Position numbers and translations under genes: made by a program | The notes under the pieces: model-generated | Database searches by the model: none | Told to the model about the DNA's origin: nothing | What the model saw: only the letters and a program-made list of their open reading frames with translations | Source of the DNA: Candidatus Dormiibacterota bacterium | GTDB lineage: Bacteria; Chloroflexota; Dormibacteria; Aeolococcales; Bog-877 | DNA length: 64,000 bases | Direction: 5' to 3' | Assembly (NCBI GenBank): GCA_049591595.1 | Contig: JBAWFE010000027.1 | Location: 149,812 to 213,811 of the forward strand | In this document: one piece after another, positions 1-64,000 of the stretch | Layout: every line of letters begins with the position of its first letter | How positions within the stretch are numbered: the first letter of the stretch is position 1

Positions 1-1045
1 GAGATGGGGGGGTGCCGCTCTGCAGGATCGTGGTCAACCCGACGAGTACCGCCATGGCTCCCACCCCGGCAACTGCCATGCACGCTATCCCCACAATCAG
101 ATTGGGCGAGTTCGCCAGACCTGCTATGGCCAGTGCGATCACGAGACATCCTCCCGCCACCATGCGACCGGGACGGACGTGAAGGCTGCCCGCAGCGAGA
201 CCGCCGAGGATGCCACCCAATGCCTGGCCGGTCAGCATCAGTCCCAAGTCAGTAGCTGACCCGCCCAGATGGTGGCGCACCAGGGGCACCAGCATGACGT
301 TCAGCAGACCTTGACCAACGAATACGAATGCCACGACCGAAAAAATCACGCGCAACGGTCGACCCCCAGCAACCGTGGCCATACCCGACCACATCTCTCG
401 GATGACGCGGCGAACCGCGGTGCCCTCGAAGTCCGCCAGTAGTCCCGGCTGGTCCTCGTTTTCGGCACTCTTGCCGATCGGCCAGCTGGCGGCAGCAGCG
501 AATCCGAAGGTCGCGGCGTCCACGACCACGACTGCGAGCAGCCCGCCCGCGCCGAATAGAAGTCCGCCAATCGGCGGACCGAGAAGCCGGGCCAGATCGA
601 TGCCGAGAGCCTCAATGGCATTGGCAGAAACCAGAATCTCCGGCTCGACGATTTTGTGCACCAGCACCCCGGCGGCGGGCGCCGTGAAGACCGTGCCCAG
701 AGACTCCAGCAGCGCCACCAGATAGACGATCCAGATCTCACCGCTTCCGTGGACGGCGAGCAGGCTGAGCAGCATGAGGGCCTGGGCCGCATTGCAGAAA
801 ATCAGGACTTGACGGGTATTCCAGCGGTCGATCAGGGTCCCGGCCAGCGGTGCCAGCACCACCTGGGGCACGGTTTGGACCACGAACACCGCTCCCGTCG
901 AGACGACGGAGCCGGTGAGCGTGTAGACATAGAACGGAAGGGCGACGAACAGGGCAAAGTCGCCCAATTGGGATACCACACTGCCGGTCCAGTACCGGCG
1001 AAACTGCACGGTCCGCAAGGGCACCAAGAGTTGGGGGGACCGCAT
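1..1045 (-). CDS. MFS transporter, C-terminally truncated by the window edge
   Basis: The ORF track misses this gene. Reverse-strand translation from ATG at 1045 gives MRSPQLLVPLRTVQFRRYWTGSVVSQLGDFALFVALPFYVYTLTGS..., with many hydrophobic helices and typical MFS N-terminus motifs. The frame continues to position 1. Confidence 0.7.
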   Translation of the reverse strand, partial: MRSPQLLVPLRTVQFRRYWTGSVVSQLGDFALFVALPFYVYTLTGSVVSTGAVFVVQTVPQVVLAPLAGTLIDRWNTRQVLIFCNAAQALMLLSLLAVHGSGEIWIVYLVALLESLGTVFTAPAAGVLVHKIVEPEILVSANAIEALGIDLARLLGPPIGGLLFGAGGLLAVVVVDAATFGFAAAASWPIGKSAENEDQPGLLADFEGTAVRRVIREMWSGMATVAGGRPLRVIFSVVAFVFVGQGLLNVMLVPLVRHHLGGSATDLGLMLTGQALGGILGGLAAGSLHVRPGRMVAGGCLVIALAIAGLANSPNLIVGIACMAVAGVGAMAVLVGLTTILQSGTPPS

Positions 1046-1171
1046 CGGGCTAAGACGCCATCAGCGCGGACGCTCTTCGCCGGATCCGGTGGTGCCCAGC
1101 CACATTCGACAGTGCAGAAGAACTCGGATGTGAACCTGCACAATCGCCAAAAAACGATCGGTCACAGGCCT

Positions 1172-1825
1172 TCAGCCACCTCGCTGGGCGCGCTGACCGC
1201 CTCGGCTCGTCCCACGGCGCTGCTGCGGCTCGCTGAGGGGGTAGCTCAGGAGAAGCACCTCGACTGACCGGGAGCCGGCCGGCCGCAAAGTCCGGTCTGC
1301 TATCCGGTGGTCGAAACGATGCCAAACCTCCTGCTGGTCCTCGACCCACTTGGTGAGCTCAGTTGGAGTTACGAAGAGAACCGATTGTTGAATCGGCAAG
1401 GCCCGCCGCCATTTCACCGGGTAAGCACGGCGAGCGTGGAGCGACGCCTGAAACCGCGAAAGAGAGTGGTCGATGAAACGGTTGAGCAGTTCGTCCGTCG
1501 CCACCTCGAACCCGGGTTCTCCCTCGTCGTCCACGATGGCGAGAGAAACGTGGGACGCTCTCCACGGCCGTTCGCGGCCGCGACCGCCGGGCGCCGGTTC
1601 CACGAACCCGTACTTCGATAGCTGGCGGAGGTGAAACGAACAGCTCGAGGGGCTCTCCCCGACGATTGCTGCCGCGGCGGTGGCGGTCAGCGGTCCCTCC
1701 AGGGTGAGTTGTTGGAGTAGAGCGAGCCGGATCGGGTGGGCGAGCGCCCGGATCGAACGAGGATCGCTGAGTTGTCGGGCTGGCAACTCCTTCGACCGAG
1801 CGGGTCGGGGTTGGGGCTGTGGCAC
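1172..1825 (-). CDS. ArsR-type winged-HTH transcriptional regulator
   Basis: HTH segment IRALAHPIRLALLQQL...SPSSCSFHLRQLSKYGFVE. It lies directly upstream of the MFS gene on the same strand. The exact start is uncertain. Confidence 0.5.
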   Translation of the reverse strand: MPQPQPRPARSKELPARQLSDPRSIRALAHPIRLALLQQLTLEGPLTATAAAAIVGESPSSCSFHLRQLSKYGFVEPAPGGRGRERPWRASHVSLAIVDDEGEPGFEVATDELLNRFIDHSLSRFQASLHARRAYPVKWRRALPIQQSVLFVTPTELTKWVEDQQEVWHRFDHRIADRTLRPAGSRSVEVLLLSYPLSEPQQRRGTSRGGQRAQRGG

Positions 1826-2292
1826 TATTGAAAGATATCATTCGAAAGGTAGCGTGCGAAGGCCGAAGGGACTTCGGATGACCCCGACTGCCGAGATCAG
1901 GGCTACAGGGCCATGGGGTTGAGCATGATCCGCAGTGCTGAGCACTCACGCCGCTGCTCCGACAGCGGGCACTCCCACCCGAGTGCGGCGAACAGGCGAC
2001 CGCATCTGCATGTGGCTTGCGGTTTTGGGAGGATATCGTCCCGCACGTCGTGAACTCCTGGTCCACTCGGGTAGTGATGAACACAATCGAGCGGGCTCAC
2101 GTCTGGTGGTGGTCCCACGTGGATCGTTGCTGACTGCCGGCGCCAACGCGCAGCTCCTGTTCCGAGCGTGAGATTTATCGAACCGGTGCTGGCCCGCTCC
2201 AGACGGTGTAACGCGGCGCCGGCGATAAGTCGGTTGTCCAGTTCGGAATTGCCCTGAGTTGACCAATCGGTAGACGGTCGATAATTCCGGTT

Positions 2293-2991
2293 GTGGGCAG
2301 TCAAGTTGGCGAAGCGCCGGTCGCAGCCGCCGCCAAGCTGTTTGCGGACGGCACCCGCGCGGCCTTCTGCCTGGCTCTGCTCGACGGACGTTTCCGAACG
2401 GCAGGTGAACTGGCTCGCGGGGCCGGGGTCACAGCGTCCACGGCGAGCGAGCACCTTTCGCAGCTGGTAGCCGGAGGAGTCCTCGTCGCCGACCAGCAGG
2501 GCCGTCACCGGTACTTCCGACTCTCGGGGCCTGACGTCGCGACAGTCTTGGAAGCGCTGGCTGTGGTGTCGCCTGTCCGTGCTGAGTACCCGTCGCCGTG
2601 GGGCCGCGCCGTGAGCGCCTTACAGGCCGGGCGTACCTGTTACGACCATCTAGCAGGGCGCCTGGGGGTGGAGCTTACCGATGCCTTGATCGCTCTCCAG
2701 GTCATCACCGCCGAATTCACACTGGGTGACCCGGCCCGCCTGACTCCGTTTGGGATAGAGCTGCCGACCGGATCGTCTCGTCCGGTCGTTCGGCCTTGCT
2801 TGGATTGGACGGAAAGACGCCATCACGCGGCCGGGAGCTTGCCGGCGGCGCTCACTCGTCGATTCTTCGAGCTGAGCTGGCTGCATCGAGCAACCCGAGG
2901 TCGGGCCGTGCGCTTGACGGCAGTTGGCCAGCAAGGACTCAGCGAGCTTTTGGGAGTAGAGTTCCCGGTTCCGAGCGACCGCTTTACCTGA
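2293..2991 (+). CDS. ArsR-family HTH transcriptional regulator
   Basis: AAFCLALLDGRFRTAGELARGAGVTASTASEHLSQLVAGGVL is a winged-helix signature. It is divergent from the ArsR-like gene at 1825 and heads a small P450 operon. Confidence 0.6.
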   Translation: MGSQVGEAPVAAAAKLFADGTRAAFCLALLDGRFRTAGELARGAGVTASTASEHLSQLVAGGVLVADQQGRHRYFRLSGPDVATVLEALAVVSPVRAEYPSPWGRAVSALQAGRTCYDHLAGRLGVELTDALIALQVITAEFTLGDPARLTPFGIELPTGSSRPVVRPCLDWTERRHHAAGSLPAALTRRFFELSWLHRATRGRAVRLTAVGQQGLSELLGVEFPVPSDRFT

Positions 2992-3052
2992 AGCGGTTCA
3001 CTGTTCCGATGATTCGGTCCAGGCCGAAATAAACTCCGCTTACCATCACCCG

Positions 3053-4117
3053 GTGACCGGGATTGGCGAGAACGTCAAGGCGTCCCAAGCTCTTGGCCCC
3101 GCACCGTTGACGGCTGACGTCTTCTCGAAGCCAGCTGGCGCGAGTGAGTGGGTCGCGTCGCGCTACCGTGACGTGCAAGCGGTTCTGGCCGATGAGCGAT
3201 TCGAAGTGGGCACGGTTCCCCAGGTGGGCGCGGTGGGCAGCGTCTCATGGTTGCGCGCCTCGGTATCGCGGTTTGTCAACGGCGCCGAGCATCAGCGCCG
3301 CCGACAACGTGTGGAAGGTGAACTACGCCGGCTGGATCCCCAGCTTTTGCGGTCCGATTGCTATCGACGCGCGTGCGCTGCTATTCAGGAGGCGGGACAT
3401 CCGGGCGAACGCATGGACGTCATGGCGCTCCTGGCCCGGCAGATCCCGATGACGGCCGTAGCGGGGATGCTCGGTGTCGCGGATCCGACACGAGCCGCTC
3501 AGGCGGTGATCGCTTTATCAGCCGGATACTTTCCGGGATCCGATCCTGCGACTCAGCCGGCTGCTGACGTGGCGACCGCCCAGCTTGTGAGCATGCTGGA
3601 GCCCGCCGACCGGGAGCTGATCGTGAGCCGTATCGCGCTGATGGTTCAGGGCTGCGATGCGACCGCCGGTTTGATCGGCAACTCCTTGTACGTCCTGCAG
3701 GAAGCCCAGACGGCTAAATTGGCCGCGATCTGGTCCACCGAATCCCTCTTGTGGGAGACGCTGCGCCGCCATTCACCGCTGCGAGCCAGCCGGCGACTGG
3801 CCCGCGAGTCGGTGGAGTTCCAAGGGCGGCAGGTGGCTGCCGGCGCCGCCGTCGTCTGCGCCGTCGACGTCGCCAACCAGGACCCGCTCGCATTTTCCCA
3901 TCCAACCGGATTCGACCCCGACCGCGTGGGACCGGCGAGCCTGACGTTTGGATATGGGGTTCGACCGTGTCCAGGTCAGGCTCAGGCACTGGGGCTGGCC
4001 GCTGGCGTGGTCGACGCGGTCCGGGAGCACTGCTCTTTCGTACCGGGACAGCCCCTGGAATACGAACATTCGCCTGCCTTGCGGATCCCGGCGCGGCTCG
4101 AGGTGGTGTTGTCGTGA
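3053..4117 (+). CDS. cytochrome P450 (compact, 354 aa)
   Basis: Heme-thiolate loop FGYGVRPCPGQAQALG, ExxR motif (WETLRRHSP) and an I-helix-like GCDATAGLIG. GTG start at 3053. Confidence 0.75.
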   Translation: MTGIGENVKASQALGPAPLTADVFSKPAGASEWVASRYRDVQAVLADERFEVGTVPQVGAVGSVSWLRASVSRFVNGAEHQRRRQRVEGELRRLDPQLLRSDCYRRACAAIQEAGHPGERMDVMALLARQIPMTAVAGMLGVADPTRAAQAVIALSAGYFPGSDPATQPAADVATAQLVSMLEPADRELIVSRIALMVQGCDATAGLIGNSLYVLQEAQTAKLAAIWSTESLLWETLRRHSPLRASRRLARESVEFQGRQVAAGAAVVCAVDVANQDPLAFSHPTGFDPDRVGPASLTFGYGVRPCPGQAQALGLAAGVVDAVREHCSFVPGQPLEYEHSPALRIPARLEVVLS

Positions 4118-4914
4118 GCGAGCGCGGCGATGCCTTCGCGGAACTCCACCGACGGGGTGGGCCACTCTTCTTGCCCAATGCGTGGGACTTCGCTTCCGCC
4201 TGGATGCTAGCCCAGGCTGGCTATCCAGCGGTCGGCACCACCAGCCTGGGCGTGGCTGGCGCCGTCGGCAAGCCCGATGCCATGGGCTCGGTCCGAGAAG
4301 AGACGCTGGTGCTGACCCATCGGCTTGCCCGACTTCCCGTGTTGCTGACCGTGGACCTCGAGTCGGGCTTCAGTGATGACCCCGAGGAGGTGGCAGATTT
4401 GGCGGCCGAGATCAGCGCCGCCGGAGCGGTTGGCATCAATCTCGAGGACGGCACGCTGGACCAGACCATGGGGCCTAGCGATCTGCATTGCGCCAAGATT
4501 GCGGCCGTCAAGTCGAGGGTCCCAGAGCTGTTCGTCAACGCCCGCACTGATGCCTTCTGGCTCACCCACAAGGCCTCTCAGCCTGCACTCGATGACTCGC
4601 TGCGCCGGGCCCGAGACTATCTTTCAGCGGGCGCCAGCGGCATCTTCATCCCGGGACTCCAGGAGTACCAGTCGATCGAAACGGTGAGTGCCGAGATCGA
4701 CGCTCCTTTGAACATTCTGTACCAGCCGGGACGCCACACCCTGAGCCGACTGGCCCTTGCGGGCGTCGCCCGAGTCAGCACCGGATCGCTGCTCTTCCGA
4801 GCGGCCCTGCAGGCGCTGCTGCAGACCTCCCATGCGGCCCGCGATTACGCGGTACTGGAAGATCCTGAACGGCCGACCTACCGACAGATTCAGACCGCCC
4901 TGATTGGCCCCTGA
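4114..4914 (+). CDS. isocitrate lyase/PEP mutase superfamily enzyme (carboxyvinyl-carboxyphosphonate phosphorylmutase / methylisocitrate lyase-like)
   Basis: AWDFASAWMLAQAGYPAVGTTSLGVA ... LLTVDLESGF ... INLEDG ... NARTDAF. GTG start overlaps the P450 stop (GTGA). Confidence 0.7.
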   Translation: MSERGDAFAELHRRGGPLFLPNAWDFASAWMLAQAGYPAVGTTSLGVAGAVGKPDAMGSVREETLVLTHRLARLPVLLTVDLESGFSDDPEEVADLAAEISAAGAVGINLEDGTLDQTMGPSDLHCAKIAAVKSRVPELFVNARTDAFWLTHKASQPALDDSLRRARDYLSAGASGIFIPGLQEYQSIETVSAEIDAPLNILYQPGRHTLSRLALAGVARVSTGSLLFRAALQALLQTSHAARDYAVLEDPERPTYRQIQTALIGP

Positions 4915-4917
4915 CCG

Positions 4918-5526
4918 GTGAGCCGTCGCTTCCTGATAGTTCACGGCTTGGCCAACCATCGTCCGCCAGACCACTGGCAGTGGTGGCTCACAGATCAGCT
5001 TCGTCAACTCGGCGAGCAGGTGCGCTACCCGCAATTCCCCGACCCTGAAGCACCTTCCCTCGAGCCCTGGCTGGAGCTGCTAAGCGCGGAGTTCGCGATG
5101 CTGGGCGCTGGAGAGCGAGTCGCGGTCTGTCACAGTCTCGGTTGCGCTCTCTGGTATCAGGCGGCCGCTAGGGGCGTTCTCGACCTACCGGCGGACCGGG
5201 TCCTGCTGGTGGCGCCTCCCGGCCCTGGGATCCTGGCGCTGCCGGTAACCGCCGAGTTCCACAGTGGACCCTGGAACGCTCAAGCTCTCGCATCCTCGTC
5301 CCGGACCCCCATCCGGCTGGTCGCGTCTGATCTGGACACATACTGCACCGAAGGCCCGGCAAGTGCGGTCTACGGGCATCCTCTCGATCTCGATGCCGAA
5401 ACCATCGCCGGGGCCGGACACCTTAGCGTGCCCGACGGCTACGGACCGTGGCCACAGGCCCTTCGCTGGTGTCTCGACGGCACGGTCCGCTTCAGCGCTC
5501 CCCATCAGGTGCCGGCCGCCTCATGA
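4918..5526 (+). CDS. alpha/beta-fold serine hydrolase (RBBP9/YdeN-like)
   Basis: IVHGLANHRPPDHW and the nucleophile elbow CHSLGC. It starts 3 nt after the upstream gene. Confidence 0.55.
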   Translation: MSRRFLIVHGLANHRPPDHWQWWLTDQLRQLGEQVRYPQFPDPEAPSLEPWLELLSAEFAMLGAGERVAVCHSLGCALWYQAAARGVLDLPADRVLLVAPPGPGILALPVTAEFHSGPWNAQALASSSRTPIRLVASDLDTYCTEGPASAVYGHPLDLDAETIAGAGHLSVPDGYGPWPQALRWCLDGTVRFSAPHQVPAAS

Positions 5527-5643
5527 ACCGGAGCACCTCGGCGCGCATGACCTGAAGCACGAGAAGCACTCAGTCACTGCCCCGCTGTGCTGCGGGGAAA
5601 CCGACGGTCCGATCGCAGCGTTCCCTGGATCGGTATTTCGGGA

Positions 5644-6501
5644 CTACTCCCCGGTGGAGGCCACCCGTTCGCCAAGGGTGTCCAGCTCGACACGGACCAC
5701 GCCCGGCTTCTCAAGCCACACTATGTGGCCGCAGTCAGGTGCCACCGTGGTCTTGGCGTTCGGCATCAGTGCGGCGCTAGCTATCCCGTGAGCCACGGGG
5801 ATGGGGCTCTCAGCGCCGAGGAGAAAGCTGGTGGGGACCTGAGTGTGCGGGAGTTGCTGGACTAGAGTCTGGCGCTGGAAGTGATCCCGGATCGAGTCGA
5901 AGGTCTGGGAGTAGCAGGCGACTGAGATCTCCATCGGTGGCATCGGAGGCGCCTCAGCCGGGTGGGCGAAGTAGCCTGGCCAAACCAACGAGAGGCCTTC
6001 AACCTGGTCCGCATCGGTGCCCTCACCGCGAAGAGCCCGGTCGTCCAACTCCTTTGACCGAGCCGCCGCCTCGGGCGTAACCCGTTCTCCGAGGATTCGG
6101 CCCAGGTCCGCCTCCCCGCCGTCCGGCACCGCACCCAAGGGATCAATCACCAGAGCACCTGACACGCGCTCTGGGTGGGCTGCCAGGAGGTGCATGAGCA
6201 GATGGCCGCCCCAGGAATGGCCGATGATCAGCGGTCTCTCCAACCCCAGCTCATCCAGCACCGCGACCACGTCAGCCACCTGGGTTTCCACATCGAAGGG
6301 ACCCGCGGTGGAAGAGGGCGCCAGCCCGCGCTGCTGAAAACGCACCGCCGTGTAGCCGTCGACCAGTTCCGGCAGCAGACTCTCGGTGTATTCGGAGAGC
6401 CCGGGGCCGCCGTGCAGGATCACCACAGGTGGTCCGTGTCCGGCCTTCCATCCAGCGAGTCGGTGCTCTCCTGAGCCGACCTCGAAATCGGGGATTGGCA
6501 T
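5644..6501 (-). CDS. alpha/beta hydrolase (proline iminopeptidase/epoxide hydrolase-like)
   Basis: VVILHGGPG ... IIGHSWGGHLLMHL (GxSxG elbow). The likely start is ATG at 6501 (MPIPDFEV); the ORF is open up to 6666. Confidence 0.65.
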   Translation of the reverse strand: MPIPDFEVGSGEHRLAGWKAGHGPPVVILHGGPGLSEYTESLLPELVDGYTAVRFQQRGLAPSSTAGPFDVETQVADVVAVLDELGLERPLIIGHSWGGHLLMHLLAAHPERVSGALVIDPLGAVPDGGEADLGRILGERVTPEAAARSKELDDRALRGEGTDADQVEGLSLVWPGYFAHPAEAPPMPPMEISVACYSQTFDSIRDHFQRQTLVQQLPHTQVPTSFLLGAESPIPVAHGIASAALMPNAKTTVAPDCGHIVWLEKPGVVRVELDTLGERVASTGE

Positions 6502-6689
6502 GTCGACCGGAAGTCTACCGGTAAAGAAGAGCCCACGCGCATCGGTCCGAGCCCGCCTGGGCTCCGTGGCTTTCAGATCATGCCCTCGGCGTTCAGCGGA
6601 AGTACCAACAACAGGTGCCCCTCGAGTGCCCGGTACCCTGTCGGATGCGTCGCCTACCGTCGCCACACAACCGTTAGGAGAGTTGCCTC

Positions 6690-7103
6690 ATGGTCTTCAC
6701 TGACTCCGAGCTGGCGTACCTGCGCTCCCAGCGCCTCGGCCGTCTGGCGACGGTCGGACCGGACGGTGGACTTCAGAACAACCCGGTGGGTTTCCGCGTT
6801 GACGCTGCCACCGGGACAATCGAAATCGGTGGCTGGAACCTAGGTGCCAGCCGCAAGTTCCACAACATCGAAACGAATCCTCAGGTCGCCTTCGTCGTCG
6901 ACGATCTCGAGTCACTGGATCCCTGGAAGGTTCGCGGGGTGCAGGTCCGGGGGATCGCCGAGGCGCTCGCCAACCAGCCAGCCGGTGAAGCCACCCGGAG
7001 CAGCGAACTGATCCGTATCCATCCTCGCCGGGTCCAAAGCTGGGGCCTTGGAAGCGACGGCAAAGAGGGGTCGCGTCGGACCATTACCCAGCCTCGAATT
7101 TGA
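6690..7103 (+). CDS. PPOX-class (pyridoxamine 5'-phosphate oxidase fold) probable F420-dependent enzyme
   Basis: SELAYLRSQRLGRLATVGPDGGLQNNPVGF ... VAFVVDD ... IHPRRVQSWGL is typical of the Rv-type PPOX/F420 split-barrel family. Confidence 0.6.
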   Translation: MVFTDSELAYLRSQRLGRLATVGPDGGLQNNPVGFRVDAATGTIEIGGWNLGASRKFHNIETNPQVAFVVDDLESLDPWKVRGVQVRGIAEALANQPAGEATRSSELIRIHPRRVQSWGLGSDGKEGSRRTITQPRI

Positions 7104-7625
7104 GCGCACCTGAGAACCCGTCGCCGCTAGGTGAAGCCAAATCGGGCGCGCTTGCCAGATGGTCGGTGGGCAACGGTGTGGTGCACCACCGCCACGCGGC
7201 ACGGATTCTGCTCGTGGATGAAGCGGGACAGGTCCTGCTCTTCCGAACCGGCAATCCGGCCCGGCCCCGAAGCTGGCAGCTGGTGGATCACTCCGGGCGG
7301 CGGGGTCCAGGACCGTGAGTCTGCTGAGTCGGGCGCCCGCCGGGAACCGCAAGAAGAGACGGGGCTTGAGGTCGAGGAGATAGGAGAGGTGGTCCTGCGT
7401 CGCCACTTCGATCACCAGTTCGCGGGCATGCAGTTCTCTCAGGGCGAGGAGTACTTCCTGGTCCGCTGTGCGTCCTTCACACTCAACCCAGCCGAGTGGA
7501 CGGAGGAGGATCGCCGGCTTCTCGAGGAGCATCGGTGGTGGAGCCGATCAGAGCTTTATCAGACTCGAGACACCGTGTACCCGGAGGGGCTGGCCACGGT
7601 CCCTGATCGACTGGACGGGCAGTGA
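7100..7625 (+). pseudogene. NUDIX hydrolase interrupted by a +1 frameshift in a C4 homopolymer (7265-7268)
   Basis: Frame A (7100-7318) encodes ARILLVDEAGQVLLFRTGNPARP. Frame B (to 7625) encodes GSWWITPGGGVQDRESAESGARREPQEETGL, a full Nudix box GX5EX7REUXEEXGU. Removing one C restores NPARPEAGSWWITPGGG. Confidence 0.6.
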
Positions 7626-7714
7626 TTCCGGGTACTTCGGATGATCTCAATACCTAGTCCGCCGATCAGGGAGCTGAGCTAAAGGAGACGGTAGCCCCGT
7701 CAGCGACCTCCCCC

Positions 7715-8710
7715 TCAGGCCGGACGCGGCAACCTTGTAAAAGAGGAGAGGAGGCGCCGAGCCCAGCGCTGCATCCGCTCACCGCTAGGCGCGGCCGATC
7801 CGCTTGACAAGAGCACCAGACCGAGCAGAGCGAGGGGGGTCACCGCCTGCATTCCCGCGACCGCCCCTCCGACCATGGCCACTCCAGGCTCGACGGCCAT
7901 GATCAGCGCGGCCACCGAGCTTGAAACATGCTGCTGGGCCGCTGCCTGGACCGCGAAGGCGAATGCGGACGCGGCTAGGCCGCAGAACACGATGTCCGCC
8001 AAGACGGGAACTGACGGCACCGCCAGTCCGCCACTGAAGGGCACCGCCAGGCCGAGGACGGCGGCCAGCGCCAGGAGCTGCCAGGCGCCTAGGGCGACTG
8101 CAGGGACCCGGTGGCCCAGCCTGCCGACCAGCACCACCTGCACCGAGAAGGCGGCGGCGGCGAACACCTCCAGGCCCATCCCCAAGTCGGCATGCGGATG
8201 GACGGCGCCACCCTGGACGGGAACGGTCAGGCACACCAGCAAGGTGCCCCCGATCGCCAGTAACGCTCCCGCAGCCACGCGGCCCTCCGGAGCCTGGCCG
8301 CGCAGGGCCCACTCAAGTAGCGGAGTGATCACGACAACGAGGCTGGTGAGGGCCGCCGCGACACCGGGCCCAGCGCCCATCTCCAGTCCCAGCGTCTGGG
8401 CCAGGTAGGCGGTGGCCAGCACTGCGCCAAGCAGTAACAGCATGCCCTTGGGGGCTTGGCGCCAGTGACTTCGAGCAGCCGGGGAAAGTAGCCCGACCGC
8501 GACGAGGACGCTGCCCCCGACGGCGAAGCGCAAGAACAAAAATCCGACGAGTGGGTAGTCGGTGACCGCGCCGCGGGTGACCACGAAGCTGGTGCCCCAG
8601 GCGACCGCGGCCAGCACCAGGCCAAAGACGGCCAGATGGCGCGGGGTAGCCAGTGTGCCACCAATTATTCGCCAGTTATCCGTCCGATGCCGTAGGAACT
8701 TCTGTACCAT
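7715..8710 (-). CDS. EamA/DMT-family transporter (10 TM)
   Basis: Two EamA-like hydrophobic halves, with AWGTSFVV near the N-terminus. ATG at 8710; the ORF is open to 8746. Confidence 0.7.
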   Translation of the reverse strand: MVQKFLRHRTDNWRIIGGTLATPRHLAVFGLVLAAVAWGTSFVVTRGAVTDYPLVGFLFLRFAVGGSVLVAVGLLSPAARSHWRQAPKGMLLLLGAVLATAYLAQTLGLEMGAGPGVAAALTSLVVVITPLLEWALRGQAPEGRVAAGALLAIGGTLLVCLTVPVQGGAVHPHADLGMGLEVFAAAAFSVQVVLVGRLGHRVPAVALGAWQLLALAAVLGLAVPFSGGLAVPSVPVLADIVFCGLAASAFAFAVQAAAQQHVSSSVAALIMAVEPGVAMVGGAVAGMQAVTPLALLGLVLLSSGSAAPSGERMQRWARRLLSSFTRLPRPA

Positions 8711-8740
8711 GGAATTGATCATCGATCTCAGGAGCGCAGA

Positions 8741-9271
8741 TTGCAAACGAGCCGAAAGAAATTCGAAGAAAGCGCGTCGGACCCATATCTGGACGAATCC
8801 GATTCGGCGATCCTGCGATCCCTTCAGGCCGACGCTCGCACCACCCTGGCTCGAGTCGGTCGAGCCGTGGGGCTATCTCCCTCTTCCGTCCATGAGCGCC
8901 TTCGTCGCCTCCAGCGTGATGGCGTGATCCGTGGCTGGACTCTGGAACTGGACCCTCGGGCAGTCGGTCGGCCTGTGACCGCCTTCGTAGGGGTGGAGGC
9001 GGACGTGACCGGGGGAACCCTGGCCGCTCGATTGCGGGCCCGGCCGGAGGTCGACGAATTCCATAGCGTCGCTGGAGATCTTTCCTTCTTCCTGAAGGTC
9101 CGGACCGCCGACACCGAGGCGCTATTGCGGTTGGTCGACTGGATCAAGGAGCTGCCTGGAGTGCAGGCCACCCGAACCACGATCGTTCTCAAGATTGAGT
9201 TCGAACGCCACCTCTGGCTGGGTCCCGCGCCTGTCGTTGAGTCGCCCGGTGAGGATGTTTCGGATCTCTAG
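8741..9271 (+). CDS. Lrp/AsnC-family transcriptional regulator
   Basis: LDESDSAILRSLQADARTTLARVGRAVGLSPSSVHERLRRLQRDGVI (HTH_AsnC) plus a C-terminal RAM domain. TTG start. Divergent from the EamA exporter with only ~30 bp between the starts. Confidence 0.75.
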   Translation: MQTSRKKFEESASDPYLDESDSAILRSLQADARTTLARVGRAVGLSPSSVHERLRRLQRDGVIRGWTLELDPRAVGRPVTAFVGVEADVTGGTLAARLRARPEVDEFHSVAGDLSFFLKVRTADTEALLRLVDWIKELPGVQATRTTIVLKIEFERHLWLGPAPVVESPGEDVSDL

Positions 9272-9378
9272 CGGCGGCCCGCGGGAGAGTTGGGTCCTGT
9301 CTGGCGACGGGCCAGCCAGAAGACGACCGCCCTCCTCCAAACCCGTCGACTCGCTGACCAACGAGGCCCAGACTGACC

Positions 9379-9406
9379 TTGACAATTGAGCCTCCCGGTA
9401 TAACTT
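9379..9406 (+). promoter_or_regulatory. candidate sigma-A-type promoter (TTGACA-16 nt-TAACTT) upstream of the GNAT gene
   Basis: TTGACA at 9379-9384 and TAACTT at 9401-9406, seen directly in the sequence. Confidence 0.35.
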
Positions 9407-9425
9407 GGAGATGAGTCGTACCCCG

Positions 9426-9926
9426 ATGGAGGTCCCGATCCGGCCGGCGCGCCCGACTGACTGCCAGGCAGTCGCCCATTTGTACGGCGGTTACGTGCGG
9501 ACGTCGCTGGCTACCTTCGAGCTCGAGGCTCCGACCGTGGAGAGCTGGCAGTCCAAACTGGCCGAACTGGAAGAGGCGGGATTGCCTTTCCTGGTCGCCT
9601 TACACGGTGCCGACCTAGTCGGCTACGCGCTAGCGACTCCCTGGCGTCCCCGACCTGGTTATCGCTTTACCGTCGAGGACTCCATCTATATCGATTCTCA
9701 GCGCAAGGGCCAGGGTCTTGGGCGGCGGTTACTTGCGGAGCTCATCACGGAGCTCCGAGCATGGGGTGCCAAGCAGGTGATCGCGGTGATCGCGGATTCC
9801 GGGGAGCCCGCCTCGGCCGCGCTCCACCTAGGGGCTGGCTTTGTGGAGGTGGGCCGTCTGCGCCAGGTGGGCTTCAAGCAGGGACGCTGGGTCGACACGC
9901 TTCTGATGCAGCTGACGCTCGAGTAG
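9426..9926 (+). CDS. GNAT N-acetyltransferase (phosphinothricin/MSO acetyltransferase-like)
   Basis: IRPARPTDCQAVAHLY ... ATFE ... RKGQGLGRRLLAELI is a PAT-family layout. The start is uncertain (TTG 9405, ATG 9411 or ATG 9426). Confidence 0.6.
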   Translation: MEVPIRPARPTDCQAVAHLYGGYVRTSLATFELEAPTVESWQSKLAELEEAGLPFLVALHGADLVGYALATPWRPRPGYRFTVEDSIYIDSQRKGQGLGRRLLAELITELRAWGAKQVIAVIADSGEPASAALHLGAGFVEVGRLRQVGFKQGRWVDTLLMQLTLE

Positions 9927-9954
9927 CCCTGATGCTCGGGGCCGGATCGCGCGT

Positions 9955-10833
9955 CTACTTCAGCAGGCGCGAGAGCCGCCGGTCGGCGAGCCGCCGGCCC
10001 TTCGTCTGACAGGTCGGGCAGTACTGCAGCGACTTGGTGGCGAAGGCCACGTGGCAGATGGTGTCTCCGCAGGTCAGACAGGCCAACCCGGTGCGCCCAT
10101 GCACTCTCATGGCCCAGCGCTTCTCGCGCTTCAGACCGCCTGCCTCGAAGCCGGTGCGCTCTGCCACCGCCGTCGTCAGCAGCCCCACCAGCGCAGCGTG
10201 GAGAGCTATCACTTCCTTCTCTGAGAGGTTTTGCGCGGGTTTGAACGGCGACAGCCGGGCGGCGTGGAGGACCTCGTCCGAGTAGGCATTCCCGACTCCC
10301 GCCAATAAAGTCTGATTGGTTAGTGCCGATTTGATGTTCTCCGGGGCGTGACCGAGCAGCTTGGCCAGGGTCCCAGCGGTGAAGGACTGGTCAAGGGGGT
10401 CGACCCCGAGGCTCGCCACGGCCTCGATCCGTTCGGGATGTTCTACAACCCATATCGCGAGACGCTTCTCAGTGCCAGCCTCGGTGAGGTCGATGCCCGG
10501 GCCCCTTTGCGCATCGCCGTCAAGGCCGAACTCCATCCGAAGCGCCAAGGGTCCTCGGCCAAGTCGGACGGGGCCCACTGGAAGGTCGTCGTACCATCGG
10601 ACCCAGCCACTTCGGGCCAGATGTACGACCAGCCAGTTAGTTTCGGTCTCCAGGCAGAGGTACCTACCGCGGCGTCGCCACCCGACAACCGTGCGTCCGA
10701 CGAGGTCGCCCAGTTGGGGTTGGACCGTTTTGAGAGCTGCGAACGAGGCTTGCTCTACTCGGGCAATCTGGCTGCCGCTGGTGCGGAGGTCGAGATAGCG
10801 CACCAGGGCCTCTACCTCGGGCAGCTCAGGCAT
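9955..10833 (-). CDS. formamidopyrimidine-DNA glycosylase / endonuclease VIII family (Fpg/Nei)
   Basis: N-terminal MPELPEVE (catalytic Pro2/Glu3), an H2TH region and a C-terminal zinc finger CLTCGDTICHVAFATKSLQYCPTCQ. Confidence 0.85.
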   Translation of the reverse strand: MPELPEVEALVRYLDLRTSGSQIARVEQASFAALKTVQPQLGDLVGRTVVGWRRRGRYLCLETETNWLVVHLARSGWVRWYDDLPVGPVRLGRGPLALRMEFGLDGDAQRGPGIDLTEAGTEKRLAIWVVEHPERIEAVASLGVDPLDQSFTAGTLAKLLGHAPENIKSALTNQTLLAGVGNAYSDEVLHAARLSPFKPAQNLSEKEVIALHAALVGLLTTAVAERTGFEAGGLKREKRWAMRVHGRTGLACLTCGDTICHVAFATKSLQYCPTCQTKGRRLADRRLSRLLK

Positions 10834-11210
10834 CCGAGCGATCCTTGTCAGTGTCGGGAGAGTGCTTCAGGGTCGCTCCATGCCCAAGGCCGCGGCGCGG
10901 TGACCCGGCGCCGAAAGGCGGTCCTGCGCTGACCGGATCTCCGTGCCCATGGTATTGACCGAGATGTGGGTGGCCCCCACTTCGCGCCAGTTGTCAGCCA
11001 GGGGCGCAACCGTGGAGACGCCCGCCGAGCGCCAGCTGATGCGCTTGAATGCCGAGCCGCGAGGGATCCCGGCCCCATTCCCGAGCGCCTCAGTCAGTGA
11101 CAGTGCCTCTCGCACGAGCAGCTTACGTGTTGACCGCCCCGCCGTAACACGCGGCCCAGCGCTGCCAGTGGGGATTCTGGTCCGGTGAACGGTTGGCCCT
11201 TCGAATCAGA

Positions 11211-13271
11211 TCAGGGAAGGAGGTGGACCGGACTCCCGAGGTACTGGACTTCGACGCTGATGGTGTCTCCCGCAGTGGTTCCTGCCGCAACGTTGTAGTA
11301 CAGGTCCCAGTATGAGGCGAGAGTGGAGGATGGATCGTAATTGGAGGGCACCTGGATGTCGAACTGAACCCATTGTCCGTTGAACAAGGAACCGCCACCA
11401 ACGCTGGTTTCGACCACCGCGGATGTGGTGCTGAACGTGTAGGTGGCCGGGGACGGACCGTCCGTGGTGATTCGAGTGCTCGCACCTCCAGCTTCATACG
11501 CAGCCAGGCTTACACCAAGATTGTCGACCGCAGGCTCGTTGGTCGTGTCGAGAGCCAGCGTGGCGTAGTCCTCTGGATAAGTCTCCGACAATCCGGTGCT
11601 GGGGTTTATGCCCGTGTAGCTCGGCTGGAGGATCCCCAAGTAGGCCGTACCGCTCACATCACCGGGGTCGAAGACTCTGACGGCGATGGTCTTACCCGCA
11701 TATTCCACCGGCAAGGAGAAGAGGGGGACTTGGAAGGAGCCCCCTCCGGCGCCCGCCTGGATCGGGGTATAGATGCACAGATCGGCCATTGCCGAGACGG
11801 TGCAGGAGGTACTGCTGTCGTTGCAAGAGTTGTTCGTCAGACTACTGCTTCCCGGAGTGACGACCCGCAAGGCGTAGGCGTTGTGTGCGAGCGGATAGCT
11901 GTCGGGCAGGCTGGCGCTGTTAACTGGCGATGGGCTGTAGATGACGGTCTGACTCGAGTTGATCACGGCACCGTTCCACATGAGGGTGTCCACGCGCAGG
12001 CGGTAATAGCTGCCCGTGGTCGCGGCGCCGGTAAGAGCAGTAGATGAGCCGCTGCCACTCTCGTAGCTGGCCAGGCTCGGGCTGGTGAAGGAGGCGTTGA
12101 AGAGCTTGGTGCTGTTGCCTCCGGTGTAGCTCAAGAGAGAAACATAGTTCTGAAACACCGTCGGCGTCGTACCTGAAACGGTAGTCGGAGAACCGGGAAT
12201 CGATGAGTTGGGGTTGTTGCAGTTTGCGTAGTACGTGTAGCTAACCGCTCCGCCGTCCTCGATTCCGTAGGCGTCGAAGGGGCAAAAGATATCCTGCTTC
12301 AGGGGAACGTCATCTCCGCGGTTGTTGATATCAGGCACCGCGAAGAGGGTGAACCCCATCGCGGCATAGTCATATGCCGGAGGTTGGGTACCAGTCGTAG
12401 TGTCCGGGAAGCTACTGTCGTCGTCGTGGTAGCTGTTGACGTCAGCATCGTTGTCAGTCCCGGGATCGAAGCTAGGGTTGTAAATCTGAACGTCGTCGGT
12501 GTCTCCGGGTGGGACGTAGATGAGGTAGTCGTACCCACCAGTGTCATTCACGCACATGTTGCCGGTCGTCCCATTCGCGACCCCGCACTTGGTGTCAGTG
12601 GCACCCGAGCAGAGATCGTCGCCCTCGATGCAGCTGATTTGGTGTACGTCCGGACTTGAGACATCGGAGCAATTTCCGTTGCAGCCGGTCGTATTGTCGT
12701 CGTAGGGGGTGGGTGTGAAGGCATCACCCTCGGAACGAGGGTTGCCGTACCCTTCGGTCCGCAGGAAGTACTCACCGGTTTGATCCGCGATCTCCTGCTC
12801 GGTCGACCCGAGCGAGTTCCCGGGCTGACCGAGTTGTATCGGAGGCAGGTACTCCGCAGTGGCCGAGGACGTTACCTCATGCTGGCCAAACCCGAACAGG
12901 TCCAGGAAATACACCGGCGCGGGAGCCGTGATCGACACCGTCAGCTCGTTGGTGGTGTTCGCAGGTTCGGAGACCGACACGGTGATCGCCGAGGTGGGAG
13001 TGCCCGAGGTGTTGGTGTACCCGTCGCGCTGCGCCGTGAGCAACGCTTCGCGGGTGGCGTCAGTCATGTCGCCCGGAAGATAGGACACGCCCGAGAGGGC
13101 AGCGGCAGAGGCCGCCTTCTCCTGTTGGTCACTGTGGAGATAGGAGATGCCGGCGTCTATGGCCAAACCCATGATCGCAAAGAGCACAATGGCGGTCAGG
13201 GCGAAGATCAGCAGGACCTGCCCCTTTTGGGTATGGTGCCAGGACTTCCTGGGTGACTGGCGGCTGGTCAT
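11211..13271 (-). CDS. TadG-like Flp-pilus assembly protein (large, Cys/Ser/Thr/Asn-rich extracellular)
   Basis: N-terminus QKGQVLLIFALTAIVLFAIMGLAIDAGISY matches the Tad TadE/G-like signature (pfam13400-like). 686 aa, many Cys pairs. Lower GC than the surroundings. Confidence 0.6.
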   Translation of the reverse strand: MTSRQSPRKSWHHTQKGQVLLIFALTAIVLFAIMGLAIDAGISYLHSDQQEKAASAAALSGVSYLPGDMTDATREALLTAQRDGYTNTSGTPTSAITVSVSEPANTTNELTVSITAPAPVYFLDLFGFGQHEVTSSATAEYLPPIQLGQPGNSLGSTEQEIADQTGEYFLRTEGYGNPRSEGDAFTPTPYDDNTTGCNGNCSDVSSPDVHQISCIEGDDLCSGATDTKCGVANGTTGNMCVNDTGGYDYLIYVPPGDTDDVQIYNPSFDPGTDNDADVNSYHDDDSSFPDTTTGTQPPAYDYAAMGFTLFAVPDINNRGDDVPLKQDIFCPFDAYGIEDGGAVSYTYYANCNNPNSSIPGSPTTVSGTTPTVFQNYVSLLSYTGGNSTKLFNASFTSPSLASYESGSGSSTALTGAATTGSYYRLRVDTLMWNGAVINSSQTVIYSPSPVNSASLPDSYPLAHNAYALRVVTPGSSSLTNNSCNDSSTSCTVSAMADLCIYTPIQAGAGGGSFQVPLFSLPVEYAGKTIAVRVFDPGDVSGTAYLGILQPSYTGINPSTGLSETYPEDYATLALDTTNEPAVDNLGVSLAAYEAGGASTRITTDGPSPATYTFSTTSAVVETSVGGGSLFNGQWVQFDIQVPSNYDPSSTLASYWDLYYNVAAGTTAGDTISVEVQYLGSPVHLLP

Positions 13272-13273
13272 GG

Positions 13274-13948
13274 CTATGAGCCCTCCGGCGGAAAAGTGAT
13301 CGCGGTATATGAGCTATCGGTCTGCGAGTAGTAGGCAAGTCCGGGCGACGTGAAATGGAACCAGACGGCGACGCCGATTGCCTCCTCATCGTCCACGGAC
13401 TGGGAGCGCAGGTTGAGTGCGTACTCTCCAGTACCGCCTGTAAAACATCCTGATGCGCCAGACGCGCTGGCTCCATCGGTGGCATCGAGGTTCCAGCTTC
13501 CCGTCGTCGAGCAGAAGGTGTAATCGTCCTGCTCGGTGGCTCCGGCCGGGTTACCTTGCGCCACGGAGCAAGTGGAAAGGGCTGGGAGGACTCCGCCTGA
13601 CGGCATACACGAGGCCGGTTGATAAATCTCGATCAGGGTTGGGGTGGAGTTGGAGAGCTGGTTCAGTGACGGCAGCATCGCCGAGAGGATCTCTTCGTCT
13701 ACGGCACAGGGGTCATCAGCGGTCGTCTGGCACGTGGAGTCCTCCTCACATGTCAGCGAACCACTCTGCTCTCCGCAGGTGCTTCCGATTTCGGCGGCGA
13801 TCCTCGCGCCGTAGCCGGTCGCCTGGGCGACACTGTCGTTGTTGGCGATCAAAGCCGCCCCTGTCCACGCTCCGAGGAACACCAGCAGGATCACCGGAAA
13901 AATGATCACGAGCTCGATCAGGGCTTGGCCGCGTTCGCTTCGGCGCAT
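13274..13948 (-). CDS. TadE-like pseudopilin
   Basis: MRRSERGQALIELVIIFPVILLVFLGAWTGA is a TadE N-terminal motif. Its ATG shares a base with the upstream tadE stop (TGATG on the minus strand). Confidence 0.6.
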   Translation of the reverse strand: MRRSERGQALIELVIIFPVILLVFLGAWTGAALIANNDSVAQATGYGARIAAEIGSTCGEQSGSLTCEEDSTCQTTADDPCAVDEEILSAMLPSLNQLSNSTPTLIEIYQPASCMPSGGVLPALSTCSVAQGNPAGATEQDDYTFCSTTGSWNLDATDGASASGASGCFTGGTGEYALNLRSQSVDDEEAIGVAVWFHFTSPGLAYYSQTDSSYTAITFPPEGS

Positions 13949-14580
13949 CACAGGCTTTGCGGCTCCAAGCGGCAGACCACCGATGCGGTGAGGTGGAATG
14001 TCGCCCAACCTCCGATCGTGCTGAAGGTGTAGTCGACCTTGACTAGCGCGAAGTCAGGCGTGCCCACCAGGCCCGAGCTCTGGCTGGTGATGCGATCCTC
14101 GGCTGGCCAACTGCAAGTGGTGTTGACCGTACCGGTGCAGCTCCAGCCTGTCGGGTCGGTGCCGGTGACCCCAGTATGGGTGTAGATCATTTCACAGGGA
14201 ACGCCGCTACCGCAGCCGTCAGTGTCCAGGACGAGGTTCTCGCCCGAGGAACCACTCACCTGGTCTTCCCGTTGTACGGAGATCGAAGTGACTGTGGAGA
14301 GGACGGTATTGTTCAGGCCGGCTGGCTCCATCAGCTGAATGGCCAGTTGGTCCGCGTCCAAGGTGTTCGTCCCCTGGACCTCGGTGCCGTTGCCCTCAGC
14401 AGCGATCTCGGCTGCGCCGACATCGACGGCGTGTTGGAGGGCGTTCCTGGAGAACAGGAGAAGTCCGCCATTTATGATCGAAAAGAAGATAAAAAAGAAG
14501 ATCGGGGCCGCCAGGGCGAATTCGATCGTCGACTGAGCCCGCTGACCCCGTCCCGGACGGAGCAGCCGGTAGAAGAACAT
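13948..14580 (-). CDS. TadE-like pseudopilin
   Basis: RGQRAQSTIEFALAAPIFFFIFFSIINGGLLLF is a TadE motif. The ORF is open to 14607. Confidence 0.6.
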   Translation of the reverse strand: MFFYRLLRPGRGQRAQSTIEFALAAPIFFFIFFSIINGGLLLFSRNALQHAVDVGAAEIAAEGNGTEVQGTNTLDADQLAIQLMEPAGLNNTVLSTVTSISVQREDQVSGSSGENLVLDTDGCGSGVPCEMIYTHTGVTGTDPTGWSCTGTVNTTCSWPAEDRITSQSSGLVGTPDFALVKVDYTFSTIGGWATFHLTASVVCRLEPQSL

Positions 14581-14936
14581 CACACTGCTCCCAGCCCACT
14601 GGACCAATGTCGTTTGGTCGTAGCGAGTGGCAGGTAGGAAGTCGGCCGGGCCAGAGGGAACACGGTGCCGCTGCCCAGGCTCAAGGATGGCTCCTCACGT
14701 CCGCCTGATCGCTGCGCAGCGACGGCCGCGCAAGCAGGCTAGCGCCCGCCCCTGAGGGGCAAACGCAGCCGAGCCAAAATGGATGCTTCACATCCCCCAG
14801 TTTCATGATGTGGCTGGAGCGTATCCGGGCCTGGTCACACCGCGTCCGTACAAACTGTGACGCTTCGGTAACAGCTTCTTTCACTTGTCCAGTTCAGGCC
14901 AGCTGCAGGCTAGCACGCAAAGGGGGCACCGAGTTC

Positions 14937-15797
14937 GTGACGTTGACCCTAGTCGACATCCTGCGCAGCTCCTCCGCTTATTTGGGTCGAGCTGGCGTCG
15001 ATCGCCCACGACTGGAGGCGGAGTTGCTGATCGGACATGTACTGCATCTTGAACGTCTCCAACTGTACGTTCAATTCGAACGGCCTCTGGACGAGCCGGA
15101 GTTGGGCGTCCTCCGCTCCATCCTCAAACGACGGGCGGGAGGTGCGCCTCTGGCCTACTTGATCGGGGAGCGGGAGTTCTTCGGTCTGAGTTTTTTGGTC
15201 CGAGAAGGAGTTCTGATCCCTCGCCCCGAATCCGAACTCGTTGTCGAGCTTGGGCTGGCCCGAATCGCTGCCCAGGGCGGCCCTGTCCGAGCTGCCGACC
15301 TGGGCACCGGAAGTGGCTGCCTGGGGATCGCTCTGACAGCCAGGTCCAGTTACCTGCAGATGGACGCAGTGGATGTGTCGATGGTCGCAGTCGATGTGGC
15401 CCGCGAAAATGCGAGCCGACTGGGGGTGCGCGACCGGTTCACGGTGCTCCCGGGCTCTTGGTGCGATCCGCTGCTTGACCGCGGCCCCTACGACCTCGTC
15501 GTCAGCAACCCGCCCTACGTCACCACCCAGGAGCTGACGCTGCTGGAGCCCGTCGTCCGGGACTTCGAACCACACTTGGCACTGGAGGCTGGAGAGGATG
15601 GGCTTGACTCGTACCGGGCCCTTCTTGCCGAGTTGCCTAGGATCACCGCCCCCGGGGCGACCGTCCTGCTCGAAGTTGACCCGCGTCGGGCACAGGCGGT
15701 GGTTGAAGTGGCGACTCAGATTTGGGCAGGCCCCAATTCGGTCATTCACCGGGATCTCACCGGACGGGATCGGGTGGTCGAGGTCACTGTGCCGTGA
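14937..15797 (+). CDS. prmC: release-factor glutamine N5-methyltransferase
   Basis: SAM motif DLGTGSGCLGIAL and substrate motif NPPY (VVSNPPYV). GTG start at 14937. Confidence 0.85.
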   Translation: MTLTLVDILRSSSAYLGRAGVDRPRLEAELLIGHVLHLERLQLYVQFERPLDEPELGVLRSILKRRAGGAPLAYLIGEREFFGLSFLVREGVLIPRPESELVVELGLARIAAQGGPVRAADLGTGSGCLGIALTARSSYLQMDAVDVSMVAVDVARENASRLGVRDRFTVLPGSWCDPLLDRGPYDLVVSNPPYVTTQELTLLEPVVRDFEPHLALEAGEDGLDSYRALLAELPRITAPGATVLLEVDPRRAQAVVEVATQIWAGPNSVIHRDLTGRDRVVEVTVP

Positions 15798-16432
15798 GTG
15801 GCCAGCTGTGGAGAGCGGATCCCGCCGGGTTCGAGCAGGCGGTCCGGGCGCTCGAGGCTGACCATTCGATCGGCTTTCCCACCGACACCGTGTACGGCCT
15901 CGCCTGCTCGGCTGCCAGTGAAGCGGCGATCGCCAGACTCTGCGAGGTCAAGGGGCGCTCGGCCTCTCAGCCGCTCATCCTGATGGCCGCCGCCACGGTG
16001 GACCTTGAGGGATACGTCAGCTGGCCTGCGGCGGCCGCCAAGCTCATCGATCGATTCTGGCCCGGTCCCCTCACCTTGATCGTCGAGGCCAGACCCCGGG
16101 CCGCATTACTCGGGGGCCAAGGCACGGTCGGAGTGAGGATCCCGTCCCACTCCGTAGCCCTCAACCTGCTGCGCCGAACTGGACCGCTGGCCACCACCAG
16201 CGCCAACCGCCACGGGGAGGAACCGGCGGCGGACGCCATCTCGGCCCTGAGGCTCCTGCCGGGACTCCAAGGGGCGCTAGAGGACCCGCGACCAGCTACG
16301 GAGCCAGGCGCACCCTCATCTATACTCGACCTCACTCGGGATCAGCCCGTCCTACTTCGCGAGGGCAGGCTCAGCGCCCGCGAGTTGGGGGTATCTGCGC
16401 CAGCGCAGGACCCTGGGATTCGGAGGGACTGA
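15794..16432 (+). CDS. tsaC: L-threonylcarbamoyladenylate synthase (YrdC/Sua5 family)
   Basis: IGFPTDTVYGLACSA is a YrdC signature. The GTG start overlaps the prmC stop (GTGA). Confidence 0.8.
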   Translation: MSGQLWRADPAGFEQAVRALEADHSIGFPTDTVYGLACSAASEAAIARLCEVKGRSASQPLILMAAATVDLEGYVSWPAAAAKLIDRFWPGPLTLIVEARPRAALLGGQGTVGVRIPSHSVALNLLRRTGPLATTSANRHGEEPAADAISALRLLPGLQGALEDPRPATEPGAPSSILDLTRDQPVLLREGRLSARELGVSAPAQDPGIRRD

Positions 16433-16433
16433 G

Positions 16434-17693
16434 ATGGCGATTGCAGAACAGCGGCTCAGTGCCCTGCACGAAGCGGATCCCGAGCTCGCGGCCCTGCTGG
16501 AGTCTGAGCTAGATCGCCAGCAGTACACGTTGGAGCTGATCCCCTCCGAGAACGTCGCCAGCCCCGCCGTGCTGGAGGCGGTCGGATCGTGGCTGACCAA
16601 CAAGTACGCCGAAGGCACCCCAGGAAAGCGCTATTACGGCGGTTGCCAGTTCGTTGACCAGATAGAGATCTTGGCCCAGGAACGGGCCTGCGAGCTGTTC
16701 GGGGCGGAACACGCCAATGTCCAGCCGCACTGCGGTAGCTCGGCCAACATGGCCGCCTACATGGCATTCTGCCAGCCTGGCGACACGATCCTGGGGCTGG
16801 ACCTGAGTCATGGTGGACATCTGTCCCACGGCTCGCCGGTCAGCTTCAGCGGGATCGTGTATCACGCGGAGACCTACGGGGTCAGCCGCGAGACTGAGCA
16901 GCTCGATTACGAGGAGATCCGCCGCCGCGCCCGCGAAGTCAGGCCCAAGGTCCTGGTGGCCGGGGCCAGTGCCTATCCTCGGATCTTCGATTTCCCCCAG
17001 CTGGCCGAGATCGCGCACGAGGTCGGCGCGGTGCTCTTCGTGGACATGGCCCATTTTGCGGGGTTGGTGGCGGGGCGCGCCCACCCCAGCCCTGTGCCGT
17101 ATGCCGACGTGGTCACCTTGACCACTCACAAGACCCTGCGGGGCCCGTGGGGCGGCATGATCCTCGCCCCGGAGGAGCACGCCAAGGCGATCGACAAGGC
17201 GGTCTTCCCGGGGGTCCAGGGCGGCCCACTGCTGCACGCCATCGCAGGCAAGGCGGCTGCCCTGCGGGCCTGGGGGCAGCCCGAGATGGAGGGATACGCC
17301 CAACGAGTGGTGGCCAACGCCCAGCGGTTGGCGGCCGGGCTGCTCGGTGAGGGGCTACGCCTGGTCAGCGGCGGTACCGACAACCATTTGATGCTGATCG
17401 ATCTCCGGCCGCTGGGACTCACCGGGCGCCAGGTCCAGGAGGTCTTCGACCGGGCCGGGATCACGGTCAACCGAAATTCCATCCCGTTTGACGAAGCCAG
17501 CAAGTTCAATCCCAGCGGGATCCGGCTCGGTACCCCAGCGGTGACCACCAGGGGGATGGGGCTGGAGCAGATGGACGAGATCGCTTCGATGATCTCCCGC
17601 ACCATCCAGAATCTGGGGGAACCGGCGGTGGAACGGGAGGTGGCTGCTCGGGCGCGACTCCTGTGTGAGGCCTTCCCGCTGCCGTACCGCTGA
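16434..17693 (+). CDS. glyA: serine hydroxymethyltransferase
   Basis: LIPSENVASPAVLEAVGSWLTNKYAEGTPGKRYYGGCQFVDQIE ... TTHKTLRGPWGGMI (PLP-Lys motif). Confidence 0.95.
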   Translation: MAIAEQRLSALHEADPELAALLESELDRQQYTLELIPSENVASPAVLEAVGSWLTNKYAEGTPGKRYYGGCQFVDQIEILAQERACELFGAEHANVQPHCGSSANMAAYMAFCQPGDTILGLDLSHGGHLSHGSPVSFSGIVYHAETYGVSRETEQLDYEEIRRRAREVRPKVLVAGASAYPRIFDFPQLAEIAHEVGAVLFVDMAHFAGLVAGRAHPSPVPYADVVTLTTHKTLRGPWGGMILAPEEHAKAIDKAVFPGVQGGPLLHAIAGKAAALRAWGQPEMEGYAQRVVANAQRLAAGLLGEGLRLVSGGTDNHLMLIDLRPLGLTGRQVQEVFDRAGITVNRNSIPFDEASKFNPSGIRLGTPAVTTRGMGLEQMDEIASMISRTIQNLGEPAVEREVAARARLLCEAFPLPYR

Positions 17694-17707
17694 CCGGGGC
17701 GCTGCTC

Positions 17708-18805
17708 GTGCCCACCATCGGTGACCACTACCTCAGCGCTCTTCCCATCATGTTGGTGGCGGTGGTCGTGACCATGGCCAGCGTGCCGGTGGCGCGCTGG
17801 ATCAGCTTTCAGGTGGGCGCCGTGGCCGAGCCTGGTGGGCGCCACATCCACGAGCGGCCGACCGCCCGGCTGGGCGGTCTGGCGATCATGTCCGGCTTCG
17901 TGGTGGCGATGGCCATCTTCGGCCGCCAGGTCCAGGACTGGCTTCAGATTGTGGTGATCGCCGTGGCGGTCGCCGGGCTGCTGGCGGCCGACGACATCCT
18001 GGGACTGGCCTACTGGACGAAGCTCGTGATTCAGGCGCTCTGCTCATTGGCGGTGGCCTGGCTGTTCGCCATCAGCATTCACTCGGTCAATCTGCCGGGA
18101 CTGGCGATCCACTTGGCTTGGGCGACGATTCCCATCACCATGATCTGGCTCATGGGGATGCAGAACTCGATCAACCTGCTCGATGGGGTCGACGGCCTGG
18201 CGGCCGGGGTCGTTGCCATCGTGGGCGCGGTGCTGTACCTGGCGGCGGTGAACCGCCTCGGCGTCGAACCGAGCCAGGGAGGGGTGATCCTGCTCTCCTC
18301 CGCCTTGATCGGGTGCTGCATCGGCTTCCTGGTCTTCAACTTCGCGCCGGCCCGGATCTTCATGGGGGATTCGGGCAGCCATCTGCTCGGGATGCTGGTC
18401 GGAATCGTCACGATCCTGGGGGTAGCCAAGGTGACCGTGGCGCTGGCCCTCTTCGTTCCCGTGCTGGCGCTCGCCTTGCCCATTGGGGACACCGCCTTCG
18501 CAATCTTTCGGCGCCGCCGGCAAGGGGTGGGATTCGCCCACGCTGACGCCCGCCACCTCCATCACCGGCTGCTGGCGCTGGGCCTGACGGCCAGGGAGAC
18601 GGCGATCACCTTCTACCTTGTGACCGCCATCCTGGGATGTCTCGGCCTGGCGGTGTTCGGTCATCGCCGCATCCTGGCTGTGGCGCTCGGACTGTTGGTC
18701 GTGGCTCTGGGGCTACTCGGATGGCGGATCTGGCGCCGGGGCGGCTTCGCCTTTCAGAAACCGACTGACTCTGAGGCGACCCACCTGGACCGCCCCCATG
18801 TCTGA
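17708..18805 (+). CDS. wecA: polyprenyl-phosphate N-acetylhexosamine-1-phosphate transferase (MraY/WecA family)
   Basis: DDILGL, NLLDGVDGLAAG and FMGDSGSHLLG are conserved in the MraY/WecA family. 10-11 TM. Its position after tsaC/glyA matches the actinobacterial rfe locus. Confidence 0.7.
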   Translation: MPTIGDHYLSALPIMLVAVVVTMASVPVARWISFQVGAVAEPGGRHIHERPTARLGGLAIMSGFVVAMAIFGRQVQDWLQIVVIAVAVAGLLAADDILGLAYWTKLVIQALCSLAVAWLFAISIHSVNLPGLAIHLAWATIPITMIWLMGMQNSINLLDGVDGLAAGVVAIVGAVLYLAAVNRLGVEPSQGGVILLSSALIGCCIGFLVFNFAPARIFMGDSGSHLLGMLVGIVTILGVAKVTVALALFVPVLALALPIGDTAFAIFRRRRQGVGFAHADARHLHHRLLALGLTARETAITFYLVTAILGCLGLAVFGHRRILAVALGLLVVALGLLGWRIWRRGGFAFQKPTDSEATHLDRPHV

Positions 18806-20099
18806 TGCCCAGATCGGCGACGCCACCGGTGCCAACCAAGAGTTGGTGATCGTCGGACAGGCTCCACTGCGCGGCCGGGTGACCGTCAGCGGCAGCAAGA
18901 ACGCCGCTCTCCCGCAGATGGCGGCGGCGATCCTGACCGATGGACCGCTCCGGCTCAGCAACGTCCCGGCCATCGAGGACGTGGAGACCATGTGCCGTCT
19001 GCTGCGCGGGCTGGGGGCCCGGGTGGATCGATCCGACGGTGAGGTGGAGATCGATGCGCAAACCATCACCCGGACCGAACCAGACGCCGAGCTGGGGCGG
19101 CGGATGAGGGCCTCCCTTCTGGTTCTGGGACCACTCCTGGTCTCCCGTGGAGAGGCTGCCCTGCCGCTGCCAGGCGGCGATGACATCGGCATGCGGCGGG
19201 TGGAGCAGCACCTAGAGGGCCTGCGAGCGATGGGGGCGGAGGTGCTAGAGAACGAATTCGGGATCCAGGCGCGGGCCAGCCACCTCCACGGGGCCCACAT
19301 CCAGCTCGACATGCCCACTGTGACCGGCACCGAGAACCTGATGATGGCGGCCGCTCGGGCAGAGGGGATCACGGTTATCTCCAACGCCGCCCGGGAGCCC
19401 CACGTGGTGGATCTAGCCCTCTGCCTGAAGGCGATGGGTGCCCGGATCGCGGGGGCGGGTGGCGACCGCATCGTGATCGAAGGGGTGCCCCGGCTTCACC
19501 CTACCGAGCATCGGGTGCGGGCCGACTACATCGAAGCCGGTACCTTCGCGATGGCGGCGGCGGCCACCGGCGGCGAGGTCCTCATCGACCACCTCTTCTG
19601 CGACGACCTGGATCAGGTCCTGAACAAGCTGAGGCGGGCCGGTTGTGAGGTTGAGGAGGGGGGGACGTGGCTGAAGCTGTCGTGTCCTAACGGGCTGCGT
19701 GCGGTGGACATGACCACCTGGCCACACCCCGGCTTCGCCACTGACCTTCAGGCCCAGTTTGTGGCGCTGATGACTCAGGCCAAGGGCATCAGCACCGTAT
19801 CGGAGGCGCTCTTCGAGAACCGCTTCCAACACGTTGAGCAGCTTCTCCGCCTGGGTGCACAGATCACCCTCCACGGCAGAAGCGCGATGATCCGGGGCGG
19901 TGCTCCGTTGCGGGGCGCCCGCCTGAACATCTCCGACATCCGCTCCGGTGCGGCACTGGTGATCGGCGCTCTCTGCGCAGAGGGGACCAGCCAACTCACC
20001 AACGTGCGGCACCTTGACCGGGGATACGAAGACCTGGTGGGCAAGCTCACGGGCCTAGGGGCCAGCCTCGAGCTCAAGCCGACTGACGGGGCGGTCTGA
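18798..20099 (+). CDS. murA: UDP-N-acetylglucosamine 1-carboxyvinyltransferase
   Basis: RVTVSGSKNAALPQMAAAIL ... EPS-synthase fold repeats. The start overlaps the wecA end by 8 nt. Confidence 0.9.
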   Translation: MSDAQIGDATGANQELVIVGQAPLRGRVTVSGSKNAALPQMAAAILTDGPLRLSNVPAIEDVETMCRLLRGLGARVDRSDGEVEIDAQTITRTEPDAELGRRMRASLLVLGPLLVSRGEAALPLPGGDDIGMRRVEQHLEGLRAMGAEVLENEFGIQARASHLHGAHIQLDMPTVTGTENLMMAAARAEGITVISNAAREPHVVDLALCLKAMGARIAGAGGDRIVIEGVPRLHPTEHRVRADYIEAGTFAMAAAATGGEVLIDHLFCDDLDQVLNKLRRAGCEVEEGGTWLKLSCPNGLRAVDMTTWPHPGFATDLQAQFVALMTQAKGISTVSEALFENRFQHVEQLLRLGAQITLHGRSAMIRGGAPLRGARLNISDIRSGAALVIGALCAEGTSQLTNVRHLDRGYEDLVGKLTGLGASLELKPTDGAV

Positions 20100-20105
20100 G
20101 CGGTC

Positions 20106-20924
20106 ATGGCATTGCGCCGATTCGGCATCGATCTCTCTCCGGACCAGGTGGCCGTTTGGGCGAGAGGCGATGGACTGGTGATCGAGGAGCCGGCCGCCCT
20201 GGCCCGGCAGCGAGGAAGCGGCCGGGCGCTCGCCTTCGGGACAGCCGCGTTGGAGCTGGCCGCCGACCGTGGCGACGAGGTTGAGCTCAGCTGGCCGCTG
20301 GGGGTGGAACGGCTGGCGGACACCGCTGCCGCCGAGCAGTTTCTCCGCCAGGTGATTTTCCGGGTCGTCGGCCGGCTGCTCTTCTCGCGCCACGAGTTGA
20401 TGCTCGGGGTCTCAGCTGAGCTCTCTACCGGATCGCGCCGGGCCTTGCTTCAGGTCGCCATGGCGTCAGGGGCTCGGATGGCTCACATGATGGATCTGCC
20501 CTTGGCGGCGGCCCTCGGTGCCGGCCTGCCGATTGCCGCCTGGACACCGCTTCCATTGATCTTCCTGCTGCCGCAGTCCGCCCAACTGGCGGTCGTCTGC
20601 CACGAGGGGCTGCTGGGCCACCGGGCTATCGCGCCGATCGGTGGATCCTGGGAGAGTGAGGGCGGGATGCGGGAGCTCGCCGCCGTCGCCACCGGTCTGA
20701 TGGATGAGCTCCCACCTCGGGTGCGGGAGCAGGCAGCAGAATCCGGGATCGCCCTGGCCGGACGGGTTCAGGGTCTCGCGGCGATCGGGAGCGGACTGCA
20801 GGAGGCAACCGGAGTGGCCGTCCGCCTGATCGCCGACCCCAACCACTGCGTTGCCAAGGGCACCGAGGTGGCACTCGCCCGGATCGAGTCACTCGGCAGC
20901 GAGGGTCTCCTCTACCTGCGCTGA
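20106..20924 (+). CDS. MreB/actin-like fold protein with degenerate nucleotide-binding motifs
   Basis: Collinear with MreB: GIDLSPDQVAVWARGDGLVIEEPAALA, MDLPLAAALGAGLPI, IADPNHCVAKGTE. Phosphate-1 (DLGTANT becomes DLSPDQV), phosphate-2 (DIGGGTT) and adenosine (LTGGGA) motifs are lost. 272 aa. Confidence 0.4.
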   Translation: MALRRFGIDLSPDQVAVWARGDGLVIEEPAALARQRGSGRALAFGTAALELAADRGDEVELSWPLGVERLADTAAAEQFLRQVIFRVVGRLLFSRHELMLGVSAELSTGSRRALLQVAMASGARMAHMMDLPLAAALGAGLPIAAWTPLPLIFLLPQSAQLAVVCHEGLLGHRAIAPIGGSWESEGGMRELAAVATGLMDELPPRVREQAAESGIALAGRVQGLAAIGSGLQEATGVAVRLIADPNHCVAKGTEVALARIESLGSEGLLYLR

Positions 20925-20983
20925 GCGCCGCGGCGGTCGCTCCTGGAGGGACTGTTGTCCCGGGCCTCCGAGCCTGTTCCGAA

Positions 20984-21013
20984 TTGACAGCCTCGCCGAG
21001 CCCCGACTAAGCT
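20984..21013 (+). promoter_or_regulatory. candidate promoter (TTGACA-18 nt-TAAGCT) for the iron ABC operon
   Basis: TTGACA at 20984-20989 and TAAGCT at 21008-21013. Confidence 0.35.
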
Positions 21014-21024
21014 CAGTCTAAGAG

Positions 21025-21043
21025 CGAGGTTAGCCGGACCTAA
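21025..21043 (+). promoter_or_regulatory. DtxR/IdeR-like iron box
   Basis: cgAGGTTAGCCGGACCTAA compared with the DtxR consensus TTAGGTTAGCCTAACCTAA gives 15/19 matches, including a perfect left half-site AGGTTAGCC. It sits just downstream of the putative -10 and ~85 nt upstream of the Fe(III)-binding protein start. Confidence 0.45.
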
Positions 21044-21127
21044 CGCGAGAGTCGGCAGACCGCCCATCTGTCACCCCGCGCGCTCTCGGCGGCTTGCTGA
21101 ATGGGGCGCCCGTCCAACGGAGGATTG

Positions 21128-22171
21128 ATGGCAAGACCCACTGGCGCGACCAGCAAGTGGCTAGTGGCGACCGCCCTCGCATCCATCCTGGTGGCCGCCC
21201 TTGCCGGCTGCCAAGCCTCCCCAGGGTCGGCTCGTACAACCCTCATCCTCTACAACGGCCAGCACCCTCAGACGACAGATTCCCTAGTAACCGCCTTCGA
21301 GCATCAAACCGGGATTCAGGTGGAGGTGCGCTCTAATGATGAGGATGTCCTCGCCGACCAGATCGAAGAGGAGGGCTCAGCCTCACCCGCCGACCTGATC
21401 TACACCGAGAACTCTCCGGCGCTGGAATACCTACAGGGGAAGCACCTGCTCGCCCGAGTGCCCCGGTCGACGCTCTCCCACGTTCCGGCCAAGTACAACT
21501 CGCCGGCCTCCGACTGGGTCGGAGTCTCGGCGCGGGTTAGCGTCCTCGTATACAACACGACCCTGCTCAAACCGAGCCAGCTGCCAACGTCGGTGCTGGG
21601 CCTCGCGGACCCAAAGTGGCGGGGACTGTTGGCGATCGCACCCGGAGAGACCGACTTCCAACCGATCATCACCTCGATCGCCAGAACCTACGGTAAGGTC
21701 ACCGCACTGAAGTGGCTCGAAGGCGTCGGGGCCAACGCCGAGCAGCACGTCTACCCGGACAACGAGACCATCACCGATCGGGTTAACTCCGGTCAGGCGG
21801 CGATCGGGATCATCAACCAGTACTACTGGTATCGCCTCCGAGCCGAGACCGGCTCATCCCAAATGCACTCGGCGATCGCCTACTTCGCACCCCGCAACCC
21901 GGGTTACGTGGTGGACGTCTCCGGGGCCGCGGTGCTCAGGTCGTCCCGGTACAAGGCGGCGGCCGACCGGTTCCTGGCGTTCTTGGTTAGCCGCCAGGGC
22001 CAGGAGATCCTGGCGCACAGCGACAGCTTCGAGTACCCGCTTGGGTCGGGGGTGGTCACCGCCCGCGCCTTGCGACCCTTTGCCAGCCTGCAGCCGGCTC
22101 CACTCACCATCGCTGACCTGGGAGATGGAGCTGAGGCAGTCGCGCTACTCCACCAGTCGCAGCTGCTGTGA
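21128..22171 (+). CDS. Fe(III) ABC transporter substrate-binding lipoprotein (FbpA/SfuA/AfuA family)
   Basis: Signal peptide with lipobox LAGC, and a periplasmic-binding fold (YNGQH...YTENSP...). RBS GGAGG before ATG 21128. Confidence 0.8.
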   Translation: MARPTGATSKWLVATALASILVAALAGCQASPGSARTTLILYNGQHPQTTDSLVTAFEHQTGIQVEVRSNDEDVLADQIEEEGSASPADLIYTENSPALEYLQGKHLLARVPRSTLSHVPAKYNSPASDWVGVSARVSVLVYNTTLLKPSQLPTSVLGLADPKWRGLLAIAPGETDFQPIITSIARTYGKVTALKWLEGVGANAEQHVYPDNETITDRVNSGQAAIGIINQYYWYRLRAETGSSQMHSAIAYFAPRNPGYVVDVSGAAVLRSSRYKAAADRFLAFLVSRQGQEILAHSDSFEYPLGSGVVTARALRPFASLQPAPLTIADLGDGAEAVALLHQSQLL

Positions 22172-22186
22172 GCCGCAACTAGCCCG

Positions 22187-23773
22187 ATGGCAACACTTGC
22201 CACGGGGCTGAACCTGCCCGGACTGGTGCGTGCCCGTCGGCGCATCCCCCGGGCGGTGCTGGTCGCCAGCTGTCTGGTGGCTGTGCTGCTCCTGCTACCG
22301 CTGGCGTTTCTCCTGCTCGAGGCTCGCCAGGTCGGATGGGCCGATCTCTCCGGGCTGCTCTTCCGTCGAGTCACCGCCAACTTGCTGTGGAACATGGCGC
22401 AATTGGCGGTGGTGGTCACCGCGCTGGCGGCCGTCATTGGGACCGGAGCCGCCTGGTGTGTTGAGCGCAGCGATCTGCCGGGCCGGCGCCTCTTGGCGAT
22501 GCTTCTGGTGCTGCCGCTGGCGATCCCCGACTTCGTGGTTGCCTTTGGGTGGGTCTCTGTGCTGCCAGCGGTCAGCGGCTACGGCGGCGCCGTGCTGGTG
22601 ATGACCGCTGGGCTCTATCCGCTCGTCTACCTGCCGGTAGCAGCCAGCCTTCGGGGTGCCGATCCTAGTCAGGAGGAGACGGCTCGCACCCTGGGTCTGG
22701 GACCGTGGCGCGCCTTCTGGCACGTCACCCTACGGCAGACGAGGCCTACCATCCTCGCCGGCTGCCTTCTGGTCTCCCTGGCCCTGCTCGCCGAATACGG
22801 CGCCTTCGAGATCCTGGGCTACCAGACCTTCACCACCGAGATCTTCACTGAGTTCCAGGCGGCGATCAACGCCCCAGCCGCCTGCGCTCTCTCGTTGGTG
22901 GTGGTTTTGATCGGACTGATGATCCTGGCGGGGGAGGGGTCGCTGCGGGACCGGGGCCGGGTGGCCAGAGCGGCCCACAACTCGAGACGGGCGGCTCCCC
23001 GCCACCAGTTGGGGCGCTGGCGCTGGCCGGTCGCAGGGGCATTGGGAAGCTTGATCGCGGTGGCGCTGGGCATGCCGATCGGGGTGATCGTCTACTGGAT
23101 TGTGCGGGGGGGTAGCTCGACCCTGCCCCAGTCGGCTTCGGTCGCCAATGCCGCCGGTCATACCGTCCTCTACAGTGCAGCCGCCGCGGCCGTCGCCACC
23201 GCGCTGGCGACGCCAGTCGCGCTGCTGGCAGTTCGCTCGCCGATCCGCTCAGTCCGGCTCTTGGAGCGCAGTACCTACATAGTTCAGGGGCTGCCCGGCC
23301 TGGTCATCGCTCTGGCTTTGGTGTACTTCGCCCTGCACTACCTGCCCTTCGTCTACCAGACCAGTGGTCTCCTGATCGGTGCCTACGCGATCCTCTTCTT
23401 TCCTCTCGCCTACGTGGCCGTTCGCGCGTCCGTGATGCAGGCTCCGATAGCCCTCGAGGAGGTAGCCAGGTCGCTCGGACGCCGCCCCTTGGCGGTGCGA
23501 TTGCGAGTCACCCTGCCCTTGATCGCCCCGGGACTGGCCGCCGCATTCTGTCTGGTCTTCCTCTCGGCGGTCACGGAGCTCACCGCCACGCTGATCCTGG
23601 TCCCGACCGGTGTCCAGACACTGGCCACCCAGTTCTGGGCCTTCACCGGCAACGTCTCCTACGGGGCAGCCGCCCCTTACGCTGCCGCCATGGTCGCCAT
23701 CTCGGTGGTCCCGGGAATCCTGCTTGGTCGCTGGTTCGACCGCCGACCTGCTCGCTCGCTGGACCTCTCTTGA
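22187..23773 (+). CDS. Fe(III) ABC transporter permease (fused double BPD_transp_1, FbpB/SfuB-like)
   Basis: Two tandem permease halves of ~6 TM each (528 aa), with EAA-like loops. Confidence 0.8.
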   Translation: MATLATGLNLPGLVRARRRIPRAVLVASCLVAVLLLLPLAFLLLEARQVGWADLSGLLFRRVTANLLWNMAQLAVVVTALAAVIGTGAAWCVERSDLPGRRLLAMLLVLPLAIPDFVVAFGWVSVLPAVSGYGGAVLVMTAGLYPLVYLPVAASLRGADPSQEETARTLGLGPWRAFWHVTLRQTRPTILAGCLLVSLALLAEYGAFEILGYQTFTTEIFTEFQAAINAPAACALSLVVVLIGLMILAGEGSLRDRGRVARAAHNSRRAAPRHQLGRWRWPVAGALGSLIAVALGMPIGVIVYWIVRGGSSTLPQSASVANAAGHTVLYSAAAAAVATALATPVALLAVRSPIRSVRLLERSTYIVQGLPGLVIALALVYFALHYLPFVYQTSGLLIGAYAILFFPLAYVAVRASVMQAPIALEEVARSLGRRPLAVRLRVTLPLIAPGLAAAFCLVFLSAVTELTATLILVPTGVQTLATQFWAFTGNVSYGAAAPYAAAMVAISVVPGILLGRWFDRRPARSLDLS

Positions 23774-24828
23774 GCGCCATCAGCATCGCTGGACTGTACA
23801 AGGCATTCCGGGATACCGCGGTGCTTCGGGGCCTTGATCTGGAGATCGAGCGAGGCTCGCTGGCGGCGATCCTGGGGCCGTCCGGAAGCGGCAAAACCAC
23901 CCTGCTCCGAGTGATCGCGGGGTTGGATCGGTCAGACCGCGGTCAGCTCAGCCTGGCCGGTGAGGTGGTCGACGACGGCCGCCACTTCGTTCGCCCGGAG
24001 CGCCGCCGGGTGGGATACGTGCCCCAGGAAGCCTCGCTTTTCCCCCACCTCACCGTGGAGCAGAACATCGGATTCGGGATCTCCCGCCAGGCGCGCCGGG
24101 GTGCCCAGGTCCGCGGACTGTTGGAGATGGTGGGTCTGGGGGGGCTGGGGGGCAGGTATCCCCACGAGCTCTCCGGCGGACAGCAGCAGCGGGTGGCGCT
24201 GGCCCGGGCCCTGGCGATCGAACCCCAGCTTCTCTTGCTGGATGAACCCTTCTCTGCGCTTGATCCCAGCCTTCGAGCCAGCGTGCGCGAGGAGGTCCGA
24301 GGAATCCTGGCGACCACAGGCATCACCACCCTGCTGGTGACTCACGACCAGGAGGAGGCGCTCTCCGTGGCTGATCAGGTGGCCGTCCTGCGCGATGGCC
24401 GGGTGGCCCAGTTCGGCACGCCCGAGCAGCTTTATTCGGATCCCGTCGACCTTCAGATGGCCCGTTTCCTTGGGGATGCCAACCTGGTCGATGGCACCGT
24501 GGCCGGTCCCATGATCCAGACCCCGCTCGGGGCGCTGACGGTGCGCCCATCCGAGCGTGCGACCGTGCCGCTGTCGGGGGCCGCAGTGGTGCTGGTGCGT
24601 CCCGAACAGATCGTCATCTCCTCGGCTCTCGGCGAGGGAGCGCCCGGCCGGGTGCTGCACTCCGAGTTCCACGGCCACGACAGCGTCATCGAAGTGGCTA
24701 GTGAGACGCCACTTCTCAGAGGGGTCATCAGGGTCAGGGTTCAAGGCGCCGCGAACCTCAAACCTGAGGCCCGGGTGACTCTCTCTGCGAGCGGCGAGGC
24801 CCAGGCCTGGCCTACGCCGGCTGACTAG
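23770..24828 (+). CDS. Fe(III) ABC transporter ATP-binding protein (FbpC-like, with C-terminal TOBE-like domain)
   Basis: Walker A GPSGSGKTT, signature LSGGQQQRVALARAL, Walker B LLLDEPFSALD and a C-terminal beta-rich extension. Confidence 0.85.
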   Translation: MSAISIAGLYKAFRDTAVLRGLDLEIERGSLAAILGPSGSGKTTLLRVIAGLDRSDRGQLSLAGEVVDDGRHFVRPERRRVGYVPQEASLFPHLTVEQNIGFGISRQARRGAQVRGLLEMVGLGGLGGRYPHELSGGQQQRVALARALAIEPQLLLLDEPFSALDPSLRASVREEVRGILATTGITTLLVTHDQEEALSVADQVAVLRDGRVAQFGTPEQLYSDPVDLQMARFLGDANLVDGTVAGPMIQTPLGALTVRPSERATVPLSGAAVVLVRPEQIVISSALGEGAPGRVLHSEFHGHDSVIEVASETPLLRGVIRVRVQGAANLKPEARVTLSASGEAQAWPTPAD

Positions 24829-25948
24829 GCGAAACCGCCAGACGGAGCTCGCTGGCCAACAGCCCAGCATGGGCTCCCGCCGATCGGTCCCAGCTGTAGC
24901 GTGACGCCCGGGCCAGGCCGAGTTCTCTCAAGTGCTCTCGCAGTCCGGGCTCCTGAAAGAGGCGGAGCAGCCCGTCCACCCAGCCTGGGCCATCCCCGAC
25001 CGGAACCAGCAGGGAGGACCCCGCCCCGACCTCCTGCACTCCGCCGACGTCGTTGGCCAGAACCGGAGCACCGCAGGCCATCGCCTCCAATGCGGGGAGT
25101 CCGAAGCCCTCGTAAAGAGAGGGGATGCAGGCGGCGACCGCCCCGCTGTAGAGGGCAGCCAGACGCTCGCCAGAGACATGGTCAAAGGTGGTCACGCGGG
25201 TCTCGAGACCCACCTGGGCGGCCTGGGCGAGGAGCTCGTGGGCGCGCTGGCCACCAGCATTGGTGACCACCAGCCGCACTGGCGCGGAAGTTTGGGATGG
25301 GAACGCCCGGGCGAACTGCTCAATCAGGAAGGGGACGTTCTTGCGCGGGTGGTGCGCGCCGACGACGAGGAAGTACGGGGGCTCAACGCCCAGCTCTCGT
25401 AGCAGTGTCTCCCGGCGAGGGGATGCGAGCGGGTGCAGTTCCGCCGAGATTCCGTGGGGGATGACGGTGATGAGGGCGGGATCGGCCTGGTAGAGGTTCA
25501 CCAGGTCGGCTTTGGTGGTCTCAGAGGGGGTTATCACCCGGGATGCCCGCCGCAGCGTGTCCTGCACAAACGACTCCACCGCCTCTGCCAGCTGGCCGGG
25601 GTAGGCGCCCGGGGCGAAGCGGTGCTCCACTCCGTGCACCGTAACCACCGACCGGGGAAGCCGACCCGGAGGCAGGCGATAGGCAGGAATCCAGAGCAGA
25701 TCCGGAGCCTGGCGCTGTAACTCCCAGCGGAGGCGGAAGGCGGTCCAGCCCCGGGGCAGCGGAATGCAGCGCCACGCCGAACCCCGAGGCAACTCTGGGG
25801 CGGTCTCCGGAGGGCGCCTTTGATTGAGGTAGAGCCGCATCGGGGCTGGAGGCGATTCGAGGAGTCGGGAGATCACCTCGGTGGCGTAGACCCCGATGCC
25901 GGTGGGTTGTGGTTGAAAGGCCCGGCTGGCGTCGATTCCGATCTCCAC
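24812..25948 (-). CDS. GT4-family (GT-B) glycosyltransferase
   Basis: C-terminal EGFGLPALEAMACGAPVLANDVGGVQEV is the GT4 E-x7-E region. Convergent with the ABC ATPase gene, overlapping its 3' end by 17 bp. Confidence 0.75.
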   Translation of the reverse strand: MEIGIDASRAFQPQPTGIGVYATEVISRLLESPPAPMRLYLNQRRPPETAPELPRGSAWRCIPLPRGWTAFRLRWELQRQAPDLLWIPAYRLPPGRLPRSVVTVHGVEHRFAPGAYPGQLAEAVESFVQDTLRRASRVITPSETTKADLVNLYQADPALITVIPHGISAELHPLASPRRETLLRELGVEPPYFLVVGAHHPRKNVPFLIEQFARAFPSQTSAPVRLVVTNAGGQRAHELLAQAAQVGLETRVTTFDHVSGERLAALYSGAVAACIPSLYEGFGLPALEAMACGAPVLANDVGGVQEVGAGSSLLVPVGDGPGWVDGLLRLFQEPGLREHLRELGLARASRYSWDRSAGAHAGLLASELRLAVSPSQPA

Positions 25949-26064
25949 CGGGGCAGTTTACGAACCGCCGAGAAGCGGTCTTGGAAGGCGGTCGCAGGTG
26001 GCCCCGGCGGAAGCCGCACTCCCTTCGGTCAGGTGCCTGTTGGCCGTGATAAGATCCCGCCGAA

Positions 26065-26295
26065 TTGTCCCCGAAGGGCGATCCGCGGCGGCCCGGAAGA
26101 GTAGCGGGTCCCGGAGACGCCCTTGCGTTGGTAGGAGTCTTCTCGATCACGGTCGGAAGTGGGGTCGTGGCCGGGGTTCTGTTGGATGAGCACTTTCGCA
26201 CGCTCCCATTGCTGACCCTGGTCGGTCTGGCGCTGGGATTGGTGGGAGGAAGTCTGGCGGTGTACCGCGGGCTCGCGCCCTTCCGGGGGCAGTAG
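26065..26295 (+). CDS. AtpZ-like small membrane protein (ATP synthase operon gene 1)
   Basis: Two predicted TM helices (ALALVGVFSITVGSGVVAGVLL and LPLLTLVGLALGLVGGSLAVY). Its position at the head of the atp operon fits AtpZ. Start uncertain (TTG 26065 or a later TTG). Confidence 0.4.
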   Translation: MSPKGDPRRPGRVAGPGDALALVGVFSITVGSGVVAGVLLDEHFRTLPLLTLVGLALGLVGGSLAVYRGLAPFRGQ

Positions 26296-26299
26296 GTCG

Positions 26300-26665
26300 A
26301 TGATGCTGGAGGCGGACGAACTGGCGGGTGCGGTGCGCTCCGCATGGATTGCCGCCGTTGGCGCCGTGATCGTGGTGGTGGCCGTCGCCTTTCTGATTGC
26401 TGGCATTGAGGGAGCGGGACTCGCCCTTGGGGGAGGCCTGCTGGGCGTTGCCAACCTGCGGTTCGCGGCATTCGCCCTCGGTCGGGCCCCGATCGCTTTC
26501 CTGGGCTCCAGCCTGCCTCGGCTGGCTCTGATCACCGTGGTCTTGGTGGTGTTGGTGATGGCGCTCGGCCCGATCGGGGTCTGGGGGCTGGTAGGGCTTC
26601 TGGCGACCCACCTGGCCCAGGTCGGGGCGATGCTTAGGGTCGGGATCAAGGCGGCCAGCAAGTGA
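26300..26665 (+). CDS. atpI: ATP synthase protein I-like membrane protein
   Basis: ~120 aa, 4 hydrophobic helices, immediately before atpB with a 4-nt overlap. Confidence 0.5.
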   Translation: MMLEADELAGAVRSAWIAAVGAVIVVVAVAFLIAGIEGAGLALGGGLLGVANLRFAAFALGRAPIAFLGSSLPRLALITVVLVVLVMALGPIGVWGLVGLLATHLAQVGAMLRVGIKAASK

Positions 26666-27423
26666 GCCCCATGGTCCTGTCCCAGATCGAGGTGGGAAAC
26701 CACTGGACGGCCCACATTTTCGGCATGTCGCTCTACCTGGACACGTTGGTGAGCAGCCTGGTGGCTTTTGCCATTGTGCTGGGGGCGGGGCTCTATCTAC
26801 GCCACGTGGTGACCGCGGGGGTTCCCGGTCGGTTCCAGGCCCTGATCGAGATGGTCTGGGAAACCGTGGACGACTATGTGACCCGGATGATCGGGCCCTT
26901 CGCTAAGTGGGCGGTACCGCTGTGCACGGTGCTGTTCTTCTACATCCTGGTCAGCAACTGGTTGGAGCTGATCCCGACCGGGGACCGGCTGACCTCGGCC
27001 ACCGCCGACGTCAACGACACCGCCGCCTTGGCAGTAATCGTCATCTTTATGGTGCATTACACCTCGATCCGCCAGCGGGGATTCGGGGGCTACATCAAGA
27101 CCAACTATCTGCATCCGGCCGGGATGCCCAAGGCGTTCTACTTCTTGCTGGCTCCGATCAACGTGATCTCCCAGATCTCCTATCCCATCTCCTTGACGCT
27201 AAGGCTCTTCGGCAACATGTTCGCCGCTGCCTTGATGCTGCAGATCATCGCCCTGCTTCCGATCTACCTGTCCTGGGCCTTCAACGGGGTCTGGAAGCTA
27301 TTTGAGGGCGTCTTCGTCGACGTGATTCAGGCCTTCATCTTCGCCTTGCTGACGGTGATCTACCTCAGCATGGCGACCATGGAGCACCACGATGAGTCGG
27401 CGGCCGAGGCCGCCACAGCCTAG
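26662..27423 (+). CDS. atpB: F-type ATP synthase subunit a
   Basis: Conserved TM4/5 region [23 protein letters not shown] with the essential Arg in LRLFGN. Confidence 0.9.
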
Positions 27424-27460
27424 GGGCCTGGCCCCATACCGAGACCTGGGAGGAATTCAA

Positions 27461-27706
27461 TTGGCGCTCGACACGTCTCACGCAATCGTGTACGCCGGGG
27501 CCATGATCGGCACCGGGGTAGGCGCCGTCGGTGCGGCCATAGGTGATGGTCTAGCCGGGGCGCAGCTGATCGCCGGAATTGCCCGGCAGCCGGAGGCTCA
27601 ATCCCGACTGCTGACCTGGACCTTCCTGACTGTTGGTCTGGCCGAAGCCGTGTACTTCATCAACCTGGCGTTGATGTTCGTCTTCATCAGTCTGGCCGGA
27701 AAGTAG
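27461..27706 (+). CDS. atpE: F-type ATP synthase subunit c
   Basis: [62 protein letters not shown] with the ion-binding Glu in LAEAV. RBS GGGAGG is 7 nt before TTG 27461; the ORF is open from 27392. Confidence 0.85.
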
Positions 27707-27716
27707 GCGATCCCGG

Positions 27717-28226
27717 GTGCCACTAGTCGCCGCCGCCAGCCCGCTATCGCTCAACCTGACCTTTCCCGTCGAGATCGTCGTCTTCCTGGCACTCCTGTAC
27801 CTGTTGGCGCGGTATGTCTTCCCGCCGATCGTCAAGGCTCTCGACGCCCGGAAGCAGCAGATCGCCCTGGCCCTGGCAGAGGCCGAGGCGGCACGCCGCG
27901 AGGTCGAGGAGGCCCGCCGCCAGGAGAAGACCGATCTGGCGGACGCCCGGCGCCAGGCCCAGGAGATCCTCGACAAGGCCCAGAAGCTCGGTGAGGAGCT
28001 CCGCGAAGAGCTGCGCCAGAAGGGCCGGGAGGAGCAGGAGGCGATGCTCACCAGGGCCCGGGCCGAGCTCGCCCAGGAGAGAGAGCAGGCCGTCAGCCAA
28101 CTGCGGCGTCAGGTAGCCGACCTGGTGCTTTCGGCCACCCAGAAGATCCTTGAAGAGGAGCTCGACCCGAAGCGTCAGCGCCGCCTCATCGACGAGGCCC
28201 TGGCGGAGGTCGAGCTGAGTGCCTGA
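27717..28226 (+). CDS. atpF: F-type ATP synthase subunit b
   Basis: Single N-terminal TM followed by a long charged coiled coil (EAEAARREVEEARRQE...). Confidence 0.85.
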   Translation: MPLVAAASPLSLNLTFPVEIVVFLALLYLLARYVFPPIVKALDARKQQIALALAEAEAARREVEEARRQEKTDLADARRQAQEILDKAQKLGEELREELRQKGREEQEAMLTRARAELAQEREQAVSQLRRQVADLVLSATQKILEEELDPKRQRRLIDEALAEVELSA

Positions 28227-28785
28227 CGCCCCCCGGGTCCCCAGTACCGCCCGCCATTACGCGGAGGCGGTCTTCCAGCTAGCCCAGGACGAGGGAGCGT
28301 TCGCGCCATGGCTAGCACGGTTGGGGCGGCTGCGCCAGCTGCTGGAGTCGAGCGACCTGGGCAAGACGCTCGCCGACCCCTCCCTCAGGATCGCCCAGAA
28401 GCTGGAGCTCTGCCGAGCGATCCTGACCGAGGACCGGGAGATCGACAAGCTGGCTGGCAACCTGCTCTTGGTGCTGGTGAGTAGCCAGCGCCAGCGACTA
28501 CTACCGGCGATCGAAGCCGGCTACCAGCAGCTGGTGGACAAGCGCGAGGGCCGGGTCCTGGCCCAGCTGACGACCGCAGTCCCGGTGAGTCCCGCCGAGC
28601 AGACGGAGCTGGCGCAGAAGCTCTCGGAGCGGCTCCGACTCGATGTCAGATTCGAGGCCAAGGTTGACCCCGCCCTCTTGGGCGGGGCAGTGGTGCGGGT
28701 GGGAGATCGGGTTTTCGACGCGAGCCTGACCACCCGGCTCCAGCAGTTACGCCAGGACCTGCTTTCTCAAGTGCCAAATAGATGA
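28219..28785 (+). CDS. atpH: F-type ATP synthase subunit delta (OSCP)
   Basis: OSCP-like 188 aa protein between atpF and atpA. Confidence 0.85.
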
Positions 28786-28792
28786 GGAAAAC

Positions 28793-30328
<1,536 letters not shown>

Positions 30329-30336
30329 ACAGCCAC

Positions 30337-32836
<2,500 letters not shown>

Positions 32837-32837
32837 C

Positions 32838-33260
32838 TTGGCCGTCCCCACCAGGCTGCTGGCGGCCGTAAGGCCGCTCTTCGAGGGTGACTGCGACTTC
32901 ATCGTGGCCAGAGGCTCCGACGGCGAACTCGGGGTGCTGCCTGGCCATGCGCCGCTTCTCACCTGGCTCAAGCCCGGCGAGCTGATGCTGCGCCAAGGCC
33001 GTGACGAGCACTTTTTCTTCCTCGAAGGAGCCTACCTGGAGGTGCTCCGCGACCGGGTCTCGATCCTCGCCGATAGAGCTGTTCCCGTCAGCGAGATCGA
33101 CGCCGCCGCGGCGGAGGAGGCGAGGCGAGCCGCCCAGGAAGCCCTGGCCAGGACGACTAGTCCAGGGTCGGAGGAGTTGGCGGAGCTGCAAGGGGAGTTG
33201 GAGGTGGCGGAGTACCGGCTGCAGGCCGCCGAGCGCGACCGCCGGCGGCGCCGGGACTAG
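32838..33260 (+). CDS. atpC: F-type ATP synthase subunit epsilon
   Basis: GVLPGHAPLLTWLKPGELMLRQG is the beta-sandwich signature. C-terminal helical hairpin. TTG start 2 nt after the atpD stop. Confidence 0.85.
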   Translation: MAVPTRLLAAVRPLFEGDCDFIVARGSDGELGVLPGHAPLLTWLKPGELMLRQGRDEHFFFLEGAYLEVLRDRVSILADRAVPVSEIDAAAAEEARRAAQEALARTTSPGSEELAELQGELEVAEYRLQAAERDRRRRRD

Positions 33261-33320
33261 CGCTCTCCTCCGGGCTCGGTAACGACCCGGTCGCAGCCGG
33301 GCCCGGCAGGCAACCCGCCA

Positions 33321-33326
33321 TATACT
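33321..33326 (+). promoter_or_regulatory. candidate -10 hexamer TATACT placed 6 nt upstream of a GTG start (possible leaderless transcript)
   Basis: TATACT at 33321-33326 and GTG at 33333. TATACTC(C)GG also recurs at 40795 (upstream of flp) and 60038 (upstream of ftsE). Confidence 0.3.
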
Positions 33327-33332
33327 CGGCCG

Positions 33333-34124
33333 GTGCCAGGGGCCGGCGTCTCGCCCACTTCCATCTCTCCCGGTCCACTCACCGACGGCCCCGCGCGCCT
33401 GGAGGTGCTGGGGGTACCGGTGGACAGCTGCACCCTCCCACAAGCGCTGGCCCGCTGCGAAGCCGCAGCCACCCACGCACACGGTCCCTTGCAGGTGGTG
33501 ACCCTGAATCCGGAGATGGTCATGCAGGCGCGCCGGCAGCCCACCCTTGCTCAGGCGATCCGAGCTGCCGGGCTGATCCTCCCCGACGGTGCAGGGGTGG
33601 TCTGGGCAAGCCGCCGACTCGGGACGCCGGTCCCGGGGCGAATCGCGGGAGCTGACTTCCTGCACGACCTGGCGGGGCTGTCCGCCGACCGTGGCTGGTC
33701 GATCTTTCTGTTGGGGGCGGCTCCGGGAGTTGCCCAGGCGGCGGCCAATACGCTGGCGGAGACCCACCCGGGACTGCTGGTGGCCGGACTCTGGAGTGGC
33801 TCCCCAGACGAGAGTGAGGCGGTCGGCATCGCCGAGCGGATTCGGCAGTCTGGCGCCACCGTGCTGGCGGTCGCCTTCGGCGTGCCCCACCAGGATCTCT
33901 GGCTTGCTCACCACCTCGGCTCGACGGGGGCCCGGGTCGGAATCGGCGTGGGCGGCACGCTCGACTATCTCGCAGGCAGAGTGAGGCGGGCGCCCGAACC
34001 GCTGCGCAAGGCAGGGTTGGAGTGGAGCTTCCGACTGTTCCGCCAGCCCTGGCGACTACCGAGGATGCTCCGTGGTGCTCCCTTCTTTTGGGACGTGCTG
34101 AAGGAATCGCGGAGATCGTCCTGA
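33333..34124 (+). CDS. WecB/TagA/CpsF-family (GT26) glycosyltransferase
   Basis: LEVLGVPVDSCTLPQALARCEAA ... VVTLNPEMVMQARRQP ... ILPDGAGVVWASRRLG ... QDLWLAHH is GT26-collinear. Confidence 0.75.
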   Translation: MPGAGVSPTSISPGPLTDGPARLEVLGVPVDSCTLPQALARCEAAATHAHGPLQVVTLNPEMVMQARRQPTLAQAIRAAGLILPDGAGVVWASRRLGTPVPGRIAGADFLHDLAGLSADRGWSIFLLGAAPGVAQAAANTLAETHPGLLVAGLWSGSPDESEAVGIAERIRQSGATVLAVAFGVPHQDLWLAHHLGSTGARVGIGVGGTLDYLAGRVRRAPEPLRKAGLEWSFRLFRQPWRLPRMLRGAPFFWDVLKESRRSS

Positions 34125-34126
34125 CC

Positions 34127-34861
34127 TTGAGCGGAGGGCCGATCGAGCTCAGCCTTGTGCTGCCAGCCTATAACGAGGTGGTGCGGCTGCCGCCCTCTCT
34201 GGAGGCCATCCGCAAGTACCTGGACCTGGCGGGGAGACCGTACGAGGTGCTGGTGGTTGACGACGGGAGTTCAGATGGGACGCGGCGGATGGTGGAGCAG
34301 GTCATGGCGGACTGGCCCCAACTTCAGCTGATCGTCTTCGATCGCAACGAGGGCAAGGGGGCAGCCGTCCGAGCCGGCATGCTGCAGGCGGTCGGGCAGC
34401 TCCGGCTGTTCAGCGATGCCGACCTCTCGACCCCGATCTCGGAAATGGGAAAGCTGGAGACCGCGATCGCCAAAGGGGCGGGGGTGGCGATCGGGTCTCG
34501 GGCGCTTCCTGAATCCCAGGTTGAGCTACACCAGCCGCTCTATCGAGAGCTGATGGGCAAGACCTACAACCAGGCCCTGCGCCGACTGGTCCTTCCCGGG
34601 CTGAGGGACACCCAGTGCGGCTTCAAGATGTTCACTGCCGCCGCCGCCCAGAGCTGCTTCGCTCCGCTGCGGACGCCGGGCTTCGGCTTCGACGCCGAGG
34701 TGCTGCTGCGGGCGCGGCTGCAGGCCATTCCCATCGCCGAGGTTCCCGTCATCTGGCGCAACGCCGTCGGCACTCGGGTCAGTTCGTTTCGCGATGGGGG
34801 GCTGATGCTGGCAGATCTGCTGCGCCTGCGTCGGCGCGTCGGCTCGGACCCCACGGCGTGA
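34127..34861 (+). CDS. GT2 polyprenol-phosphate mannosyltransferase-like (Ppm/DPM1-like synthase)
   Basis: LSLVLPAYNE ... YEVLVVDDGSSDGT ... DADLS. The TTG start is 3 nt after the GT26 stop. Confidence 0.7.
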   Translation: MSGGPIELSLVLPAYNEVVRLPPSLEAIRKYLDLAGRPYEVLVVDDGSSDGTRRMVEQVMADWPQLQLIVFDRNEGKGAAVRAGMLQAVGQLRLFSDADLSTPISEMGKLETAIAKGAGVAIGSRALPESQVELHQPLYRELMGKTYNQALRRLVLPGLRDTQCGFKMFTAAAAQSCFAPLRTPGFGFDAEVLLRARLQAIPIAEVPVIWRNAVGTRVSSFRDGGLMLADLLRLRRRVGSDPTA

Positions 34862-36411
34862 GCCAGGAGCTGTCGCCTCGGCGCCAAGGGCTGGGGCCCG
34901 GGTTCTTCGACCTCGACCGGGCGGCCGGCTGGGCCCACGCGTTGCTTCGAGCGACCTCAGGTCGAGGGTGGTCGATCGCCGCTGCTGGGACGTTGGTCAT
35001 CGGAGGCGCGGCCGCCGGACTGCACGCCCCGACTTCGGGGGCGTGGTTCTGGCACGTGGCGAACGGAGAGCTGATCAGCCGCCACGGGCTAAGCGGCACC
35101 GCGCTGTCCCTGGCCCGACCGGGAGCGGTGCTCGACCTGCGCAGCTGGCTGGCCGATCTGGGGCTCTTCCTCATATATAGGAGCACCGGCCTCGTTGGTC
35201 TCGCGGTGACTGGCGCCGTCGCGGGCGCTCTGATCGGCGGTTGCCTGATCCTTGCGATCAGGGCTACCGCCAGGTCTCACCCGTTGGTGGCCCTCCTAGC
35301 TGGGGGGCTCGGACTTGGAGCCTTGGCACCGGTCATCACTGATTTGTCTTCGGAGCTGCTCGCCGTCCTCGCCGCCCTCTTGGTTCTCACCTTGACCTTT
35401 GCCGGGAGGCGGAGCTGGTGGGGAGCCGGTGCCGCGGTGGCGTTGATCGTCGTCTGGACCAATGCCCAGGCGGACGCCGGGATTGCCGTGGTGGTCATCT
35501 GGGGGTGGGTGGTCCTGGGCCACTGGGACGCCAACCGGCCGGGGCGCCCGACCGCGCCGAGCTGGTGGGTGATCCCGCTCGCCGGGGTGGCCCTGATCCT
35601 AAGTCCGAGGGGGATTGGTGCGGTCGCCCAGCTGCCGCTGAGCCTGGGTATGCAGGGCGAGAATCCGCTCTTGGCAGCGTGGTCCAGCATCAACTTCCAT
35701 CCCTGGACCGCCCGGGTGGCGGAGCTGGCGGGGATGGTGCTGTTGGTCGCGTACTGGCTCGCGGGTTCACGACTCCGCCGCACGGACGCCTTTCTGGGGC
35801 TCGGCACCGGCGTGCTGGCCCTCCTGTGGGCCAATTACCTGCCCTGGTTTCTGGTGGTGGCCGCAGTCCAGAGCAGCTGGTACCTGTCGGTAGCTTGGCT
35901 GCCGCGCGGGGCGGTCGATGGCTTGGCACCCACCTCCAGTCAAAGGGGAGGTGCAGGGAGTCACCGGGCCGCCGTGGCCGCGGCGATTCCGATCCTGATC
36001 GCGATTCTTGTGCTGGGATCCGGGTTGGCGGCTGTCTCAAGGCGGGGAGGGGTCAGCGGGCAGACTAAGGCTCAACTTCCGGTCCAGGCGGCGCGCTGGT
36101 TGGCTGTCCACCCGGCTCGCGGCGCCTGGTTCACCACCCCGAGCTTCGGAGACTATCTGAGCAGTCGGTTCCCCTCCGGTCACAATTTACTTTGCATCGA
36201 CGACCCCGTGCCCATGGCAGGCGCGGCGCTGGGTCAGTGCGAGGCGCTAGCGGAGCTCAATGCGGGATCCCTTGCGATCCTGCGGTCCCTGGGGGCGAAG
36301 CTGGCGGTCCTGCCCAGGGCCGCGCCGGCGGCCGCTTTCCTGCGAGCTGAGGGATGGGAGATCCGGTATCGTGACCCCACCACGGTGGTTCTAGCGCCCA
36401 GGAATCTCTAA
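34858..36411 (+). CDS. polytopic membrane protein (paralog of 37974-39566; possible GT-C-type glycosyltransferase)
   Basis: The GTG start overlaps the Ppm-like gene stop (GTGA). >10 predicted TM helices. WFWHVANGELI motif and a C-terminal soluble domain PVQAARWL...FGDYLS...WEIRYRD shared with the paralog. Confidence 0.5.
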   Translation: MSQELSPRRQGLGPGFFDLDRAAGWAHALLRATSGRGWSIAAAGTLVIGGAAAGLHAPTSGAWFWHVANGELISRHGLSGTALSLARPGAVLDLRSWLADLGLFLIYRSTGLVGLAVTGAVAGALIGGCLILAIRATARSHPLVALLAGGLGLGALAPVITDLSSELLAVLAALLVLTLTFAGRRSWWGAGAAVALIVVWTNAQADAGIAVVVIWGWVVLGHWDANRPGRPTAPSWWVIPLAGVALILSPRGIGAVAQLPLSLGMQGENPLLAAWSSINFHPWTARVAELAGMVLLVAYWLAGSRLRRTDAFLGLGTGVLALLWANYLPWFLVVAAVQSSWYLSVAWLPRGAVDGLAPTSSQRGGAGSHRAAVAAAIPILIAILVLGSGLAAVSRRGGVSGQTKAQLPVQAARWLAVHPARGAWFTTPSFGDYLSSRFPSGHNLLCIDDPVPMAGAALGQCEALAELNAGSLAILRSLGAKLAVLPRAAPAAAFLRAEGWEIRYRDPTTVVLAPRNL

Positions 36412-36460
36412 GCCACTTCGGCTACGATCCGGGCAGATCGATCGGCTCAGGCAGGAGAAC

Positions 36461-37432
36461 ATGTCCAAAAAGTCGATGGCCGCCCGGCGGCAGATGCGGG
36501 AGGCGGCGGCCGAGGGCCGGGTAGCCGGGTCCCGCCAGCAGACTCGCGGCCGGACCAAAGGCCGTAACTACCGCCGCAACACCTCCGGGCGGCCGTGGGG
36601 TCTGATCTCCGCAGTGGTCGGGGTGGTCGCGGTCTTCGTGATCGTGGTGGTGCTCATCGACGGCTCCGTCCAGGGCGCCTTGAAACAGGACACCCAGGTG
36701 CTGCCCGCGCCCGCATCTTTGGTGAGCGCGCTGGGTCACATTCCGGCGAAGACCCTGGACGCCGTGGCGGGGGGGAGTATCGCTAACTATCCGGTCAATA
36801 TCCCGGCCTCATACAAGCCGGTGGCGCTTAGCGCCAAGGGGCTGCCTGAGTTGGCCTTCGTCGGCGCGGAGTATTGCCCTTTCTGCGCAGTCCAGCGCTG
36901 GTCCCTGATCATTGGACTGAGCCCATTCGGCACGTGGTCGGGGTTACACATAATCCGGTCGTCGGTGTACGACACTCCGTCCAACCTGCCCACTTTCACT
37001 TTCGCCTATGGTGCGAAATTCAAGAGCAAATATCTAAACTTCTCGACCCGCGAACTCGAGAGCAACGTGTCAATAAACAAGGACGGTTCGCCCTACAAAT
37101 CCCTGCAAGCGATAACCGGCGAGCTGGAATCCGCCTTTACCAACATCGGCTCTGGGGGATACCCCTTTTTGGACTACGCCGGTAAAGTGGCCCAGGCGGG
37201 CAGCGAGGAGGGGAGCAGCTCGACCGACGTGGCCGCGTTGCAGGGCCTGAGCTGGAACCAGGTATTGACCCACTTGCGTAATAACCCCAATTCGGCGATA
37301 AGCCAGGTGGTCTTGGGCGGGGCCAACTATGTGACGGCGGCCACCTGCAGCATGACGGGCAATAAGCCCGCGGCGGTCTGCAACAGCTCGAGGATCAAGA
37401 CCCTGGAGAGTCAAGTGGCCGCGAGCGCGTGA
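36461..37432 (+). CDS. thioredoxin-fold protein with CPFC active site (DsbA-like; resembles DUF929)
   Basis: N-terminal Arg-rich cytoplasmic tail, one TM (LISAVVGVVAVFVIVVVLI), then FVGAEYCPFCAVQRWSLI (CxxC). RBS AGGAGA before the ATG. Confidence 0.5.
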   Translation: MSKKSMAARRQMREAAAEGRVAGSRQQTRGRTKGRNYRRNTSGRPWGLISAVVGVVAVFVIVVVLIDGSVQGALKQDTQVLPAPASLVSALGHIPAKTLDAVAGGSIANYPVNIPASYKPVALSAKGLPELAFVGAEYCPFCAVQRWSLIIGLSPFGTWSGLHIIRSSVYDTPSNLPTFTFAYGAKFKSKYLNFSTRELESNVSINKDGSPYKSLQAITGELESAFTNIGSGGYPFLDYAGKVAQAGSEEGSSSTDVAALQGLSWNQVLTHLRNNPNSAISQVVLGGANYVTAATCSMTGNKPAAVCNSSRIKTLESQVAASA

Positions 37433-37962
37433 GCAAATCTCGGAGTCGTCGACGGATGGTGCCGGCCACCGCCGGAGCCGACTCGGGAACTGAGCTCAGA
37501 TCCCCCGATGAGCGCTCTGAGTCGTCGCCGCTGGGGGCGGTGGCACTGGTCGTGCTCGCTCTCGTTGGAATGGGTCTTGCGGGGTACCTGACGGCGGTCC
37601 ACTATGCCCCCACGCTGTTGGTCTGCAGCAACAGCGGGGTGATCAACTGTGAGGCAGTACTGACCAGTAGCTTCTCGCTGATCCCGGGCACCTCGATTCC
37701 CATCACCGTGCCTGGGCTGGCCTTCTTCCTAGTCAGCTTGGCGCTGGCGGGGTCGCAGCTGCGTCGGCCGGAGAACTATCAGCTCCGCCAGGCCCACGCG
37801 GTGTGGGGAGGTCTGGGTCTGCTGACCGCGCTCTACTTGGTGTTTGTGGAAGTGATGGAGGTGCACAACATTTGCCTCTGGTGCTCCTGCGTGCATCTGA
37901 CCCTCCTGCTCACCTTCCTCATCACTCTATGGCGCCTCTACCCCAAGCCGAACGCCCGGTAA
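37429..37962 (+). CDS. vitamin K epoxide reductase (VKOR) family membrane oxidoreductase
   Basis: 4 TM. Loop cysteine pair CSNSGVINC and CxxC at the start of the last TM (CLWCSC). The GTG start overlaps the upstream stop (GTGA). Confidence 0.65.
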   Translation: MSKSRSRRRMVPATAGADSGTELRSPDERSESSPLGAVALVVLALVGMGLAGYLTAVHYAPTLLVCSNSGVINCEAVLTSSFSLIPGTSIPITVPGLAFFLVSLALAGSQLRRPENYQLRQAHAVWGGLGLLTALYLVFVEVMEVHNICLWCSCVHLTLLLTFLITLWRLYPKPNAR

Positions 37963-37973
37963 AACTGTGCTGG

Positions 37974-39566
37974 TCAGGGCAGGGCCCTGGCCTGGCTGGC
38001 ACAGGCGGCGATACCTCTGGACCGCCAGCTGGCCGCCGTAGGGTTGGCGGGCAGGTGCAGGGTGCTGAGCAGGCTGGTCCGCTCAAAACCCTCGACCCGG
38101 CGGTCCCGGTAGACGAGGGTCCACTCCTTCGATTGCTGAAGCGCATCCGGGAAGGCGGTGCCCCGTTCGAACACGACCACCTGGGAGGGGCTGGAGTCGA
38201 GGTTTTTGAGCCAGTTGGGGCTCAAGTCGATAATCGAGGCGTAGCGCTCCAGCAGCTGGCTGCCCATCAGCGCTGCGTCACCGAAGATGAACACCTTGTC
38301 CTTCGGCACTGAGTAAGCGAGGAAGCCACCGTCACCGTACTGGTTGAAGATGCGCAGCTGCCCCGGTGCGGAATCAAGCCACCTCGCGGCGCAGACGGGA
38401 AAGGAGTTGATGTAGGTCGAGGAGTTCAGCGCCGGGCTACCGCCGGTGTCCACCTGGACAGTCAGGAGGGCCAGTAGGAAGACGAACTCCAGCAGCTCGA
38501 CCAAAATCACCACCGGCGGCTGGCGCAGCCTCAGGTGGGGACGCCACCGTCGGGCCAGGTCAAGTCGGGCGCGGTCAGCCAGATTGATCCAGACAGGGGC
38601 GCCGGCCGCCAAGAGGAAGACACTGTTGCGTACCGACTGGAGGGTGAGGAAGAGGCTCAGGGCCAGCACTAGCCCGTCGCGCAGCGAGATCGATCGATAC
38701 CGGACCAGAAGCACCCCCAGGCTGAGGATGAAGATCAAAAGGGGGAGCAGCACCGCCGCGTGAAAGTCCGGGCTCTGCCACTCCTGGATCAGCGCCTGCT
38801 GGGCGGTGTTGAACTGTGTCTCGAAGGGGTAGGCGATGATCGCCGGTCCGTTGGGGTTGAGCAGGCATACAGCAACCGAGCAGCCGGTCGCCCATCCGAG
38901 TTGCACGATCCGATGTCGGTCTAGGGCGGACCGGCGCCGGGCCAGGACCAGGCCGCCCTCCACCACCATGATGGCCAGCAGGAAGATCAGCCCAAGGATG
39001 AATCCGGCATGCAGGTTGGACCAGATCAGGAAGATCGGGGGTAGCAGCCAGGCGGCGAACCCACCCCGCCGCAGTTGACGCTCCGCCAAGAGGAGCACCA
39101 ACGCCGTGAGCATGTATGAATCCATCTGGGAGCGCGGTCCCAGGATCGGATAGGCGGCCAGAGCTGCCAGCAGGATGCCCACCGCTAGGGTCGCGCCGTG
39201 GGCGGGTCCCAGCTCTCGGGATCGCAGCCAGATGAGCAGGAACAGGGCCAGGGTAATCAGCTCGTAGACGATCACCACACCTAAGCGGCCGGAGGCGGCG
39301 GCGACTGCCGCCATCCAGGACTCACTCAGCCACTCCTGCATCACCCAGTGGCGACCCACCGCCATGAAGGCGTACGGGTTGACGTGGATGAGAGCGTTGG
39401 TGGCCAGCAGGGTCTTGCCGTTCCGCAGGTGCCACCAGAAGTCCGGGTCCGAGACCTCGGGTCGTGCCAGGAGCATGGCCGCCAGGAGCCCACTCAGGGC
39501 GAGGAACCGAGGCAAGGTCAACCACTGGCGCCGCGTGGTCGCCCGCCTCAGCTGATCCGGTGGCAC
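37974..39566 (-). CDS. polytopic membrane protein (paralog of 34858-36411)
   Basis: DFWWHLRNGKTL / IHVNPYAF motifs, >10 TM, and a C-terminal domain PVCAARWL...YGDGGFLA...WTLVYRD matching the paralog. Confidence 0.5.
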   Translation of the reverse strand: MPPDQLRRATTRRQWLTLPRFLALSGLLAAMLLARPEVSDPDFWWHLRNGKTLLATNALIHVNPYAFMAVGRHWVMQEWLSESWMAAVAAASGRLGVVIVYELITLALFLLIWLRSRELGPAHGATLAVGILLAALAAYPILGPRSQMDSYMLTALVLLLAERQLRRGGFAAWLLPPIFLIWSNLHAGFILGLIFLLAIMVVEGGLVLARRRSALDRHRIVQLGWATGCSVAVCLLNPNGPAIIAYPFETQFNTAQQALIQEWQSPDFHAAVLLPLLIFILSLGVLLVRYRSISLRDGLVLALSLFLTLQSVRNSVFLLAAGAPVWINLADRARLDLARRWRPHLRLRQPPVVILVELLEFVFLLALLTVQVDTGGSPALNSSTYINSFPVCAARWLDSAPGQLRIFNQYGDGGFLAYSVPKDKVFIFGDAALMGSQLLERYASIIDLSPNWLKNLDSSPSQVVVFERGTAFPDALQQSKEWTLVYRDRRVEGFERTSLLSTLHLPANPTAASWRSRGIAACASQARALP

Positions 39567-39679
39567 GTCATATCCCGAGCGATCACGGGCGCCAGTGTAG
39601 GTGGGGCCGGCGGCCCCTCACTGTGGCGTCGCCTGACCAGCCCCGGGCATTTCTTTGGGCCACCACGTACCCTTTGGGC

Positions 39680-40741
39680 GTGGCCGCTCGACCCCAGTCG
39701 CCCGTCGCGTCTCCTCTCGGGGAGCTCCAGCTGGTCCTGGAGGAGGAGGTGCTCCGGGTGGAGAACGCCCTCCTCACCATCGACGAGGAGGTCATGCAGC
39801 TGCTCTCCGCCCTGGACCAGGTCGGGGACCGGCTGGAGGACTCCGACATCGTGCGCCGCCATGTCCTGCGTGACCACGCGCGCTTCACTTCCGCCGAGGT
39901 GGAGGCCGCCATCGGTCGCTGCTTCGCTTTGAGATCAGAGATGACCTTGGCTAGGCTGCGCCTCGCCCACTGTCGGAGCTGGGCGAAGGAGTTGCGCTAC
40001 TGGCACTCCCTGATGAAGGCAGCCGCCGAACAGTTGGAGGACCACCGACCTCCCGACGGCACCCTGGAGGAGGGTCTGGCGCGCTATCGAAGCGCGTCGC
40101 GGCAGGTCTTCCAGACCATCGACGAGGAGCGGATGCGGATTGCCCGGGATATGCACGACGGACCCGCTCAGTCGATGTCCAATCTGGTGCTTCGGGCCGA
40201 GATTCTCGAGCGCATGGTCGATCGGGAGCCAGAGCGGGCCAAAGCGGAGGTTCAGAGCTTCAAGGATGCGATGAAGGGGGTGTTGGACGAGACCAGACAG
40301 CTGATCTTCGACCTGCGCCCTATGACCCTTGACGACCTTGGGGTGATTCCGACTCTGCGACGGCTGGTCAACGAGTTCCGGGACGCGGAGGGGATCGAGG
40401 GCCGGCTCTCGGTGATCGGAACTGAACGGCGACTCCCGGCGGCCACCGAGGGAGCTCTCTTCCGGATCGTCAAGGAAGCTCTGGTCAACGTCCGCAAGCA
40501 CGCTCGAGCGCACAGCCTGGATGTACTAATTAATTTGCAGCCGCAGCGGGTGAGCGCGGTCATCAAGGACGATGGGGATGGCTTCGACCTAGCGGCGGTG
40601 GAGGTGCGGCTTGCTCGCGAACCACACTTCGGACTGATCTCGATGCGGGAGCGCGCCGACCTCGAGCAAGGTCAACTGGAAATCCTCTCCCAGGTCGGCC
40701 GAGGCACCGAAGTGCGAGTAACGCTGCCGATCGAACCGTGA
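39680..40741 (+). CDS. cytoplasmic sensor histidine kinase (HisKA_3 + HATPase_c, DegS/NarX-type)
   Basis: H-box RMRIARDMHDGPAQSMSNL, an N-terminal coiled coil, no TM segment, and an ATPase G-box region DDGDGF. Start uncertain (TTG 39674 or GTG 39680). Confidence 0.7.
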   Translation: MAARPQSPVASPLGELQLVLEEEVLRVENALLTIDEEVMQLLSALDQVGDRLEDSDIVRRHVLRDHARFTSAEVEAAIGRCFALRSEMTLARLRLAHCRSWAKELRYWHSLMKAAAEQLEDHRPPDGTLEEGLARYRSASRQVFQTIDEERMRIARDMHDGPAQSMSNLVLRAEILERMVDREPERAKAEVQSFKDAMKGVLDETRQLIFDLRPMTLDDLGVIPTLRRLVNEFRDAEGIEGRLSVIGTERRLPAATEGALFRIVKEALVNVRKHARAHSLDVLINLQPQRVSAVIKDDGDGFDLAAVEVRLAREPHFGLISMRERADLEQGQLEILSQVGRGTEVRVTLPIEP

Positions 40742-40868
40742 TTCCTGACAGGAAAGTTACGCAGCGGTTACACGGATTGCTGGCTACCTGACCATATACT
40801 CCGGCTGCCATAGCTAGGCCTAGGGATTCAGTTTCCTAGATTGAGAACGGCAAGGAGGTCTGAAAGGT

Positions 40869-41072
40869 ATGCTCGGAAGTTGGTACGTACGGCTGCGTGA
40901 CCGGATCGGTCAGGTAGTCTCGCACCGCGACTCGGACGAAGAGGGCCAGGGGATGGTTGAGTACGCGTTGATCCTGGTGCTGATCGCGATCGTTGTCATC
41001 GTTATCCTCACTGTGGTGGGACACCGCGTCAGCGACGTCTTCTCCAACATCAACACTGGTCTCGGCGGCTGA
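40869..41072 (+). CDS. flp: Flp-family type IVc prepilin
   Basis: GQGMVEYALILVLIAIVVIVILTVVG matches the Flp motif G/xxxxEY followed by a hydrophobic helix. AAGGAGG RBS 7 nt upstream. 67 aa. Confidence 0.65.
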   Translation: MLGSWYVRLRDRIGQVVSHRDSDEEGQGMVEYALILVLIAIVVIVILTVVGHRVSDVFSNINTGLGG

Positions 41073-41176
41073 TTCGTCGTAGCACTCAAGCGCGCGGCGG
41101 GGCGACCCGCCGCGCGTTTGTCCAATCCACCCAACGGCCCCGCGGCCCGCGGTAATCCCAGCGGAGGTTTTCGACG

Positions 41177-42328
41177 GTGACGACCGATTTGAAAGGACGG
41201 GTCAATCAGGTCTGGATCGCCATAGGGCTGATCCTCGCGATCCTCGCGTTCGGCGCGGCTTATTACTTCACTCGCGCCAACACCAATAACACTCGAGTGG
41301 CCCCGGCCACCGGCCAGTTGGTGGTGATCGCGAAGGTCTCGATCCCCAGCGGTACGCTGATCACCGCCGGCATGCTCGAGGAGACCCGGATCAAGGGTCT
41401 GCTACCCCTCGATTCGTACAGCTCGTGTGTGCAACTCGTGCGCACCGCCTGTGCTGCAACTGCCGGTGTGTCGGCATCGCAGTCGACGTCAACCTCCGCC
41501 TCGGACTATTACGCCGTCGTTCCGATCACCCCCAACACGGTGATCACTCAGAACAACGTCTCCGTAAACCGAGCAACCCAGTCACCATCTTTCGGCAACT
41601 TGAATCTGCCGGCTGGTGAAGTTGCCGTGGCTATTCCGATTACCGCCGCGGAGTCGGTCGCCGGCTACCTCCAGGTGGGTGACCGGATTGACATCATCGG
41701 TCTTGACTCGAGCGGAAACACCGACTTCACCTTCGAGGACCTTCCGGTGATCAGCATCGGATCTCCGTCGACGGCGACCGGGGCAGCGAGCAGCTCGTCA
41801 GGCGGCGGACTGATCGTTCTTCAGCTGACGCGCAGCGAGGCCCTTGGCGTGACCGAGATGGTCAACGACGGTTCCATATACACGATCGCGCTGCGGTCCA
41901 GTGCGGACTACGGCCACGGCTACATTCCGATCACTTCGACGCCGGCTGACGAGTACACCCAGGCCTGCGTGGCGGGGAGCTCCGTCAACCCGATCATCCA
42001 AGAGGACATGCAGACGGCTCAGCTGTCGGTCACGGCGGCGTCCAAGACCTACACCACCGCCCACAAGCAATACAACAAGGACAACACCGCGCTGCAGAGC
42101 ATGTCGGGCACCGGCTCGGCCGAGCAGGCCGCCAAGGCCCAAGTGCTCACGGATGCGGCCACCTTGGCCCAGGATCAGTTCGCCCTGATCGAGGCCCAGA
42201 ATGAGCTGGCTTCCGACCAAGCGGTCCTGTACTGCGGATCCACCAATGCCGCCAGCTCGTCATCGTCGGCGGGCAACAATTCCGGTAGCTCGCAGATGCT
42301 GCAGAACCTCTTTGGCTTCAAACCCTGA
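41177..42328 (+). CDS. cpaB: CpaB/RcpC-family Flp pilus assembly protein with C-terminal extension
   Basis: N-terminal TM (WIAIGLILAILAFGAAYYF) then a SAF-like region QLVVIAKVSIPSGTLITAGML. ~150 aa extra C-terminal coiled coil and Ser-rich tail. Confidence 0.6.
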   Translation: MTTDLKGRVNQVWIAIGLILAILAFGAAYYFTRANTNNTRVAPATGQLVVIAKVSIPSGTLITAGMLEETRIKGLLPLDSYSSCVQLVRTACAATAGVSASQSTSTSASDYYAVVPITPNTVITQNNVSVNRATQSPSFGNLNLPAGEVAVAIPITAAESVAGYLQVGDRIDIIGLDSSGNTDFTFEDLPVISIGSPSTATGAASSSSGGGLIVLQLTRSEALGVTEMVNDGSIYTIALRSSADYGHGYIPITSTPADEYTQACVAGSSVNPIIQEDMQTAQLSVTAASKTYTTAHKQYNKDNTALQSMSGTGSAEQAAKAQVLTDAATLAQDQFALIEAQNELASDQAVLYCGSTNAASSSSSAGNNSGSSQMLQNLFGFKP

Positions 42329-42367
42329 TCCTGAGGGACGAGCGCACCTCAGGGTAGCCGGTAGTTC

Positions 42368-43627
42368 GTGAGCACCACGGTGGCGGATAAGACCGTCATC
42401 CGCGTGGTGGTGGTCGACGACATCGCCAGCACCCGAGAGAACCTCAAGAAGTTGCTCTCCTTCGAGGAGGACATTGAGGTTGTCGGGACCGCTGGCGATG
42501 GCCGGACCGGCATCGACGTGACCCGGCAACTCTCGCCGCACGTGGTGCTGATGGACGTCAACATGCCGGGAATGGACGGGATCGCCGCGACTGAGACCCT
42601 GGCAGTGGAATCGCCCAACTCCCCGGTCGTGATCATGTCCGTCCAGGGGGAGCGGGACTACCTGCGCCGCGCGATGCAGTCGGGTGCTCGGGAGTTCCTC
42701 ATCAAGCCCTTCACCGGCGACGAGCTGGTGTCCAGCATCCGCCGGGTCTACGAGATGGAGGAGAAGAAGGGATCCTACCTGCCGCGCCAGCCTCCCCCCC
42801 AGGAGCAGGTAGGCGACCTGCCCCCAACCGGTTGCCAGGTGTGTCTGGTTCTCAGCGGGAAGGGGGGCTGCGGCAAGACCTTCTTGGCCATCAACCTCGC
42901 CGCCGCCCTGCGGACGGAGACGGGCGGTCGGGTCTGCCTGGTCGATCTCGATCTCCAGTTCGGCGACATCGGCGTGATGCTCAATTTGGACCACGCCAAG
43001 ACGATCACCGAACTGGTGGACAGCGAGAGTGCGTTGGACTGGGAGTTCGTCGACGACATCCTGGCCGATGGTCCAGAGGGGATTCGGGTCCTGCTGGGTC
43101 CCTTCAGCCCGGAGTTCGGGGACCTAGTCCGGGCGGAGCATGTGCGCGCCATCGTCGACGTTCTGCGACGAGAGTTTGACTATGTCGTCGTGGACAGTGG
43201 GAGCCAACTATCGGAGGCTACCCTCGAAGCAACCGAGTTGGCCGATCACGTGATCGTGGTCGGTGAGCTCACTATTCCCGCGATCAAGGACACTCGCCTG
43301 ATGCTGAAGATGCTGGAGTCGCTCAAAGTGGACCGCTCGCGGGTCATGGTCGCGGTCAACGCCCATGACGCGCATGCCGTCTATGACGCAGCCAGCATCG
43401 AGCGCAATCTGCGGTTCCCGGTCAAGCTGCAGATACCCTCGGAGCCTCGCCTGGTGGGCGGATCGATCCATCGGGCGATCCCGCTGGTCGTCTCCCACCC
43501 GGATTCCGACATCTCCTTGCTCTTCCGCAACCTGGCCCGAAGCCTGGCACCGGAAGGGGCAGCTCAGCCTGAACTCAAGGCCGAGGCCAAGGCGCCCACC
43601 GCCCGTCGCTTCGGGCTTCGGCGCTAG
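42368..43627 (+). CDS. tadZ: TadZ/CpaE: response-regulator receiver fused to a MinD/ParA-like ATPase
   Basis: REC domain with an intact phospho-acceptor region (VVVDD...VVLMDVNMPGMDG...FLIKPF), then a deviant Walker A LSGKGGCGKTFLAINLAAAL. Confidence 0.75.
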   Translation: MSTTVADKTVIRVVVVDDIASTRENLKKLLSFEEDIEVVGTAGDGRTGIDVTRQLSPHVVLMDVNMPGMDGIAATETLAVESPNSPVVIMSVQGERDYLRRAMQSGAREFLIKPFTGDELVSSIRRVYEMEEKKGSYLPRQPPPQEQVGDLPPTGCQVCLVLSGKGGCGKTFLAINLAAALRTETGGRVCLVDLDLQFGDIGVMLNLDHAKTITELVDSESALDWEFVDDILADGPEGIRVLLGPFSPEFGDLVRAEHVRAIVDVLRREFDYVVVDSGSQLSEATLEATELADHVIVVGELTIPAIKDTRLMLKMLESLKVDRSRVMVAVNAHDAHAVYDAASIERNLRFPVKLQIPSEPRLVGGSIHRAIPLVVSHPDSDISLLFRNLARSLAPEGAAQPELKAEAKAPTARRFGLRR

Positions 43628-43653
43628 GCCCAGTCGAGGAGTACTGCCAGGCC

Positions 43654-45225
43654 ATGTCACTGCTGGAGAGAGTTCGGACCAAGGACGGATCGGAGCCGGA
43701 GCCCGGCCCCGAAGTGTCCGCGCCAGTCGAGGAGAAGCCCAAGGCCAGGACGCCTGAGCCGGCAGCTGCGGCCCCCCCCGCTCCACCTCCCGCTGCTCCT
43801 TCTCGCCTAGCGGCCGCCCTGGCTGCCGCCAAGCCTCCGGCCGTAGCCGCCCCGGCCAAGTCGCCAGGATGGCGGGAGCGGTCCCAGACCAATCGGGAGA
43901 ACCCCTCGGCGGTGGTCGAGCCCCGGGCGGCTCATCACCCGCAGTACATGTCGATCAAGGCGCGGGTGACCCAGGCCCTACTGGAGGAGTACACCGACGT
44001 CTCCCAGGCGCCCCGCGAGCGGTTGGTCGCCAAGATCGGGGAGCTCTGCAATTCGGTCCTGGAAGAGCTGAGCATTTCGATCACCCGCACCGATCGGCAG
44101 CGGATGGTGGAGCAGCTGATCAGCGACGTGCTCGGCCTGGGCCCGCTGGAGATGATTCTCAAGGACCCGGAGATCAGCGAAATCATGATCAACGGCCCGG
44201 AGGATGTCTACGTCGAGCGCCAGGGAAGGATCTATCGCTACCCGGCCAAGTTCGACAACACGGACCACCTGATGCAGATCATCGACCGGATCGTCAGCTC
44301 GATCGGACGCCGAGTCGATGAGAGCTCGCCGATGGTGGACGCCAGACTCAAAGACGGCTCCCGGGTCAACGTGATCATCCCGCCGCTGGCGCTCCAGGGA
44401 CCGACTTTGACCATCCGGCGCTTCTCCAAGGACCCCTACACGGTGGAGGATCTGATCAACTTCGGAACTCTCACCGCTGAGATGGCGACGTTCATCCGGG
44501 CCTGCGTGCGGGCCAGGTTCAACGTGCTGATCTCAGGAGGCACCGGGTCCGGTAAGACGACCACTCTGAACGTGCTCTCCGGCTGGATCCCCGACGACGA
44601 GCGGATCATCACAATTGAGGACGCAGCCGAGTTGCAGCTGCGCCAAGACCACGTTGTGACCCTGGAGTCGCGCCCCTCCAACATCGAGGGCCGAGGACGG
44701 GTCAGCATTCGTGATCTGGTCATCAACAGCCTGCGGATGCGGCCGGATCGGATCGTCGTCGGTGAGTGTCGGGGAGGTGAGGCCCTGGATATGCTCCAGG
44801 CGATGAACACAGGCCACGACGGCTCACTTACCACTGTTCACGCCAACACTCCAGCCGACGCTTTGACCCGACTGGAGACCATGACGTTGATGGCCGGCAC
44901 CGACCTCCCGTCGCGGGCCATCCGCGAGCAGATCGCGTCGGCTATCCACCTGGTGGTTCAGCAAGCTCGCCTTCGCGATGGCACCCGGCGCATCATCGCC
45001 ATCTCCGAAGTCCGGGGCTTCGACGGGGAACGGGTCGAGATCGCGGACATCTTCCAGTACCGCCAGAAGGGCCTCGATGACCAGGGGATGGTGATCGGCC
45101 AGTTCGAAGCGGTCCAGGTTCCCAAGCGCCTCGATGATCTGGCCGCCGCTGGCGAGGGGTTGGAGGAATCGCTGTTTGCTCCTCCTTCCAAGGGCAAAAT
45201 AGCAGCAGGAGAGACCGCCGCATGA
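43654..45225 (+). CDS. tadA: CpaF/TadA secretion ATPase (VirB11/PilB superfamily) with Pro/Ala-rich N-terminal extension
   Basis: Walker [24 protein letters not shown], Asp/His boxes [17 protein letters not shown]. ~130-aa low-complexity N-terminus. Confidence 0.9.
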   Translation: MSLLERVRTKDGSEPEPGPEVSAPVEEKPKARTPEPAAAAPPAPPPAAPSRLAAALAAAKPPAVAAPAKSPGWRERSQTNRENPSAVVEPRAAHHPQYMSIKARVTQALLEEYTDVSQAPRERLVAKIGELCNSVLEELSISITRTDRQRMVEQLISDVLGLGPLEMILKDPEISEIMINGPEDVYVERQGRIYRYPAKFDNTDHLMQIIDRIVSSIGRRVDESSPMVDARLKDGSRVNVIIPPLALQGPTLTIRRFSKDPYTVEDLINFGTLTAEMATFIRACVRARFNVLISGGTGSGKTTTLNVLSGWIPDDERIITIEDAAELQLRQDHVVTLESRPSNIEGRGRVSIRDLVINSLRMRPDRIVVGECRGGEALDMLQAMNTGHDGSLTTVHANTPADALTRLETMTLMAGTDLPSRAIREQIASAIHLVVQQARLRDGTRRIIAISEVRGFDGERVEIADIFQYRQKGLDDQGMVIGQFEAVQVPKRLDDLAAAGEGLEESLFAPPSKGKIAAGETAA

Positions 45226-46253
45226 ACGCTCTAGTACTGGTCCTGGACGGGGTCGGTGCCTTGGCCTTGGGAGCCGCGGTCGCCTACCTGCTCGCCTCCT
45301 GGCGCTCGAAGTCGGGAAGTGCCGACATGGATGAGCGGGTGCGCCGCTTCGCCGAAGCCGGCGCCGGACTGGCGATCTCCGTCCCCGGTGATGAGGACTT
45401 TGGCGAATCGGCCGGCAGCCTGCAGGATCGAGCCAAGAAGCTGCTGGCGCGGCTGCGCCGCCAGGTTGAAGGAGGCAGTAAGGCGGCGGGCGTAGCCCAG
45501 CGACCTAGGTCGGTGCAAGTGGCGGAGGCGTTGGCGCGGGCTGATGTCAAGCTGCGACCGACAGAGTGGTATCTGATTCGAATCGGGGCGGTGGTGCTGC
45601 TGGCGCTGATCGGTCTCGCCCTCTACCGCAGCCTCATCTTCGCGCTCATCCTCGGAGTGATCGGTGTCTTCGTTCCTCCGTTGGTGCTGCGCTTTCGAGC
45701 CCGACGCCGCCTCGGCCGCTTCAATGACCAGCTCGGGGACACCCTGATCCTCCTCAGCAACGCGCTCAAGGCCGGTTACAGCTTTCCCCAGGCGATGGCC
45801 AGCATCGCCCGCTCGGCGCCACCGCCGACCTCGGAGGAGTTCGCCCGGGCAACCCGGGAGGTGCAGCTGGGGGTGACCACCGACGCGGCGCTCACCCACA
45901 TGGTCCATCGGATCCAGTCCGACGACCTCGACCTGGTAGTTACCGCCGTGCAGATTCAGCGCGTCGTGGGCGGCAATCTGGCCGAGATCTTCGACAACAT
46001 CGCCTTCACCATCCGGGAGCGTATCCGGATCAAGGGTGAGATCAAGACCCTGACCGCCCAGGCCCGGGCCTCGAGCTTCATCATCACCGGATTGCCGATC
46101 GGCTTGGGACTGATCCTGGAGGCGATCAACCCCAACTACATCGCCCCCCTGCTCTCCTTCAAGGGCCCTGGTCCGTACATCCTGATTGGATGCCTGATCT
46201 CCATTGCCTTCGCCTTCTACGTGATGCAGCGCATCGCCAACATCGAGGTCTGA
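45222..46253 (+). CDS. tadB: TadB (T2SS-F domain inner-membrane platform protein)
   Basis: T2SSF-like domain. 4-nt overlap with tadA. Confidence 0.8.
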   Translation: MNALVLVLDGVGALALGAAVAYLLASWRSKSGSADMDERVRRFAEAGAGLAISVPGDEDFGESAGSLQDRAKKLLARLRRQVEGGSKAAGVAQRPRSVQVAEALARADVKLRPTEWYLIRIGAVVLLALIGLALYRSLIFALILGVIGVFVPPLVLRFRARRRLGRFNDQLGDTLILLSNALKAGYSFPQAMASIARSAPPPTSEEFARATREVQLGVTTDAALTHMVHRIQSDDLDLVVTAVQIQRVVGGNLAEIFDNIAFTIRERIRIKGEIKTLTAQARASSFIITGLPIGLGLILEAINPNYIAPLLSFKGPGPYILIGCLISIAFAFYVMQRIANIEV

Positions 46254-46256
46254 GCG

Positions 46257-47174
46257 ATGTCTTATGAAGCGCTGATCGTCGGTTTGATCGCCGCCGCCGC
46301 GGTCTTCCTGGTCTTTGCCGGGCTGATCAAGCGCCAACCCCAGGTGAACCTCCTGGACGCGCGGCTCGCCGTGTATGACGAGCCAACAGGTCCCAGGACG
46401 CTCGATGAGATCGAGATGAGCCAGCCCTTCACGGAGCGCTTCCTGCGCCCCTTCTTCGACCGCATCGGTCGGCGGGTGGCGGCTCTTCAGCCGCGGGACC
46501 GCGCCCAGAAACTCCAGATTCTCATCGACCTGGCCGGCCGGCCGATGGGGATGAACGCGGGTAGCTTCGTGGCCGCCCAGATCGTGCTCGCAGTGCTGGG
46601 GGCCGTCGTGGGTCTCGGCCTGGCGGTCCTGCTTTCCTTGCCTTGGTTCCTCGGCTTGGTCTTCGGCGCCGTGCTCGGTTACATCGGCCCGCAGTACCAG
46701 CTGAAGCGGATCGTGAGCGCAAAGCAGAAGGAGATCTCGCTGGCGCTACCCAACGCCCTCGACCTCCTCTGCATCAGCGTGGAGGCCGGTCTGGGATTCG
46801 ACGCCGCCTTGGCTCGGGTGATCGAGAAATTTGATAACGCCCTCTCACGGGAATTCGCCTTCGTGCTCAACGAAATCCGGCTGGGGCGACCCCGCCACGA
46901 GGCGCTCGAGGATCTCGGCAAGCGCTCAGGGGTTCAGGAGCTGGCGTCCTTCATCCAGGCGCTGGTGCAGTCCGATCAACTTGGGGTGGGCATCGCCCGC
47001 GTTTTGCGCATCCAGTCCGACGAGATGCGCCGCCGCCGGCGTCAGAAGGCGGAGGCCAAGGCTCAGCAGGCGAGCCTGAAGATGCTCTTCCCGATGGTCG
47101 GCTGCATCTTCCCGGTGCTGTTCGTGATCCTGCTGGGTCCGCCGGCTGTGGCGTTGATCTTCCATGTCACCTAA
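46257..47174 (+). CDS. tadC: TadC (T2SS-F domain inner-membrane platform protein)
   Basis: Second T2SSF-like protein, 3 nt after tadB. Confidence 0.75.
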   Translation: MSYEALIVGLIAAAAVFLVFAGLIKRQPQVNLLDARLAVYDEPTGPRTLDEIEMSQPFTERFLRPFFDRIGRRVAALQPRDRAQKLQILIDLAGRPMGMNAGSFVAAQIVLAVLGAVVGLGLAVLLSLPWFLGLVFGAVLGYIGPQYQLKRIVSAKQKEISLALPNALDLLCISVEAGLGFDAALARVIEKFDNALSREFAFVLNEIRLGRPRHEALEDLGKRSGVQELASFIQALVQSDQLGVGIARVLRIQSDEMRRRRRQKAEAKAQQASLKMLFPMVGCIFPVLFVILLGPPAVALIFHVT

Positions 47175-47637
47175 TTCGGCTCCGGCGAACACCGCCGGTC
47201 CCCGTTCGCGAACGGTGGTGGTGCGCGCCGCCGACGGCGCGGTGGTGGCCCGTCGGGTGACCGTGGCGGATCGCTTCGGACCCCGCCTGATGGGGCTGAT
47301 GGGTCGCGCCCAGCTCGACCCTGACGAGGGACTGTGGCTGGTGCCGTGCAACAGTGTTCACATGTTCTTCATGCGGACCCCGTTGGACATTGCCTATCTC
47401 GACCGCCAGCTGCGGGTGGTGCGCTGCGTGCCGGAGATGCGGGAATGGCAGGTCAAGCTGCTGCCGGTGCGGCATGCGCATAGCGCCCTCGAGCTGGCCC
47501 CGGGCACCCTGCGTCGCACGGGAGTCAGCGAGGGCGATGAGCTAAAGATAGGGTCGGAGCCCGCGAGTGTCGCGGAGTTAGCCCCGGAGATGTCCGGCAC
47601 CGGTTCAGCGGTGTTCAGTTCCAGTGTCAGGGAGTAG
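47164..47637 (+). CDS. DUF192 (COG1430) domain protein
   Basis: GLMGRAQLDPDEGLWLVPCNSVHMFFMRTPLDIAYLDRQLRVV ... ALELAPG follows the DUF192 consensus. It overlaps tadC by 11 nt. Confidence 0.55.
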   Translation: MSPNSAPANTAGPRSRTVVVRAADGAVVARRVTVADRFGPRLMGLMGRAQLDPDEGLWLVPCNSVHMFFMRTPLDIAYLDRQLRVVRCVPEMREWQVKLLPVRHAHSALELAPGTLRRTGVSEGDELKIGSEPASVAELAPEMSGTGSAVFSSSVRE

Positions 47638-47640
47638 TCA

Positions 47641-48834
47641 ATGAGTCCGGTCCTTACCGAAGAAGAGAGGCTGCAAGGCATGGAGGGATACCTCCAGGCC
47701 CTCGGTCCGCTGCGGGTTCTAGTGGAAGATGACAGTCTCACCGAGATCATGGTCGTCGGTCCGGACATGGTGTACGTGGAGGCCCAGGGCAAGATCGTGC
47801 TCACCGACGTCCGCTTCCGCGACAACGAGCATCTCCTCAAGGTGATCGACCTGATCGTCGCCGCGGTCGGACGCCGCGTTGACGTTCGTCAGCCACTCTG
47901 TGACGCACGTTTGCTGGACGGCTCCCGCGTCAACGCGGTGGTGCCCCCGGTGTCTATCGACGGACCAATTCTGACCATCCGTAAGTTCGCCAAAGAGCGC
48001 CTGCGGATCACCGACCTGATCCATTTCGGCACCATCGATGAGGCGGGTGCATCGTTCATGCAGGCCTGCGTGCTGGCCCGCGCGAACATCCTCATCTCGG
48101 GAGGCACCGGCGCCGGCAAGACGACGCTGCTGAACATCTGCTCAGGCTTCATTCCTCCCGACGAGCGCATCGTCACCATCGAGGACGCCGCAGAGCTGCA
48201 GATGCACCAGGAGCATGTCTGTCGGCTGGAGTCGCGTCCCCCGGACGTGCGTGGCGAGGGCCGGATCAACATCCGCGACCTGGTCATCAACGCCCTCCGG
48301 ATGCGACCTGATCGAATTGTGGTCGGTGAGGTTCGAGGCGGTGAGGCTCTGGACATGCTTCAGGCCATGAACACGGGCCATGACGGCTCCATGACCACCG
48401 TCCACGCCAACACCCCTCGAGACAGTCTCTCCCGTCTGGAGACCCAGGTATTGATGGGTGGCGTGGAGCTGCCCTCGAAGGCGATTCGTCAGCAGATCTC
48501 CAGCGCCATCGACATCATCGTGCAGCTCAACCGCCTCCGCGACGGCAGCCGTCGGATCACCGCGATCAGCGAGGTGGTCGGGATGGAGGGCGACACGATC
48601 ACGATGCAGGACATCTTCGTGATGAAGGCCGAGGGCATGGATCAGCAGGGCAACCTGAAGAATGAGTTCGAGCTGACCGGGGTCAGGCCGCAGATCCTCG
48701 ACCGTCTCTTCGACATGGGCTTGGCGGTTCCACCCGAGATCTCAAGGCTCTTCCCGGACCGGCGCACCGACCAGGTGGCGGCGATCAAGTTGCCGACACC
48801 ACCCCCCGGTCCATTGCAGAGGCGTCTTGGCTGA
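47641..48834 (+). CDS. second CpaF/TadA-like secretion ATPase paralog (N-terminally shorter, 397 aa)
   Basis: [40 protein letters not shown]. ~80% nt identity to the tadA core over ~100 nt (44758-44850 vs 48319-48420). Confidence 0.85.
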
Positions 48835-49666
48835 TGTCCGGACTCGGCGGGGGGCGGTAACCCGCCGACTCGCAAAGGGGTTCGGTGGCGTCTTTTTGGG
48901 GGCAATCCTGACTTTGACGCTGCCCGGCCTCCTGGCGGCCCCCGTGTTTGCCCAAACACCAGGCAGTGGAACTGGGTACAACGAAGAGCTAGTCAGTCTC
49001 ACCAACAACGACCGCACCAGTAACGGATTGGCGGCCCTGGCGGAGAACGGCGCCCTCGACGACATCGGAGAGAGTGGGGATTACGGTGGCTGCTCTCGAC
49101 CTATCTACGGACGGGCGGACGACATGATCACCAATGACTACTTCTCCCACGTCATTCCGGGATGCAGCGCCGACGGGGGCTACGTCTGGCCGATCATGTC
49201 GGCGTACGGAGTCGATTTCAGTTCAGCAGGCGAGAATGTCGGCTGGAACAGCGGCTACGCGGACCCGGCGGCCGGGGTGAACACCCAGTTCATGGACTCC
49301 GCTCCCCACCGGGCAAACATCCTGGGGGCATTTGACGAGCTTGGAGTCGGGTCCTGGTACACCTCAAGCTCCTGGAACTACCCGGGCAGCGGTGGCGGAC
49401 CCTGGACCGGCGTCTACATGTTCGCCGAGGAGTTCGCCCAGGTCGGCGGGTACACTCCGCCTCCGTCGTCGGGTGGCGGAGGTGGTGGCGGTGGTGGCGG
49501 TACGGCACCTAGCCCACCGGCAACGCCGGCTCCCACTCCGGTCCCGACCCCGACTCCCACCCCGAAGCCCCCTCCGCCCGGAGTGGGGTCAAAGTCGCCG
49601 AAGCTGGCCCAGGGATTGCTATCCAGCACAATTGACCAGGTGATCAGCAGCTACCTAGATGAGTGA
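48827..49666 (+). CDS. secreted CAP/SCP/PR-1-domain protein with Gly10 + Pro/Thr-rich linker
   Basis: Signal peptide (...LLAAPVFAQT), a CAP core (NNDRTSNGLAAL ... GENVGWN ... HRANIL) and GGGGGGGGGGTAPSPPATPAPTPVPTPTPTPKPPPPG. Confidence 0.6.
   Translation: MADVRTRRGAVTRRLAKGFGGVFLGAILTLTLPGLLAAPVFAQTPGSGTGYNEELVSLTNNDRTSNGLAALAENGALDDIGESGDYGGCSRPIYGRADDMITNDYFSHVIPGCSADGGYVWPIMSAYGVDFSSAGENVGWNSGYADPAAGVNTQFMDSAPHRANILGAFDELGVGSWYTSSSWNYPGSGGGPWTGVYMFAEEFAQVGGYTPPPSSGGGGGGGGGGTAPSPPATPAPTPVPTPTPTPKPPPPGVGSKSPKLAQGLLSSTIDQVISSYLDE
49468..49582 (+). repeat. low-complexity Gly10 / (Pro-Thr)n coding repeat
   Basis: ggtggcggaggtggtggcggtggtggcggt... followed by ccgac/ccgactcc-type PT repeats. 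Confidence 0.7.
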
Positions 49667-50474
49667 GGCGCCCGCCCCAGTCGAAAAGGGCGAGGTGGCA
49701 GGCCAGGCAGTGTTGGAAGCGACGGGACTTCACAAGAGCTTCTCCATCAGCAAGACCCCTCACGAAGTGGTTCGCCAGGTCTCACTGACGGTCAACCCCG
49801 GGGAGTTCTTCGCGGTGATGGGCCCCAGTGGATGCGGCAAGTCGACGCTGCTGAACATGCTCGGTGGGCTGGAAGCTCCCGACCAGGGCAAGGTGGTGGT
49901 AAGGGGGACCGATCTCTACTCCTTGAGCGAAGGCGAAAGGGCGGCGTTCCGACGTCGGCAGATCGGGTTCATCTTCCAGTTCTTCAACCTGCTCCCCAGC
50001 CTGACGGCCGCCGAGAACGTGATGCTGCCCTACCGCTTGGAGCGCAATCGCGCGTGGCCGCTGCGAGGGCTGGGACGAGACCGAGACGCGCGGGCCCGGG
50101 CCCACGATCTGATGGCGATGCTGGGGCTGAAGGGGCTGCAGGGACACCGACCTGACGAGATTTCTGGTGGTGAGCAGCAGCGGGTCGCGGTCGCCCGGGC
50201 CCTAGTCTCCGACCCGGCCATCCTGCTGGCGGACGAGCCCACCGGTACCTTGGACTACCACGCCGGTCGAGGCGTGCTGGAGCTGTTGCTGCGGCTGAGT
50301 CGGCAGGAGGGTCGGACCATCGTCCTGGTGACCCACGACGTCCGGACCGCCGCCTACGCCGAACGGGTGGCGATCATGCTCGACGGGGAGTTCAAGGAGG
50401 TGGTGCGGTTGGGTCACCGGACAGTTCACGACACCGCCCCACTGCTGGAAAGGCTCGGGACTCATGGTCTCTGA
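49659..50474 (+). CDS. ABC transporter ATP-binding protein (MacB/LolD/FtsE-like)
   Basis: [37 protein letters not shown]. 8-nt overlap with the CAP gene (ATGAGTGA). Confidence 0.9.
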   Translation: MSEAPAPVEKGEVAGQAVLEATGLHKSFSISKTPHEVVRQVSLTVNPGEFFAVMGPSGCGKSTLLNMLGGLEAPDQGKVVVRGTDLYSLSEGERAAFRRRQIGFIFQFFNLLPSLTAAENVMLPYRLERNRAWPLRGLGRDRDARARAHDLMAMLGLKGLQGHRPDEISGGEQQRVAVARALVSDPAILLADEPTGTLDYHAGRGVLELLLRLSRQEGRTIVLVTHDVRTAAYAERVAIMLDGEFKEVVRLGHRTVHDTAPLLERLGTHGL

Positions 50475-50489
50475 GGTCGGCTCCGGGAG

Positions 50490-53000
50490 TTGATCCCCCT
50501 CCTTTGGCGCCGAGCGGCGCTGGCCCGCCTGGCCCTCGGAGTGGCCGCGCTGGCGCTGGGTGGCGGGGCGGTCCTGGGTACCCAGCTGACCTCGGGTGCG
50601 CTCCATCAGCAGGCGACCGCGGCGGTACAGCAACGAGCGGGTGCCGCCGAGTACGACATTCAACCGTTTGCCCGTCAGGGCTTCACGACTGCCCAGCTCA
50701 AGGCCATAGCCAAGCTCAAGGTGGTCACCTCGGCATCCCCATTGGAGGAGAAGGCCGATCTGGCCCGCCTCCCTTCCAAGGCCTTCCGGGAGGTGGTCCT
50801 GGTGGCGACCAGCGCCAGGGGGGTGGCGCTGCGCCCGCTGCCGGTAATTAAAGGGAGCAGCCCTCGGTCGGAGGATGAGGTGGCGGTGAGCCAGAACCTG
50901 GCCCCGGGCATCTCGCTCACCTCGGGTGCGGCTACCCCGGGCAAGGTCAGGATCGGCCAGCAGCTGCAGCTGGTCGAGTCCAAGGGGGTCAAGAAGTTCA
51001 CGGTGGTGGGAGTTGTCGCCAACTCCAGCTTGGGAGCGCCGTTCACCGCTGACGCCGTCTACATCAACCAGGCGACAGCCCAGAAGCTCTTCTCCTCGGG
51101 GCTGCAGGTGACCGAGGTCGCGGTCAGGCTCCGGCCCGGTGCGACCGTGCCCCAGCTGCTCAGCGAGCTCTCCCACTCTGTCCACACCCAGTACACCGTC
51201 AGCAACCCGAGATCAGTTCCGGAGGGAGATCCGGTGGGGGAGTTGCAGCCCATCCTTGACGGCATCACCGCGTTGAGCCTGGTGCTCGCCTTCGCGGTGA
51301 TCGCGGCGACCTTCAGCTCCCTGGTCCTCGACCGCCGCCGCGAGATTGGTTTACTCCGGCTAGCCGGAGCCAGCCGAGGTCTGATCTTCCGCAGCTTCTT
51401 GCGCGAAGCGATCGCCGCCTCGGCGCTGGGCGCCGCGATCGGGGTCGGGGTCGGGTACCTGCTGGCCCTGGTGCTGATCGCGGTCTCCACCCCCTCCGGG
51501 GTGAGCCCAGCGCCTCGAATCCAGGCCGACGTTGGTTGGACGGTAGTCGCCTTCCTGCTGGTACTGCTTCTGGGGGTGCTCGCGGCCGCGTTCCCGGCGG
51601 TCCAGGCAGCCCGGATACCGCCCCTGGTTGCGGTGCGACCGCCCGGCCTTCGACTCGGGCGGGGGTGGGCCTGGCAGCTTCCGCTGTTTGTGCTGGGAGT
51701 GATCGGGGCCGATTTCTTCTTCGAGAATGGAGGAGCGTTGGGAGTGGGCCTGGGCGCCGGTTTCGCCTACCTGGCTGTCTGCGCCGCCCTGGGGTGGATC
51801 GGTCCCCGCCTGGTGCGCATCCTGAGTATGGTCTTGGGCCCGCTGATCGGCACGCCGGTGGCAGCCATCTCCGCCCGCGGACGTACCCGTCCTGCCCGCA
51901 CCTCGCTCGCCCTGGCGGCCCTCTTCGTCAGCGTGGCGACGGCCATCGGCCTGGTGGGGCTCTCCAGTGCCGCCCTCACCGCGGGTCAGGTCTGGGTGAA
52001 CCACCTCTTCGTAGGCCAGTACCTCCTGGTCAGCCCGGTCGTCCAGACCACCAAGGTGGAGCAGCAGGTGCTGACCGCGATCTCGGCCAAAACCAGCAAC
52101 ACCACCGTGGTTGCTTCCGCCCCAGTCCGATTCGTGGCGGGGCGGGTGGGCCACGAGGCGATCTCCCTGGCGGCCACCTCGGCCACGGCCTACGGAATCA
52201 GCGGGGCGCTTCAGTTCATTCATGGCGACCGGGACTCGGCTCTGGCCCATCTCTCCGCCGGTCAGGGGGTGGTGCTGCCTCTTGAGCTCTCCGAGTCTCT
52301 GCACGCCTCGGTCGGCTCCAAAATCAAGGTGATCTCCGCCAGCGGATCCGGGTCGTTCCGGGTGGTCGGCGTGGTCGCCCACAGCCTCCCTGGCCCCTCC
52401 GGAGAGGAGTCGGCGGTGATCGACAGCGCCGCTGCCAAGAAGGACTTTGGCGCCGCCGCCGAGGGCTTCAACCTCATCCAGCTGGAGCTGCGGGGCGGGG
52501 CAGACCTTCAGCATCAGGTGGCCTTGGCCGCCTTCCGATACGGGTTGGAGGAGGAGACCGTCTCTACCGTGCGCCGGGGGGTGGACCTTGGCGTGCAGCA
52601 CGATATAGCGGCTCTCTCGGCGCTGGCCCTGGTGGGAGTGGTGATCGGCATCTTGGCCGCCATCAACACGGTCGTCCTCGGAGCCCGCGAGGGAACTCGA
52701 GACATGGCGCTGCTGCGGGTGGTGGGACTCAGCCGGGCGGAGACCCGTCGGGCGGTGATAGGGGAGGCGCTGGCCACCGCCATCGCCGGCTGTGCGGTCG
52801 GGATCGCTGTCGGGATCGGCCTGATCTCGCCAGAAGTTCACGTGGCGAACTCGGCCGCTCTGCCTCTCAGCTTCGGAGTCCCAGTCCTGGTGATCCTCGC
52901 GGTGGTTCTGGCGGTGGTCGTGGCCATCGTGCTGGCCGCCGTGATTCCGGCTCGCCAGCTCAGCAATCTCGATCCGGTGGCGGCGCTGAGCGTGGAGTGA
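50490..53000 (+). CDS. ABC transporter permease with two FtsX domains (MacB-type, 836 aa)
   Basis: Two repeats of one N-terminal TM, a ~200-aa extracytoplasmic domain, and 3 TM of FtsX type (LRLAGASRGLIFRSF... / LRVVGLSRAETRRAV...). Confidence 0.85.
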   Translation: MIPLLWRRAALARLALGVAALALGGGAVLGTQLTSGALHQQATAAVQQRAGAAEYDIQPFARQGFTTAQLKAIAKLKVVTSASPLEEKADLARLPSKAFREVVLVATSARGVALRPLPVIKGSSPRSEDEVAVSQNLAPGISLTSGAATPGKVRIGQQLQLVESKGVKKFTVVGVVANSSLGAPFTADAVYINQATAQKLFSSGLQVTEVAVRLRPGATVPQLLSELSHSVHTQYTVSNPRSVPEGDPVGELQPILDGITALSLVLAFAVIAATFSSLVLDRRREIGLLRLAGASRGLIFRSFLREAIAASALGAAIGVGVGYLLALVLIAVSTPSGVSPAPRIQADVGWTVVAFLLVLLLGVLAAAFPAVQAARIPPLVAVRPPGLRLGRGWAWQLPLFVLGVIGADFFFENGGALGVGLGAGFAYLAVCAALGWIGPRLVRILSMVLGPLIGTPVAAISARGRTRPARTSLALAALFVSVATAIGLVGLSSAALTAGQVWVNHLFVGQYLLVSPVVQTTKVEQQVLTAISAKTSNTTVVASAPVRFVAGRVGHEAISLAATSATAYGISGALQFIHGDRDSALAHLSAGQGVVLPLELSESLHASVGSKIKVISASGSGSFRVVGVVAHSLPGPSGEESAVIDSAAAKKDFGAAAEGFNLIQLELRGGADLQHQVALAAFRYGLEEETVSTVRRGVDLGVQHDIAALSALALVGVVIGILAAINTVVLGAREGTRDMALLRVVGLSRAETRRAVIGEALATAIAGCAVGIAVGIGLISPEVHVANSAALPLSFGVPVLVILAVVLAVVVAIVLAAVIPARQLSNLDPVAALSVE

Positions 53001-53007
53001 CTCGGCG

Positions 53008-54474
53008 GTGACCGCAGTGCCCGAGGAGGGGAGCCTAGAGGATCTGCTGGGCAACCGCGGCCGCCGGCTGCGGCGCCTGGTGTTGCTGGTCTCCCTGGGC
53101 TGTGTATTGGGGCTGGCCGCTTTCGCCATGCCTCACGAGTTTCCCCCCCGTCCGGGCGGACTGGCCTCCGACTACCGCGTCTTCTACGCAGCCGGTCAGC
53201 TGATCGCCAAAGGTGTGAACCCCTACCACCTCGGCACTCTTCAGGCGGCTGAGCAGGCGGCATACCGGTACCCGGGCCTGAACGCGGTCCTGGACAGCTT
53301 CGTGGATCCTCCGATCGCAGCCTGGGTGCTGGTGCCGCTGTCCCACCTTCCGTTCTGGGTCAGCTACGCCCTGCTCAGCGCCTTGGGCTTGATCTTGATG
53401 GTGCTCACAGCCACCTTGCTGGCGCGGGATCTCGGCTGGCGACACACGGGCATTCTGGCGGCGGCTGTGGTCTGCTCTTGGATCGGACTGCTGGGGTTGA
53501 TTGACGGTCAGTTCGATGCAATCCTCTTCGCGGCCCTGGCCGGCTCGATGCTCTTGGCTTGGCACGAGCGTAGCCTGGCCGCAGGATTGGTCTTGGGGCT
53601 GACCTTGCTGAAACCCACCTTGCTCTGGCCCGTCCCGATCTTCATGTTTCTGGCGCTCTGGCCGGACCGCCGGCGGGCTGTTCACTTCGCCGCCGGGTTC
53701 GTGTTGGTGGCCGCGGGTTTCCTGCTCGCCAGCGGGACCTGGCTCGGTTCATGGTGGCACCAGTTGAGCGTGTTTGGGGGGGCGATCGGGACGCAGCAAC
53801 CGGACCTCTCCGGTCTTCCCGGACTGCTCGGGGCAGCGCCGCACTCATGGCGGCTGGGCACGGGGTTGAGCTCGCCAACCACGATCGGACTGGTGGTTCT
53901 GGCCCTGGCATCGATGGTGGTCTTCGCTGTCTGGATGATGTTCTCTCCGGACTGGCGTCGGGTGAGCCCCGTGGGTCGGGTCACCTGGGCGGTTGCCCTG
54001 CCGGTCGGAATCTGGCTGCTGGCGATTCCCTACGCCCATCCCAACGACGACCTGTTGCTGCTGCCGCTGTTCATGCTGACGGTCGGTCGCGATGCACGAC
54101 GGGTCCATGGGCTAGGACTCGGCCTCTCGGCGGCAACGCTGGTGCTGCTCTTGCTCATCTGGCCGGCTAACGTCGTTCCTTGGCCAGCTGGATTGCTGGC
54201 GCTGGCGCTGCTCTCGGCCGCGGTCTGGCATTGGCGGACCGACATCCGACTGACCGGCTTCGGGGCGGGCCTATGCGTCCTGGCCTTGGCGACCCTGCCC
54301 CCGGTCTGGAGCTTTCACCTACTCGCGGTCGGCCTGACTCCGATCGCGGTACTTATCGTGGTGGTGGAGGGTGCGCGAACCTGTTGGATGGAGGTCGGCG
54401 GCGCGGGCACCGGCCCTGCTTACTTCGAAGAGCCTAGTGCGCTGGGGATTGCCCAGCCGGTAGGCGGGGCATAA
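53008..54474 (+). CDS. GT87/DUF2029-family polytopic membrane glycosyltransferase (polyprenol-P-sugar dependent type)
   Basis: DYRVFYAAGQLIAKGVNPYH matches the DUF2029/GT87 loop motif. >10 TM. Confidence 0.5.
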   Translation: MTAVPEEGSLEDLLGNRGRRLRRLVLLVSLGCVLGLAAFAMPHEFPPRPGGLASDYRVFYAAGQLIAKGVNPYHLGTLQAAEQAAYRYPGLNAVLDSFVDPPIAAWVLVPLSHLPFWVSYALLSALGLILMVLTATLLARDLGWRHTGILAAAVVCSWIGLLGLIDGQFDAILFAALAGSMLLAWHERSLAAGLVLGLTLLKPTLLWPVPIFMFLALWPDRRRAVHFAAGFVLVAAGFLLASGTWLGSWWHQLSVFGGAIGTQQPDLSGLPGLLGAAPHSWRLGTGLSSPTTIGLVVLALASMVVFAVWMMFSPDWRRVSPVGRVTWAVALPVGIWLLAIPYAHPNDDLLLLPLFMLTVGRDARRVHGLGLGLSAATLVLLLLIWPANVVPWPAGLLALALLSAAVWHWRTDIRLTGFGAGLCVLALATLPPVWSFHLLAVGLTPIAVLIVVVEGARTCWMEVGGAGTGPAYFEEPSALGIAQPVGGA

Positions 54475-54486
54475 TCCACTGAAGTA

Positions 54487-57186
54487 ATGAGTGTCTTCAG
54501 TCGGATCTACGACCCCACCCGCCGCGAGGTCCGCCGTCACACCGGCGAAGTGGAGGAGATTGGCGAGGTCGGAGAGGAGCTCAAGCCCCTATCGGACGAC
54601 GAGCTGCGGGCCAAGACTGACGAGTTCAAGGGCCGCCTCGAGGAGGGTGAGACCCTCGACGACCTCCTCGTCGAGGTCTTTGCGGTAGCTCGAGAGGCGG
54701 CCCAGCGTCACGTCGGGATGCGACCCTTTGACGTGCAGTGCCTGGGGGGCATTGTCCTGCACCAGGGGAAGATCGCCGAGATGAAGACCGGCGAGGGAAA
54801 GACGTTGGTGGCGGCCCTGCCCCTCTACCTGAACGCCCTGTCGGGAAGAGGCTGCTTCTTGGTCACCGTCAATGACTTTCTGGCTCGCCGTGACGCCGGC
54901 TGGAACGCCCCGATGTTCCATGCCCTGGGGATGCAGGTAGGGGTGATCATCCCCGACCAATCTCTGGTCTATGACCCGGAGTACACCGACGAGGCGCATA
55001 GCGATGTGCGGCTTCGGCACCTGCGACCGGTGTCGCGTGGCGAGGCGTATCAGGCAGATGTCGTGTACGCCACCAACAACGAGATGGGATTCGACTACCT
55101 GCGCGACAACCTCGCCAGGTCGCTCGACCAGAAGGTGCAGCGAGACCGCTACTTCGCGATCATCGACGAAGTCGACTCGATCCTCATCGACGAAGCTCGC
55201 ACGCCTCTGATCATCAGCGGACTGGGTGAAGAAGCGCCGGAAAAATACTACCAATACGCGCGACTTATTCCCCGGCTGACGGCGGAGGTCGACTACACCA
55301 TCGACGAGAAAACCAAGTCGGGAAGCCTCACTGACGAGGGGATCGAGAAGATCGAGCGGATGACCGGGGTGGCCAACATTTATGACATCGAGCATGTGGA
55401 GGAGGCGCACCACATCAACCAGGCCTTGCGGGCCCACGCGCTCTACCTCAAGGACCGCGAGTACATCGTTCGGGATGGCGAGGTGGTGATCGTCGACGAA
55501 TTCACTGGACGCACCATGCCCGGCCGACGGTGGTCGGACGGTCTGCACCAGGCGATCGAGGCCAAGGAGGGGGTCAAGGTACAGCAGGAGCAGCGGACGC
55601 TGGCCACTGTGACTTTCCAGAACTACTTCCGCACCTTCGAAGTGCTGGCCGGGATGACCGGGACGGCCATCACCGAGGCGGAGGAGTTCCACAAGATCTA
55701 CCGCCTGGAGGTGGTGCCGATACCGACCAACAAGCCGATGGTGCGACTCGACGAACCGGACCTCATCTTCCGCTCGGAGGAGGTCAAGTTCAAGGCCATC
55801 GCCGACGAGATTGAGGAGCGTAGCCGGAAGGGTCAGCCGGTGCTGGTGGGCACGGTGAGTATCGAGAAGAGCGAGCGCCTCTCGCGACTCCTGGAGAAGC
55901 GGGGCGTCACCCACGAGGTTCTCAACGCCAAGCAGCACGAACGCGAGGCCGAGGTGGTGGCGGCGGCAGGTCAGCGGTCAGCGGTAACCATCGCCACCAA
56001 CATGGCCGGTAGGGGTACTGACATCGTGCTCGGGCAGGGTGTCCAGGAGCTGGGCGGTCTCTACATCATGGGTACCGAAAGACATGAGTCACGGCGGATC
56101 GACAACCAGCTGCGAGGCCGTGCGGGACGACAGGGTGACCGCGGTGAGAGTCGCTTCTTCCTCTCCTTTGAGGATGACCTGATGCGCGTGTTCGGTGGGG
56201 AGCGGATGCGGGGATTGATGGCGCGGTTCGGAATGGACGAGGACGTGCCCATCGAATCCGGAATGGTCAGTCGCCAGATCGAGTCGGCGCAGTCACGGGT
56301 GGAGGGCGCCAACTTCGATAGTCGACGTTACGTCGTTGAATTCGATGACGTGGTCAACATGCAACGCGCCATCATCTACGCAGAGCGGGACCGAATCCTG
56401 GAAGGTGTCGACACCCGCGACAACATCAATCAGTGGACCGAAGAAGTTGTCCGGGACCTGATCACGGTCTATTGCCCCGGCCGACACCAAGCCCAGTGGG
56501 ACCTGGATGGGCTGTGGAATCGTCTGCGCTACGTTTTTCCCTTCCCACCTGCTGAGGAGGTCGAACTAGAACAGCTCGGCGAAAGCCCGGAAGAGGTGAC
56601 CGACACCCTGATCCACGAGGCAGAGCGCCTCTATACGGAGAAGGAGGCGCTCTACACCGAGGACGTGGTGAGGATTGCCGAGACGCAGCTAATGCTGCAG
56701 TTGATCGACCAACGGTGGGCGGACTATCTCACCACTCTGGAACATCTCAAGGATGACATCCGCTGGCAGTCGTTGGGTCAGCGAGACCCGCTCGTCGAGT
56801 TCAAGGCTGAGGCCTTCTCCGCTTTCTCGTCCTTCCAGGAGTCGCTCAAGCAGGAGATCGTCCGCTACCTGTTCCATGCGGAGATCCAGGTCACCCCAGC
56901 GGAGGCAGCCCCGCTCGAGGGGGTGGCTGTGCATCCTGATGCAGGACGGCCCGGAGAGGTCGGCTCCGATCCTAGGGCCATGCTGACGAATCCCGCTTCC
57001 TTGGAGGAGGCGCCCCAAGCGGTGGCCGGGCCACCAGCCAGGTCGATGACTAGTCCTAGCCAGCCCCTCCGCAGCGGTGCGACAGCTCAGGTAGCCGCGG
57101 CCGGCGGGGCTCCAGTCAGCCGCAATGCTCTTTGTCCATGCGGTTCTGGCCGTAAGTACAAGCGGTGCCACGGAGCGACCGAATGA
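54487..57186 (+). CDS. secA: preprotein translocase ATPase SecA
   Basis: DEAD-motor motifs (MKTGEGKT, IIDEVDSILIDEARTPLIIS, TNMAGRGTDI). C-terminal zinc-binding CPCGSGRKYKRCHG. Confidence 0.97.
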   Translation: MSVFSRIYDPTRREVRRHTGEVEEIGEVGEELKPLSDDELRAKTDEFKGRLEEGETLDDLLVEVFAVAREAAQRHVGMRPFDVQCLGGIVLHQGKIAEMKTGEGKTLVAALPLYLNALSGRGCFLVTVNDFLARRDAGWNAPMFHALGMQVGVIIPDQSLVYDPEYTDEAHSDVRLRHLRPVSRGEAYQADVVYATNNEMGFDYLRDNLARSLDQKVQRDRYFAIIDEVDSILIDEARTPLIISGLGEEAPEKYYQYARLIPRLTAEVDYTIDEKTKSGSLTDEGIEKIERMTGVANIYDIEHVEEAHHINQALRAHALYLKDREYIVRDGEVVIVDEFTGRTMPGRRWSDGLHQAIEAKEGVKVQQEQRTLATVTFQNYFRTFEVLAGMTGTAITEAEEFHKIYRLEVVPIPTNKPMVRLDEPDLIFRSEEVKFKAIADEIEERSRKGQPVLVGTVSIEKSERLSRLLEKRGVTHEVLNAKQHEREAEVVAAAGQRSAVTIATNMAGRGTDIVLGQGVQELGGLYIMGTERHESRRIDNQLRGRAGRQGDRGESRFFLSFEDDLMRVFGGERMRGLMARFGMDEDVPIESGMVSRQIESAQSRVEGANFDSRRYVVEFDDVVNMQRAIIYAERDRILEGVDTRDNINQWTEEVVRDLITVYCPGRHQAQWDLDGLWNRLRYVFPFPPAEEVELEQLGESPEEVTDTLIHEAERLYTEKEALYTEDVVRIAETQLMLQLIDQRWADYLTTLEHLKDDIRWQSLGQRDPLVEFKAEAFSAFSSFQESLKQEIVRYLFHAEIQVTPAEAAPLEGVAVHPDAGRPGEVGSDPRAMLTNPASLEEAPQAVAGPPARSMTSPSQPLRSGATAQVAAAGGAPVSRNALCPCGSGRKYKRCHGATE

Positions 57187-57290
57187 TGTGGCGAGTCCCC
57201 CGCTGACCGGCGCGTAATCCAGCGCCAGGAAGGTGGCACCGACGATCCGGCGACTCCTGAAATAGACGACCGCCTGCTAGTCAAGCGACG

Positions 57291-58673
57291 TCAGACGGCC
57301 GATGCGGTTGCCTGGCCGACCGGCGCAAGTGCCGGGGCCGGTGCACTGCCGGGTACCTCTTCGAGTTGCCAATCTCCTGACAAGGCGGAACTCCCGGCCG
57401 CCAGCGCTGCCCACATGGCGGCGAAGGCCACGAAGTAGTAATCGATGAAGGCGAACTTGGCAAAAAACATGGCAAAAATCGTGACTACCGCGGCATCGGT
57501 GAGAATCCCCCCGAACCCCTGAGTGGGCCGGGTCATGATCAAGGCGAGGACCAATCCGGCGGCGGCGATGCCGAGGAACCCCGGGAGGGGATGGTGACCA
57601 ATCAGGGTCAGGATCCCGGCCAACGACAGCGAACCGGTACCCACCTGGCCATGAAAGTGGACGCCGATCGTGTAGTACCAGTAGCGGCCAATTCCTGTCC
57701 ACAACGCGAAGCACGCGACGATCACCAACCCGATGCCGACCGCCGCCACTATCTCCGTCATCATTCGACGGCTGCGCAGAAATAGGACCAGCAGGAGCGG
57801 GCCGGCCTGCACCGGCGCACACCCCATGGTCAGGCCAAGCACGATGATGGAGGCGGTGCGGTGGGAGCGGCGCAGCACCAACCACCAGGCGATGCCGGCG
57901 ATGACCACCAGCATCGGCCAGGCGTTGATTACCATCGCAACCATCAGCGGCGCCAGGCAGACCGTGACTGCAACCCGCAGCCCCTCAGCCCGGGAGCCGG
58001 CCAGCCGATACAGCGCGGCAGCCAACCCGGCGGCCGCCAGCACTGAGATCACCCGGGGATCCCCGAAGAGCAGGCCCACAGCGGCCAGTACGGCCACGAT
58101 GGGGCCGTAGGTGAAGTGAACTAGACGGGGAGCTCCGATGGTGGTGGAGCGGTGGACGGCCAAGTAGGGGTCAGCGCCGTGGAGTAGAGCATGCCCGGCT
58201 GAGCGCAGCCCGAAGAGCACGTCGATCTGGGAGGGGTCCCACCGCCAGGTCAAGGCGAGGAAGGTCAGGGCTCCCACGCCCGCCACCACCAACGCGACTT
58301 GGTCATGACCTGTGGCGATCAACGCCGCTGCCGCCAAGGCTGCCAGCACGTAGACCCAGACCGACCAGCCGTGCGGCCATGCGCTGAAATTTGCCAGCAG
58401 CAGAGAGAGACCGAGCGCGGCCACCGCAGCCGCCCAGAGCCATGTCGGGGGCGAGCCACTGGGCAGGCTGCGGCAGATCAGGAGGAGAGCGACGGTGGCG
58501 CCCAGGGCAACCAGCGCCAGGTCGCTGATGTACCCAGCGTGATTGACAAGCGCCAGATCCAGGGTGAAGAGAGCCAGCAGGAGGGCGCCTTCACGAGTCA
58601 GCGACGGCAGCGGTACTGACGAGGGCCAGAACCTTGCCAGGGGCGACCTGGGCACACCCGCCGGGGCCTCCAT
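57291..58673 (-). CDS. DUF2029/GT87-like polytopic membrane protein
   Basis: HALLHGADPYLAVH loop motif and ~12 TM. The likely start is ATG 58673 (MEAPAG...); the ORF is open to 58826 but that would overlap the prfB start. Confidence 0.45.
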   Translation of the reverse strand: MEAPAGVPRSPLARFWPSSVPLPSLTREGALLLALFTLDLALVNHAGYISDLALVALGATVALLLICRSLPSGSPPTWLWAAAVAALGLSLLLANFSAWPHGWSVWVYVLAALAAAALIATGHDQVALVVAGVGALTFLALTWRWDPSQIDVLFGLRSAGHALLHGADPYLAVHRSTTIGAPRLVHFTYGPIVAVLAAVGLLFGDPRVISVLAAAGLAAALYRLAGSRAEGLRVAVTVCLAPLMVAMVINAWPMLVVIAGIAWWLVLRRSHRTASIIVLGLTMGCAPVQAGPLLLVLFLRSRRMMTEIVAAVGIGLVIVACFALWTGIGRYWYYTIGVHFHGQVGTGSLSLAGILTLIGHHPLPGFLGIAAAGLVLALIMTRPTQGFGGILTDAAVVTIFAMFFAKFAFIDYYFVAFAAMWAALAAGSSALSGDWQLEEVPGSAPAPALAPVGQATASAV

Positions 58674-58789
58674 CCGGCGATTATCCGAGGCGTGAGAGGG
58701 GCATCGGTGACGGCAGGGTCGCAAATCGGCAGCTTTACGCCGCGTCAGACGGCGGACCGTTGATCGGAGAACGGTAGACTCAGCTGCAA

Positions 58790-59906
58790 ATGGATGAGTT
58801 GAGCACCCGCGCCCAGCAGCTAGCACGACGAGCCGCTCAGCTCAAGGAGCATCTTTGACTTCGCGGGCAAGGGAGCTCGGGCTGAGCTCCTAGAGGAGGA
58901 ACTAGGCCGCGAGGGAGCGTGGGACGACCCTACCCGCGCCCAGGAAGCGTCGCAGGAGCTGAGCCGGCTGCGCGGCGAACTCCAGGAGCTCTCCACGCTG
59001 GACAGACGGGCCCAGGACGCCATTGAACTGGCCGAGCTTCTGGAGGAGGACGCCTCGGGAGCGGACGAGGTGGTGGCCGAGTTGACGCTGATCGAGAAGG
59101 AGCTGGACCGCCGCGAGCTGGAGCTGCTGTACCAAGATCCTTACTCCAACTACCCCGCCCTGCTCTCGGTCCATTCGGGTGCCGGCGGTACCGACGCCCA
59201 GGACTGGAGCGAGATGCTGCTGCGGATGTATCTCAAGTGGGGTGAATCTCACCGGATGGAGACCCATCTCCTCGATCAGTCCGAAGGCGAAGAGGCAGGT
59301 ATCAAGAGCGTGACCGTGCGCTTCACGGGAACCCACGCCTACGGCCAGCTGCGGGCAGAAAAGGGAGTACACCGACTGGTGCGGATCAGTCCCTTTGACG
59401 CGGCACACCGGCGTCACACGGCGTTCGCGCTGGTAGAGGTCTATCCCGAGATACCCGACGAAGTTGAGGTGGAGATCGACGAGAAGGACGTGCGCGTCGA
59501 TGTCTACCGGAGCTCGGGCGCCGGAGGCCAGCACGTCAACAAGACCTCGTCGGCGGTCCGGCTCACGCACATCCCGACCGGGATCGTGGTGACCTGTCAG
59601 AACGAGCGCTCACAGCAGCAGAACCGGGAGGCCGCCTGGCGGGTGCTGCGCTCTCGGTTGCTGGACTACCAAAGGGCCCAGCGGCTGGATCATTTGGCCG
59701 ACCTGAAGGGCGACCTGATCTCCCCCGAATGGGGCAACCAGATCCGCTCCTATGTGCTCCAGCCATACACCCTGGTCAAGGACAACCGCACCGCGGTGGA
59801 GGTGGGGAACGTGGAAGCCGTGCTGCAGGGCGAGATCGACCCGTTTATCGAGGCTTACTTGCGCCTGGAGGCCACCAACCGCGAGCAGGAAGGCGGGGCG
59901 GCGTAG
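58790..59906 (+). CDS. prfB: peptide chain release factor 2, requiring a programmed +1 ribosomal frameshift at 58853-58859
   Basis: The zero frame MDELSTRAQQLARRAAQLKEHL stops at TGA 58856-58858. The +1 frame from 58857 continues DFAGKG... through SPF and GGQ (SGAGGQHVNKTSSAVRLTHIPTGIVVTCQNERSQ) to 59906. The site AAGGAGcatCTTTGAC has the same architecture as E. coli prfB. Confidence 0.9.
58844..58859 (+). promoter_or_regulatory. prfB autoregulatory +1 frameshift site (internal SD AAGGAG, 3-nt spacer, CUU UGA C)
   Basis: aaggag cat ctt tga c, read directly from the sequence. Confidence 0.85.
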
Positions 59907-60183
59907 GTTCCCACATCAGTTCGCCGATTTTGGCTTGCGGGAACGCGAATGCGTGTGCAGGTGACGGCCCAAACACGCCATGTACCGAGACTGACCCCTT
60001 CGGTGGGTCGCGGGTCGCAGGTACCGGTCACGAAAGGTATACTCGGGCCAAAATCGAGAACGGCCAAGGGCTTCAACACTCTCCCATTTTGGGGGTCCGC
60101 CCGTCGGCTGCCAGTCCGCCTGGCACGAGGACCAAGCCTCCCCTGATGTCGATTTCCACCAGCCCGCCGGTACCGGTCGTGAT

Positions 60184-60925
60184 GACCGGGGCTCGGAGCA
60201 GTGACCTGGCTCGGAGCGAGCCACCGATCATCGTCTTCGAGCAGGTCACCAAGATCTACGCCAACGGTCAGGCGGCGATCCGTGACGCCTCGTTCACGGT
60301 GCGGCCGCGCGACTTCGTCTTCGTGGTGGGGGCCAGCGGGGCCGGCAAGTCCACCGTCATCCGGCTCCTGATCCGAGAAGAGCGGGCGACCCAGGGCCAC
60401 GTCCTGGTCGAGGGTCAGGATCTGGCCCGGCTGAAGCACCGTCACCTGCCCCGGCTGCGTCGCAAGATGGGCATCGTCTTCCAGGACTTCAAACTGCTTC
60501 CCAGCCTCACCGTGGAGCAGAACGTCGCATTCGCCATCCAGGTAACCGATCCAGGTCGACCCCATCTCAAAGAGAAGGTCGGGGAAGCTCTCTACATCGT
60601 CGGACTGGAGGACAAGCTCAACGCCTACCCCACGGAACTCTCCGGTGGGGAGCAACAGCGGGTGGCCATCGCCAGAGCGCTGGTGCATCGGCCCCGAATA
60701 TTCCTGGCCGATGAGCCCACCGGAAACCTTGACCCCGACGCCGGCTGGGGCATCGTCCAGTTGCTCCAGCAGATCAACCACCGGGGAGCCACCGTGGTGA
60801 TGGCCACCCATAACCGTGAGGTGGTCGACCTCTGTCGCCGCCGAGTGCTAGCGATCGAGGACGGCCGGATCGTCCGAGATGAGGCTGAAGGGGCTTATCT
60901 CCGGGATGGGGATGCCATCTTATGA
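60184..60925 (+). CDS. ftsE: cell-division ABC ATPase FtsE
   Basis: [45 protein letters not shown]. Start uncertain (ATG 60184 or ATG 60146). Confidence 0.85.
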
Positions 60926-61818
60926 ATCCCATCCCCGCCCTCAAGTTCGTCACCCGGGTGGCGATCCAGAACATCCTGCGCAACCGCGGCATCGCGGTGG
61001 CCAGCGTCCTGACGATCACCCTCACCCTACTCGGAGCCGGCGTGGCCGTGGTGGTGGTGCACGCCCTCGACGGGGTGCTCCACACCGAGGAGTCGCAGGC
61101 TTCGGTCTTGAAGGTGTTCATGGCGGACCACGTCGCATTCGCCAGTGAGGTGAATCTGGAGCAGAACCTAGGCAACTCGCCCTCGGTCGCCAAGACCACC
61201 TTCGAGAACAAGGATCAGGCGGCCCAGCAGGCCGGCAGCAGCCTCGGTCTCACCCAGGCGATCAATCTGCTGGAGAAGTCGGGAGCCGGCAACCCGCTGC
61301 CCGCATCGATCAACTTCCAGCTGCGCAACATCAAGGCGGTCTCGCAACTGAACCGCGAGGTCCGGACGTCGGCTCTTCTGGACAGCGGACCTCACCCCAC
61401 CGACTACAACGCCGACGTCGTCCCCCGCCTGGAGCGCTACATATTTGTGGCCCAGCTGGGCGGCGGGCTGGTGGTGGGCGTGGTCGGCGCCGTGGCACTG
61501 GTGATCATCACCATCTCGGTGCGAACGGCGGCCTACGTCCGACGGCGAGAGATCGAGATCATGAAACTGGTGGGGGCGACCGATTGGTTTGTGCGCTGGC
61601 CCTTCGTGCTGGAGGGAGTCATCGTGGGGGTGATCTCGGCGCTGGTGGCCTCGCTCATCCTGCTCGGGGTGGGCTTCGGATTCGGCGGCGGCCAGGGCTT
61701 GGCCCTGGGGGTGGGGGCCAGATTTGCCCTCCTCACCGTCTTGGCCCTGGTGGTCGCCGGGGGCGCGCTCGGTTCGGTCGGTAGTTTCGTCGGGGTGCGG
61801 CGCTCGCTGGCGACCTGA
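60922..61818 (+). CDS. ftsX: cell-division permease-like protein FtsX
   Basis: The ATG overlaps the ftsE stop (ATGA). FtsX topology and the motif EIEIMKLVGATDWFVRWPF. Confidence 0.85.
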   Translation: MNPIPALKFVTRVAIQNILRNRGIAVASVLTITLTLLGAGVAVVVVHALDGVLHTEESQASVLKVFMADHVAFASEVNLEQNLGNSPSVAKTTFENKDQAAQQAGSSLGLTQAINLLEKSGAGNPLPASINFQLRNIKAVSQLNREVRTSALLDSGPHPTDYNADVVPRLERYIFVAQLGGGLVVGVVGAVALVIITISVRTAAYVRRREIEIMKLVGATDWFVRWPFVLEGVIVGVISALVASLILLGVGFGFGGGQGLALGVGARFALLTVLALVVAGGALGSVGSFVGVRRSLAT

Positions 61819-61912
61819 TCCAGCCGACCTGCCCGACTTCGACCAGCCGACCCGATTGCTGGCGGCGCTAGGATGGCGCGGGTCCTCGCGAGTTGATGGA
61901 GGCAGGCAAGCG

Positions 61913-62917
61913 ATGGCACTGACCGAGTCGGCGCCGGTGGGGGTAGCGGGGCTCACGCGCGACCGGCTGCGATCGATGTATCGGGACATGCTCCTCGGCC
62001 GACTCCTCGACCAGCGGGTGCTGGTTCTCAATCGGCAAGGAAGAGCGCCGTTCGCGATCTCAGGACAGGGCCACGAAGGAGCCCAGGTAGGAGTCGGGTA
62101 CGCCCTTCGGCGGGACTACGACTGGATCATTCCCTACTACCGCGACATCTCCCTGGTGCTGGTGATGGGAATGGAGCCGCGAGACCAGCTGCTGGCAGCT
62201 CTCGCCAAGGCCGGGGATCCCAACAGTGGCGCCCGTCAGATGCCCGCTCACTACTCCTCGAGGAAACACAACATCGTGACTGGCGGGAGCCCGGTGGCGA
62301 CCCAGATCCTGCACGCAGTCGGAGTCGCCCAGGCATTCAAGTACCGCAAGGAGGACCGGGTGGTGGTGGCCTCGGTGGGAGAGGGGGGCACCAGCGAGGG
62401 TGACTGGCACGAGGGACTCAACTGGGCCGCCATCCACCAGCTGCCGGTGATCTTCCTGGTCGAGAACAACTCGTTTGCGATCAGCGTCCCGCAGTCCCTG
62501 CAGATGGCGGTGGAGCACGTGTCCGAGCGAGCGTCCGGCTACGGGATGCCCGGGCAGTGGGTGGATGGGGGCGACGTCCTGGCGGTGTACCGAGCGGCCA
62601 GCGAGGCGGTCGCGCGTGCCCGTCGCGGAGGCGGCCCGACGCTTTTGGAAGCGGCCTGCGTCCGGCTCCAATCCCACAGCAGCGACGACGACCAGCGCCG
62701 CTACCGCAGCCCCGAGGATCTGGAGGAGATGCGCCGGCACGACCCGCTGGAGCGCTTCCGAGCGGACCTGGAGTCAAGCTCGATCCTCGCCGAGGGAGAG
62801 GCGGATCAGATCCGCCTGGAGTGCCAGAGCCTGATCGACCAAGCCCAGGACGAAGCCGACCAGGCACCGGCTCCGGACCCGTCGACCGCCCTTCAGCATG
62901 TCTACGGCGAGGCCTGA
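61913..62917 (+). CDS. 2-oxo-acid (pyruvate/branched-chain/acetoin) dehydrogenase E1 component alpha subunit
   Basis: TPP-binding region SVGEGGTSEGDWHEGLNWAAIHQLPVIFLVENN. ATG 61913 after GGAGG; the ORF is open from 61724 but that overlaps ftsX. Confidence 0.85.
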   Translation: MALTESAPVGVAGLTRDRLRSMYRDMLLGRLLDQRVLVLNRQGRAPFAISGQGHEGAQVGVGYALRRDYDWIIPYYRDISLVLVMGMEPRDQLLAALAKAGDPNSGARQMPAHYSSRKHNIVTGGSPVATQILHAVGVAQAFKYRKEDRVVVASVGEGGTSEGDWHEGLNWAAIHQLPVIFLVENNSFAISVPQSLQMAVEHVSERASGYGMPGQWVDGGDVLAVYRAASEAVARARRGGGPTLLEAACVRLQSHSSDDDQRRYRSPEDLEEMRRHDPLERFRADLESSSILAEGEADQIRLECQSLIDQAQDEADQAPAPDPSTALQHVYGEA

Positions 62918-62920
62918 TAG

Positions 62921-63910
62921 GTGACGGAAATCACCTACGTGGAGGCCGTTCGCGACGCGCTCCGAGACGAGATGCGCCGTGACGACCGGGTCATCGTCAT
63001 GGGGGAGGATGTGGGGGTCAAGGGCGGGGTGTTCGGGGCCACCGCGGGACTCTTTCAGGAGTTCGGGGAGGAGCGGGTGATAGACAGCCCGCTCGCCGAG
63101 GCGGCGATCGTCGGCGTGGCGATCGGCTGCGCCTTGGCGGGCCTCCGGCCGGTGGCGGAGATTCAGTTCCTGGACTTCATCCCGCCGGCCATGGATCAGC
63201 TCATCAGCGAGGCCGCCAAGATTCGTTACCGATCCAACAACGACTGGAGCTGCCCCATGGTGGTGCGTGCCCCCTGCGGTGGTGGGGTCCACGTCCATGG
63301 TGCCCTCTACCACTCTCAGATGCTGGAGGCGCTCTTCGCCCACGTACCGGGGCTCAAGGTAGTGCTGCCGTCCAATCCCTACGACGCCAAGGGCCTGCTG
63401 CTGTCAGCGCTCCGCGATCCCGATCCGGTCTGCTTTTTCGAGCACAAGGGTCTCTACCGCTCGATGCGCCAGGAGGTCCCCGACGAGGAGTATCTGGTCC
63501 CCATCGGCAAGGGCCAGATCGTGCGCCCGGGCCGCGACATCAGTTGCTTCACCTACGGGGCTACCGTGCACGAGGTGGTGAGCGCGGCTGAGAGTCTTGG
63601 CCGCGACGGGATTGAGGTCGAGGTGGTGGACCTTCGCACGGTCCGGCCGTTGGACCGAGAACTGATCGTCGAGAGTGCAACCAGAACTGGCAAGGTGCTG
63701 GTTGCTCACGAGGCCAACCTGTCGGTTGGAGTAGGGGCCGAGGTCGCGGCCCTGGTTGCCGAGGAGTGCTTCGAGACGCTTGACGGCCCGGTGATGCGGA
63801 TTGGTGGACCTGAGATCCCAGCCATCCCCTTCGCCGAGTCCCTGGCAGAGGTCTACTGCCTCGGACCTCAGAAGATCGAGAGAAAGCTCAGGGAGTTGGC
63901 CGCGTACTAA
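62921..63910 (+). CDS. 2-oxo-acid dehydrogenase E1 component beta subunit
   Basis: VIVMGEDVGVKGGVFGATAGLFQEFGEERVIDSPLAE (transketolase-like pyrimidine domain) and a C-terminal transketolase_C. Confidence 0.9.
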   Translation: MTEITYVEAVRDALRDEMRRDDRVIVMGEDVGVKGGVFGATAGLFQEFGEERVIDSPLAEAAIVGVAIGCALAGLRPVAEIQFLDFIPPAMDQLISEAAKIRYRSNNDWSCPMVVRAPCGGGVHVHGALYHSQMLEALFAHVPGLKVVLPSNPYDAKGLLLSALRDPDPVCFFEHKGLYRSMRQEVPDEEYLVPIGKGQIVRPGRDISCFTYGATVHEVVSAAESLGRDGIEVEVVDLRTVRPLDRELIVESATRTGKVLVAHEANLSVGVGAEVAALVAEECFETLDGPVMRIGGPEIPAIPFAESLAEVYCLGPQKIERKLRELAAY

Positions 63911-63937
63911 GCCGGCCAATTAAGGTAAGAAGAGCAC

Positions 63938-64000
63938 ATGGCGATCACCGTCAAGATGCCCCAGCTGGGCGAGTCAGTCACCGAGGGCACAATCGGTACC
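63938..64000 (+). CDS. dihydrolipoamide acyltransferase E2 (N-terminal lipoyl domain start; truncated by window end)
   Basis: MAITVKMPQLGESVTEGTIG is the classic lipoyl-domain N-terminus. Confidence 0.5.
   Translation, partial: MAITVKMPQLGESVTEGTIGT

Follow-up and report, generated by a model that had tools for sequence, protein, structure and literature searches.

In E. coli, DsbA and DsbB combine a soluble or anchored CxxC oxidase with a 4-TM re-oxidase, which is linked to quinone and carries two Cys pairs, and the dsbA and dsbB genes are unlinked. In Mycobacterium tuberculosis, the genes for DsbA and VKOR are adjacent, and DsbA has an extra structural disulfide. The M. tuberculosis DsbA (Rv2969c)/VKOR (Rv2968c) and actinobacterial MdbA/VKOR systems have a membrane-anchored CxxC oxidase of the thioredoxin fold on the outer side of the cytoplasmic membrane, and a VKOR homolog replaces DsbB (PMC12421883, PMC12453122). 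VKOR and DsbB are the two quinone-linked re-oxidases known for DsbA-type proteins (PMC4555120, PMC12453122). In Synechococcus, VKOR and a thioredoxin-like domain form one fusion protein (PDB 3kp9, 4nv2, 4nv6), and electrons pass from the CxxC of this domain via a loop Cys pair to the CxxC of VKOR and on to quinone. An N-terminal CXXC domain has also been described on VKORs of Chloroflexus and Roseiflexus (Bevans 2015).

Here, we describe a DUF929-VKOR gene pair, which would follow the same logic and electron path. It lies in a 64,000-nt stretch of DNA, referred to as the window, from a Candidatus Dormibacterota MAG, not from an actinobacterium; a sequence-only reading of the window had pointed to the use of VKOR in place of DsbB in Actinobacteria. 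The same reading had proposed a DsbA/DsbB-type disulfide-forming pair, and this view is supported, at the level of sequence and predicted structure, by all in-silico tests that we ran.

The DUF929 protein and the VKOR protein

The features of the pair and of its neighbours, in window coordinates, are as follows:

33333..34124, + strand: WecG/TagA-family GT at the head of the gene string (PF03808, 184 bits; context only)
34127..34861, + strand: GT2 in the same tightly spaced string (PF00535, 88 bits; context only)
34858..36411, + strand: memA, multi-TM paralog of memB, upstream in the gene string (context, not part of the redox pair)
36461..37432, + strand: DUF929 (PF06053) thioredoxin-fold protein, 323 aa, predicted to consist of a cytoplasmic tail rich in Arg/Lys (residues 1-46), a TM segment acting as signal anchor (47-66) and a catalytic domain outside the membrane (~80-323)
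36599..36658, + strand: single TM anchor of DUF929, residues 47-66, GLISAVVGVVAVFVIVVVLI (from hydropathy and flanking charges)
36875..36886, + strand: catalytic CPFC, C139-P-F-C142 (from conservation), at the start of helix 140-156 and after strand 128-135 in the model
37163..37168, + strand: invariant P235-F236, directly N-terminal to strand 236-239 (alignment, AF2 model)
37346..37381, + strand: C296 and C307, a further pair of cysteines that is invariant in the alignment; the model places them in the bundle of helices at the C-terminus (279-298 and 304-307)
37429..37432, + strand: GTGA, shared by the start codon of VKOR and the stop codon of DUF929
37429..37962, + strand: quinone-linked 4-TM thiol oxidase of the VKOR family (PF07884), with 177 aa, or 168 aa from ATG 37456
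37624..37650, + strand: VKOR loop pair C66-x7-C74 (invariant Cys), in the outside loop after TM1
37873..37884, + strand: VKOR active-site C149-L-W-C152 (invariant Cys), at the start, or outer end, of TM4
37974..39566, - strand: memB, GT-C-fold glycosyltransferase-like membrane protein, 530 aa, convergent with VKOR across an 11-nt gap (context only)

The DUF929 assignment, the N-terminal membrane anchor and the CPFC motif of the first protein, all named in the sequence-only reading, were recovered. The ORF at 36461-37432 has a coding-type GC3 of 0.82, an AGGAG lies 8 nt 5' of its ATG, and its product is identical (100%) to a protein of a Candidatus Dormiibacterota MAG that NCBI lists as 'DUF929 family protein'. 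PF06053 matches with 64.3 bits (E 1.6e-17, Pfam cut-off 24.6), and there is one hydrophobic segment. The match is confined to residues 120-205, equivalent to profile positions 7-96 of 205, and the C-terminal half of the protein therefore departs from the Pfam model. A precomputed PF06053 match is present in 120/120 DUF929 homologs among the matches listed. At 50% identity, the DUF929 family falls into about 3,000 clusters (3,016 representatives). A thioredoxin-like fold was predicted for it in 2010 (PMC3091736), and the experimentally determined secretome of Picrophilus torridus includes DUF929 proteins (PMC8345856). This fold prediction and this secretome list are the mentions that we found in the literature; neither functional experiments on DUF929 nor a functional assignment for the family were found there.

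Two points on which the proposal of a disulfide-forming pair hinged, an extracytoplasmic CPFC domain and retention of the CxxC among relatives, were tested, and neither outcome refuted it. DUF929 has 14 K/R and 2 D/E residues N-terminal to the TM segment versus 1 and 1 just past it, and this charge bias predicts an N-in/C-out orientation with the CPFC domain outside; the AF2 model (pLDDT 85) contains a helix at residues 48-70, which matches the anchor. C139, P140, C142, P235, F236, C296 and C307 are invariant in an alignment of 32 homologs, down to 31% identity. Among the 102 DUF929 ORFs at the 80 loci surveyed below, the CxxC reads CPYC in 75 and CPFC in 20 (95/102 together). The model shows a thioredoxin fold, in which the CxxC sits at the N-terminal end of helix 1, together with a beta-rich insertion between strand 2 and helix 2 (strands 177-214) and helices that bundle C-terminally (257-321). 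In this model, P235 appears to occupy the canonical cis-proline loop position of thioredoxin folds, where it would adopt the cis geometry and lie close to the CxxC, and C296 and C307 probably form a structural disulfide.

Searches of Pfam and NCBIfam gave no match of DUF929 to PF01323 (DSBA) or PF13462 (Thioredoxin_4) at E-values up to 0.01, and the inserted alpha-helical domain of DsbA-type proteins is absent from the predicted structure. A Foldseek comparison of the model with the PDB returned nothing under E 0.4, and a search of the PDB sequences with the DUF929 sequence profile identified no meaningful relative. By profile comparison, DUF929 is outside the DsbA family. The CP[F/Y]C dipeptide is found in glutaredoxins too, and the redox potential is therefore not fixed by it.

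The second protein was found to be the 4-TM VKOR with a C-x7-C loop pair and a CxxC (CLWC) that had been proposed. The ORF at 37429-37962 has a coding-type GC3 of 0.80 and matches PF07884 with 72.1 bits (E 6.2e-20, cut-off 27.5) over profile positions 2-133 of 134; PF07884 is the sole domain in each of the VKOR homologs listed. Hydropathy predicts four hydrophobic segments, in agreement with a four-helix membrane core. The segments placed inside are rich in K/R (seven in the N-tail, three in loop2 and three at the C-terminus), and the Cys-bearing loop has none. In 25 VKOR homologs, C66, C74, C149 and C152 do not vary, and S80, at the Ser/Thr position that follows the loop pair, is conserved to at least 90%. 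At the 80 loci, the x7 spacing of the loop pair is found in 45/64 VKORs, and CLWC is the commonest CxxC variant (26/64). The Synechococcus VKOR is the closest solved relative, with profile matches to structures 4nv6 and 3kp9 at E 1e-14, and both its loop pair and its CxxC align.

At the junction of the two genes, GTG (37429-31) and TGA (37430-32) overlap. This GTGA, noted in the sequence-only reading, is present in the sequence and favoured by the comparative data, but the public annotation differs: in the NCBI and Logan gene calls, VKOR begins with ATG 37456 and has 168 aa. The Arg-rich peptide encoded between GTG 37429 and ATG 37456 is conserved at the protein level in ten Dormibacteria loci; its Arg codons change synonymously, and its first codon is precisely the overlap codon. 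GTG 37429 is therefore the better supported start. An xTGA junction recurs in relatives, as GTGA in L001, L002 and L034, as ATGA in L039 and as CTGA in L003-L009.

Linkage of DUF929 and VKOR across genomes

To describe the genomic context, we used the 80 best bacterial loci related to the window pair from one genome-collection scan; they come from Dormibacterota, Actinomycetota and Chloroflexota. VKOR is present in 64 of these 80 loci, invariably on the same strand, and DUF929 lies directly upstream of it in 62/64; in 8 loci, DUF929 genes flank VKOR on both sides. The linkage was confirmed independently through precomputed Pfam calls on another contig. In 6 of the 80 loci, a PF02600 DsbB gene (34-60 bits) replaces VKOR next to DUF929, and VKOR or DsbB thus adjoins DUF929 in 70. 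The remaining 10, two of which are truncated, have neither nearby. A canonical DsbA is adjacent in only one of the 80 loci, and the 64,000-nt window contains no canonical DsbA, no DsbB and no second DUF929 or VKOR. Considering the family E-values (1e-17 and 1e-20) and the adjacency in 64 of the best 80 loci, the pairing of DUF929 with VKOR is far beyond chance. No natural DUF929-VKOR fusion was found among the best 150 of the 3,016 DUF929 representatives, and the longer proteins among these 150 have extended N-terminal tails only. In the literature, we found no paper linking DUF929 to VKOR.

A putative extracytoplasmic disulfide relay

We propose, with a probability of roughly 0.75, that DUF929 and VKOR form an extracytoplasmic disulfide-bond-forming relay, in which, judging from the sequences, DUF929 most likely acts in the manner of DsbA and has VKOR as its re-oxidase. 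DUF929 would be anchored by one N-terminal helix, with its thioredoxin-fold domain facing outward. As an oxidase and not a reductase, it would pass its C139-P-F-C142 disulfide on to Cys pairs of newly exported proteins, the role of DsbA, and VKOR would take the role of DsbB by re-oxidising the reduced CPFC. Electrons would travel from CPFC to VKOR C66/C74, on to C149-L-W-C152 at the top of TM4, to a membrane quinone, which is probably menaquinone, and into the respiratory chain. The two genes are presumably co-transcribed at the end of the five-gene string WecG-GT2-GT-C-DUF929-VKOR, and the GTGA overlap would probably couple their translation and thereby keep the amounts of the two proteins matched. 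A scan of positions 33000-41200 for promoters and terminators gave no sites at gene boundaries and counts near shuffle expectation; these scans being uninformative, the operon is deduced from spacing only.

Likely substrates encoded in the window would be a TadE-like protein (8 Cys), CpaB (4 Cys) and the C-terminal domains of the GT-C proteins with their invariant Cys pairs. The Cys-rich Tad pseudopilins, which the sequence-only reading had placed close to the pair, are real, with 8, 5 and 11 Cys in the TadE/TadG proteins encoded at 11211-14607, but they are not close, lying ~22 kb away. A nearby Tad locus begins at 40869; its Flp pilin lacks Cys, and its CpaB is the one with four mentioned above.

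The proteins encoded on either side of the pair raise the possibility, which we consider unlikely, that DUF929 and VKOR are not a general DsbA-type system and instead serve as a dedicated oxidase for the surrounding glycosylation machinery, for example for disulfides in the putatively outward-facing C-terminal domains of the two flanking GT-C proteins or in the glycoproteins that these modify. As had been claimed, the membrane proteins on both sides are paralogous and GT-C-like: memB has a GT-C membrane fold, and memA, for which an independent gene call gives 517 aa and a 4-nt overlap with the GT2 stop, shares 22% identity with memB over 503 aa (E 2e-8) and would, by this paralogy, have the same fold. 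memB carries the invariant motif DPDFWWHLR between its first helices, and D40-P41-D42, which are invariant in 28 homologs, would lie in the first outward-facing loop. C392 and C522 of memB are invariant and lie past its last TM segment, and two Cys are found in the corresponding region of memA. The GT2 gene, located two genes upstream of the redox pair, is of the type making polyprenyl-phosphate-linked sugar donors, a hint, suggestive only, at such a donor for the GT-C proteins. The order WecG-GT2-GT-C-DUF929-VKOR-GT-C, including memA, is syntenic in 9/9 Dormibacteria loci, down to 44% DUF929 identity, but synteny within one class may reflect shared ancestry only. Elsewhere, DUF929 lies beside DsbB in a string with two GT87 (GT-C family) genes in L050 and L071, so that the association with GT-C proteins recurs with different components, and a weak PMT_2 match is found 2 kb downstream of DUF929 in L020. 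However, L050 and L071 may be orthologous and would then count as a single event. Furthermore, beyond Dormibacterota the DUF929-VKOR pair alone is kept and its neighbours are unrelated (TPR/AAA proteins, SCO1/SenC, CtaG and ABC transporters); no other neighbour among the 80 loci is kept across phyla, the next commonest cluster being a TPR/AAA protein in 20 loci.

Less probable still is that DUF929 is a reductant or isomerase (CcmG/TlpA/DsbC-like), or that the pair serves quinone reduction, with DUF929 feeding electrons to VKOR. A SCO1/SenC-domain protein is encoded near the pair in 16 actinobacterial loci and Caa3_CtaG in 9, which hints at copper-site assembly of cytochrome oxidase, and giant-virus VKOR modules have been reported to serve lipid or quinone chemistry and not protein folding (PMC13486548). 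Known extracytoplasmic reductants, however, are recycled by CcdA/DsbD, neither of which is among the most recurrent annotated neighbour clusters of the 80 loci, where VKOR or DsbB is the usual partner (70 loci). In addition, VKOR and DsbB draw electrons from their thioredoxin-like partner, which is left oxidised (PMC4555120). It is highly improbable that the adjacency is meaningless or that the CPFC domain is cytoplasmic: apart from the uninformative promoter and terminator scans nothing speaks for this, and against it stand the same-strand arrangement in 64 of the best 80 loci from three phyla, the partner swap to DsbB, the strong positive-inside signal in DUF929 and the DUF929 family members in a secretome (PMC8345856).

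The disulfide relay thus remains our preferred reading, and its implications reach beyond the window. We see an even chance that DUF929 proteins introduce disulfides as a class of their own in structural terms, can be recycled by VKOR or DsbB and take the place of DsbA in Dormibacterota, in Chloroflexota (Ktedonobacteria) and in many Actinomycetota, perhaps also in the archaea in which the family was originally defined; in this reading, the Dormibacterota module may in addition be tied to GT-C glycosylation. A recent survey of exported-protein oxidation searched for PF01323, PF02600 and PF07884 (PMC12453122). In these lineages, a search of this kind would recover VKOR and no partner for it. 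If DUF929 stands in for DsbA, surveys based on PF01323/PF13462 would therefore misjudge which lineages are able to make extracytoplasmic disulfides. The proposal, if true, would provide a function for a family of the size given above, fill a gap in the map of oxidative folding for the little-known Dormibacterota, the Ktedonobacteria and many soil actinomycetes, and add a third thioredoxin-fold architecture for disulfide introduction, one with no solved structure at present. The recurring proximity of GT-C glycosyltransferases hints at a link between envelope glycosylation and disulfide formation.

Comparison with known systems

The pair differs in several respects from the M. tuberculosis and actinobacterial systems. 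The partner of VKOR is a PF06053 DUF929 protein with no PF01323 or PF13462 match in place of DsbA or MdbA, and the host belongs to the Dormibacterota. The VKOR itself has four TM segments, whereas actinobacterial VKORs have been reported with a fifth (PMC4555120). With regard to the fold of the oxidase, DsbA contains an inserted helical domain, whereas DUF929 is predicted from its model to have the beta-rich insertion (177-214) and the C-terminal helical bundle instead. Compared with E. coli DsbA/DsbB, the membrane partner is a VKOR, the putative oxidase is not of the DsbA family and the two genes overlap. Finally, the Synechococcus VKOR carries its thioredoxin-like partner fused C-terminally via a fifth TM segment, whereas in the Dormibacterota pair the partner is encoded by a separate upstream gene, is anchored by an N-terminal segment of its own and is a member of another thioredoxin-fold family.

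The DUF929 and VKOR genes

The pair consists of a gene for a DUF929 protein followed on the same strand by a gene for a VKOR protein, with the following features (the AGGAG motif, overlap and cysteine positions were read from the raw sequence):

AGGAG, +, 8 nt 5' of the DUF929 ATG
36461-37432, +, DUF929 protein, 323-aa ORF (PF06053)
36875-36886, +, CPFC codons TGC-CCT-TTC-TGC
37429-37432, +, GTGA stop/start overlap
37429-37962, +, VKOR, 177-aa ORF (PF07884)
37624, +, VKOR C66
37648, +, VKOR C74
37873-37884, +, VKOR C149-L-W-C152

The sequence-only reading described both ORFs accurately, as their coordinates, the CPFC motif, the GTGA overlap and the VKOR cysteine pairs are all present in the sequence. 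Both have high third-position GC values typical of coding sequence (DUF929 0.82, VKOR 0.80; window 65% GC), and the two families it had named were recovered above the Pfam cut-offs, PF06053 with 64.3 bits (cut-off 24.6) and PF07884 with 72.1 bits (cut-off 27.5). The PF07884 match covers nearly the whole profile, NCBIfam gives sub-threshold VKOR matches only, and a profile comparison with the solved Synechococcus VKOR (E 1e-14) aligns the Cys pairs. As a VKOR, the window's protein is new but ordinary for its family. The PF06053 match is limited to residues 120-205 (profile positions 7-96 of 205). DUF929 is a large family (3,016 representatives at 50% identity), whose function is not characterised.

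Translational coupling through GTGA had also been proposed. The overlap is present, but in public annotation VKOR begins at ATG 37456 (168 aa). The overlap reads GTGA in the window and in the related loci L001, L002 and L034, ATGA in L039 and CTGA at the same position in L003-L009, where the first canonical VKOR start lies 24-27 nt downstream (57 nt in L004). Each of the ten Dormibacteria loci keeps, in frame with VKOR, a peptide S-x-x-R-x-R-R-R between the two candidate starts. Its Arg codons vary synonymously (CGT, CGA, CGG, CGC, AGG), and it is conserved precisely from the overlap codon onward (GTG in 3/10, CTG in 7/10). Without this peptide the VKOR N-tail is net negative (K/R 2, D/E 5), whereas with it the tail carries 7 K/R. 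From the conservation and the charge we conclude that the window does have the predicted overlapping start; to use theirs, L003-L009 would need CTG initiation or termination-reinitiation. Whichever start holds, no more than 23 nt separate the two genes.

Redox residues, predicted topology and fold

An alignment of 32 DUF929 homologs, the most distant at 31% identity, shows C139, P140, C142, P235, F236, C296 and C307 to be invariant, the first three within the motif GAEYCP[YF]CAxxRW, so that the loss of the CxxC that would have spoken against the proposed pair is not seen. Among 102 DUF929 ORFs of related loci, the motif is CPYC in 75 and CPFC in 20. Across 25 VKOR homologs, the most distant at 29% identity, C66, C74, C149 and C152 are invariant and S80, the family's Ser/Thr after the loop pair, is at least 90% conserved.

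The N-terminal 46 residues of DUF929 contain 14 K/R and 2 D/E, against 1 and 1 in the 21 residues past its sole hydrophobic segment, from which a signal anchor and an extracytoplasmic CPFC domain are predicted; a cytoplasmic location gains no support. For VKOR, the basic N-tail, loop 2 (3 K/R) and C-terminus (3 K/R), the absence of K/R from the C66/C74 loop and the predicted position of CLWC at the outer end of TM4 suggest that both redox centres, like the CPFC domain, face outside.

An AlphaFold2 model of DUF929, built from the 32-sequence alignment, has a mean pLDDT of 85, and values exceed 90 almost throughout residues 80-323. Strand 128-135 leads to CPFC at the start of helix 140-156 and to further strands, followed by a beta-rich insertion (177-214) and helix 220-228. 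Invariant P235 immediately precedes strand 236-239, with strand 243-246 next; its site is presumably the cis-proline position of thioredoxin folds. C296 and C307 lie in a C-terminal helical bundle (257-321). The model thus bears out the proposed thioredoxin fold and suggests one with elaborations of its own, without a solved close relative. A 2010 fold-recognition study had assigned DUF929 to the thioredoxin-like clan (PMC3091736), and DUF929 proteins were detected extracellularly in a Picrophilus secretome (PMC8345856). The family is also mentioned in a fungal genome paper on an unrelated subject. Nothing further was found on PF06053/IPR009272, or on VKOR with a domain of unknown function, in a literature search that covered mainly open-access papers; an earlier description may exist.

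Gene linkage and genomic surroundings

One genome per species was scanned, which turned up at least 592 stretches encoding relatives with GAEYCP[YF]C, and the best 80 were analysed. They come from Dormibacteria, Actinomycetota (Streptosporangiaceae, Trebonia, Dactylosporangium, Actinopolymorpha, Acidimicrobiales) and Chloroflexota (Ktedonobacteria). An iterative HMM search of all their ORFs with the window VKOR detected VKOR in 64 of the 80, in every case co-oriented with DUF929, with a DUF929 gene directly upstream in 62/64 and one on each side in 8/64. The same order recurs on an unrelated 633-kb contig (precomputed Pfam calls). The remaining 16 loci lack VKOR; in six of them DUF929 adjoins a PF02600 DsbB gene (34-60 bits), two end right after the DUF929 gene and one has a canonical DsbA-like gene. 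VKOR or DsbB thus adjoins DUF929 in 70/80 loci; CcdA/DsbD was not found among the most recurrent annotated neighbour clusters.

The two-sided DUF929 paralogs, seen in some actinobacterial loci (e.g. L040, L052, L054, L060, L076), are reminiscent of organisms with several DsbA paralogs. Near the pair, 16 actinobacterial loci encode a 626-aa SCO1/SenC-domain protein and nine a Caa3_CtaG cytochrome-oxidase assembly factor (examples of either kind at L068:8747-10627, L059:10755-11702 and L056:96-803), which hints at a connection to cytochrome oxidase copper-site assembly.

An NCBI protein of a Candidatus Dormiibacterota MAG matches the window's DUF929 protein at 100% identity, and the close relatives of DUF929, VKOR and the flanking membrane protein memB are all Dormibacterota; the earlier actinobacterial comparison for VKOR therefore stands as an analogy only. 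Two homologs labelled Candidatus Micrarchaeaceae/Micrarchaeia archaeon by NCBI (P0005, DUF929, 72% identity; P0285, GT-C, 51%) probably derive from mis-binned or misclassified MAG contigs. Across L001-L009, DUF929 (44-61% identity to the window) and VKOR (49-60%) diverge at similar rates, and faster than the surrounding genes, among which memB keeps 55-78%, the histidine kinase 67-95% and ATP synthase beta 76-93%.

Independent gene calls place the pair at the end of a tight plus-strand string with the first three genes listed here; memB and proteins considered as substrates follow:

33333-34124, +, WecG-family GT
34127-34861, +, GT2
34858-36411, +, membrane protein memA (4-nt overlap with the GT2 stop; 49 nt before DUF929)
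37974-39566, -, membrane protein memB (convergent, 11 nt past the VKOR stop)
40869-41072, Flp pilin, 0 Cys
41177-42328, CpaB, 4 Cys
13274-14008, -, TadE-like protein, 8 Cys
13948-14607, -, TadE-like protein, 5 Cys
11211-13271, -, TadG-like protein, 686 aa, 11 Cys

As proposed, memA and memB are paralogs, if distant ones (22% identity over 503 aa, E 2e-8); neither matches Pfam or NCBIfam, and all memB homologs are labelled hypothetical. In nine Dormibacteria loci synteny covers the entire arrangement, ATP synthase operon to Flp pilin and CpaB inclusive; beyond Dormibacteria the pair is the sole part kept. In L050 and L071, DUF929 lies beside a minus-strand string of DsbB and two GT87 (GT-C) genes (L050:3125-6682; L071:5569-9013), a setting similar to that of the window's VKOR, which has GT-C-like genes on both sides. 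As the setting recurs, a connection to GT-C glycosylation stays under consideration.

Cys-rich Tad pseudopilins do exist and are plausible substrates, but at about 22 kb from the pair "close" was an overstatement. The main Tad locus (40869-47174) lies some 26 kb from their region (11211-14607, -). After TadB/TadC and a DUF192 gene, this locus has a second putative CpaF-type ATPase ORF, of 397 aa (the ORFs concerned are at 43654-45225 and 47641-48834, +). Next comes a predicted exported protein (48827-49666) whose tail is rich in Gly/Pro and which matches no Pfam family.

Comparison with known Dsb systems

Two enzymes are known to re-oxidise DsbA-type proteins with quinones, VKOR and DsbB (PMC4555120, PMC12453122). 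Since 70/80 loci have one of these beside DUF929, DUF929 is best explained as their substrate. Together with the conserved cysteines, predicted topology and fold, this linkage supports the DsbA/DsbB-type disulfide-forming pair originally proposed, and we put the probability that DUF929 is an oxidase recycled by VKOR at roughly three in four. Recent Dsb surveys (e.g. PMC12453122) query with DsbA, DsbB and VKOR Pfam models and would miss DUF929. DUF929 has no DsbA profile match and its modelled domain architecture differs from that of DsbA, yet by every indirect criterion it most likely works in a DsbA-like way.

Follow-up and report, generated by a model that had tools for sequence, protein, structure and literature searches.

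A conserved gene cluster of Dormibacterota for a predicted Tad/Flp pilus with two CpaF-type ATPases, adjoined by a CAP–ABC–permease module

The window (the whole 64,000-nt stretch of DNA analyzed) came from Candidatus Dormibacterota, an uncultured soil phylum, and not from the Actinomycetota among which an earlier sequence-only reading had framed it. The locus was situated in a core region, with the ATP synthase operon on one side and secA/prfB/ftsEX on the other, and by its gene content it is a conserved Tad/Flp adhesion-pilus gene cluster of Dormibacterota. It displayed the following features:

39680..40741, +: HisKA_3 histidine kinase, cytoplasmic (Pfam HisKA_3 2.7e-18, HATPase_c)
40869..41072, +: Flp prepilin (Pfam Flp_Fap, E 3.7e-10; processing motif G|MVEYALI)
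41087..41120, +: GC hairpin with a perfect 15-bp stem, then UUUGU (dG -33.4 kcal/mol, z -4.5)
41177..42328, +: CpaB/RcpC-like protein (Pfam RcpC 1.4e-9, above cut-off; SAF)
42368..43627, +: TadZ/CpaE (Response_reg 6e-28, AAA_31, ParA, CbiA)
43654..45225, +: full-length CpaF/TadA motor ATPase, 523 aa (T2SSE 6e-67)
45222..46253, +: TadB platform protein (T2SSF 1.4e-17; TM segments predicted)
46257..47174, +: TadC platform protein (T2SSF 1.1e-20)
47164..47637, +: DUF192 protein (Pfam DUF192 1.5e-19)
47641..48834, +: short CpaF paralogue, 397 aa (T2SSE 1.4e-58)
48827..49666, +: secreted CAP/SCP (YkwD-like) protein (TIGR02909, homologues, 4ifa, Foldseek; see below)
49659..50474, +: ABC ATPase of LolD/MacB/FtsE type (ABC_tran 3e-37)
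50490..53000, +: duplicated type VII (MacB/FtsX-fold) permease, YbbP-like (FtsX twice, 7e-30)
53008..54474, +: GT87 membrane glycosyltransferase (Pfam GT87 9.7e-15)
54487..57186, +: secA (SecA_DEAD 1e-113 plus other SecA domains)

Each ORF of the sequence-only reading was present at the coordinates it gave on the forward strand, and the domain identities claimed there all held on profile searches (for CAP via NCBIfam, homologues, structure, and fold); the co-directional run from flp to GT87, counted there as 13 genes, comprised 12. The eight junctions that had been quoted were all correct on recheck: overlaps of 4 nt at tadA/tadB, 11 nt at tadC/DUF192, and 8 nt at both second ATPase/CAP and CAP/ABC, together with gaps of 3 nt at tadB/tadC, 3 nt at DUF192/second ATPase, 15 nt at ABC/permease, and 7 nt at permease/GT87; the three 5' junctions of the run were looser (104, 39, and 26 nt). 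Junctions of ≤16 nt made up 8 of the 11 within the run and 19 of the 31 same-strand junctions (rough gene calls) in the remaining window, e.g., throughout the ATP synthase operon, and tight spacing was not distinctive of the run. Since such spacing reached secA and was normal in the window, it could not carry the operon argument that had been built on it, and the 3' boundary at GT87 was arbitrary because secA started only 12 nt downstream.

The locus was compared with about 160 related loci. Type-1 loci had the gene order of this locus, with GT87 and secA after the permease; type 2 was the other arrangement, in which Tad genes were scattered over ~30 kb around the CAP–ABC–permease trio and interspersed with unrelated genes (ABC-2 transporter, CvpA, PEMT-like protein, and ParB). 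This exact gene order was kept in all 21 type-1 loci with enough flank. A Tad-type ATPase lay within 10 kb upstream of CAP in 55/59 loci, and the neighborhood comparison that had been proposed earlier thus found the second ATPase, DUF192, and the trio co-localized with Tad genes in related genomes. Tad genes flanked the trio in two rearranged layouts at identity as little as 33–57%; within one phylum, common descent may account for part of such gene-order conservation.

As judged from sequence, the Tad pilus system is composed of the HisKA_3 kinase, flp, the hairpin, cpaB, REC-tadZ, full-length CpaF, tadB, tadC, DUF192, and the short CpaF paralogue. The kinase (353 aa, using the start of the MAG gene call) gave no segment in TM prediction, and its position adjoining flp was conserved in the type-1 loci plus L163. 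TadZ combined a canonical receiver domain with a ParA/MinD-type ATPase in one polypeptide; the receiver residues DD, D63, S91, and K113 were legible in its sequence, and its REC domain best matched NarL/GacA-type regulators. The kinase is the probable partner of this receiver domain, which it would phosphorylate, after which positioning or licensing of the machine would fall to TadZ. Across the window, no second Flp-motif ORF was found besides flp. The hairpin was located directly 3' of flp in 13/13 type-1 loci, with paired changes in its outer stem; it is likely a terminator, attenuator, or stabilizer, and would probably set the ratio of pilin to machinery. The envelope and platform parts would be CpaB, TadB, and TadC; CpaB had one N-terminal TM segment (12–30), an SAF domain, an RcpC domain, and, toward its C-terminus, a long helical stretch, and matched TIGR03177 at 5e-15, below the cut-off of that model. 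As previously remarked, the window yielded neither a secretin nor a prepilin peptidase; the host is probably a monoderm, and the peptidase gene would have to be elsewhere in the genome.

The DUF192 gene immediately preceded that of the short ATPase, a position conserved in type-1 loci, and in an Elusimicrobiota MAG a DUF192 gene abutted a T2SSE ATPase. A DUF192 gene is also found in a Bacillota tad operon (PMC12786226), and in this part the gene composition once taken as undescribed had already been noted. The DUF192 protein showed neither signal peptide nor TM segment, and may be an accessory tied to the short motor.

Tad pili are thought to run on one bifunctional motor. The two CpaF-type ATPases of the window, 58% identical to each other, aligned with different extents of Caulobacter crescentus CpaF: (i) the long paralogue, composed of a disordered region, N1, N2, and the C-terminal domain, aligned with residues 11–477 (E 1.8e-122) and had Ala at the Arg387 position ('TPAD') and (ii) the short paralogue, composed of N2 and the C-terminal domain only, aligned with residues 134–489 (E 1.7e-121), and its ORF could not be extended upstream, in agreement with its earlier description as N-truncated. 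Loss of N1 was common to all short orthologues, both paralogues were present in 53/59 loci, and Walker A, Walker B, and the His box were intact in each. Of all proteins of the locus, the short paralogue was conserved best, with 67–76% identity even in type 2, compared to 53–70% for the long one. Arg occupied the Arg387 position in 66/66 short orthologues and in ~10/67 long ones, and E443, I447, R477, and R483 displayed the same asymmetry (boundaries of the beta13-beta14 turn and the C-terminal motif were estimates from a preprint's text). In the N2 domain, 15 CpaF residues were retained by the long paralogue and lost from the short one; a counter-pattern was seen at nine N2-domain residues kept by the short and lost from the long paralogue and at seven C-terminal-domain residues kept by the long and lost from the short, and the asymmetry was only partly clean.

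In published work, a CpaF R387A mutant made non-retracting pili, and retraction motors docked through their C-terminal face, an orientation in which N1 clashes with the platform (bioRxiv 10.64898/2026.02.24.707734). The residue patterns suggest split extension and retraction motors in this Tad system, with the long CpaF proposed as the extension motor and the short one as a dedicated pilus-retraction motor. The long hexameric CpaF, with N1 present and a degenerate C-terminal face, would dock via its N-terminal face and drive extension, and the short hexameric CpaF, with no N1 and with Arg387 and the C-terminal motif kept, would dock via its C-terminal face and drive retraction. Two paralogous hexameric ATPases per pilus system, and a proposed retraction motor lacking N1 and conserving its C-terminal face, recall PilB/PilT of type IVa pili; given that the short ATPase was 58% identical to the resident CpaF, duplication within the CpaF clade is indicated, and this PilB/PilT-like division of labor would be convergent, having arisen independently inside the CpaF family. 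If true, two dedicated Tad motors would stand here against the single bifunctional motor thought usual. An assignment of the short ATPase as a PilT orthologue was rejected (TIGR01420 pilT_fam, 51 bits where the cut-off is 319), and the AIRNLIRE motif was absent from it.

CAP, ABC ATPase, and permease genes followed one another in 65/66 species-level loci. The CAP protein harbored a signal peptide, a CAP domain, a Gly run plus Pro/Thr linker, and a C-terminal amphipathic helix, so that the secreted protein with a Gly/Pro-Thr stalk described earlier was recovered. Its CAP domain missed the Pfam cut-off (E 0.016, 16.5 bits against 21.1) but was borne out by NCBIfam TIGR02909 YkwD (E 8e-17), by PF00188 in many homologues, by the match of the family profile to SCP-domain structure 4ifa (E 3e-8), and by Foldseek matches to CAP proteins 4h0a and 3q2u, which were modest (TM ~0.33 over the whole chain). 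The motif of the C-terminal helix was present in 29/30 orthologues and also in L170. The best NCBIfam matches of the ABC ATPase were LolD, DarD, DevA, YbbA, MacB, and FtsE. The permease had ~10 TM helices plus a pair of extracytoplasmic domains, each ~220 aa long; its family profile matched MacB at 4e-38 (compared to 5e-9 for FtsX) and also LolF/LolE/LolC, YtrF, and YbbP, and its AF2 model (pLDDT 81.6) best matched YbbAP 9ge6 in Foldseek (TM 0.65/0.68 over the full length). Of the MacB-like tripartite exporter previously proposed, the double FtsX/MacB fold was confirmed and the tripartite type was not: neither an adaptor nor an outer-membrane partner for the permease was found and the closest structure was YbbAP rather than MacAB-TolC, which left the 'tripartite-type' label unfounded. 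The trio, including the CAP C-terminal helix, also occurred in L049 and L170 with neither a T2SSE ATPase nor Tad genes nearby; it can thus do without both the pilus and the second ATPase, and is, from its genomic distribution, an autonomous module.

Type VII ABC systems typically have a periplasmic partner encoded nearby (PMC12646458), and by analogy the CAP protein is proposed as the extracytoplasmic partner of this ABC machine. The module would be a self-contained type VII ABC system, composed of the ATPase, the YbbP-like duplicated permease, and the secreted CAP partner, in which ATP-driven mechanotransmission would extract a hydrophobic envelope molecule and pass it to the CAP domain, analogous to YbbAP-TesA and LolCDE-LolA; alternatively, it might control the CAP protein mechanically. 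Docking would rely on the conserved CAP C-terminal helix, held on its Pro/Thr tether. To our knowledge, no complex of a CAP protein with a type VII ABC system has been described, and a CAP partner is without precedent. The window and Escherichia coli YbbAP-TesA (PDB 9GE6–9GE8; PMC12646458) shared a separate ABC ATPase, a single duplicated permease of ~800–840 aa with 10 TM helices and two extracytoplasmic domains (the best full-length structural match, see above), and a secreted partner encoded next door. They differed in that sequence identity was only ~14%, the host here is probably monoderm, and the partner was a CAP/SCP-domain protein instead of an SGNH esterase, with a tethered C-terminal helix that has no counterpart in TesA; the CAP gene was upstream and co-oriented, while tesA adjoins ybbA-ybbP, in what we take to be a divergent orientation. 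FtsEX (with PcsB, CwlO, RipC, and EnvC) and LolCDE-LolA are likewise type VII ABC mechanotransducers with function set by the extracytoplasmic partner, often docked through helical elements, while the permease of the window was duplicated and fused instead of forming a homodimer or heterodimer.

The run is best read, at a probability of roughly 0.55, as three co-directional units rather than one machine: the Tad pilus with two motors, the CAP–ABC–permease module, and GT87 plus secA as unrelated neighbors. The first two would be co-inherited and probably co-expressed, putatively as one transcript, in Dormibacterota, with the pilus dispensable for the module. The sequence-only reading had instead raised a possible hybrid fibre/secretion machine, with the MacB-type pump and second ATPase exporting or modifying CAP or the pilin; as weighed here, all 12 genes would form this single machine, GT87 included, and GT87 would glycosylate CAP or the pilin. 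Consistent with this were the overlapping or abutting junctions from tadA through GT87, the constant order in type-1 loci, the Tad ATPases ≤10 kb from CAP in most loci, and the Pro/Thr-rich CAP linker, a typical target of O-glycosylation; the same tight spacing, however, ran on into secA. GT87 and secA followed the permease in 21/21 type-1 loci and 0/34 type-2 loci, GT87 thus being linked with secA in one clade only and missing in 34/34 type-2 loci, and further GT87 paralogues flanked secA; secA is a housekeeping neighbor, and GT87 probably a neighbor outside the system and not the member it had been taken for. Moreover, the ordinary Sec-type signal peptide of CAP made a dedicated exporter unnecessary, and a tripartite pump would want the adaptor or outer-membrane component that was not found. 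Because the trio occurs without Tad genes (L049 and L170), a fused hybrid machine is not the best reading, and it is considered improbable.

Mere legacy synteny would instead make the Tad genes and the trio unrelated and adjacent by descent, the short ATPase being redundant or regulatory (for example, an additional extension motor serving the TadE/TadG minor pilins, or a mixed-hexamer subunit) and not a retraction motor. The core-region location, the unrelated genes interspersed in type-2 loci, the trio found alone elsewhere, and metagenomic tandem-fused multi-module CpaF proteins carrying a mix of residues at the Arg387 position all fit such descent. Against it, the trio stayed Tad-flanked in both rearranged layouts despite low identity; proximity in two arrangements suggests a functional tie between pilus and module and would be left unexplained by a strictly modular reading. 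Also, every short orthologue was without N1, and the short ATPase was the most constrained gene, with Arg387, E443, R477, and R483 invariant and lost from the long paralogue, which indicates specialization rather than redundancy; descent of this kind is held to be rather unlikely. Less likely than either of these is cell-wall remodeling, with the trio as an FtsEX-like controller opening the wall locally for the pilus and CAP as its regulated effector, in the way of the FtsEX-regulated PcsB, CwlO, RipC, and EnvC. The type VII ABC fold, a partner gene immediately upstream with a tethered C-terminal helix that could dock on the extracytoplasmic domains, and the embedding of the module in a pilus locus across the phylum would all suit it, and a separate housekeeping ftsEX pair at ~59.7–61.8 kb indicates that the ABC pair of the trio has another job; however, the permease was far nearer YbbP, MacB, and LolCE than FtsX, no hydrolase domain was found in the CAP protein by Pfam and NCBIfam profile searches, and we know of no peptidoglycan-hydrolase activity of CAP domains.

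The closest known system for the pilus was the C. crescentus Cpa/Tad pilus with its bifunctional motor CpaF (PDB 9E24–9E29, 8RJF), which shared the Flp pilin motif G/xxxxEY, CpaB/RcpC, CpaE/TadZ with a receiver-like domain plus ParA ATPase, two platform proteins, TadE/TadG-type minor pilins, and a CpaF matching both window paralogues at E ~1e-122. The window differed from it in having two CpaF paralogues instead of one (the short without disordered region and N1, the long with Arg387 lost), a fully canonical TadZ receiver with an adjacent kinase gene, and minor pilins encoded 26 kb away (see below), and in lacking a secretin (CpaC/RcpA), TadD, and the CpaA peptidase at the locus. In Bifidobacterium breve, Mycobacterium tuberculosis (Rv3654c–Rv3660c), and Corynebacterium diphtheriae, the monoderm Tad loci are likewise not known to include a secretin; they comprise a compact set of tadZ, tadA, tadB, tadC, and flp along with tadE/tadF, often with the peptidase gene unlinked, but they have a single ATPase, and we know of no CAP–ABC–permease module within or next to these loci and of no adjacent HisKA_3 kinase. 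In the monoderm tad operon of Bulleidia extructa, related Erysipelotrichales, and Helcococcus (PMC12786226), DUF192 was consistently at the 3' end, followed by a coiled-coil protein instead of the second CpaF-type ATPase seen here, and a CAP–ABC module was unreported.

The kinase and REC-TadZ pair, the asymmetry of the two ATPases, and a minor-pilin operon (tadE/tadE/tadG-like, 11211–14607, minus strand, 26 kb from the flp locus) had been overlooked by the sequence-only reading. The operon was composed of:

11211..13271, −: TadG-like large minor pilin or adhesin, 686 aa (Pfam PF13400 'Tad', E 4e-4, 21 bits, just below the cut-off of 22.3)
13274..14008, −: TadE-like minor pilin, 244 aa (Pfam TadE PF07811, E 5e-6, 27 bits, over the cut-off of 22.9)
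13948..14607, −: TadE/TadF-like minor pilin, 219 aa (Pfam TadE, E 8e-11, 42 bits, above cut-off)

The TadG-like protein had the pilin-like N-terminus KGQVLLIFALTAIVLFAIMG, and the N-termini of the 244-aa and 219-aa proteins were RGQALIELVIIFPVIL and RAQSTIEFALAAPIFFF, respectively.

The Tad-type gene run of the window, which the sequence-only reading had taken to contain 13 genes from flp to GT87, comprised 12, all of them present as ORFs on the plus strand at the positions claimed for them:

40869-41072, plus strand, flp
41177-42328, plus strand, cpaB/rcpC
42368-43627, plus strand, tadZ
43654-45225, plus strand, tadA (long ATPase)
45222-46253, plus strand, tadB
46257-47174, plus strand, tadC
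47164-47637, plus strand, DUF192 gene
47641-48834, plus strand, second (short) ATPase gene
48827-49666, plus strand, gene for the CAP-like protein
49659-50474, plus strand, ABC ATPase gene
50490-53000, plus strand, permease gene
53008-54474, plus strand, GT87 gene
54487-57186, secA, the next gene after GT87 (SecA_DEAD, E 1e-113)

The eight junctions quoted in support of one operon were also right, namely four overlaps (4-11 nt) and four gaps (3-15 nt); the 5′ junctions were loose (flp–cpaB 104 nt, cpaB–tadZ 39 nt, and tadZ–tadA 26 nt), and only 12 nt separated GT87 from secA, so that the tightly packed run continued beyond its claimed 3′ end. By a crude GC3-based gene call of the window, junctions of at most 16 nt made up 8 of 11 inside the gene run versus 19 of 31 same-strand junctions outside it, and tight spacing was found elsewhere, e.g., in the entire ATP synthase operon and in DUF929/VKOR. 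The continuation into secA and this window-wide tight spacing weakened the inference from the junctions, and close gene packing in compact high-GC genomes is to be read with caution, as weak evidence for functional coupling.

A scan with the CAP profile, applied to one genome per species, gave 80 loci, almost all from Dormibacterota; the window proteins were mapped onto related loci by tblastn (genes being called by tblastn plus GC3 heuristics), and 80 metagenome loci centred on the type-2 TadB were added, the comparison covering one phylum plus a few outliers. Two gene layouts were recognized: (i) type 1 (29 loci; CAP identity 49-76%), with the gene order of the window, namely HisKA_3 kinase, flp, cpaB, tadZ, tadA, tadB, tadC, DUF192, second ATPase, CAP, ABC, permease, GT87, and secA, some of these loci having one or two additional GT87 genes before secA, and (ii) type 2 (45 loci; CAP identity 37-57%), with the same Tad parts over ~30 kb in the order short ATPase (+), long ATPase (−), CAP–ABC–permease (+), ABC-2 transporter (−), an unknown TPR-like protein, and cpaB–tadB–tadC, and, ~3.5 kb of unrelated genes further, one or two copies of flp plus three TadZ-like genes. 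The type-1 order, with insertions, was kept on L163, a divergent metagenome contig. Two type-2 loci, L087 (1993-6787) and L118 (15559-19630), harbored three or four genes of the ParA/TadZ type, of which some encoded receiver domains, and their Tad genes were also interspersed with ParB_N and several conserved unknowns, of 454 aa and, with a TPR-like end, of 499 aa.

The domain calls Flp_Fap, RcpC, T2SSE (twice), T2SSF (twice), DUF192, ABC_tran, FtsX (twice), and GT87 were all confirmed with Pfam. The Tad parts were as follows: a Flp prepilin (Flp_Fap E 3.7e-10, above cut-off) with a hydrophobic helix and the G/xxxxE[YF] processing motif as GQG/MVEYALILVLIAIVVI; CpaB/RcpC (RcpC 38.3 bits versus a cut-off of 28.8); TadZ/CpaE with Response_reg plus AAA_31, ParA, and CbiA; two ATPases of the CpaF/TadA clade, both matching Caulobacter crescentus CpaF at ~1e-122, far above FlaI, GspE, and VirB11; and TadB and TadC, encoded by adjacent genes and having one T2SSF domain each (1.4e-17 and 1.1e-20). 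Minor pilins were encoded outside the main locus, 26 kb from flp, in an operon at 11211-14607 (−) composed of two TadE-family genes (PF07811 above cut-off) and a TadG-like gene (686 aa, Ser/Thr-rich; PF13400 just under cut-off); this operon was the lowest-GC stretch of the window, and its genes had no tblastn match in any related locus retrieved. No match to a prepilin peptidase (TadV/CpaA, Peptidase_A24) and no secretin was found in any window ORF scanned, as the sequence-only reading had noted; since the Flp motif requires a peptidase, TadV is presumably encoded elsewhere in the genome.

The two CpaF-type ATPases differed in the parts of CpaF that they retained. The alignment of the long ATPase (523 aa) ran over CpaF residues 11-477 and took in the disordered region, N1, N2, and the C-terminal domain; that of the short ATPase (397 aa) ran over residues 134-489, from N2 through the C-terminal domain to the C-terminal motif. 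N-truncation of the latter, proposed before, was borne out: the alignment began at CpaF residue 134, the ORF was not extendable upstream, and the orthologues were equally short (385-395 aa; 389 aa in P0341, a library representative). The two forms shared 58% identity, and Walker A, Walker B, and the His box were kept in both. Conservation within the locus was highest for the short ATPase, with 82-97% identity in type 1, and with 67-76% in type 2 versus 53-70% for the long ATPase.

When 66 unique short and 67 unique long orthologues were aligned to CpaF, the Arg387 position was Arg in 66/66 short forms versus ~15% of the long ones, where H, A, S, Q, and K were common. E443, I447, R477, and R483 displayed the same short-kept and long-lost pattern, and all five residues were at least 91% conserved across the 66 short orthologues. 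The long form kept 15 CpaF N2 residues replaced in the short form (positions 144-147, 152, 155, 198, 207, 209-211, 226, 227, 231, and 249); this asymmetry was imperfect, with nine N2 positions and seven C-terminal-domain positions showing the opposite pattern.

Tad pili are held to use one bifunctional motor without a retraction ATPase (Ellison 2019, PMC6920026, Table 1; Denise 2019, PMC6668835), and how one unidirectional ATPase does both extension and retraction is an active question (CpaF cryo-EM 2024-2025; 2026 'inversion' preprint). That preprint (10.64898/2026.02.24.707734) proposed that docking by the N-terminal face lets CpaF extend pili and that a flip onto the C-terminal face lets it retract them; it reported non-retracting pili with R387A CpaF and a clash of N1 with the platform in the retraction orientation, and found P386/R387, the beta13-beta14 turn, and the C-terminal motif to be degenerate in those orthologues for which docking is predicted in the extension orientation alone. 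Both CpaF paralogues were present in 53/59 loci, a pattern other than that of a single bifunctional motor, and the Dormibacterota pair looks like the two CpaF orientations split into two genes, a reading based in part on the preprint and in which the region boundaries are our own estimates. The long ATPase would be a full-length extension motor that lost the retraction face, and the short one an N1-less dedicated retraction motor keeping Arg387 and the C-terminal motif; the two would have been born by duplication inside the CpaF family, as a convergent re-invention of the PilB/PilT labour division. If so, the pair would be a natural experiment for the inversion model, with the two orientations fixed in two paralogues, and would predict the face, the domain (N1), and the residues (Arg387 and the C-terminal motif) on which the direction depends. 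Literature searches on two ATPases in Tad systems and on Dormibacterota pili turned up no description of such an arrangement.

The short ATPase shared two functional hallmarks with PilT-type retraction ATPases, the lack of N1 and a conserved C-terminal platform-facing surface. It scored only 51 bits with TIGR01420 pilT_fam (E 1e-13) versus a cut-off of 319, and the AIRNLIRE signature was not found; orthology to PilT/PilU was rejected, and, the closest relative being CpaF, the claim is that the short ATPase may work like PilT, not that it is a PilT. In a library of 1.8 billion representatives, its close relatives were almost all long forms. One other short form was found, P0417 (399 aa, 56% identity), which had the common C-terminal tail '…LSRLFP', and P0335-P0340, P0342, and P0343 were single polypeptides of 820-1600 aa with two to four tandem CpaF-type ATPase modules, P0339 having Ala in its first and Arg in its second module at the CpaF Arg387 position. 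P0417 and these tandem proteins suggest that multi-motor Tad-like systems may exist elsewhere, although no published description of one was found.

The ABC ATPase was of the LolD/MacB/FtsE (type VII) kind, and the 836-aa permease contained ~10 TM helices, two FtsX domains, and two extracytoplasmic domains of ~220 aa each, so that the pair showed the composition of a type VII ABC system. Pfam MacB_PCD was undetected in the window's permease even at E up to 10, and its fold was settled instead by a profile-versus-PDB search and a structural model: the family profile matched MacB (E 4e-38) over the TM and periplasmic domains, and also LolF/LolE/LolC, YtrF, and YbbP, while the AF2 model (pLDDT 81.6) best matched Escherichia coli YbbAP (9ge6; TM 0.65/0.68, 868 columns), followed in Foldseek by MacB, LolCDE, and BceAB. 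The label of a 'tripartite-type' exporter had to be dropped, as no gene for a MacA/HlyD adaptor or an outer-membrane duct was found at 37-58 kb or in annotated relatives. YbbAP works with the periplasmic enzyme TesA, encoded next door (PMC12646458), and shares with the window's system a single-chain 10-TM permease with two extracytoplasmic domains.

The CAP/SCP (YkwD-like) assignment stood, though not by Pfam, where the window's protein fell under the cut-off (16.5 versus 21.1 bits); it matched TIGR02909 YkwD (E 8e-17), most of its homologues carried PF00188, a 30-sequence family profile matched the SCP-domain structure 4ifa (E 3e-8), and the AF2 model (core pLDDT 70-97) matched Staphylococcus aureus CAP protein 4h0a and human GLIPR1 in Foldseek. 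The protein was arranged as signal peptide (…APVFA/Q), CAP domain with invariant GEN and HRANIL motifs, Gly run, Pro/Thr linker, and C-terminal amphipathic helix; E136, N137, H161, N164, I165, and L166 were invariant in 30 orthologues, and the helix GL[LIF]xx[TS][IV][ED]x[VT][IL]xx[YF]L, which the sequence-only reading had missed, was kept in 29/30. The CAP protein of the related locus L170, with only 28% identity, still carried a signal peptide and a PT linker and, as its C-terminal helix, '…LLDTIVGDVVSSYL'. Eukaryotic CAP proteins, e.g., yeast Pry1, bind sterols and fatty acids, and by analogy such lipid binding would fit a YbbAP/Lol-like 'extract and hand over' mechanism.

The genes for CAP, ABC ATPase, and permease (hereafter the trio) were linked nearly without exception, CAP being followed by ABC plus permease in 65/66 loci. 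Co-localisation with tad genes in related genomes, for which a test had been set beforehand, was likewise found, with a Tad-type ATPase at most 10 kb upstream of CAP in 55/59 loci. The trio also occurred without nearby Tad genes in L049, where it sat between lgt and a GGDEF gene, and in L170. Distant permease homologues (26-30% identity; actinomycetes and others, including Actinomadura L169, L171, and L172) had ABC plus permease and no CAP or Tad genes, which confined the CAP link to a subclade. From these neighbourhoods we conclude that the trio is an autonomous module, its placement in or beside a Tad locus being a Dormibacterota trait. Because the CAP–ABC–permease linkage is near-obligate and kept outside Tad contexts, the CAP protein is likely the partner of the permease, as TesA is of YbbAP, and is named here as its candidate partner. 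Literature searches on YkwD with FtsX and on COG1430 turned up no description of such an arrangement. Among type VII ABC systems with a partner, the trio is a candidate for a fifth kind and, if true, would give bacterial CAP/YkwD proteins a first defined molecular context and functional handle.

All genes up to GT87 had been suggested to form, possibly, one hybrid fibre/secretion machine. The call of GT87, a family of polyprenol-phosphate-mannose-dependent mannosyltransferases, was itself firm (PF09594 E 9.7e-15, 55 bits versus a cut-off of 25; multiple TM segments), and the gene followed the permease in 21/21 type-1 loci; it did so in 0/34 type-2 and 0/4 other loci. GT87 as a core part was rejected on the type-2 count, and gene linkage leads us to conclude that GT87 and secA are clade-specific neighbours. 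A weak GT87-like paralogue (E 0.004) lay on the other side of secA at 57291-58826 (−), and GT87 paralogues flanked secA in many relatives. A drive from the pilus side, with the short ATPase powering the CAP–ABC module, was also rejected, as the trio in L049 and L170 occurred without any T2SSE ATPase. The GT87/secA pattern, the trio's autonomy, and the fact that the CAP protein bears an ordinary Sec signal together disfavour the single hybrid machine. The best reading is a modular one, in which the Tad pilus has two specialised motors, the type VII ABC machine has the CAP protein as its partner, and GT87 and secA are unrelated neighbours. The trio was embedded among Tad genes in two rearranged layouts, which keeps a functional link between them plausible, at even odds at the most; it could lie in envelope remodelling or in the handling of some hydrophobic substrate, which might conceivably be the pilin while still embedded in the membrane. 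The joint reading, in which two specialised CpaF motors (extension and retraction) are combined with a YbbP-like ABC–CAP complex that may act on the envelope or on membrane-embedded pilin and so support the pilus, is tentative, with a probability of about 0.35.

DUF192 had no signal peptide, abutted the short ATPase, and held the same position in type-1 relatives; in type-2 loci, no DUF192 gene turned up within 10 kb of CAP or TadB. The tad operons of Erysipelotrichales and Helcococcus have been described as having DUF192 at their 3′ end (PMC12786226); DUF192 is a recurrent, not universal, accessory, and is not new to Tad loci. In the Elusimicrobiota MAG contig JBAZVI010000012.1 (L174, 9001-11115), 16 nt separated a 97-aa DUF192 gene from a downstream MshEN plus T2SSE (MshE-type) ATPase gene, an order that echoes the DUF192-to-ATPase order of the window and hints that DUF192 may be linked with pilus ATPases more generally; the DUF192 genes in Effusibacillus and L176 had no adjoining T2SSE ATPase.

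The receiver of TadZ was fully canonical and NarL-type (DD, D63, S91, and K113), and the gene upstream of flp encoded a soluble HisKA_3 kinase. Kinases of this class pair with NarL-type receivers, and the combination of kinase and REC-TadZ was kept in type-1 loci and L163. A hairpin with a perfect 15-bp GC stem followed by UUUGU was present at 41087-41120, 14 nt after the flp stop codon (dG −33.4 kcal/mol, z −4.5), and a hairpin followed flp in 13/13 type-1 loci, with compensatory paired substitutions in the outer stem. A promoter/terminator scan of 39-58 kb gave nothing above shuffled expectation and missed this hairpin, and an Rfam search of 37-58 kb gave no match at E up to 1, which speaks against a c-di-GMP or other riboswitch upstream of flp.

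Exact sequence matches put the locus in MAG GCA_049578905.1 and its relatives; such MAGs came from peat and permafrost sites (Stordalen palsa and bog, SPRUCE). The homologues placed the host not in Actinomycetota, the group proposed beforehand for comparison, but in Candidatus Dormibacterota/Dormiibacterota, a phylum known chiefly for trace-gas metabolism, and the locus brings surface-adhesion biology to this abundant uncultured soil phylum. Dormibacterota is a sister lineage of Chloroflexota (PMC10608941). The locus was flanked by core genes: (i) MurA-like, MreB, ABC importer, and ATP synthase operon at ~19-33 kb, together with WecG/TagA, a GT2, DUF929, and VKOR, and (ii) secA, prfB with a programmed frameshift site, ftsE/ftsX, and PDH E1 downstream. 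The prfB gene (release factor 2; 58790-59905) carried an apparent classical programmed +1 frameshift site, CAT CTT TGA C, at 58853-58859, soon after the start codon, and was annotated in the MAG as a 371-aa PCRF/RF-1 product across two frames. The ORF at 59729-60925 overlapped the end of prfB and had ABC_tran confined to residues 185-331, and the true ftsE start is probably far 3′ of the first start codon in frame; next, at 60922-61818, came a housekeeping ftsX, with FtsX_ECD. Two flanking polytopic membrane proteins, at 37974-39566 (−) and 57291-58826 (−), had no Pfam match above cut-off; the former, conserved beside the kinase gene, contained a 'DPDFWWHLRNG' loop motif that may be a sign of a GT-C fold.

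Follow-up and report, generated by a model that had tools for sequence, protein, structure and literature searches.

DUF192 proteins linked by gene neighborhood and fusion to Tad/Flp pilus machines, with a possible role in prepilin maturation

DUF192 is tied to type IV filament systems by genomic linkage and by gene fusion, above all to the TadV-type prepilin peptidase. The member described here is a 157 aa protein encoded between tadC and the second of two ATPase genes in a Tad/Flp pilus locus; the window, meaning the whole 64-kb stretch of DNA analyzed, contains this locus together with its flanking genes. Judged from its sequence, its neighborhoods, and its fused relatives, the protein is proposed with about even confidence to act in the cytoplasm as an accessory to Tad/Flp (type IVc) pili and certain other type IV filament systems, where it would take part in prepilin maturation or hand-over. 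Tad/Flp pili serve in adhesion, biofilm formation, DNA uptake, and host colonization in many bacteria; the Tad parts lists are regarded as complete, and the step that couples processing to the motor is poorly understood. DUF192 is missing from the published Tad parts lists.

The DUF192 gene and its product

The DUF192 gene (47164..47637, + strand) has an ATG start, and its original assignment to the family was borne out by a Pfam profile search; the protein matches DUF192 (PF02643, COG1430, UPF0127) at E 1.5e-19 and 70.3 bits against a gathering cut-off of 27, and the match spans profile positions 2-96 of 96. Against NCBIfam NF002996 (PRK03760, the archaeal-type DUF192 equivalog) it scores 52.4 bits, below the cut-off of 146; the protein is a relative of NF002996 that lies outside that equivalog. 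The reading frame has a GC3 of 0.80 and a dN/dS of 0.19-0.39 against its orthologues, both of which mark it as a genuine, selected gene. By the names given to its close homologues, the protein comes from a member of Candidatus Dormibacterota. A profile search of 1.84 billion representatives returned 25,554 DUF192 relatives at E<=1e-3, a number that falls to 278 at E<=1e-30. Searches of PADLOC and PHROGs turned up no match for DUF192, and thus no defence or phage link is seen. In the searchable literature no function is given for DUF192, and its association with Tad is mentioned in one 2025 paper (PMC12786226).

The fold of the protein is that of the solved family members, with a folded core at residues ~17-130; the N-terminal 15 and the C-terminal ~27 residues are predicted to be disordered, and residues 131-157 are non-membrane. 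Structural neighbors were also searched beyond the DUF192 family, which gave no functional lead, the fold being family-specific. The DUF192 signature is present as an R-x2-G-L-M motif, an Asp in the central strand/loop, and a Glu in the ..LE.. strand; residues R41, G44, L45, D75/D80, and E110 are invariant or nearly so in three alignments (A1-A3). The subfamily to which the protein belongs is recognized by the motif P-C/x-N/S-S-[VI]-H-M-F-F-M-R. A catalytic Cys/His site, an idea raised by the P-C-N-S-V-H stretch, was rejected, as C62, H66, and H106 are each substituted in some subfamily members.

Nearly all members of the subfamily (239 of 244, with the copy of the diderm Moraxella counted among the 239) lack a hydrophobic segment at the N-terminus, and the protein of the window has no signal peptide; the subfamily is predicted to be cytoplasmic because of this lack. 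A periplasmic location was considered and rejected on the same ground, the subfamily having neither signal peptide nor transmembrane segment. The solved DUF192 proteins 3PJY (Sinorhizobium meliloti R01717) and 3M7A (Novosphingobium Saro_0823) carry signal peptides and have no known pilus link; one solved protein was deposited as a 'hypothetical signal peptide protein', whereas the protein of the window falls in the cytoplasmic subfamily.

The Tad/Flp locus

The locus begins with a gene for a soluble HisKA_3 histidine kinase (39464..40741, +; Pfam HisKA_3 E 2.7e-18, HATPase_c), the true start of which is probably downstream of 39464. It is followed by a 67 aa Flp pilin (40869..41072, +; Pfam Flp_Fap E 3.7e-10) whose 28-residue leader, ...EEGQG/MVEYALILV, fits the G/xxxxEY processing motif; by cpaB/rcpC (41177..42328, +; Pfam RcpC E 1.4e-9, SAF); and by a ParA-like ATPase of the CpaE/TadZ type that carries a fused receiver domain (42368..43627, +; Pfam Response_reg E 6e-28, AAA_31/ParA). 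The first cpaF/tadA ATPase is a 523 aa protein (43654..45225, +; Pfam T2SSE E 6e-67, NCBIfam best match TadA-type) that carries a long N-terminal extension; the T2SSF platform proteins TadB (45222..46253, +; Pfam T2SSF E 1.4e-17) and TadC (46257..47174, +; Pfam T2SSF E 1.1e-20) are encoded after it. The second cpaF/tadA gene (cpaF2; 47641..48834, +; Pfam T2SSE E 1.4e-58) lies beyond DUF192 and encodes a 397 aa protein that is 58% identical to the first ATPase and is without its ~140 N-terminal residues. The Walker, Asp, and His boxes of CpaF2 are intact, and both ATPases match CpaF structures (8rjf/9e24) at E ~1e-121. The core is complete for CpaF/TadA (two T2SSE proteins), TadB and TadC (two T2SSF proteins), TadZ/CpaE, and RcpC/CpaB.

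Directly after cpaF2, in the window and in all syntenic loci, is a gene for a secreted 279 aa protein (48827..49666, +) with a Gly/Pro-rich tail and a weak CAP-like domain (Pfam CAP E 0.016, below threshold); its PHROG match is to a 'sporulation protein' at E 9.5e-10. An ABC ATPase (49659..50474, +; Pfam) and an FtsX-type permease (50490..53000, +; Pfam) follow, then a GT87 glycosyltransferase gene and secA. The downstream position of the ABC ATPase and permease is conserved by synteny, and a similar pair adjoins DUF192 and tad genes on another contig; the relation of the pair to the pilus is uncertain. A minor-pilin cluster (11211..14607, -) lies 27-33 kb from the Tad locus and consists of two TadE genes (13948..14607, - and 13274..14008, -; Pfam TadE E 8e-11 and 5e-6 for the two) and a TadG-like gene (11211..13271, -) with Tad/Tad_C matches just under threshold.

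No TadV/CpaA prepilin peptidase (Peptidase_A24) was found in the 64-kb window among open reading frames of at least 35 aa at HMM E<=10; the HMM was built from 28 TadV-like sequences and detects A24 genes in 16 other loci. The Pfam scan of the Tad-locus genes showed no secretin domain. A promoter and terminator scan of 39-55 kb gave a number of sites not above that of shuffled sequence, and is therefore uninformative on operon boundaries.

The Tad system of Caulobacter shares the core of the window locus (Flp, CpaB, CpaE, CpaF, TadB/C); however, Caulobacter has a single bifunctional CpaF, where the window locus has two CpaF paralogues, one of them N-terminally truncated. The window locus further differs in its receiver-CpaE fusion, its kinase, and DUF192, and no secretin gene is seen in it. 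What sets it apart as a Tad pilus locus is its second motor, together with an accessory protein that stands outside the published parts lists.

Gene junctions and translation

The DUF192 start lies inside the last 11 nt of tadC, and the cpaF2 ATG is 3 nt past the DUF192 stop; both spacings of the original prediction were confirmed, and the overlapping ATG start and a +3/+4/-4 junction to the ATPase recur in ~20 orthologous loci. From these junctions the prediction had taken DUF192 to be translationally coupled on both sides. DUF192 is the sole gene in the Tad locus with no Shine-Dalgarno-like motif upstream, and cpaF2 has its own, AGGGAG (47629..47634, +), read from the sequence within the last DUF192 codons. 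On account of this difference DUF192 is probably translated by re-initiation after tadC, and its output is at most that of TadC and probably lower; cpaF2 should be able to initiate independently, so that coupling to DUF192 would be unnecessary. The conserved ..VRE and ..SGE C-termini of DUF192 orthologues are explained by the same motif, which overlies the last codons.

The further step of the prediction, that such coupling argues for a stoichiometric role in the machine, is not supported. An overlap, or a gap within 15 nt, is normal in the window (25 of 45 same-strand neighbor pairs), and the gaps of the cpaB-to-secA array range from -11 to +39 nt, including those of the pilus-unrelated ABC, GT87, and secA genes; tight junctions alone are no sign of stoichiometry. 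The presence of a Shine-Dalgarno motif for cpaF2 and its absence for DUF192 also speak against the claim, as do the arrangements elsewhere, in which DUF192 is divergent, at the operon end, or fused to a peptidase instead of adjoining an ATPase; sister Dormibacterota and some Elusimicrobia-like contigs moreover retain DUF192 without pilus genes nearby.

Linkage to type IV filament genes across phyla

When 185,579 species genomes were scanned, the subfamily motif was detected at 592 or more loci, and 80 of these were retained; a type IV filament marker is within 10 kb in 46 of the 80 and within 300 nt in 33 of the 80, counts that are not independent events given that this sample consists mostly of related Dormibacterota loci. 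A second, independent scan of metagenomes, seeded with a Bacillota member, yielded 80 loci, 48 with a marker and 32 with one within 300 nt; where the flank on a metagenome contig measures 4 kb or more, the marker is present in 27 of 35 cases. When DUF192 copies are clustered at 60% identity, a linked member is found in 31 of 36 informative clusters. Conserved linkage to type IV filament genes is thus seen in the genomic and the metagenomic loci alike (46/80 and 48/80), and it extends far beyond the source genome; the independent support comes from the metagenome sample and from plasmids.

Linkage is observed in Dormibacterota, Chloroflexota, Actinomycetota, Bacillota, Elusimicrobia-like contigs, and on a Moraxella plasmid, and the gene order varies, in arrangements that arose independently of one another. 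The tadC-DUF192 order of the window is shared by Dormibacterota, two Chloroflexota loci (L029, L044), and a Moraxella bovis plasmid (L090); in Paenisporosarcina (L084) DUF192 and flp are divergently transcribed at the start of a complete tad operon; and on Streptomyces linear plasmids (L087, L089, L091) it is the final gene of a tad-like operon. On an Alkaliphilus plasmid (L088) DUF192 adjoins a prepilin peptidase (A24) gene, and L174 likewise has the two as neighboring but separate genes; in such split versions the A24 gene comes after DUF192. No A24 gene adjoins DUF192 in the Dormibacterota loci that are syntenic with the window. Across the 160 scanned loci the neighbors of DUF192 are an ATPase in 38, a platform protein in 30, and an A24 gene within 300 nt in 12.

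The one published report of a Tad association, a study of Bulleidia extructa, independently describes a DUF192 gene for a 112 aa protein at the 3' end of the tad operons of several Bacillota, consistently beside Tad genes and with structural matches to 3pjy, 3m7a, and 6ozd, as for the protein of the window; its authors suggest an undefined role for DUF192 in the Tad system (PMC12786226). In that Bacillota locus DUF192 is the penultimate gene and there is one ATPase, whereas in the window it follows tadC and there are two. The report contains neither peptidase fusions nor a cross-phylum distribution, both of which appear to be undescribed in the searchable literature.

Fusions of DUF192

Fusions of DUF192 to a TadV/CpaA-type prepilin peptidase (PF02643 with PF01478) form at least 29 protein clusters (P0222 and P0245-P0272), drawn from four data sources and 41-75% identical among themselves. 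DUF192 is N-terminal in all of them, with a receiver-like insert in some, and both catalytic Asp residues of the peptidase are invariant in 27 fusions. An AF2 model of a fusion (pLDDT 89, pTM 0.74) features a ~10-residue linker from DUF192 to the first transmembrane helix; from the helix count in this model both Asp residues would be on the same, cytoplasmic, side. The fused DUF192 domain is homologous to the protein of the window, which is 39% identical to the domain in P0245 (E 4e-17); in two complete tad operons (L173, L175) the fusion gene directly follows tadC, just where the window has its stand-alone DUF192 gene. The window protein is the stand-alone, or split, form and has its disordered 27-residue tail where the fusions have the membrane peptidase.

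Other fusions are rarer or less clear. Three full-length proteins join DUF192 to an M48 peptidase and two to an ICMT-like membrane methyltransferase; on account of these the role of the domain is possibly wider than pilus biogenesis. An extension of ~150 aa that is receiver-like occurs in at least 25 clusters, with receiver-domain matches under the Pfam threshold (E 1e-4 to 8e-3). A seeming fusion of TadC to DUF192 (P0096) was discarded as an artefact of assembly or of a frameshift: it is a singleton, its TadC part is cut short at the end, and its C-terminus is scrambled.

A possible role beside the prepilin peptidase

The best-supported partner of DUF192 is the prepilin peptidase, and not specifically the second ATPase. 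The protein would work at the cytoplasmic face of the membrane with a prepilin peptidase encoded outside the window, at the step where the Flp prepilin is cleaved and passed on to the platform (TadB/TadC) and the motor (CpaF). The likeliest modes of action would be binding of the prepilin by its cytoplasmic leader or its N-terminus, or else docking or regulation of the peptidase at the platform-ATPase complex. Several observations weigh against this reading. The gene for the proposed partner was not found in the 64-kb window by HMM at E<=10 and is assumed to lie elsewhere; ATPase (38/160) and platform (30/160) adjacency is commoner than that of A24 (12/160); copies in Tad-less Dormibacterota, in Myxococcales, and on some Elusimicrobia-like contigs have no nearby pilus genes; and the protein has no invariant Cys or His suggestive of catalysis.

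According to a review, the cytoplasmic domain that PilD possesses is missing from TadV, and prepilin peptidases have their active site facing the cytoplasm (PMC10191384). The N-terminal cytoplasmic region of PilD (DiS_P_DiS or methylation domain, PF06750) has the same position relative to A24 as the fused DUF192, at the cytoplasmic face, where cleavage of the prepilin leader takes place; any resemblance between the two would be in a possible mode of action only. A bolder version of the proposal, which is held tentatively, is that cytoplasmic DUF192 is a missing and widespread Tad component and the counterpart of the domain that TadV lacks; it would hold the leader or N-terminus of the prepilin and couple cleavage to TadB/C and CpaF, as a module that is reused with M48 and ICMT-like enzymes.

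The gene neighborhoods have also been read in terms of the secretion ATPase, with DUF192 as an adaptor or regulator of the CpaF/PilB hexamer, here of the truncated CpaF2; of the alternative readings this comes closest to the original view of DUF192 as belonging to the machine. In one version it would choose which of the two motors acts on the platform, or which way the pilus moves. The pairing of DUF192 with cpaF2, 3 nt apart in the window, is kept in ~25 syntenic loci, and a T2SSE ATPase is the commonest immediate neighbor in the metagenome sample (11 upstream, 5 downstream); DUF192 comes directly after a TadZ-CpaF fusion in L137, and PilB/MshE-type pairs occur without a platform gene within 10 kb (L083, L140, L151, L170), with DUF192 directly before the ATPase gene and PilA and PilD near on the Elusimicrobia-like contigs L083 and L140. 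A possible analogy may be drawn to PilZ, FimX, and MshEN-type ATPase regulators, DUF192 likewise being a small, cytoplasmic, beta-rich protein encoded beside PilB/MshE/CpaF genes. This adjacency may, however, only mirror the usual operon order cpaF-tadB-tadC-X, and beyond Dormibacterota the majority of linked loci encode just one ATPase, which leaves no tie to a second motor. Some relatives (L143, L110, and Dormibacterota lineage B) also retain DUF192 with no ATPase gene beside it, and among ~270 listed relatives no fusion to an ATPase is found, against the frequent peptidase fusions; a role as partner of the ATPase is for these reasons considered unlikely.

Loci without nearby pilus genes

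Approximately 25 Dormibacterota loci keep the kinase and DUF192 on the same strand with a 45-nt gap and have no pilus gene within 10 kb; the kinase directly upstream of DUF192 in these Tad-less relatives is an orthologue of the HisKA_3 kinase of the window. The idea that these loci represent a paralogue was rejected, since the flanking GT2, secA, and downstream genes are syntenic and the loci are the same neighborhood minus the pilus core. Myxococcales copies and some Elusimicrobia-like copies also have no pilus genes within 10 kb, and none are near the DUF192 gene of the close relative Effusibacillus dendaii.

The kinase-DUF192 pairs that lack a pilus core are evidence for DUF192 as a signalling adaptor, which would act with the HisKA_3 kinase and receiver domains (REC-CpaE) and would report or control the state of the machine and not its assembly. 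The pilus core of the window is flanked by the kinase on one side and by DUF192 on the other; the weak receiver-like extension and the existence of DUF192-REC-like-A24 proteins point the same way, as do kinases or LuxR-type regulators near DUF192 in L174, L175, and the contig of P0219, and a GAF-HD gene after the DUF192-PilB pair in L083. The receiver-domain matches are nonetheless below the Pfam threshold, most linked loci of Bacillota, Streptomyces plasmids, and Moraxella have no kinases, and two-component genes are common beside tad loci anyway; a signalling role is accordingly regarded as improbable, and more so than an ATPase partnership.

A general cellular function with no relation to pili, the position of DUF192 being owed to inherited synteny, is very improbable. 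In its favor, the wider family is large (the 25,554 cluster representatives at E<=1e-3) and includes the secreted 3pjy and 3m7a with no known pilus link, the close relatives in Effusibacillus dendaii and Myxococcales have no pilus genes nearby, and the tadC-DUF192-(comF/hpf)-secA order in Dormibacterota and Chloroflexota could be vertical inheritance. Against it, the linkage is met again in phyla that are not related, on plasmids, in seven or more gene orders, and in peptidase fusions, by which synteny by descent is ruled out as the source of the pattern, and a pilus gene is the immediate neighbor in ~40% of loci against ~1% by chance (a rough estimate from the pilus-gene share of the genome). 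The original view that DUF192 is not a passenger gene therefore stands, on the linkage across phyla in many gene orders and on the peptidase fusions.

Significance

For the window itself, the overlaps between genes had been over-read as evidence of stoichiometry, which is now corrected. The DUF192 family, with its thousands of sequence clusters, accompanies Tad/Flp machines on plasmids and across six or more phyla, repeatedly as a fusion to the prepilin peptidase; a long-standing domain of unknown function hereby gains a concrete, genetically testable hypothesis, and a route is suggested by which prepilin processing could be coupled to the assembly motor.

ATPases and Minor Pilins

Two CpaF/TadA paralogues are encoded within the single tad locus of the window (43654-45225 and 47641-48834). 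The second lacks an N-terminal region of ~140 residues that is present in the first, where it comprises a disordered segment and a helical bundle; all of the ATPase motifs are retained in the shorter protein, and the pairing is kept across ~25 Dormibacterota loci. The two paralogues could represent a division of labour between extension and retraction, whereas Caulobacter has one bifunctional CpaF. TadE, TadE and TadG-like minor-pilin genes lie on the reverse strand at 11211-14607, separated from the main tad locus by 27-33 kb; an HMM search of the entire 64 kb window (E<=10) found no prepilin peptidase gene.

Genes Flanking the Pilus Core

The first gene of the locus encodes a soluble HisKA_3 kinase (39464-40741), and the CpaE/TadZ protein (42368-43627) carries a true receiver domain. 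The kinase ORF as annotated is probably too long, since its 5' end (39464) overlaps an ORF on the opposite strand (37974-39566). The same kinase is found immediately 5' of DUF192 at loci of related genomes from which the entire pilus core is absent (L022, L038, L047 and L076), where the gene order is GT2-kinase-DUF192-DLH-ComF-like-SecA. Five loci syntenic with the Dormibacterota tad locus or this Tad-less counterpart, at 60-96% protein identity, come from genome records named Micrarchaeaceae archaeon, Nanopelagicaceae, Saccharimonadales and Verrucomicrobiia (L004, L016, L045, L065 and L074); these MAG taxonomy labels look wrong.

A secreted CAP-like protein and then a MacB-like ABC/FtsX pair (48827-53000) are always encoded 3' of the second cpaF gene, with overlapping or near-overlapping junctions, and it is possible that they are functionally tied to the pilus. 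The CAP-like protein features a Gly run and a Pro-rich tail, and matches a PHROG 'sporulation protein' (E 9.5e-10). On another contig an FtsX-ABC-166aa-DUF192 order adjoins a tad operon.

DUF192 in Other Contexts

DUF192 matches occur on 13 Streptomyces plasmids; the three linear plasmids examined (L087, L089 and L091) share the order CpaF-T2SSF-T2SSF-small ORF-TadE-TadE-TadG, followed by a LysM protein of ~1100 aa, with DUF192 as the final operon gene. Polymorphic-toxin or LamG genes are close to the operon in one of the three. In a low-GC locus (L137) that also holds CpaB and a secretin-sized gene, DUF192 is directly 3' of a gene (7823-9973) whose 716-aa product combines a TadZ/CpaE-like ParA ATPase and a CpaF ATPase in a single polypeptide.

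DUF192 also occurs in fusion proteins: three full-length members join it to a lipoprotein-like M48 peptidase, and two to an ICMT/PEMT-like membrane methyltransferase. P0226 (L092 3265-4578) and P0149 represent these fusions, which hint that association with membrane processing enzymes is a more general trait of the domain. The DUF192 domain of the M48 fusion may be located outside the cytoplasm.

Related loci carry a ComF-like gene shortly 3' of DUF192, then hpf and/or secA (L023 10539-11219; L047 11598-12236; L029 ~10545-11819); the ComF-like gene is missing from the window. It encodes a double zinc ribbon and a phosphoribosyltransferase, both with weak Pfam matches. As transformation in Micrococcus is dependent on the Flp pilus (PMC4322843), the pili of these loci might serve in DNA uptake.

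Follow-up and report, generated by a model that had tools for sequence, protein, structure and literature searches.

Paired long and short CpaF ATPases in Dormibacterota tad loci and a possible division of the Tad pilus motor

[quoted passage not shown] The Caulobacter crescentus CpaF/TadA (PDB 8RJF, 8RKD, 9E24-9E29) is a single bifunctional "class III" inverting motor, and a 2026 preprint, whose model rests on AF3 models and mutagenesis, proposes that the ring physically inverts (bioRxiv 10.64898/2026.02.24.707734). We analyzed a 64,000-nucleotide stretch of DNA (the window) from Candidatus Dormibacterota, a soil bacterium of an uncultured phylum, in which one tad locus carries two cpaF genes, a long one (cpaF1) and a short one (cpaF2). 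What would a Tad machine do with a second motor? The original prediction for this locus proposed that the pair divides extension from retraction and pointed out that a retraction ATPase is not a recognized part of Tad systems in monoderms. The latter point agrees with the literature, in which Tad pili are listed without one (PMC6920026, Table 1), and the former is favored here by a complementary loss of face-specific motifs from the two proteins, read against published CpaF mutagenesis and models.

Two cpaF genes in one tad locus

The tad context of the pair comprises an Flp pilin, a TadZ/CpaE protein and two T2SSF platform genes (TadB and TadC), and orthologous loci are ordered alike (Table 1). 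The operon was called from gene spacing alone; the start of tadB overlaps the stop of cpaF1 by 4 nt, and a promoter and terminator scan of 40.5-57.5 kb returned sites no more numerous than in shuffled sequence. The tRNA and Rfam scans of the window gave no matches, and a crude motif test found the prepilin peptidase motif G.GD.K in none of its ORFs. For the histidine kinase at the head of the locus, which occupies the same position in six other loci (L081, L083, L085, L087, L090 and L091), the longest ORF is tabulated; orthologues are called at 314-365 aa and the true start is probably further downstream than 39464. The cpaF genes were originally described as tandem, which holds insofar as both belong to one tightly packed string of tad genes; they lie 2.4 kb apart, with tadB, tadC and a DUF192 gene between them. 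DUF192 is itself a recurrent accessory gene after tadC in the tad loci of several phyla, with BLAST matches in 26 of 76 loci from phyla other than Dormibacterota, 18 of them no more than 1.5 kb downstream of tadC. The outgroup sample came from a contig scan that was saturated by the generic pattern DMLQAMNT and yielded mostly phyla other than Dormibacterota; the Dormibacterota loci were retrieved individually.

Table 1. Features of the tad locus and of its two CpaF proteins (window coordinates; Cc, C. crescentus).
Feature	Position	Strand	Evidence or remark
HisKA_3-type sensor histidine kinase, head of tad locus	39464..40741	+	Pfam HisKA_3 2.7e-18, HATPase_c
Flp-type major pilin, 67 aa	40869..41072	+	Pfam Flp_Fap 3.7e-10; sequence ...G/MVEYALILVLIAIVV...
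CpaB/RcpC-like protein	41177..42328	+	Pfam RcpC 1.4e-9, SAF domain
Response-regulator receiver fused to ParA/MinD-like CpaE/TadZ ATPase	42368..43627	+	Response_reg 6e-28; AAA_31, ParA, CbiA
CpaF1, long Tad ATPase, 523 aa	43654..45225	+	aligns to Cc CpaF 11-477; AF2 model
CpaF1 codon A401 = Cc CpaF R387 (N-terminus of α11, C-terminal face)	44854..44856	+	R lost
CpaF1 β13-β14 turn G455-F-D-G-E459	45016..45030	+	degenerate vs consensus G-M-E-G-D; columns 442, 443 lost
TadB/CpaG platform protein, 343 aa	45222..46253	+	Pfam T2SSF 1.4e-17
TadC/CpaH platform protein, 305 aa	46257..47174	+	Pfam T2SSF 1.1e-20
DUF192 protein, 157 aa	47164..47637	+	Pfam DUF192 1.5e-19
CpaF2, short Tad ATPase, 397 aa	47641..48834	+	T2SSE match; aligns to Cc CpaF 134-489; AF2 model
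CpaF2 Walker A G154-GTGAGKT-T162	48100..48126	+	invariant G154, T156, G157, G159, K160, T161, T162 in 42 sequences, both families
CpaF2 pore-loop codons D202-V-R204 = Cc CpaF N329-L-E331	48244..48252	+	N-terminal-face platform-contact loop
CpaF2 codon R260 = Cc CpaF R387, retained	48418..48420	+	R in 119/120 CpaF2-family clusters
CpaF2 β13-β14 turn G314-M-E-G-D318, consensus retained	48580..48594	+	GMEG[DE] in 119/120 clusters
Secreted CAP-like protein, packed against cpaF2	48827..49666	+	weak Pfam CAP match, 0.016
ABC ATPase, downstream of cpaF2	49659..50474	+	Pfam ABC_tran
FtsX-type permease, downstream of cpaF2	50490..53000	+	Pfam FtsX

The long copy has the length and the Pro/Ala-rich N-terminal extension originally ascribed to it, with residues 1-93 predicted to be disordered. 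In the AF2 model this region is followed by a three-helix bundle at 98-160 (helices 98-112, 121-138 and 145-160), NTD2 and the catalytic domain. The short gene encodes an intact CpaF/TadA ATPase, as proposed; the ORF and a Pfam T2SSE match (E = 1.4e-58) agree on this. Among solved structures it is closest to C. crescentus CpaF (E ~1e-121, phmmer vs PDB); both paralogs match CpaF at ~1e-118 to 1e-122, FlaI/GspE at 1e-36 to 1e-38 and VirB11 at 1e-31, and CpaF2 matches PilT/PilU only at E 1e-8 to 1e-10. Foldseek likewise returned 8RJF and 9E24 as top matches, the CpaF2 model being 52% identical to 8RJF.

The claim that CpaF2 lacks the N-terminal domain is partly correct. CpaF2 has no disordered region and lacks two NTD1 helices out of three, and its alignment to C. 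crescentus CpaF begins at residue 134, in a protein whose bundle spans 80-149; a single helix (7-20) and the whole of NTD2 are retained in the AF2 model, followed by the catalytic domain and a basic, Pro-rich C-terminal tail. The published minimum 3HB-NTD-CAD architecture (PMC12019362) is therefore present in CpaF1 and absent from CpaF2, which has the PilT-type layout of N2 and C-terminal domain without N1. A mis-called cpaF2 start was rejected as the source of this difference: an in-frame TAG at 47635-47637 permits no longer ORF, and the last base of a Shine-Dalgarno sequence, AGGGAG, lies 6 nt upstream of the ATG.

The two proteins share 58% amino acid identity over 356 residues; for the genes, an alignment of 990 core bases gives a nucleotide identity of 65% (51.5% at third codon positions), well below the ~80% first estimated for the catalytic core. 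The Walker A, Asp-box and His-box motifs, the Walker B Glu and the Arg residues vary neither within nor between the two families, NTGH.GS..T.H.N being among the invariant columns. The motifs first noted in the short copy are present, and every catalytic residue is intact in both paralogs. Of all the genes in the operon, cpaF2 shows the lowest dN (dN/dS 0.04-0.23), and its ATPase domain is under very strong purifying selection along its whole length. A recent duplicate or disabled pseudo-paralog was rejected on the nucleotide identity, the saturated third positions, the intact motifs, this low dN and the breadth of the CpaF2 family (at least 120 clusters). In neighbour-joining trees the CpaF1 and CpaF2 clades are each monophyletic (77-93% bootstrap) and CpaF2 clusters among the CpaFs; the two appear as sister clades in 0-3% of replicates, the backbone being without support (100-200 bootstraps). 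Of the ancient in-locus duplication proposed at the outset, the age stands, with conservation across Dormibacterota; the in-locus origin does not follow from trees in which the clades are never sisters.

All 11 Dormibacterota-type loci with sufficient flank contain both the long and the short copy, with CpaF2 identities of 65-94% where measured. The order long cpaF, tadB, tadC, DUF192, short cpaF is shared by the window and six loci (L002, L081, L083, L085, L087 and L088). It is loosened in L090 and L091, where unrelated genes separate tadC from DUF192 and a ~225-aa gene stands between DUF192 and the short cpaF; in the rearranged loci L001 and L019 the two cpaF genes are still adjacent, in convergent orientation. 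Homologues returned for the lineage were uncultured MAG and metagenome sequences only. CpaF2 homologues form at least 120 clusters at 70-100% identity (355-398 aa), and the only short matches of CpaF2 type in a representative search were P0248 and P0324; P0323 and P0325 were rejected, since they resemble ordinary CpaFs whose calls are frameshifted or truncated. Two cpaF genes are thus normal among relatives within the phylum, and a search of ±10 kb around the 76 loci of other phyla found no second CpaF. Because no second copy is found in those loci, the norm inside the phylum is a sign of conservation rather than of triviality. Our literature searches returned no account of a paired long/short CpaF, nor of DUF192 in tad loci.

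Complementary residue losses in CpaF1 and CpaF2

Published work on CpaF distinguishes two faces of the ring. Platform contacts have been described for α5, loop 8 and the pore loop (E331, G334) (PMC12019362), and a preprint models extension on the N-terminal face and retraction on the C-terminal face (bioRxiv 10.64898/2026.02.24.707734). In the same preprint the Caulobacter R387A mutant is retraction-deficient while still internalizing some labelled pilin, and a C-terminal mCherry fusion also blocks retraction; a CpaF lacking residues 1-146 did not support phage infection (PMC11300603). We assigned the face of each residue from the cited papers; the β13-β14 turn is taken to lie at residues 440-445, as judged by the sequence and by the location of H463 in loop 26.

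On the C-terminal face, the R387 position is arginine in 76/76 single CpaFs, in 119 of the 120 CpaF2 clusters and in only five of the 113 CpaF1 clusters. In the CpaF1 family it varies among A, S, H, Q, N, T, G and V, and all nine Dormibacterota CpaF1 proteins carry A, S, H or V. The turn consensus GMEGD is kept by CpaF2 and becomes GFDG or GYDG in CpaF1, with a turn-region entropy of 1.21 in CpaF1 vs 0.28 in CpaF2. The N-terminal face has the reverse pattern. N329 and E331 of the pore loop are kept in 113/113 CpaF1 clusters (N343 and E345 in the window protein) and in at least 95% of single CpaFs; every one of the 120 CpaF2 clusters has N329D, together with a replacement of E331 that is mostly R and otherwise H, S or N. 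Loop 8 keeps DESSP in CpaF1 (GRRVDESSP in the window) and reads DxRQP in CpaF2. The changes on the extension face of CpaF2 are a new conserved state and not decay, and this face may still bind something.

An unbiased scan of the 121 columns that are at least 90% conserved in single CpaFs identified four lost by CpaF1 (226, 387, 442 and 443). Three of these fall in two published retraction motifs (hypergeometric P = 7.5e-4); the same enrichment test for CpaF2 alone was not significant (P = 0.125). G468, inside a C-terminal motif tied to retraction (bioRxiv 10.64898/2026.02.24.707734), is also lost in CpaF2. Neither paralog holds the conserved platform-contact residues of both faces together.

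These patterns bear on an account of the pair in which CpaF1 and CpaF2 would be redundant or condition-specific isoforms of one bifunctional motor with no division of labor. Their 58% identity and common catalytic core fit such an account, and tadA paralogs at separate loci are known elsewhere, such as Bdellovibrio tadA2 and tadA3 (bioRxiv 10.64898/2026.07.08.737194). Isoforms are nevertheless hardly credible, as the reciprocal changes are fixed at positions 95-100% conserved in single CpaFs, the domain architectures differ and a single gene string holds both genes across the phylum. The absence from CpaF2 of the N1 domain and of the ancestral pore-loop residues could instead mark a regulator or brake, which shuts assembly down by competing with CpaF1 for the platform or capping it, without performing depolymerization work, and the two-component control of the locus (a histidine kinase and the REC-TadZ fusion) would suit such a role. 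The invariant catalytic residues, including the Walker B Glu and the arginines, and the purifying selection over the whole ATPase domain argue for an active enzyme, and we regard a brake as very unlikely.

One inverting motor or two dedicated motors

Both cpaF genes are intact, conserved and co-inherited, and their motif losses are complementary. From these features we infer by which face each paralog binds the platform and in which direction it works. We give roughly even odds (about 0.5) to a split of the bifunctional, inverting Tad motor in which one copy drives extension and the other acts as a PilT-like motor for retraction, so that two dedicated motors would replace one CpaF in the Dormibacterota Tad machine. 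CpaF1 would use its N-terminal face (α5, loop 8 and pore loop) to dock on TadB/TadC and would drive Flp polymerization; having lost the residues of the C-terminal face on which the retraction orientation depends, it would be an extension-only motor. CpaF2, reduced to NTD2 and the ATPase domain but retaining R387 and the β13-β14 turn, would dock by its C-terminal face and drive depolymerization.

Alternatively, the two proteins may form one hetero-oligomeric motor of stacked or mixed rings in which CpaF2 is an obligatory second assembly module. Natural CpaF-CpaF fusions, which join a full CpaF to a second NTD2 and ATPase module without the three-helix bundle, lend some substance to this idea. 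They include P0140-P0148 and P0182 (803-881 aa) and P0242-P0250 (two or three modules by motif), and one is encoded upstream of tadB/tadC in locus L089. Single-chain fusions suggest that two modules can work in one complex rather than swap, the C-modules of the P0140 family carry N329D as CpaF2 does, and the 1:1 genetic linkage of the pair outlasts rearrangement in L001 and L019. The fusions arose independently, however: their halves group with neither CpaF1 nor CpaF2, in P0147 the two modules, N and C, group as sisters with 100% bootstrap, and most fusions lack R387 in both modules, a pattern unlike that of the pair. A ring seated on the C-terminal face of CpaF1 also fails to explain the loss of R387 there beside its retention in CpaF2, unless the stack inverts; a stacked double ring could expose the N-face of CpaF1 and the C-face of CpaF2 and invert as a unit. 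We consider a hetero-oligomer unlikely.

The genes downstream raise a further alternative, in which CpaF2 powers another process, either a TadE/TadG minor-pilin tip or pseudopilus, or export with the CAP-like protein and the ABC/FtsX genes. The ORFs of this block overlap or nearly abut, the CAP-like start overlaps the cpaF2 stop, and the block follows cpaF2 in L081-L087 and L091 as well as in the rearranged L001 and L019, where it accompanies the pair. The short copy directly follows TadE/TadG-like genes in L016 and L086, where the long copy is not visible on the short flank available, and the D329/R331 state of the CpaF2 pore loop would also fit a new task. Whether the CAP/ABC/FtsX genes belong to the Tad system is uncertain, and they are missing after cpaF2 in L002 and L088; no homologues of the TadE/TadG genes of L086 and L016 were found in the window or the other loci, and no locus has a second T2SSF platform gene accompanying CpaF2. 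A separate process leaves the CpaF1-specific loss of retraction-face residues unexplained, and we judge it quite unlikely.

If the split into two dedicated motors is true, the pair would provide comparative evidence for the inversion model that is independent of Caulobacter, in the form of natural separation-of-function alleles with which that model can be tested. "Class III" motors could then evolve into "class I" motors, dedicated retraction motors would have had a second, recent origin, and the textbook view that Tad pili have no retraction ATPase would need revision. The independent CpaF-CpaF fusions of other uncultured lineages hint that the same route was taken more than once. A split motor would likewise suggest that the pili of Dormibacterota, a phylum abundant in soil, are dynamic.

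Comparison with known systems

Several TadA-family genes per genome are also found in Bdellovibrio (tadA2/tadA3) and in Vibrio vulnificus, with its three tad loci. As described in those papers, the paralogs there belong to separate or duplicated modules, such as rcpA-tadA, and no long/short one-operon pair with complementary face loss is reported. The closest likeness of the two Dormibacterota proteins is to C. crescentus CpaF: both clearly belong to the CpaF family and are encoded in one tad locus beside an Flp pilin, CpaB, CpaE/TadZ and split TadB/TadC, and CpaF1 has the same four-part architecture of disordered region, three-helix bundle, NTD and catalytic domain. The difference lies in the number of ATPases, two per Dormibacterota locus vs one, neither of which keeps the conserved residues of both faces.

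CpaF1 further resembles the single-orientation (extension-only) CpaFs, such as that of Corynebacterium diphtheriae, for which the same kind of degeneration is reported (bioRxiv 10.64898/2026.02.24.707734): the α11 N-terminus (P386/R387) and the β13-β14 turn are affected. In that preprint such systems have one ATPase and, by inference, no retraction, whereas beside CpaF1 there is a second copy, in which precisely the residues that have degenerated are preserved.

The type IVa PilB/PilT motors ("class I", exchangeable) combine, as here, a long N1 ATPase with a short ATPase of N2 and C-terminal domain. PilT, in which the N1 domain is absent, attaches to PilC through its C-terminal domain, and the CpaF β13-β14 turn superposes on the PilT AIRNLIRE motif (bioRxiv 10.64898/2026.02.24.707734); in both systems the short ATPase keeps a conserved C-terminal-face element, although a motif search found no AIRNLIRE-like string in CpaF2. 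CpaF2 lies outside the PilT/PilU clade, with E ~1e-9 for PilT vs 1e-121 for CpaF, and the platform is a split TadB/TadC and not PilC. We tentatively suggest, at somewhat less than even odds, that the Tad system independently re-invented the PilB/PilT arrangement, the two working faces of an ancestral inverting CpaF being partitioned by duplication between an extension motor that uses the N-face alone and a retraction motor that has no N1 domain and uses the C-face alone. The split would then represent an independent and much later duplication, inside the Tad/archaeal-type clade.

Locus organization and architecture of the two ATPases

The tad genes of the window (GC content ~65%) belong to a co-directional plus-strand string spanning 39.5-57.2 kb, in which neighboring genes either overlap or have no more than 39 nt between them, except for 100-130-nt gaps on both sides of the Flp gene. 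The window's proteins are 100% identical to Candidatus Dormibacterota MAG proteins. This phylum has been grouped with Chloroflexi and CPR in a monoderm clade (bioRxiv 10.1101/2021.05.31.446380), and no secretin gene was found in the 39.5-57.2 kb string. A crude motif scan of the window found no prepilin peptidase.

Genes of the tad string, in window positions
Feature	Coordinates	Strand	Remark
HisKA_3 sensor kinase	39464-40741	+	head of locus
Flp pilin	40869-41072	+	Pfam Flp_Fap, 3.7e-10
CpaB/RcpC	41177-42328	+	
Receiver domain fused to CpaE/TadZ	42368-43627	+	
CpaF1, 523 aa	43654-45225	+	
TadB	45222-46253	+	
TadC	46257-47174	+	
DUF192 protein	47164-47637	+	
CpaF2, 397 aa	47641-48834	+	
Secreted CAP-like protein, Gly/Pro-rich tail	48827-49666	+	start overlapped 8 nt by cpaF2
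ABC ATPase	49659-50474	+	
FtsX permease, 836 aa	50490-53000	+	
GT87 glycosyltransferase	53008-54474	+	
SecA	54487-57186	+	

Both ATPases match the solved Caulobacter crescentus CpaF (Cc CpaF) with E-values of ~1e-118 to 1e-122, and their matches to FlaI, GspE, VirB11 and PilT are far weaker. The original prediction of a second ATPase ORF was correct in its 397-aa length and its quoted motifs, and a longer ORF is impossible, with an in-frame TAG 6 nt upstream of an ATG that is itself preceded by an AGGGAG Shine-Dalgarno sequence. The ~80% nucleotide identity first reported for the pair was wrong, as the genes are 65% identical over 990 core bases and 51.5% identical at third positions. The proteins share 58% amino acid identity over 356 residues, and their divergence appears to be old.

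CpaF1 aligns with residues 11-477 of Cc CpaF, in which a disordered stretch (1-79) is followed by the three-helix NTD1 (80-149; PMC11300603); the alignment of CpaF2 begins only at residue 134. The AlphaFold2 models agree with these alignment limits and the published domain borders: CpaF1 (mean pLDDT 73) is disordered to ~93, followed by helices at 98-112, 121-138 and 145-160, NTD2 and the ATPase domain, and CpaF2 (mean pLDDT 77.5) has a single helix (7-20), NTD2 and the ATPase domain. CpaF2 thus falls below the three-helix bundle (3HB)-NTD-catalytic domain (CAD) organization described as the minimum in all phyla among 292 surveyed CpaF orthologues (PMC12019362). Its C-terminus (residues ~364-397, window 48730-48831) is a basic, Pro-rich tail predicted to be disordered, which CpaF1 does not have and which could serve as a docking peptide. 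The tail motif RLFP(D/E)RR recurs in the distant locus L091 and the homologue P0248, and a related RLFPKN occurs in P0324.

Several neighboring genes have features of their own. The CAP, ABC, FtsX, GT87 and secA genes (48827-57186) follow cpaF2 without real gaps; the CAP/ABC/FtsX block is also found with both cpaF genes in L001 and L019, two loci with a rearranged gene order, and is absent in L002 and L088. No separate response regulator adjoins the HisKA_3 kinase. The TadZ/CpaE positioning ATPase bears an N-terminal receiver domain, a REC-TadZ fusion common in Chloroflexota and Bacillota loci, and the sensor kinase and this fusion together suggest that placement or assembly of the pilus machine is controlled by phosphorylation. 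Many tad loci of Bacillota, Chloroflexota, Acidobacteriota and other groups (e.g. L003, L005-L007, L009) have a DUF192 gene downstream of tadC; BLAST gave matches in 26 of 76 loci, and in 18 the match lies within 1.5 kb of tadC. Our literature searches found no paper tying DUF192 to Tad pili, and the gene looks like an unrecognized accessory component of tad loci. Upstream of the locus (36461-39566) are DUF929 and VKOR-family proteins on the plus strand, then a 530-aa multi-pass membrane protein on the minus strand with no Pfam match. In the related locus L086 the VKOR and DUF929 genes directly follow the short cpaF, a placement that indicates an inversion between lineages.

Distribution and origin of the pair

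The long/short pair is not peculiar to one strain; it makes up a variant Tad machine that is found across the phylum. CpaF2 homologues form at least 120 clusters (70-100% identity, 355-398 aa), and those with a taxon name are nearly all labelled Dormibacterota; the sequences returned for this lineage come from uncultured MAGs and metagenomes only. The order long cpaF-tadB-tadC-DUF192-short cpaF recurs in six further loci (L081, L083, L085, L087, L088 and L002), in which CpaF2 is between 65% and 94% identical to that of the window. Two more distant loci, L090 and L091, have the pair too; there the long copy is 59-68% identical to CpaF1 and unrelated genes are inserted between tadC and DUF192. 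In the rearranged L001 and L019 the short and long genes are still neighbors, convergently oriented, with no tadB, tadC, Flp or TadZ gene within 21 kb. Only the short copy is seen in L016 (1-3026) and L086 (197-6953), after TadE/TadG-like pseudopilin genes, on contigs with short upstream flanks. A second CpaF-like ORF was found within ±10 kb in none of 76 tad loci from other phyla, which include Chloroflexota, Bacillota, Actinomycetota, Acidobacteriota and Planctomycetota.

Beside the convergent pair, L001 (3259-13916) and L019, both from Dormibacterota genomes, carry two ParA-like genes and a gene for a 969-aa highly acidic repeat protein. A LamG-domain protein gene also precedes the short cpaF in L086, and the 64-kb window contains no homologues of the L086/L016 TadE/TadG-like and LamG genes. 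In a Chloroflexota subfamily of CpaF-like ATPases (L004, L031, L042-L044; 431-475 aa), both loop 8 and the pore loops are divergent (e.g. TKPPNFDGSGG); the subfamily's genes adjoin a 178-235-aa protein matching the REC-TadZ query, with no recognizable tadB or tadC within 10 kb. For several cluster representatives in these families, 57-96% identical to window proteins, public MAG records give the names "Candidatus Micrarchaeia archaeon", "Verrucomicrobiae", "Nanopelagicaceae", "Candidatus Angelobacter" or "Solibacter", which points to mis-binned or mislabelled contigs.

Neighbor-joining trees on 318 core columns recovered a CpaF1 clade (77% bootstrap) and a CpaF2 clade (81-93%; 96% with L016 included) that were never sisters (0-3%); with their backbone unresolved, the trees do not distinguish duplication from transfer. 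Branching orders within the two clades are largely congruent, so the two genes have been inherited together from a time before the sampled lineages diverged. CpaF2 is the more conserved member, with orthologue identities of 94 vs 83%, 88 vs 75%, 84 vs 73% and 70 vs 63% for CpaF2 vs CpaF1. Its dN is the lowest among the operon genes, at dN/dS ratios of 0.04-0.23 that are rough because dS is saturated.

Residue losses on the two faces of the ring

In Cc CpaF, the N-face contacts the platform through α5 (189-200), loop 8 (201-212; G204, R205, R206, D208) and an extended pore loop (325-337; E331, G334). [quoted passage not shown] According to published CpaF work, R387A or a C-terminal mCherry fusion yields non-retracting pili, predicted extension-only orthologues are degenerate at the C-face elements, and PilT, which has no N1 domain, contacts PilC via its C-terminal domain, its AIRNLIRE motif superposing on the CpaF turn. 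We aligned 97 CpaFs from the loci, then 233 homologue clusters, and compared both families with 76 single CpaFs from other phyla.

Residues at motor-face positions (Cc CpaF numbering)
Position	Single CpaFs (76)	CpaF1 family (113)	CpaF2 family (120)
387 (α11 N-terminus)	R 76/76	R 5/113, else A, S, H, Q, N, T, G, V, others; window A401	R 119/120; window R260
β13-β14 turn	G-M-E-G-D/E consensus	GFDG or GYDG	GMEG(D/E) 119/120
Pore loop 329	N 95%	N 113/113	D 120/120
Pore loop 331	E 96%	E 113/113	R in 115, never E
Loop 8	GRRxDESSP common	GRRVDESSP 104/113	GRRxDxRQP; S210R 117/120

Among the 121 columns with at least 90% conservation in single CpaFs, an unbiased scan identified four lost in CpaF1 (226, 387, 442, 443) and six lost in CpaF2 (166, 214, 228, 329, 331, 468). 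Two retraction motifs, comprising 8 conserved columns, hold three of the four CpaF1 losses (hypergeometric P = 7.5e-4); the extension motifs hold two of the six CpaF2 losses, which is not significant alone (P = 0.125). The G468 that CpaF2 has lost sits in the C-terminal motif. Within CpaF1 the turn region varies as much as it does across whole phyla (entropy 1.21 vs 1.18), and loop 8 of CpaF1 is nearly frozen (0.23). The N-face changes of CpaF2 represent a new fixed state rather than decay, and the conserved surfaces of the long and short motors are complementary.

A putative division of labor

The second CpaF stands up to checking and is of greater interest than a mere paralog would be. Tad pili have been entered as lacking a retraction ATPase (PMC6920026, Table 1), recent publications continue to speak of a single bifunctional TadA (bioRxiv 10.64898/2026.07.08.737194), and our literature searches found no description of a paired long/short CpaF. 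The evidence on the functions of CpaF1 and CpaF2 is comparative, and the inversion model is that of a preprint; within these bounds, the simplest reading is that an ancestral bifunctional motor subfunctionalized into the two proteins. Caveats to this reading are the residual pilin uptake of the preprint's R387A mutant, the fixed new state of the CpaF2 N-face and the loss of G468 from CpaF2. Plain redundancy of the two proteins, a non-motor brake role for CpaF2, or a distinct CpaF2 function linked with minor pilins or with the CAP/ABC/FtsX genes downstream are less likely than this reading and than the hetero-complex described next.

Both proteins could instead act in one hetero-complex, for example as a stacked double ring with the CpaF1 N-face at one end and the CpaF2 C-face at the other. 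The homologue searches yielded proteins in which two or three CpaF modules, recognized by motif, are joined in one chain (P0140-P0148, P0182, P0242-P0250; one match has four matched stretches), and in the two-module proteins examined a full 3HB-NTD-ATPase CpaF precedes an N1-less NTD2 and ATPase module. One such double CpaF, of 832 aa, is encoded in L089 (10001-12499), where a 353-aa gene, the gene for a VWA protein, tadB and tadC follow downstream. We retain the hetero-complex, though as an unlikely arrangement, since these fusions show that two modules can work in one assembly; however, their origin is separate from that of the Dormibacterota pair and occurred at least twice, and R387 is missing from both modules in most of them.

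On the subfunctionalization reading, CpaF1 has kept the N1 domain and N-face contacts and its C-face has relaxed, as in the published extension-only orthologues. CpaF2 has shed the N1 domain and changed its pore-loop tip, including the charge reversal E331R, with its C-face kept under strong constraint. That an N1-less CpaF2 would not be an assembly motor fits with the failure of Cc CpaF without residues 1-146 to support pilus-dependent phage infection, a result qualified by a caveat on expression (PMC11300603). The hypothesis is well defined and open to direct testing, and by this reading CpaF1 and CpaF2 would have the same arrangement as PilB and PilT, reached independently inside the Tad family.
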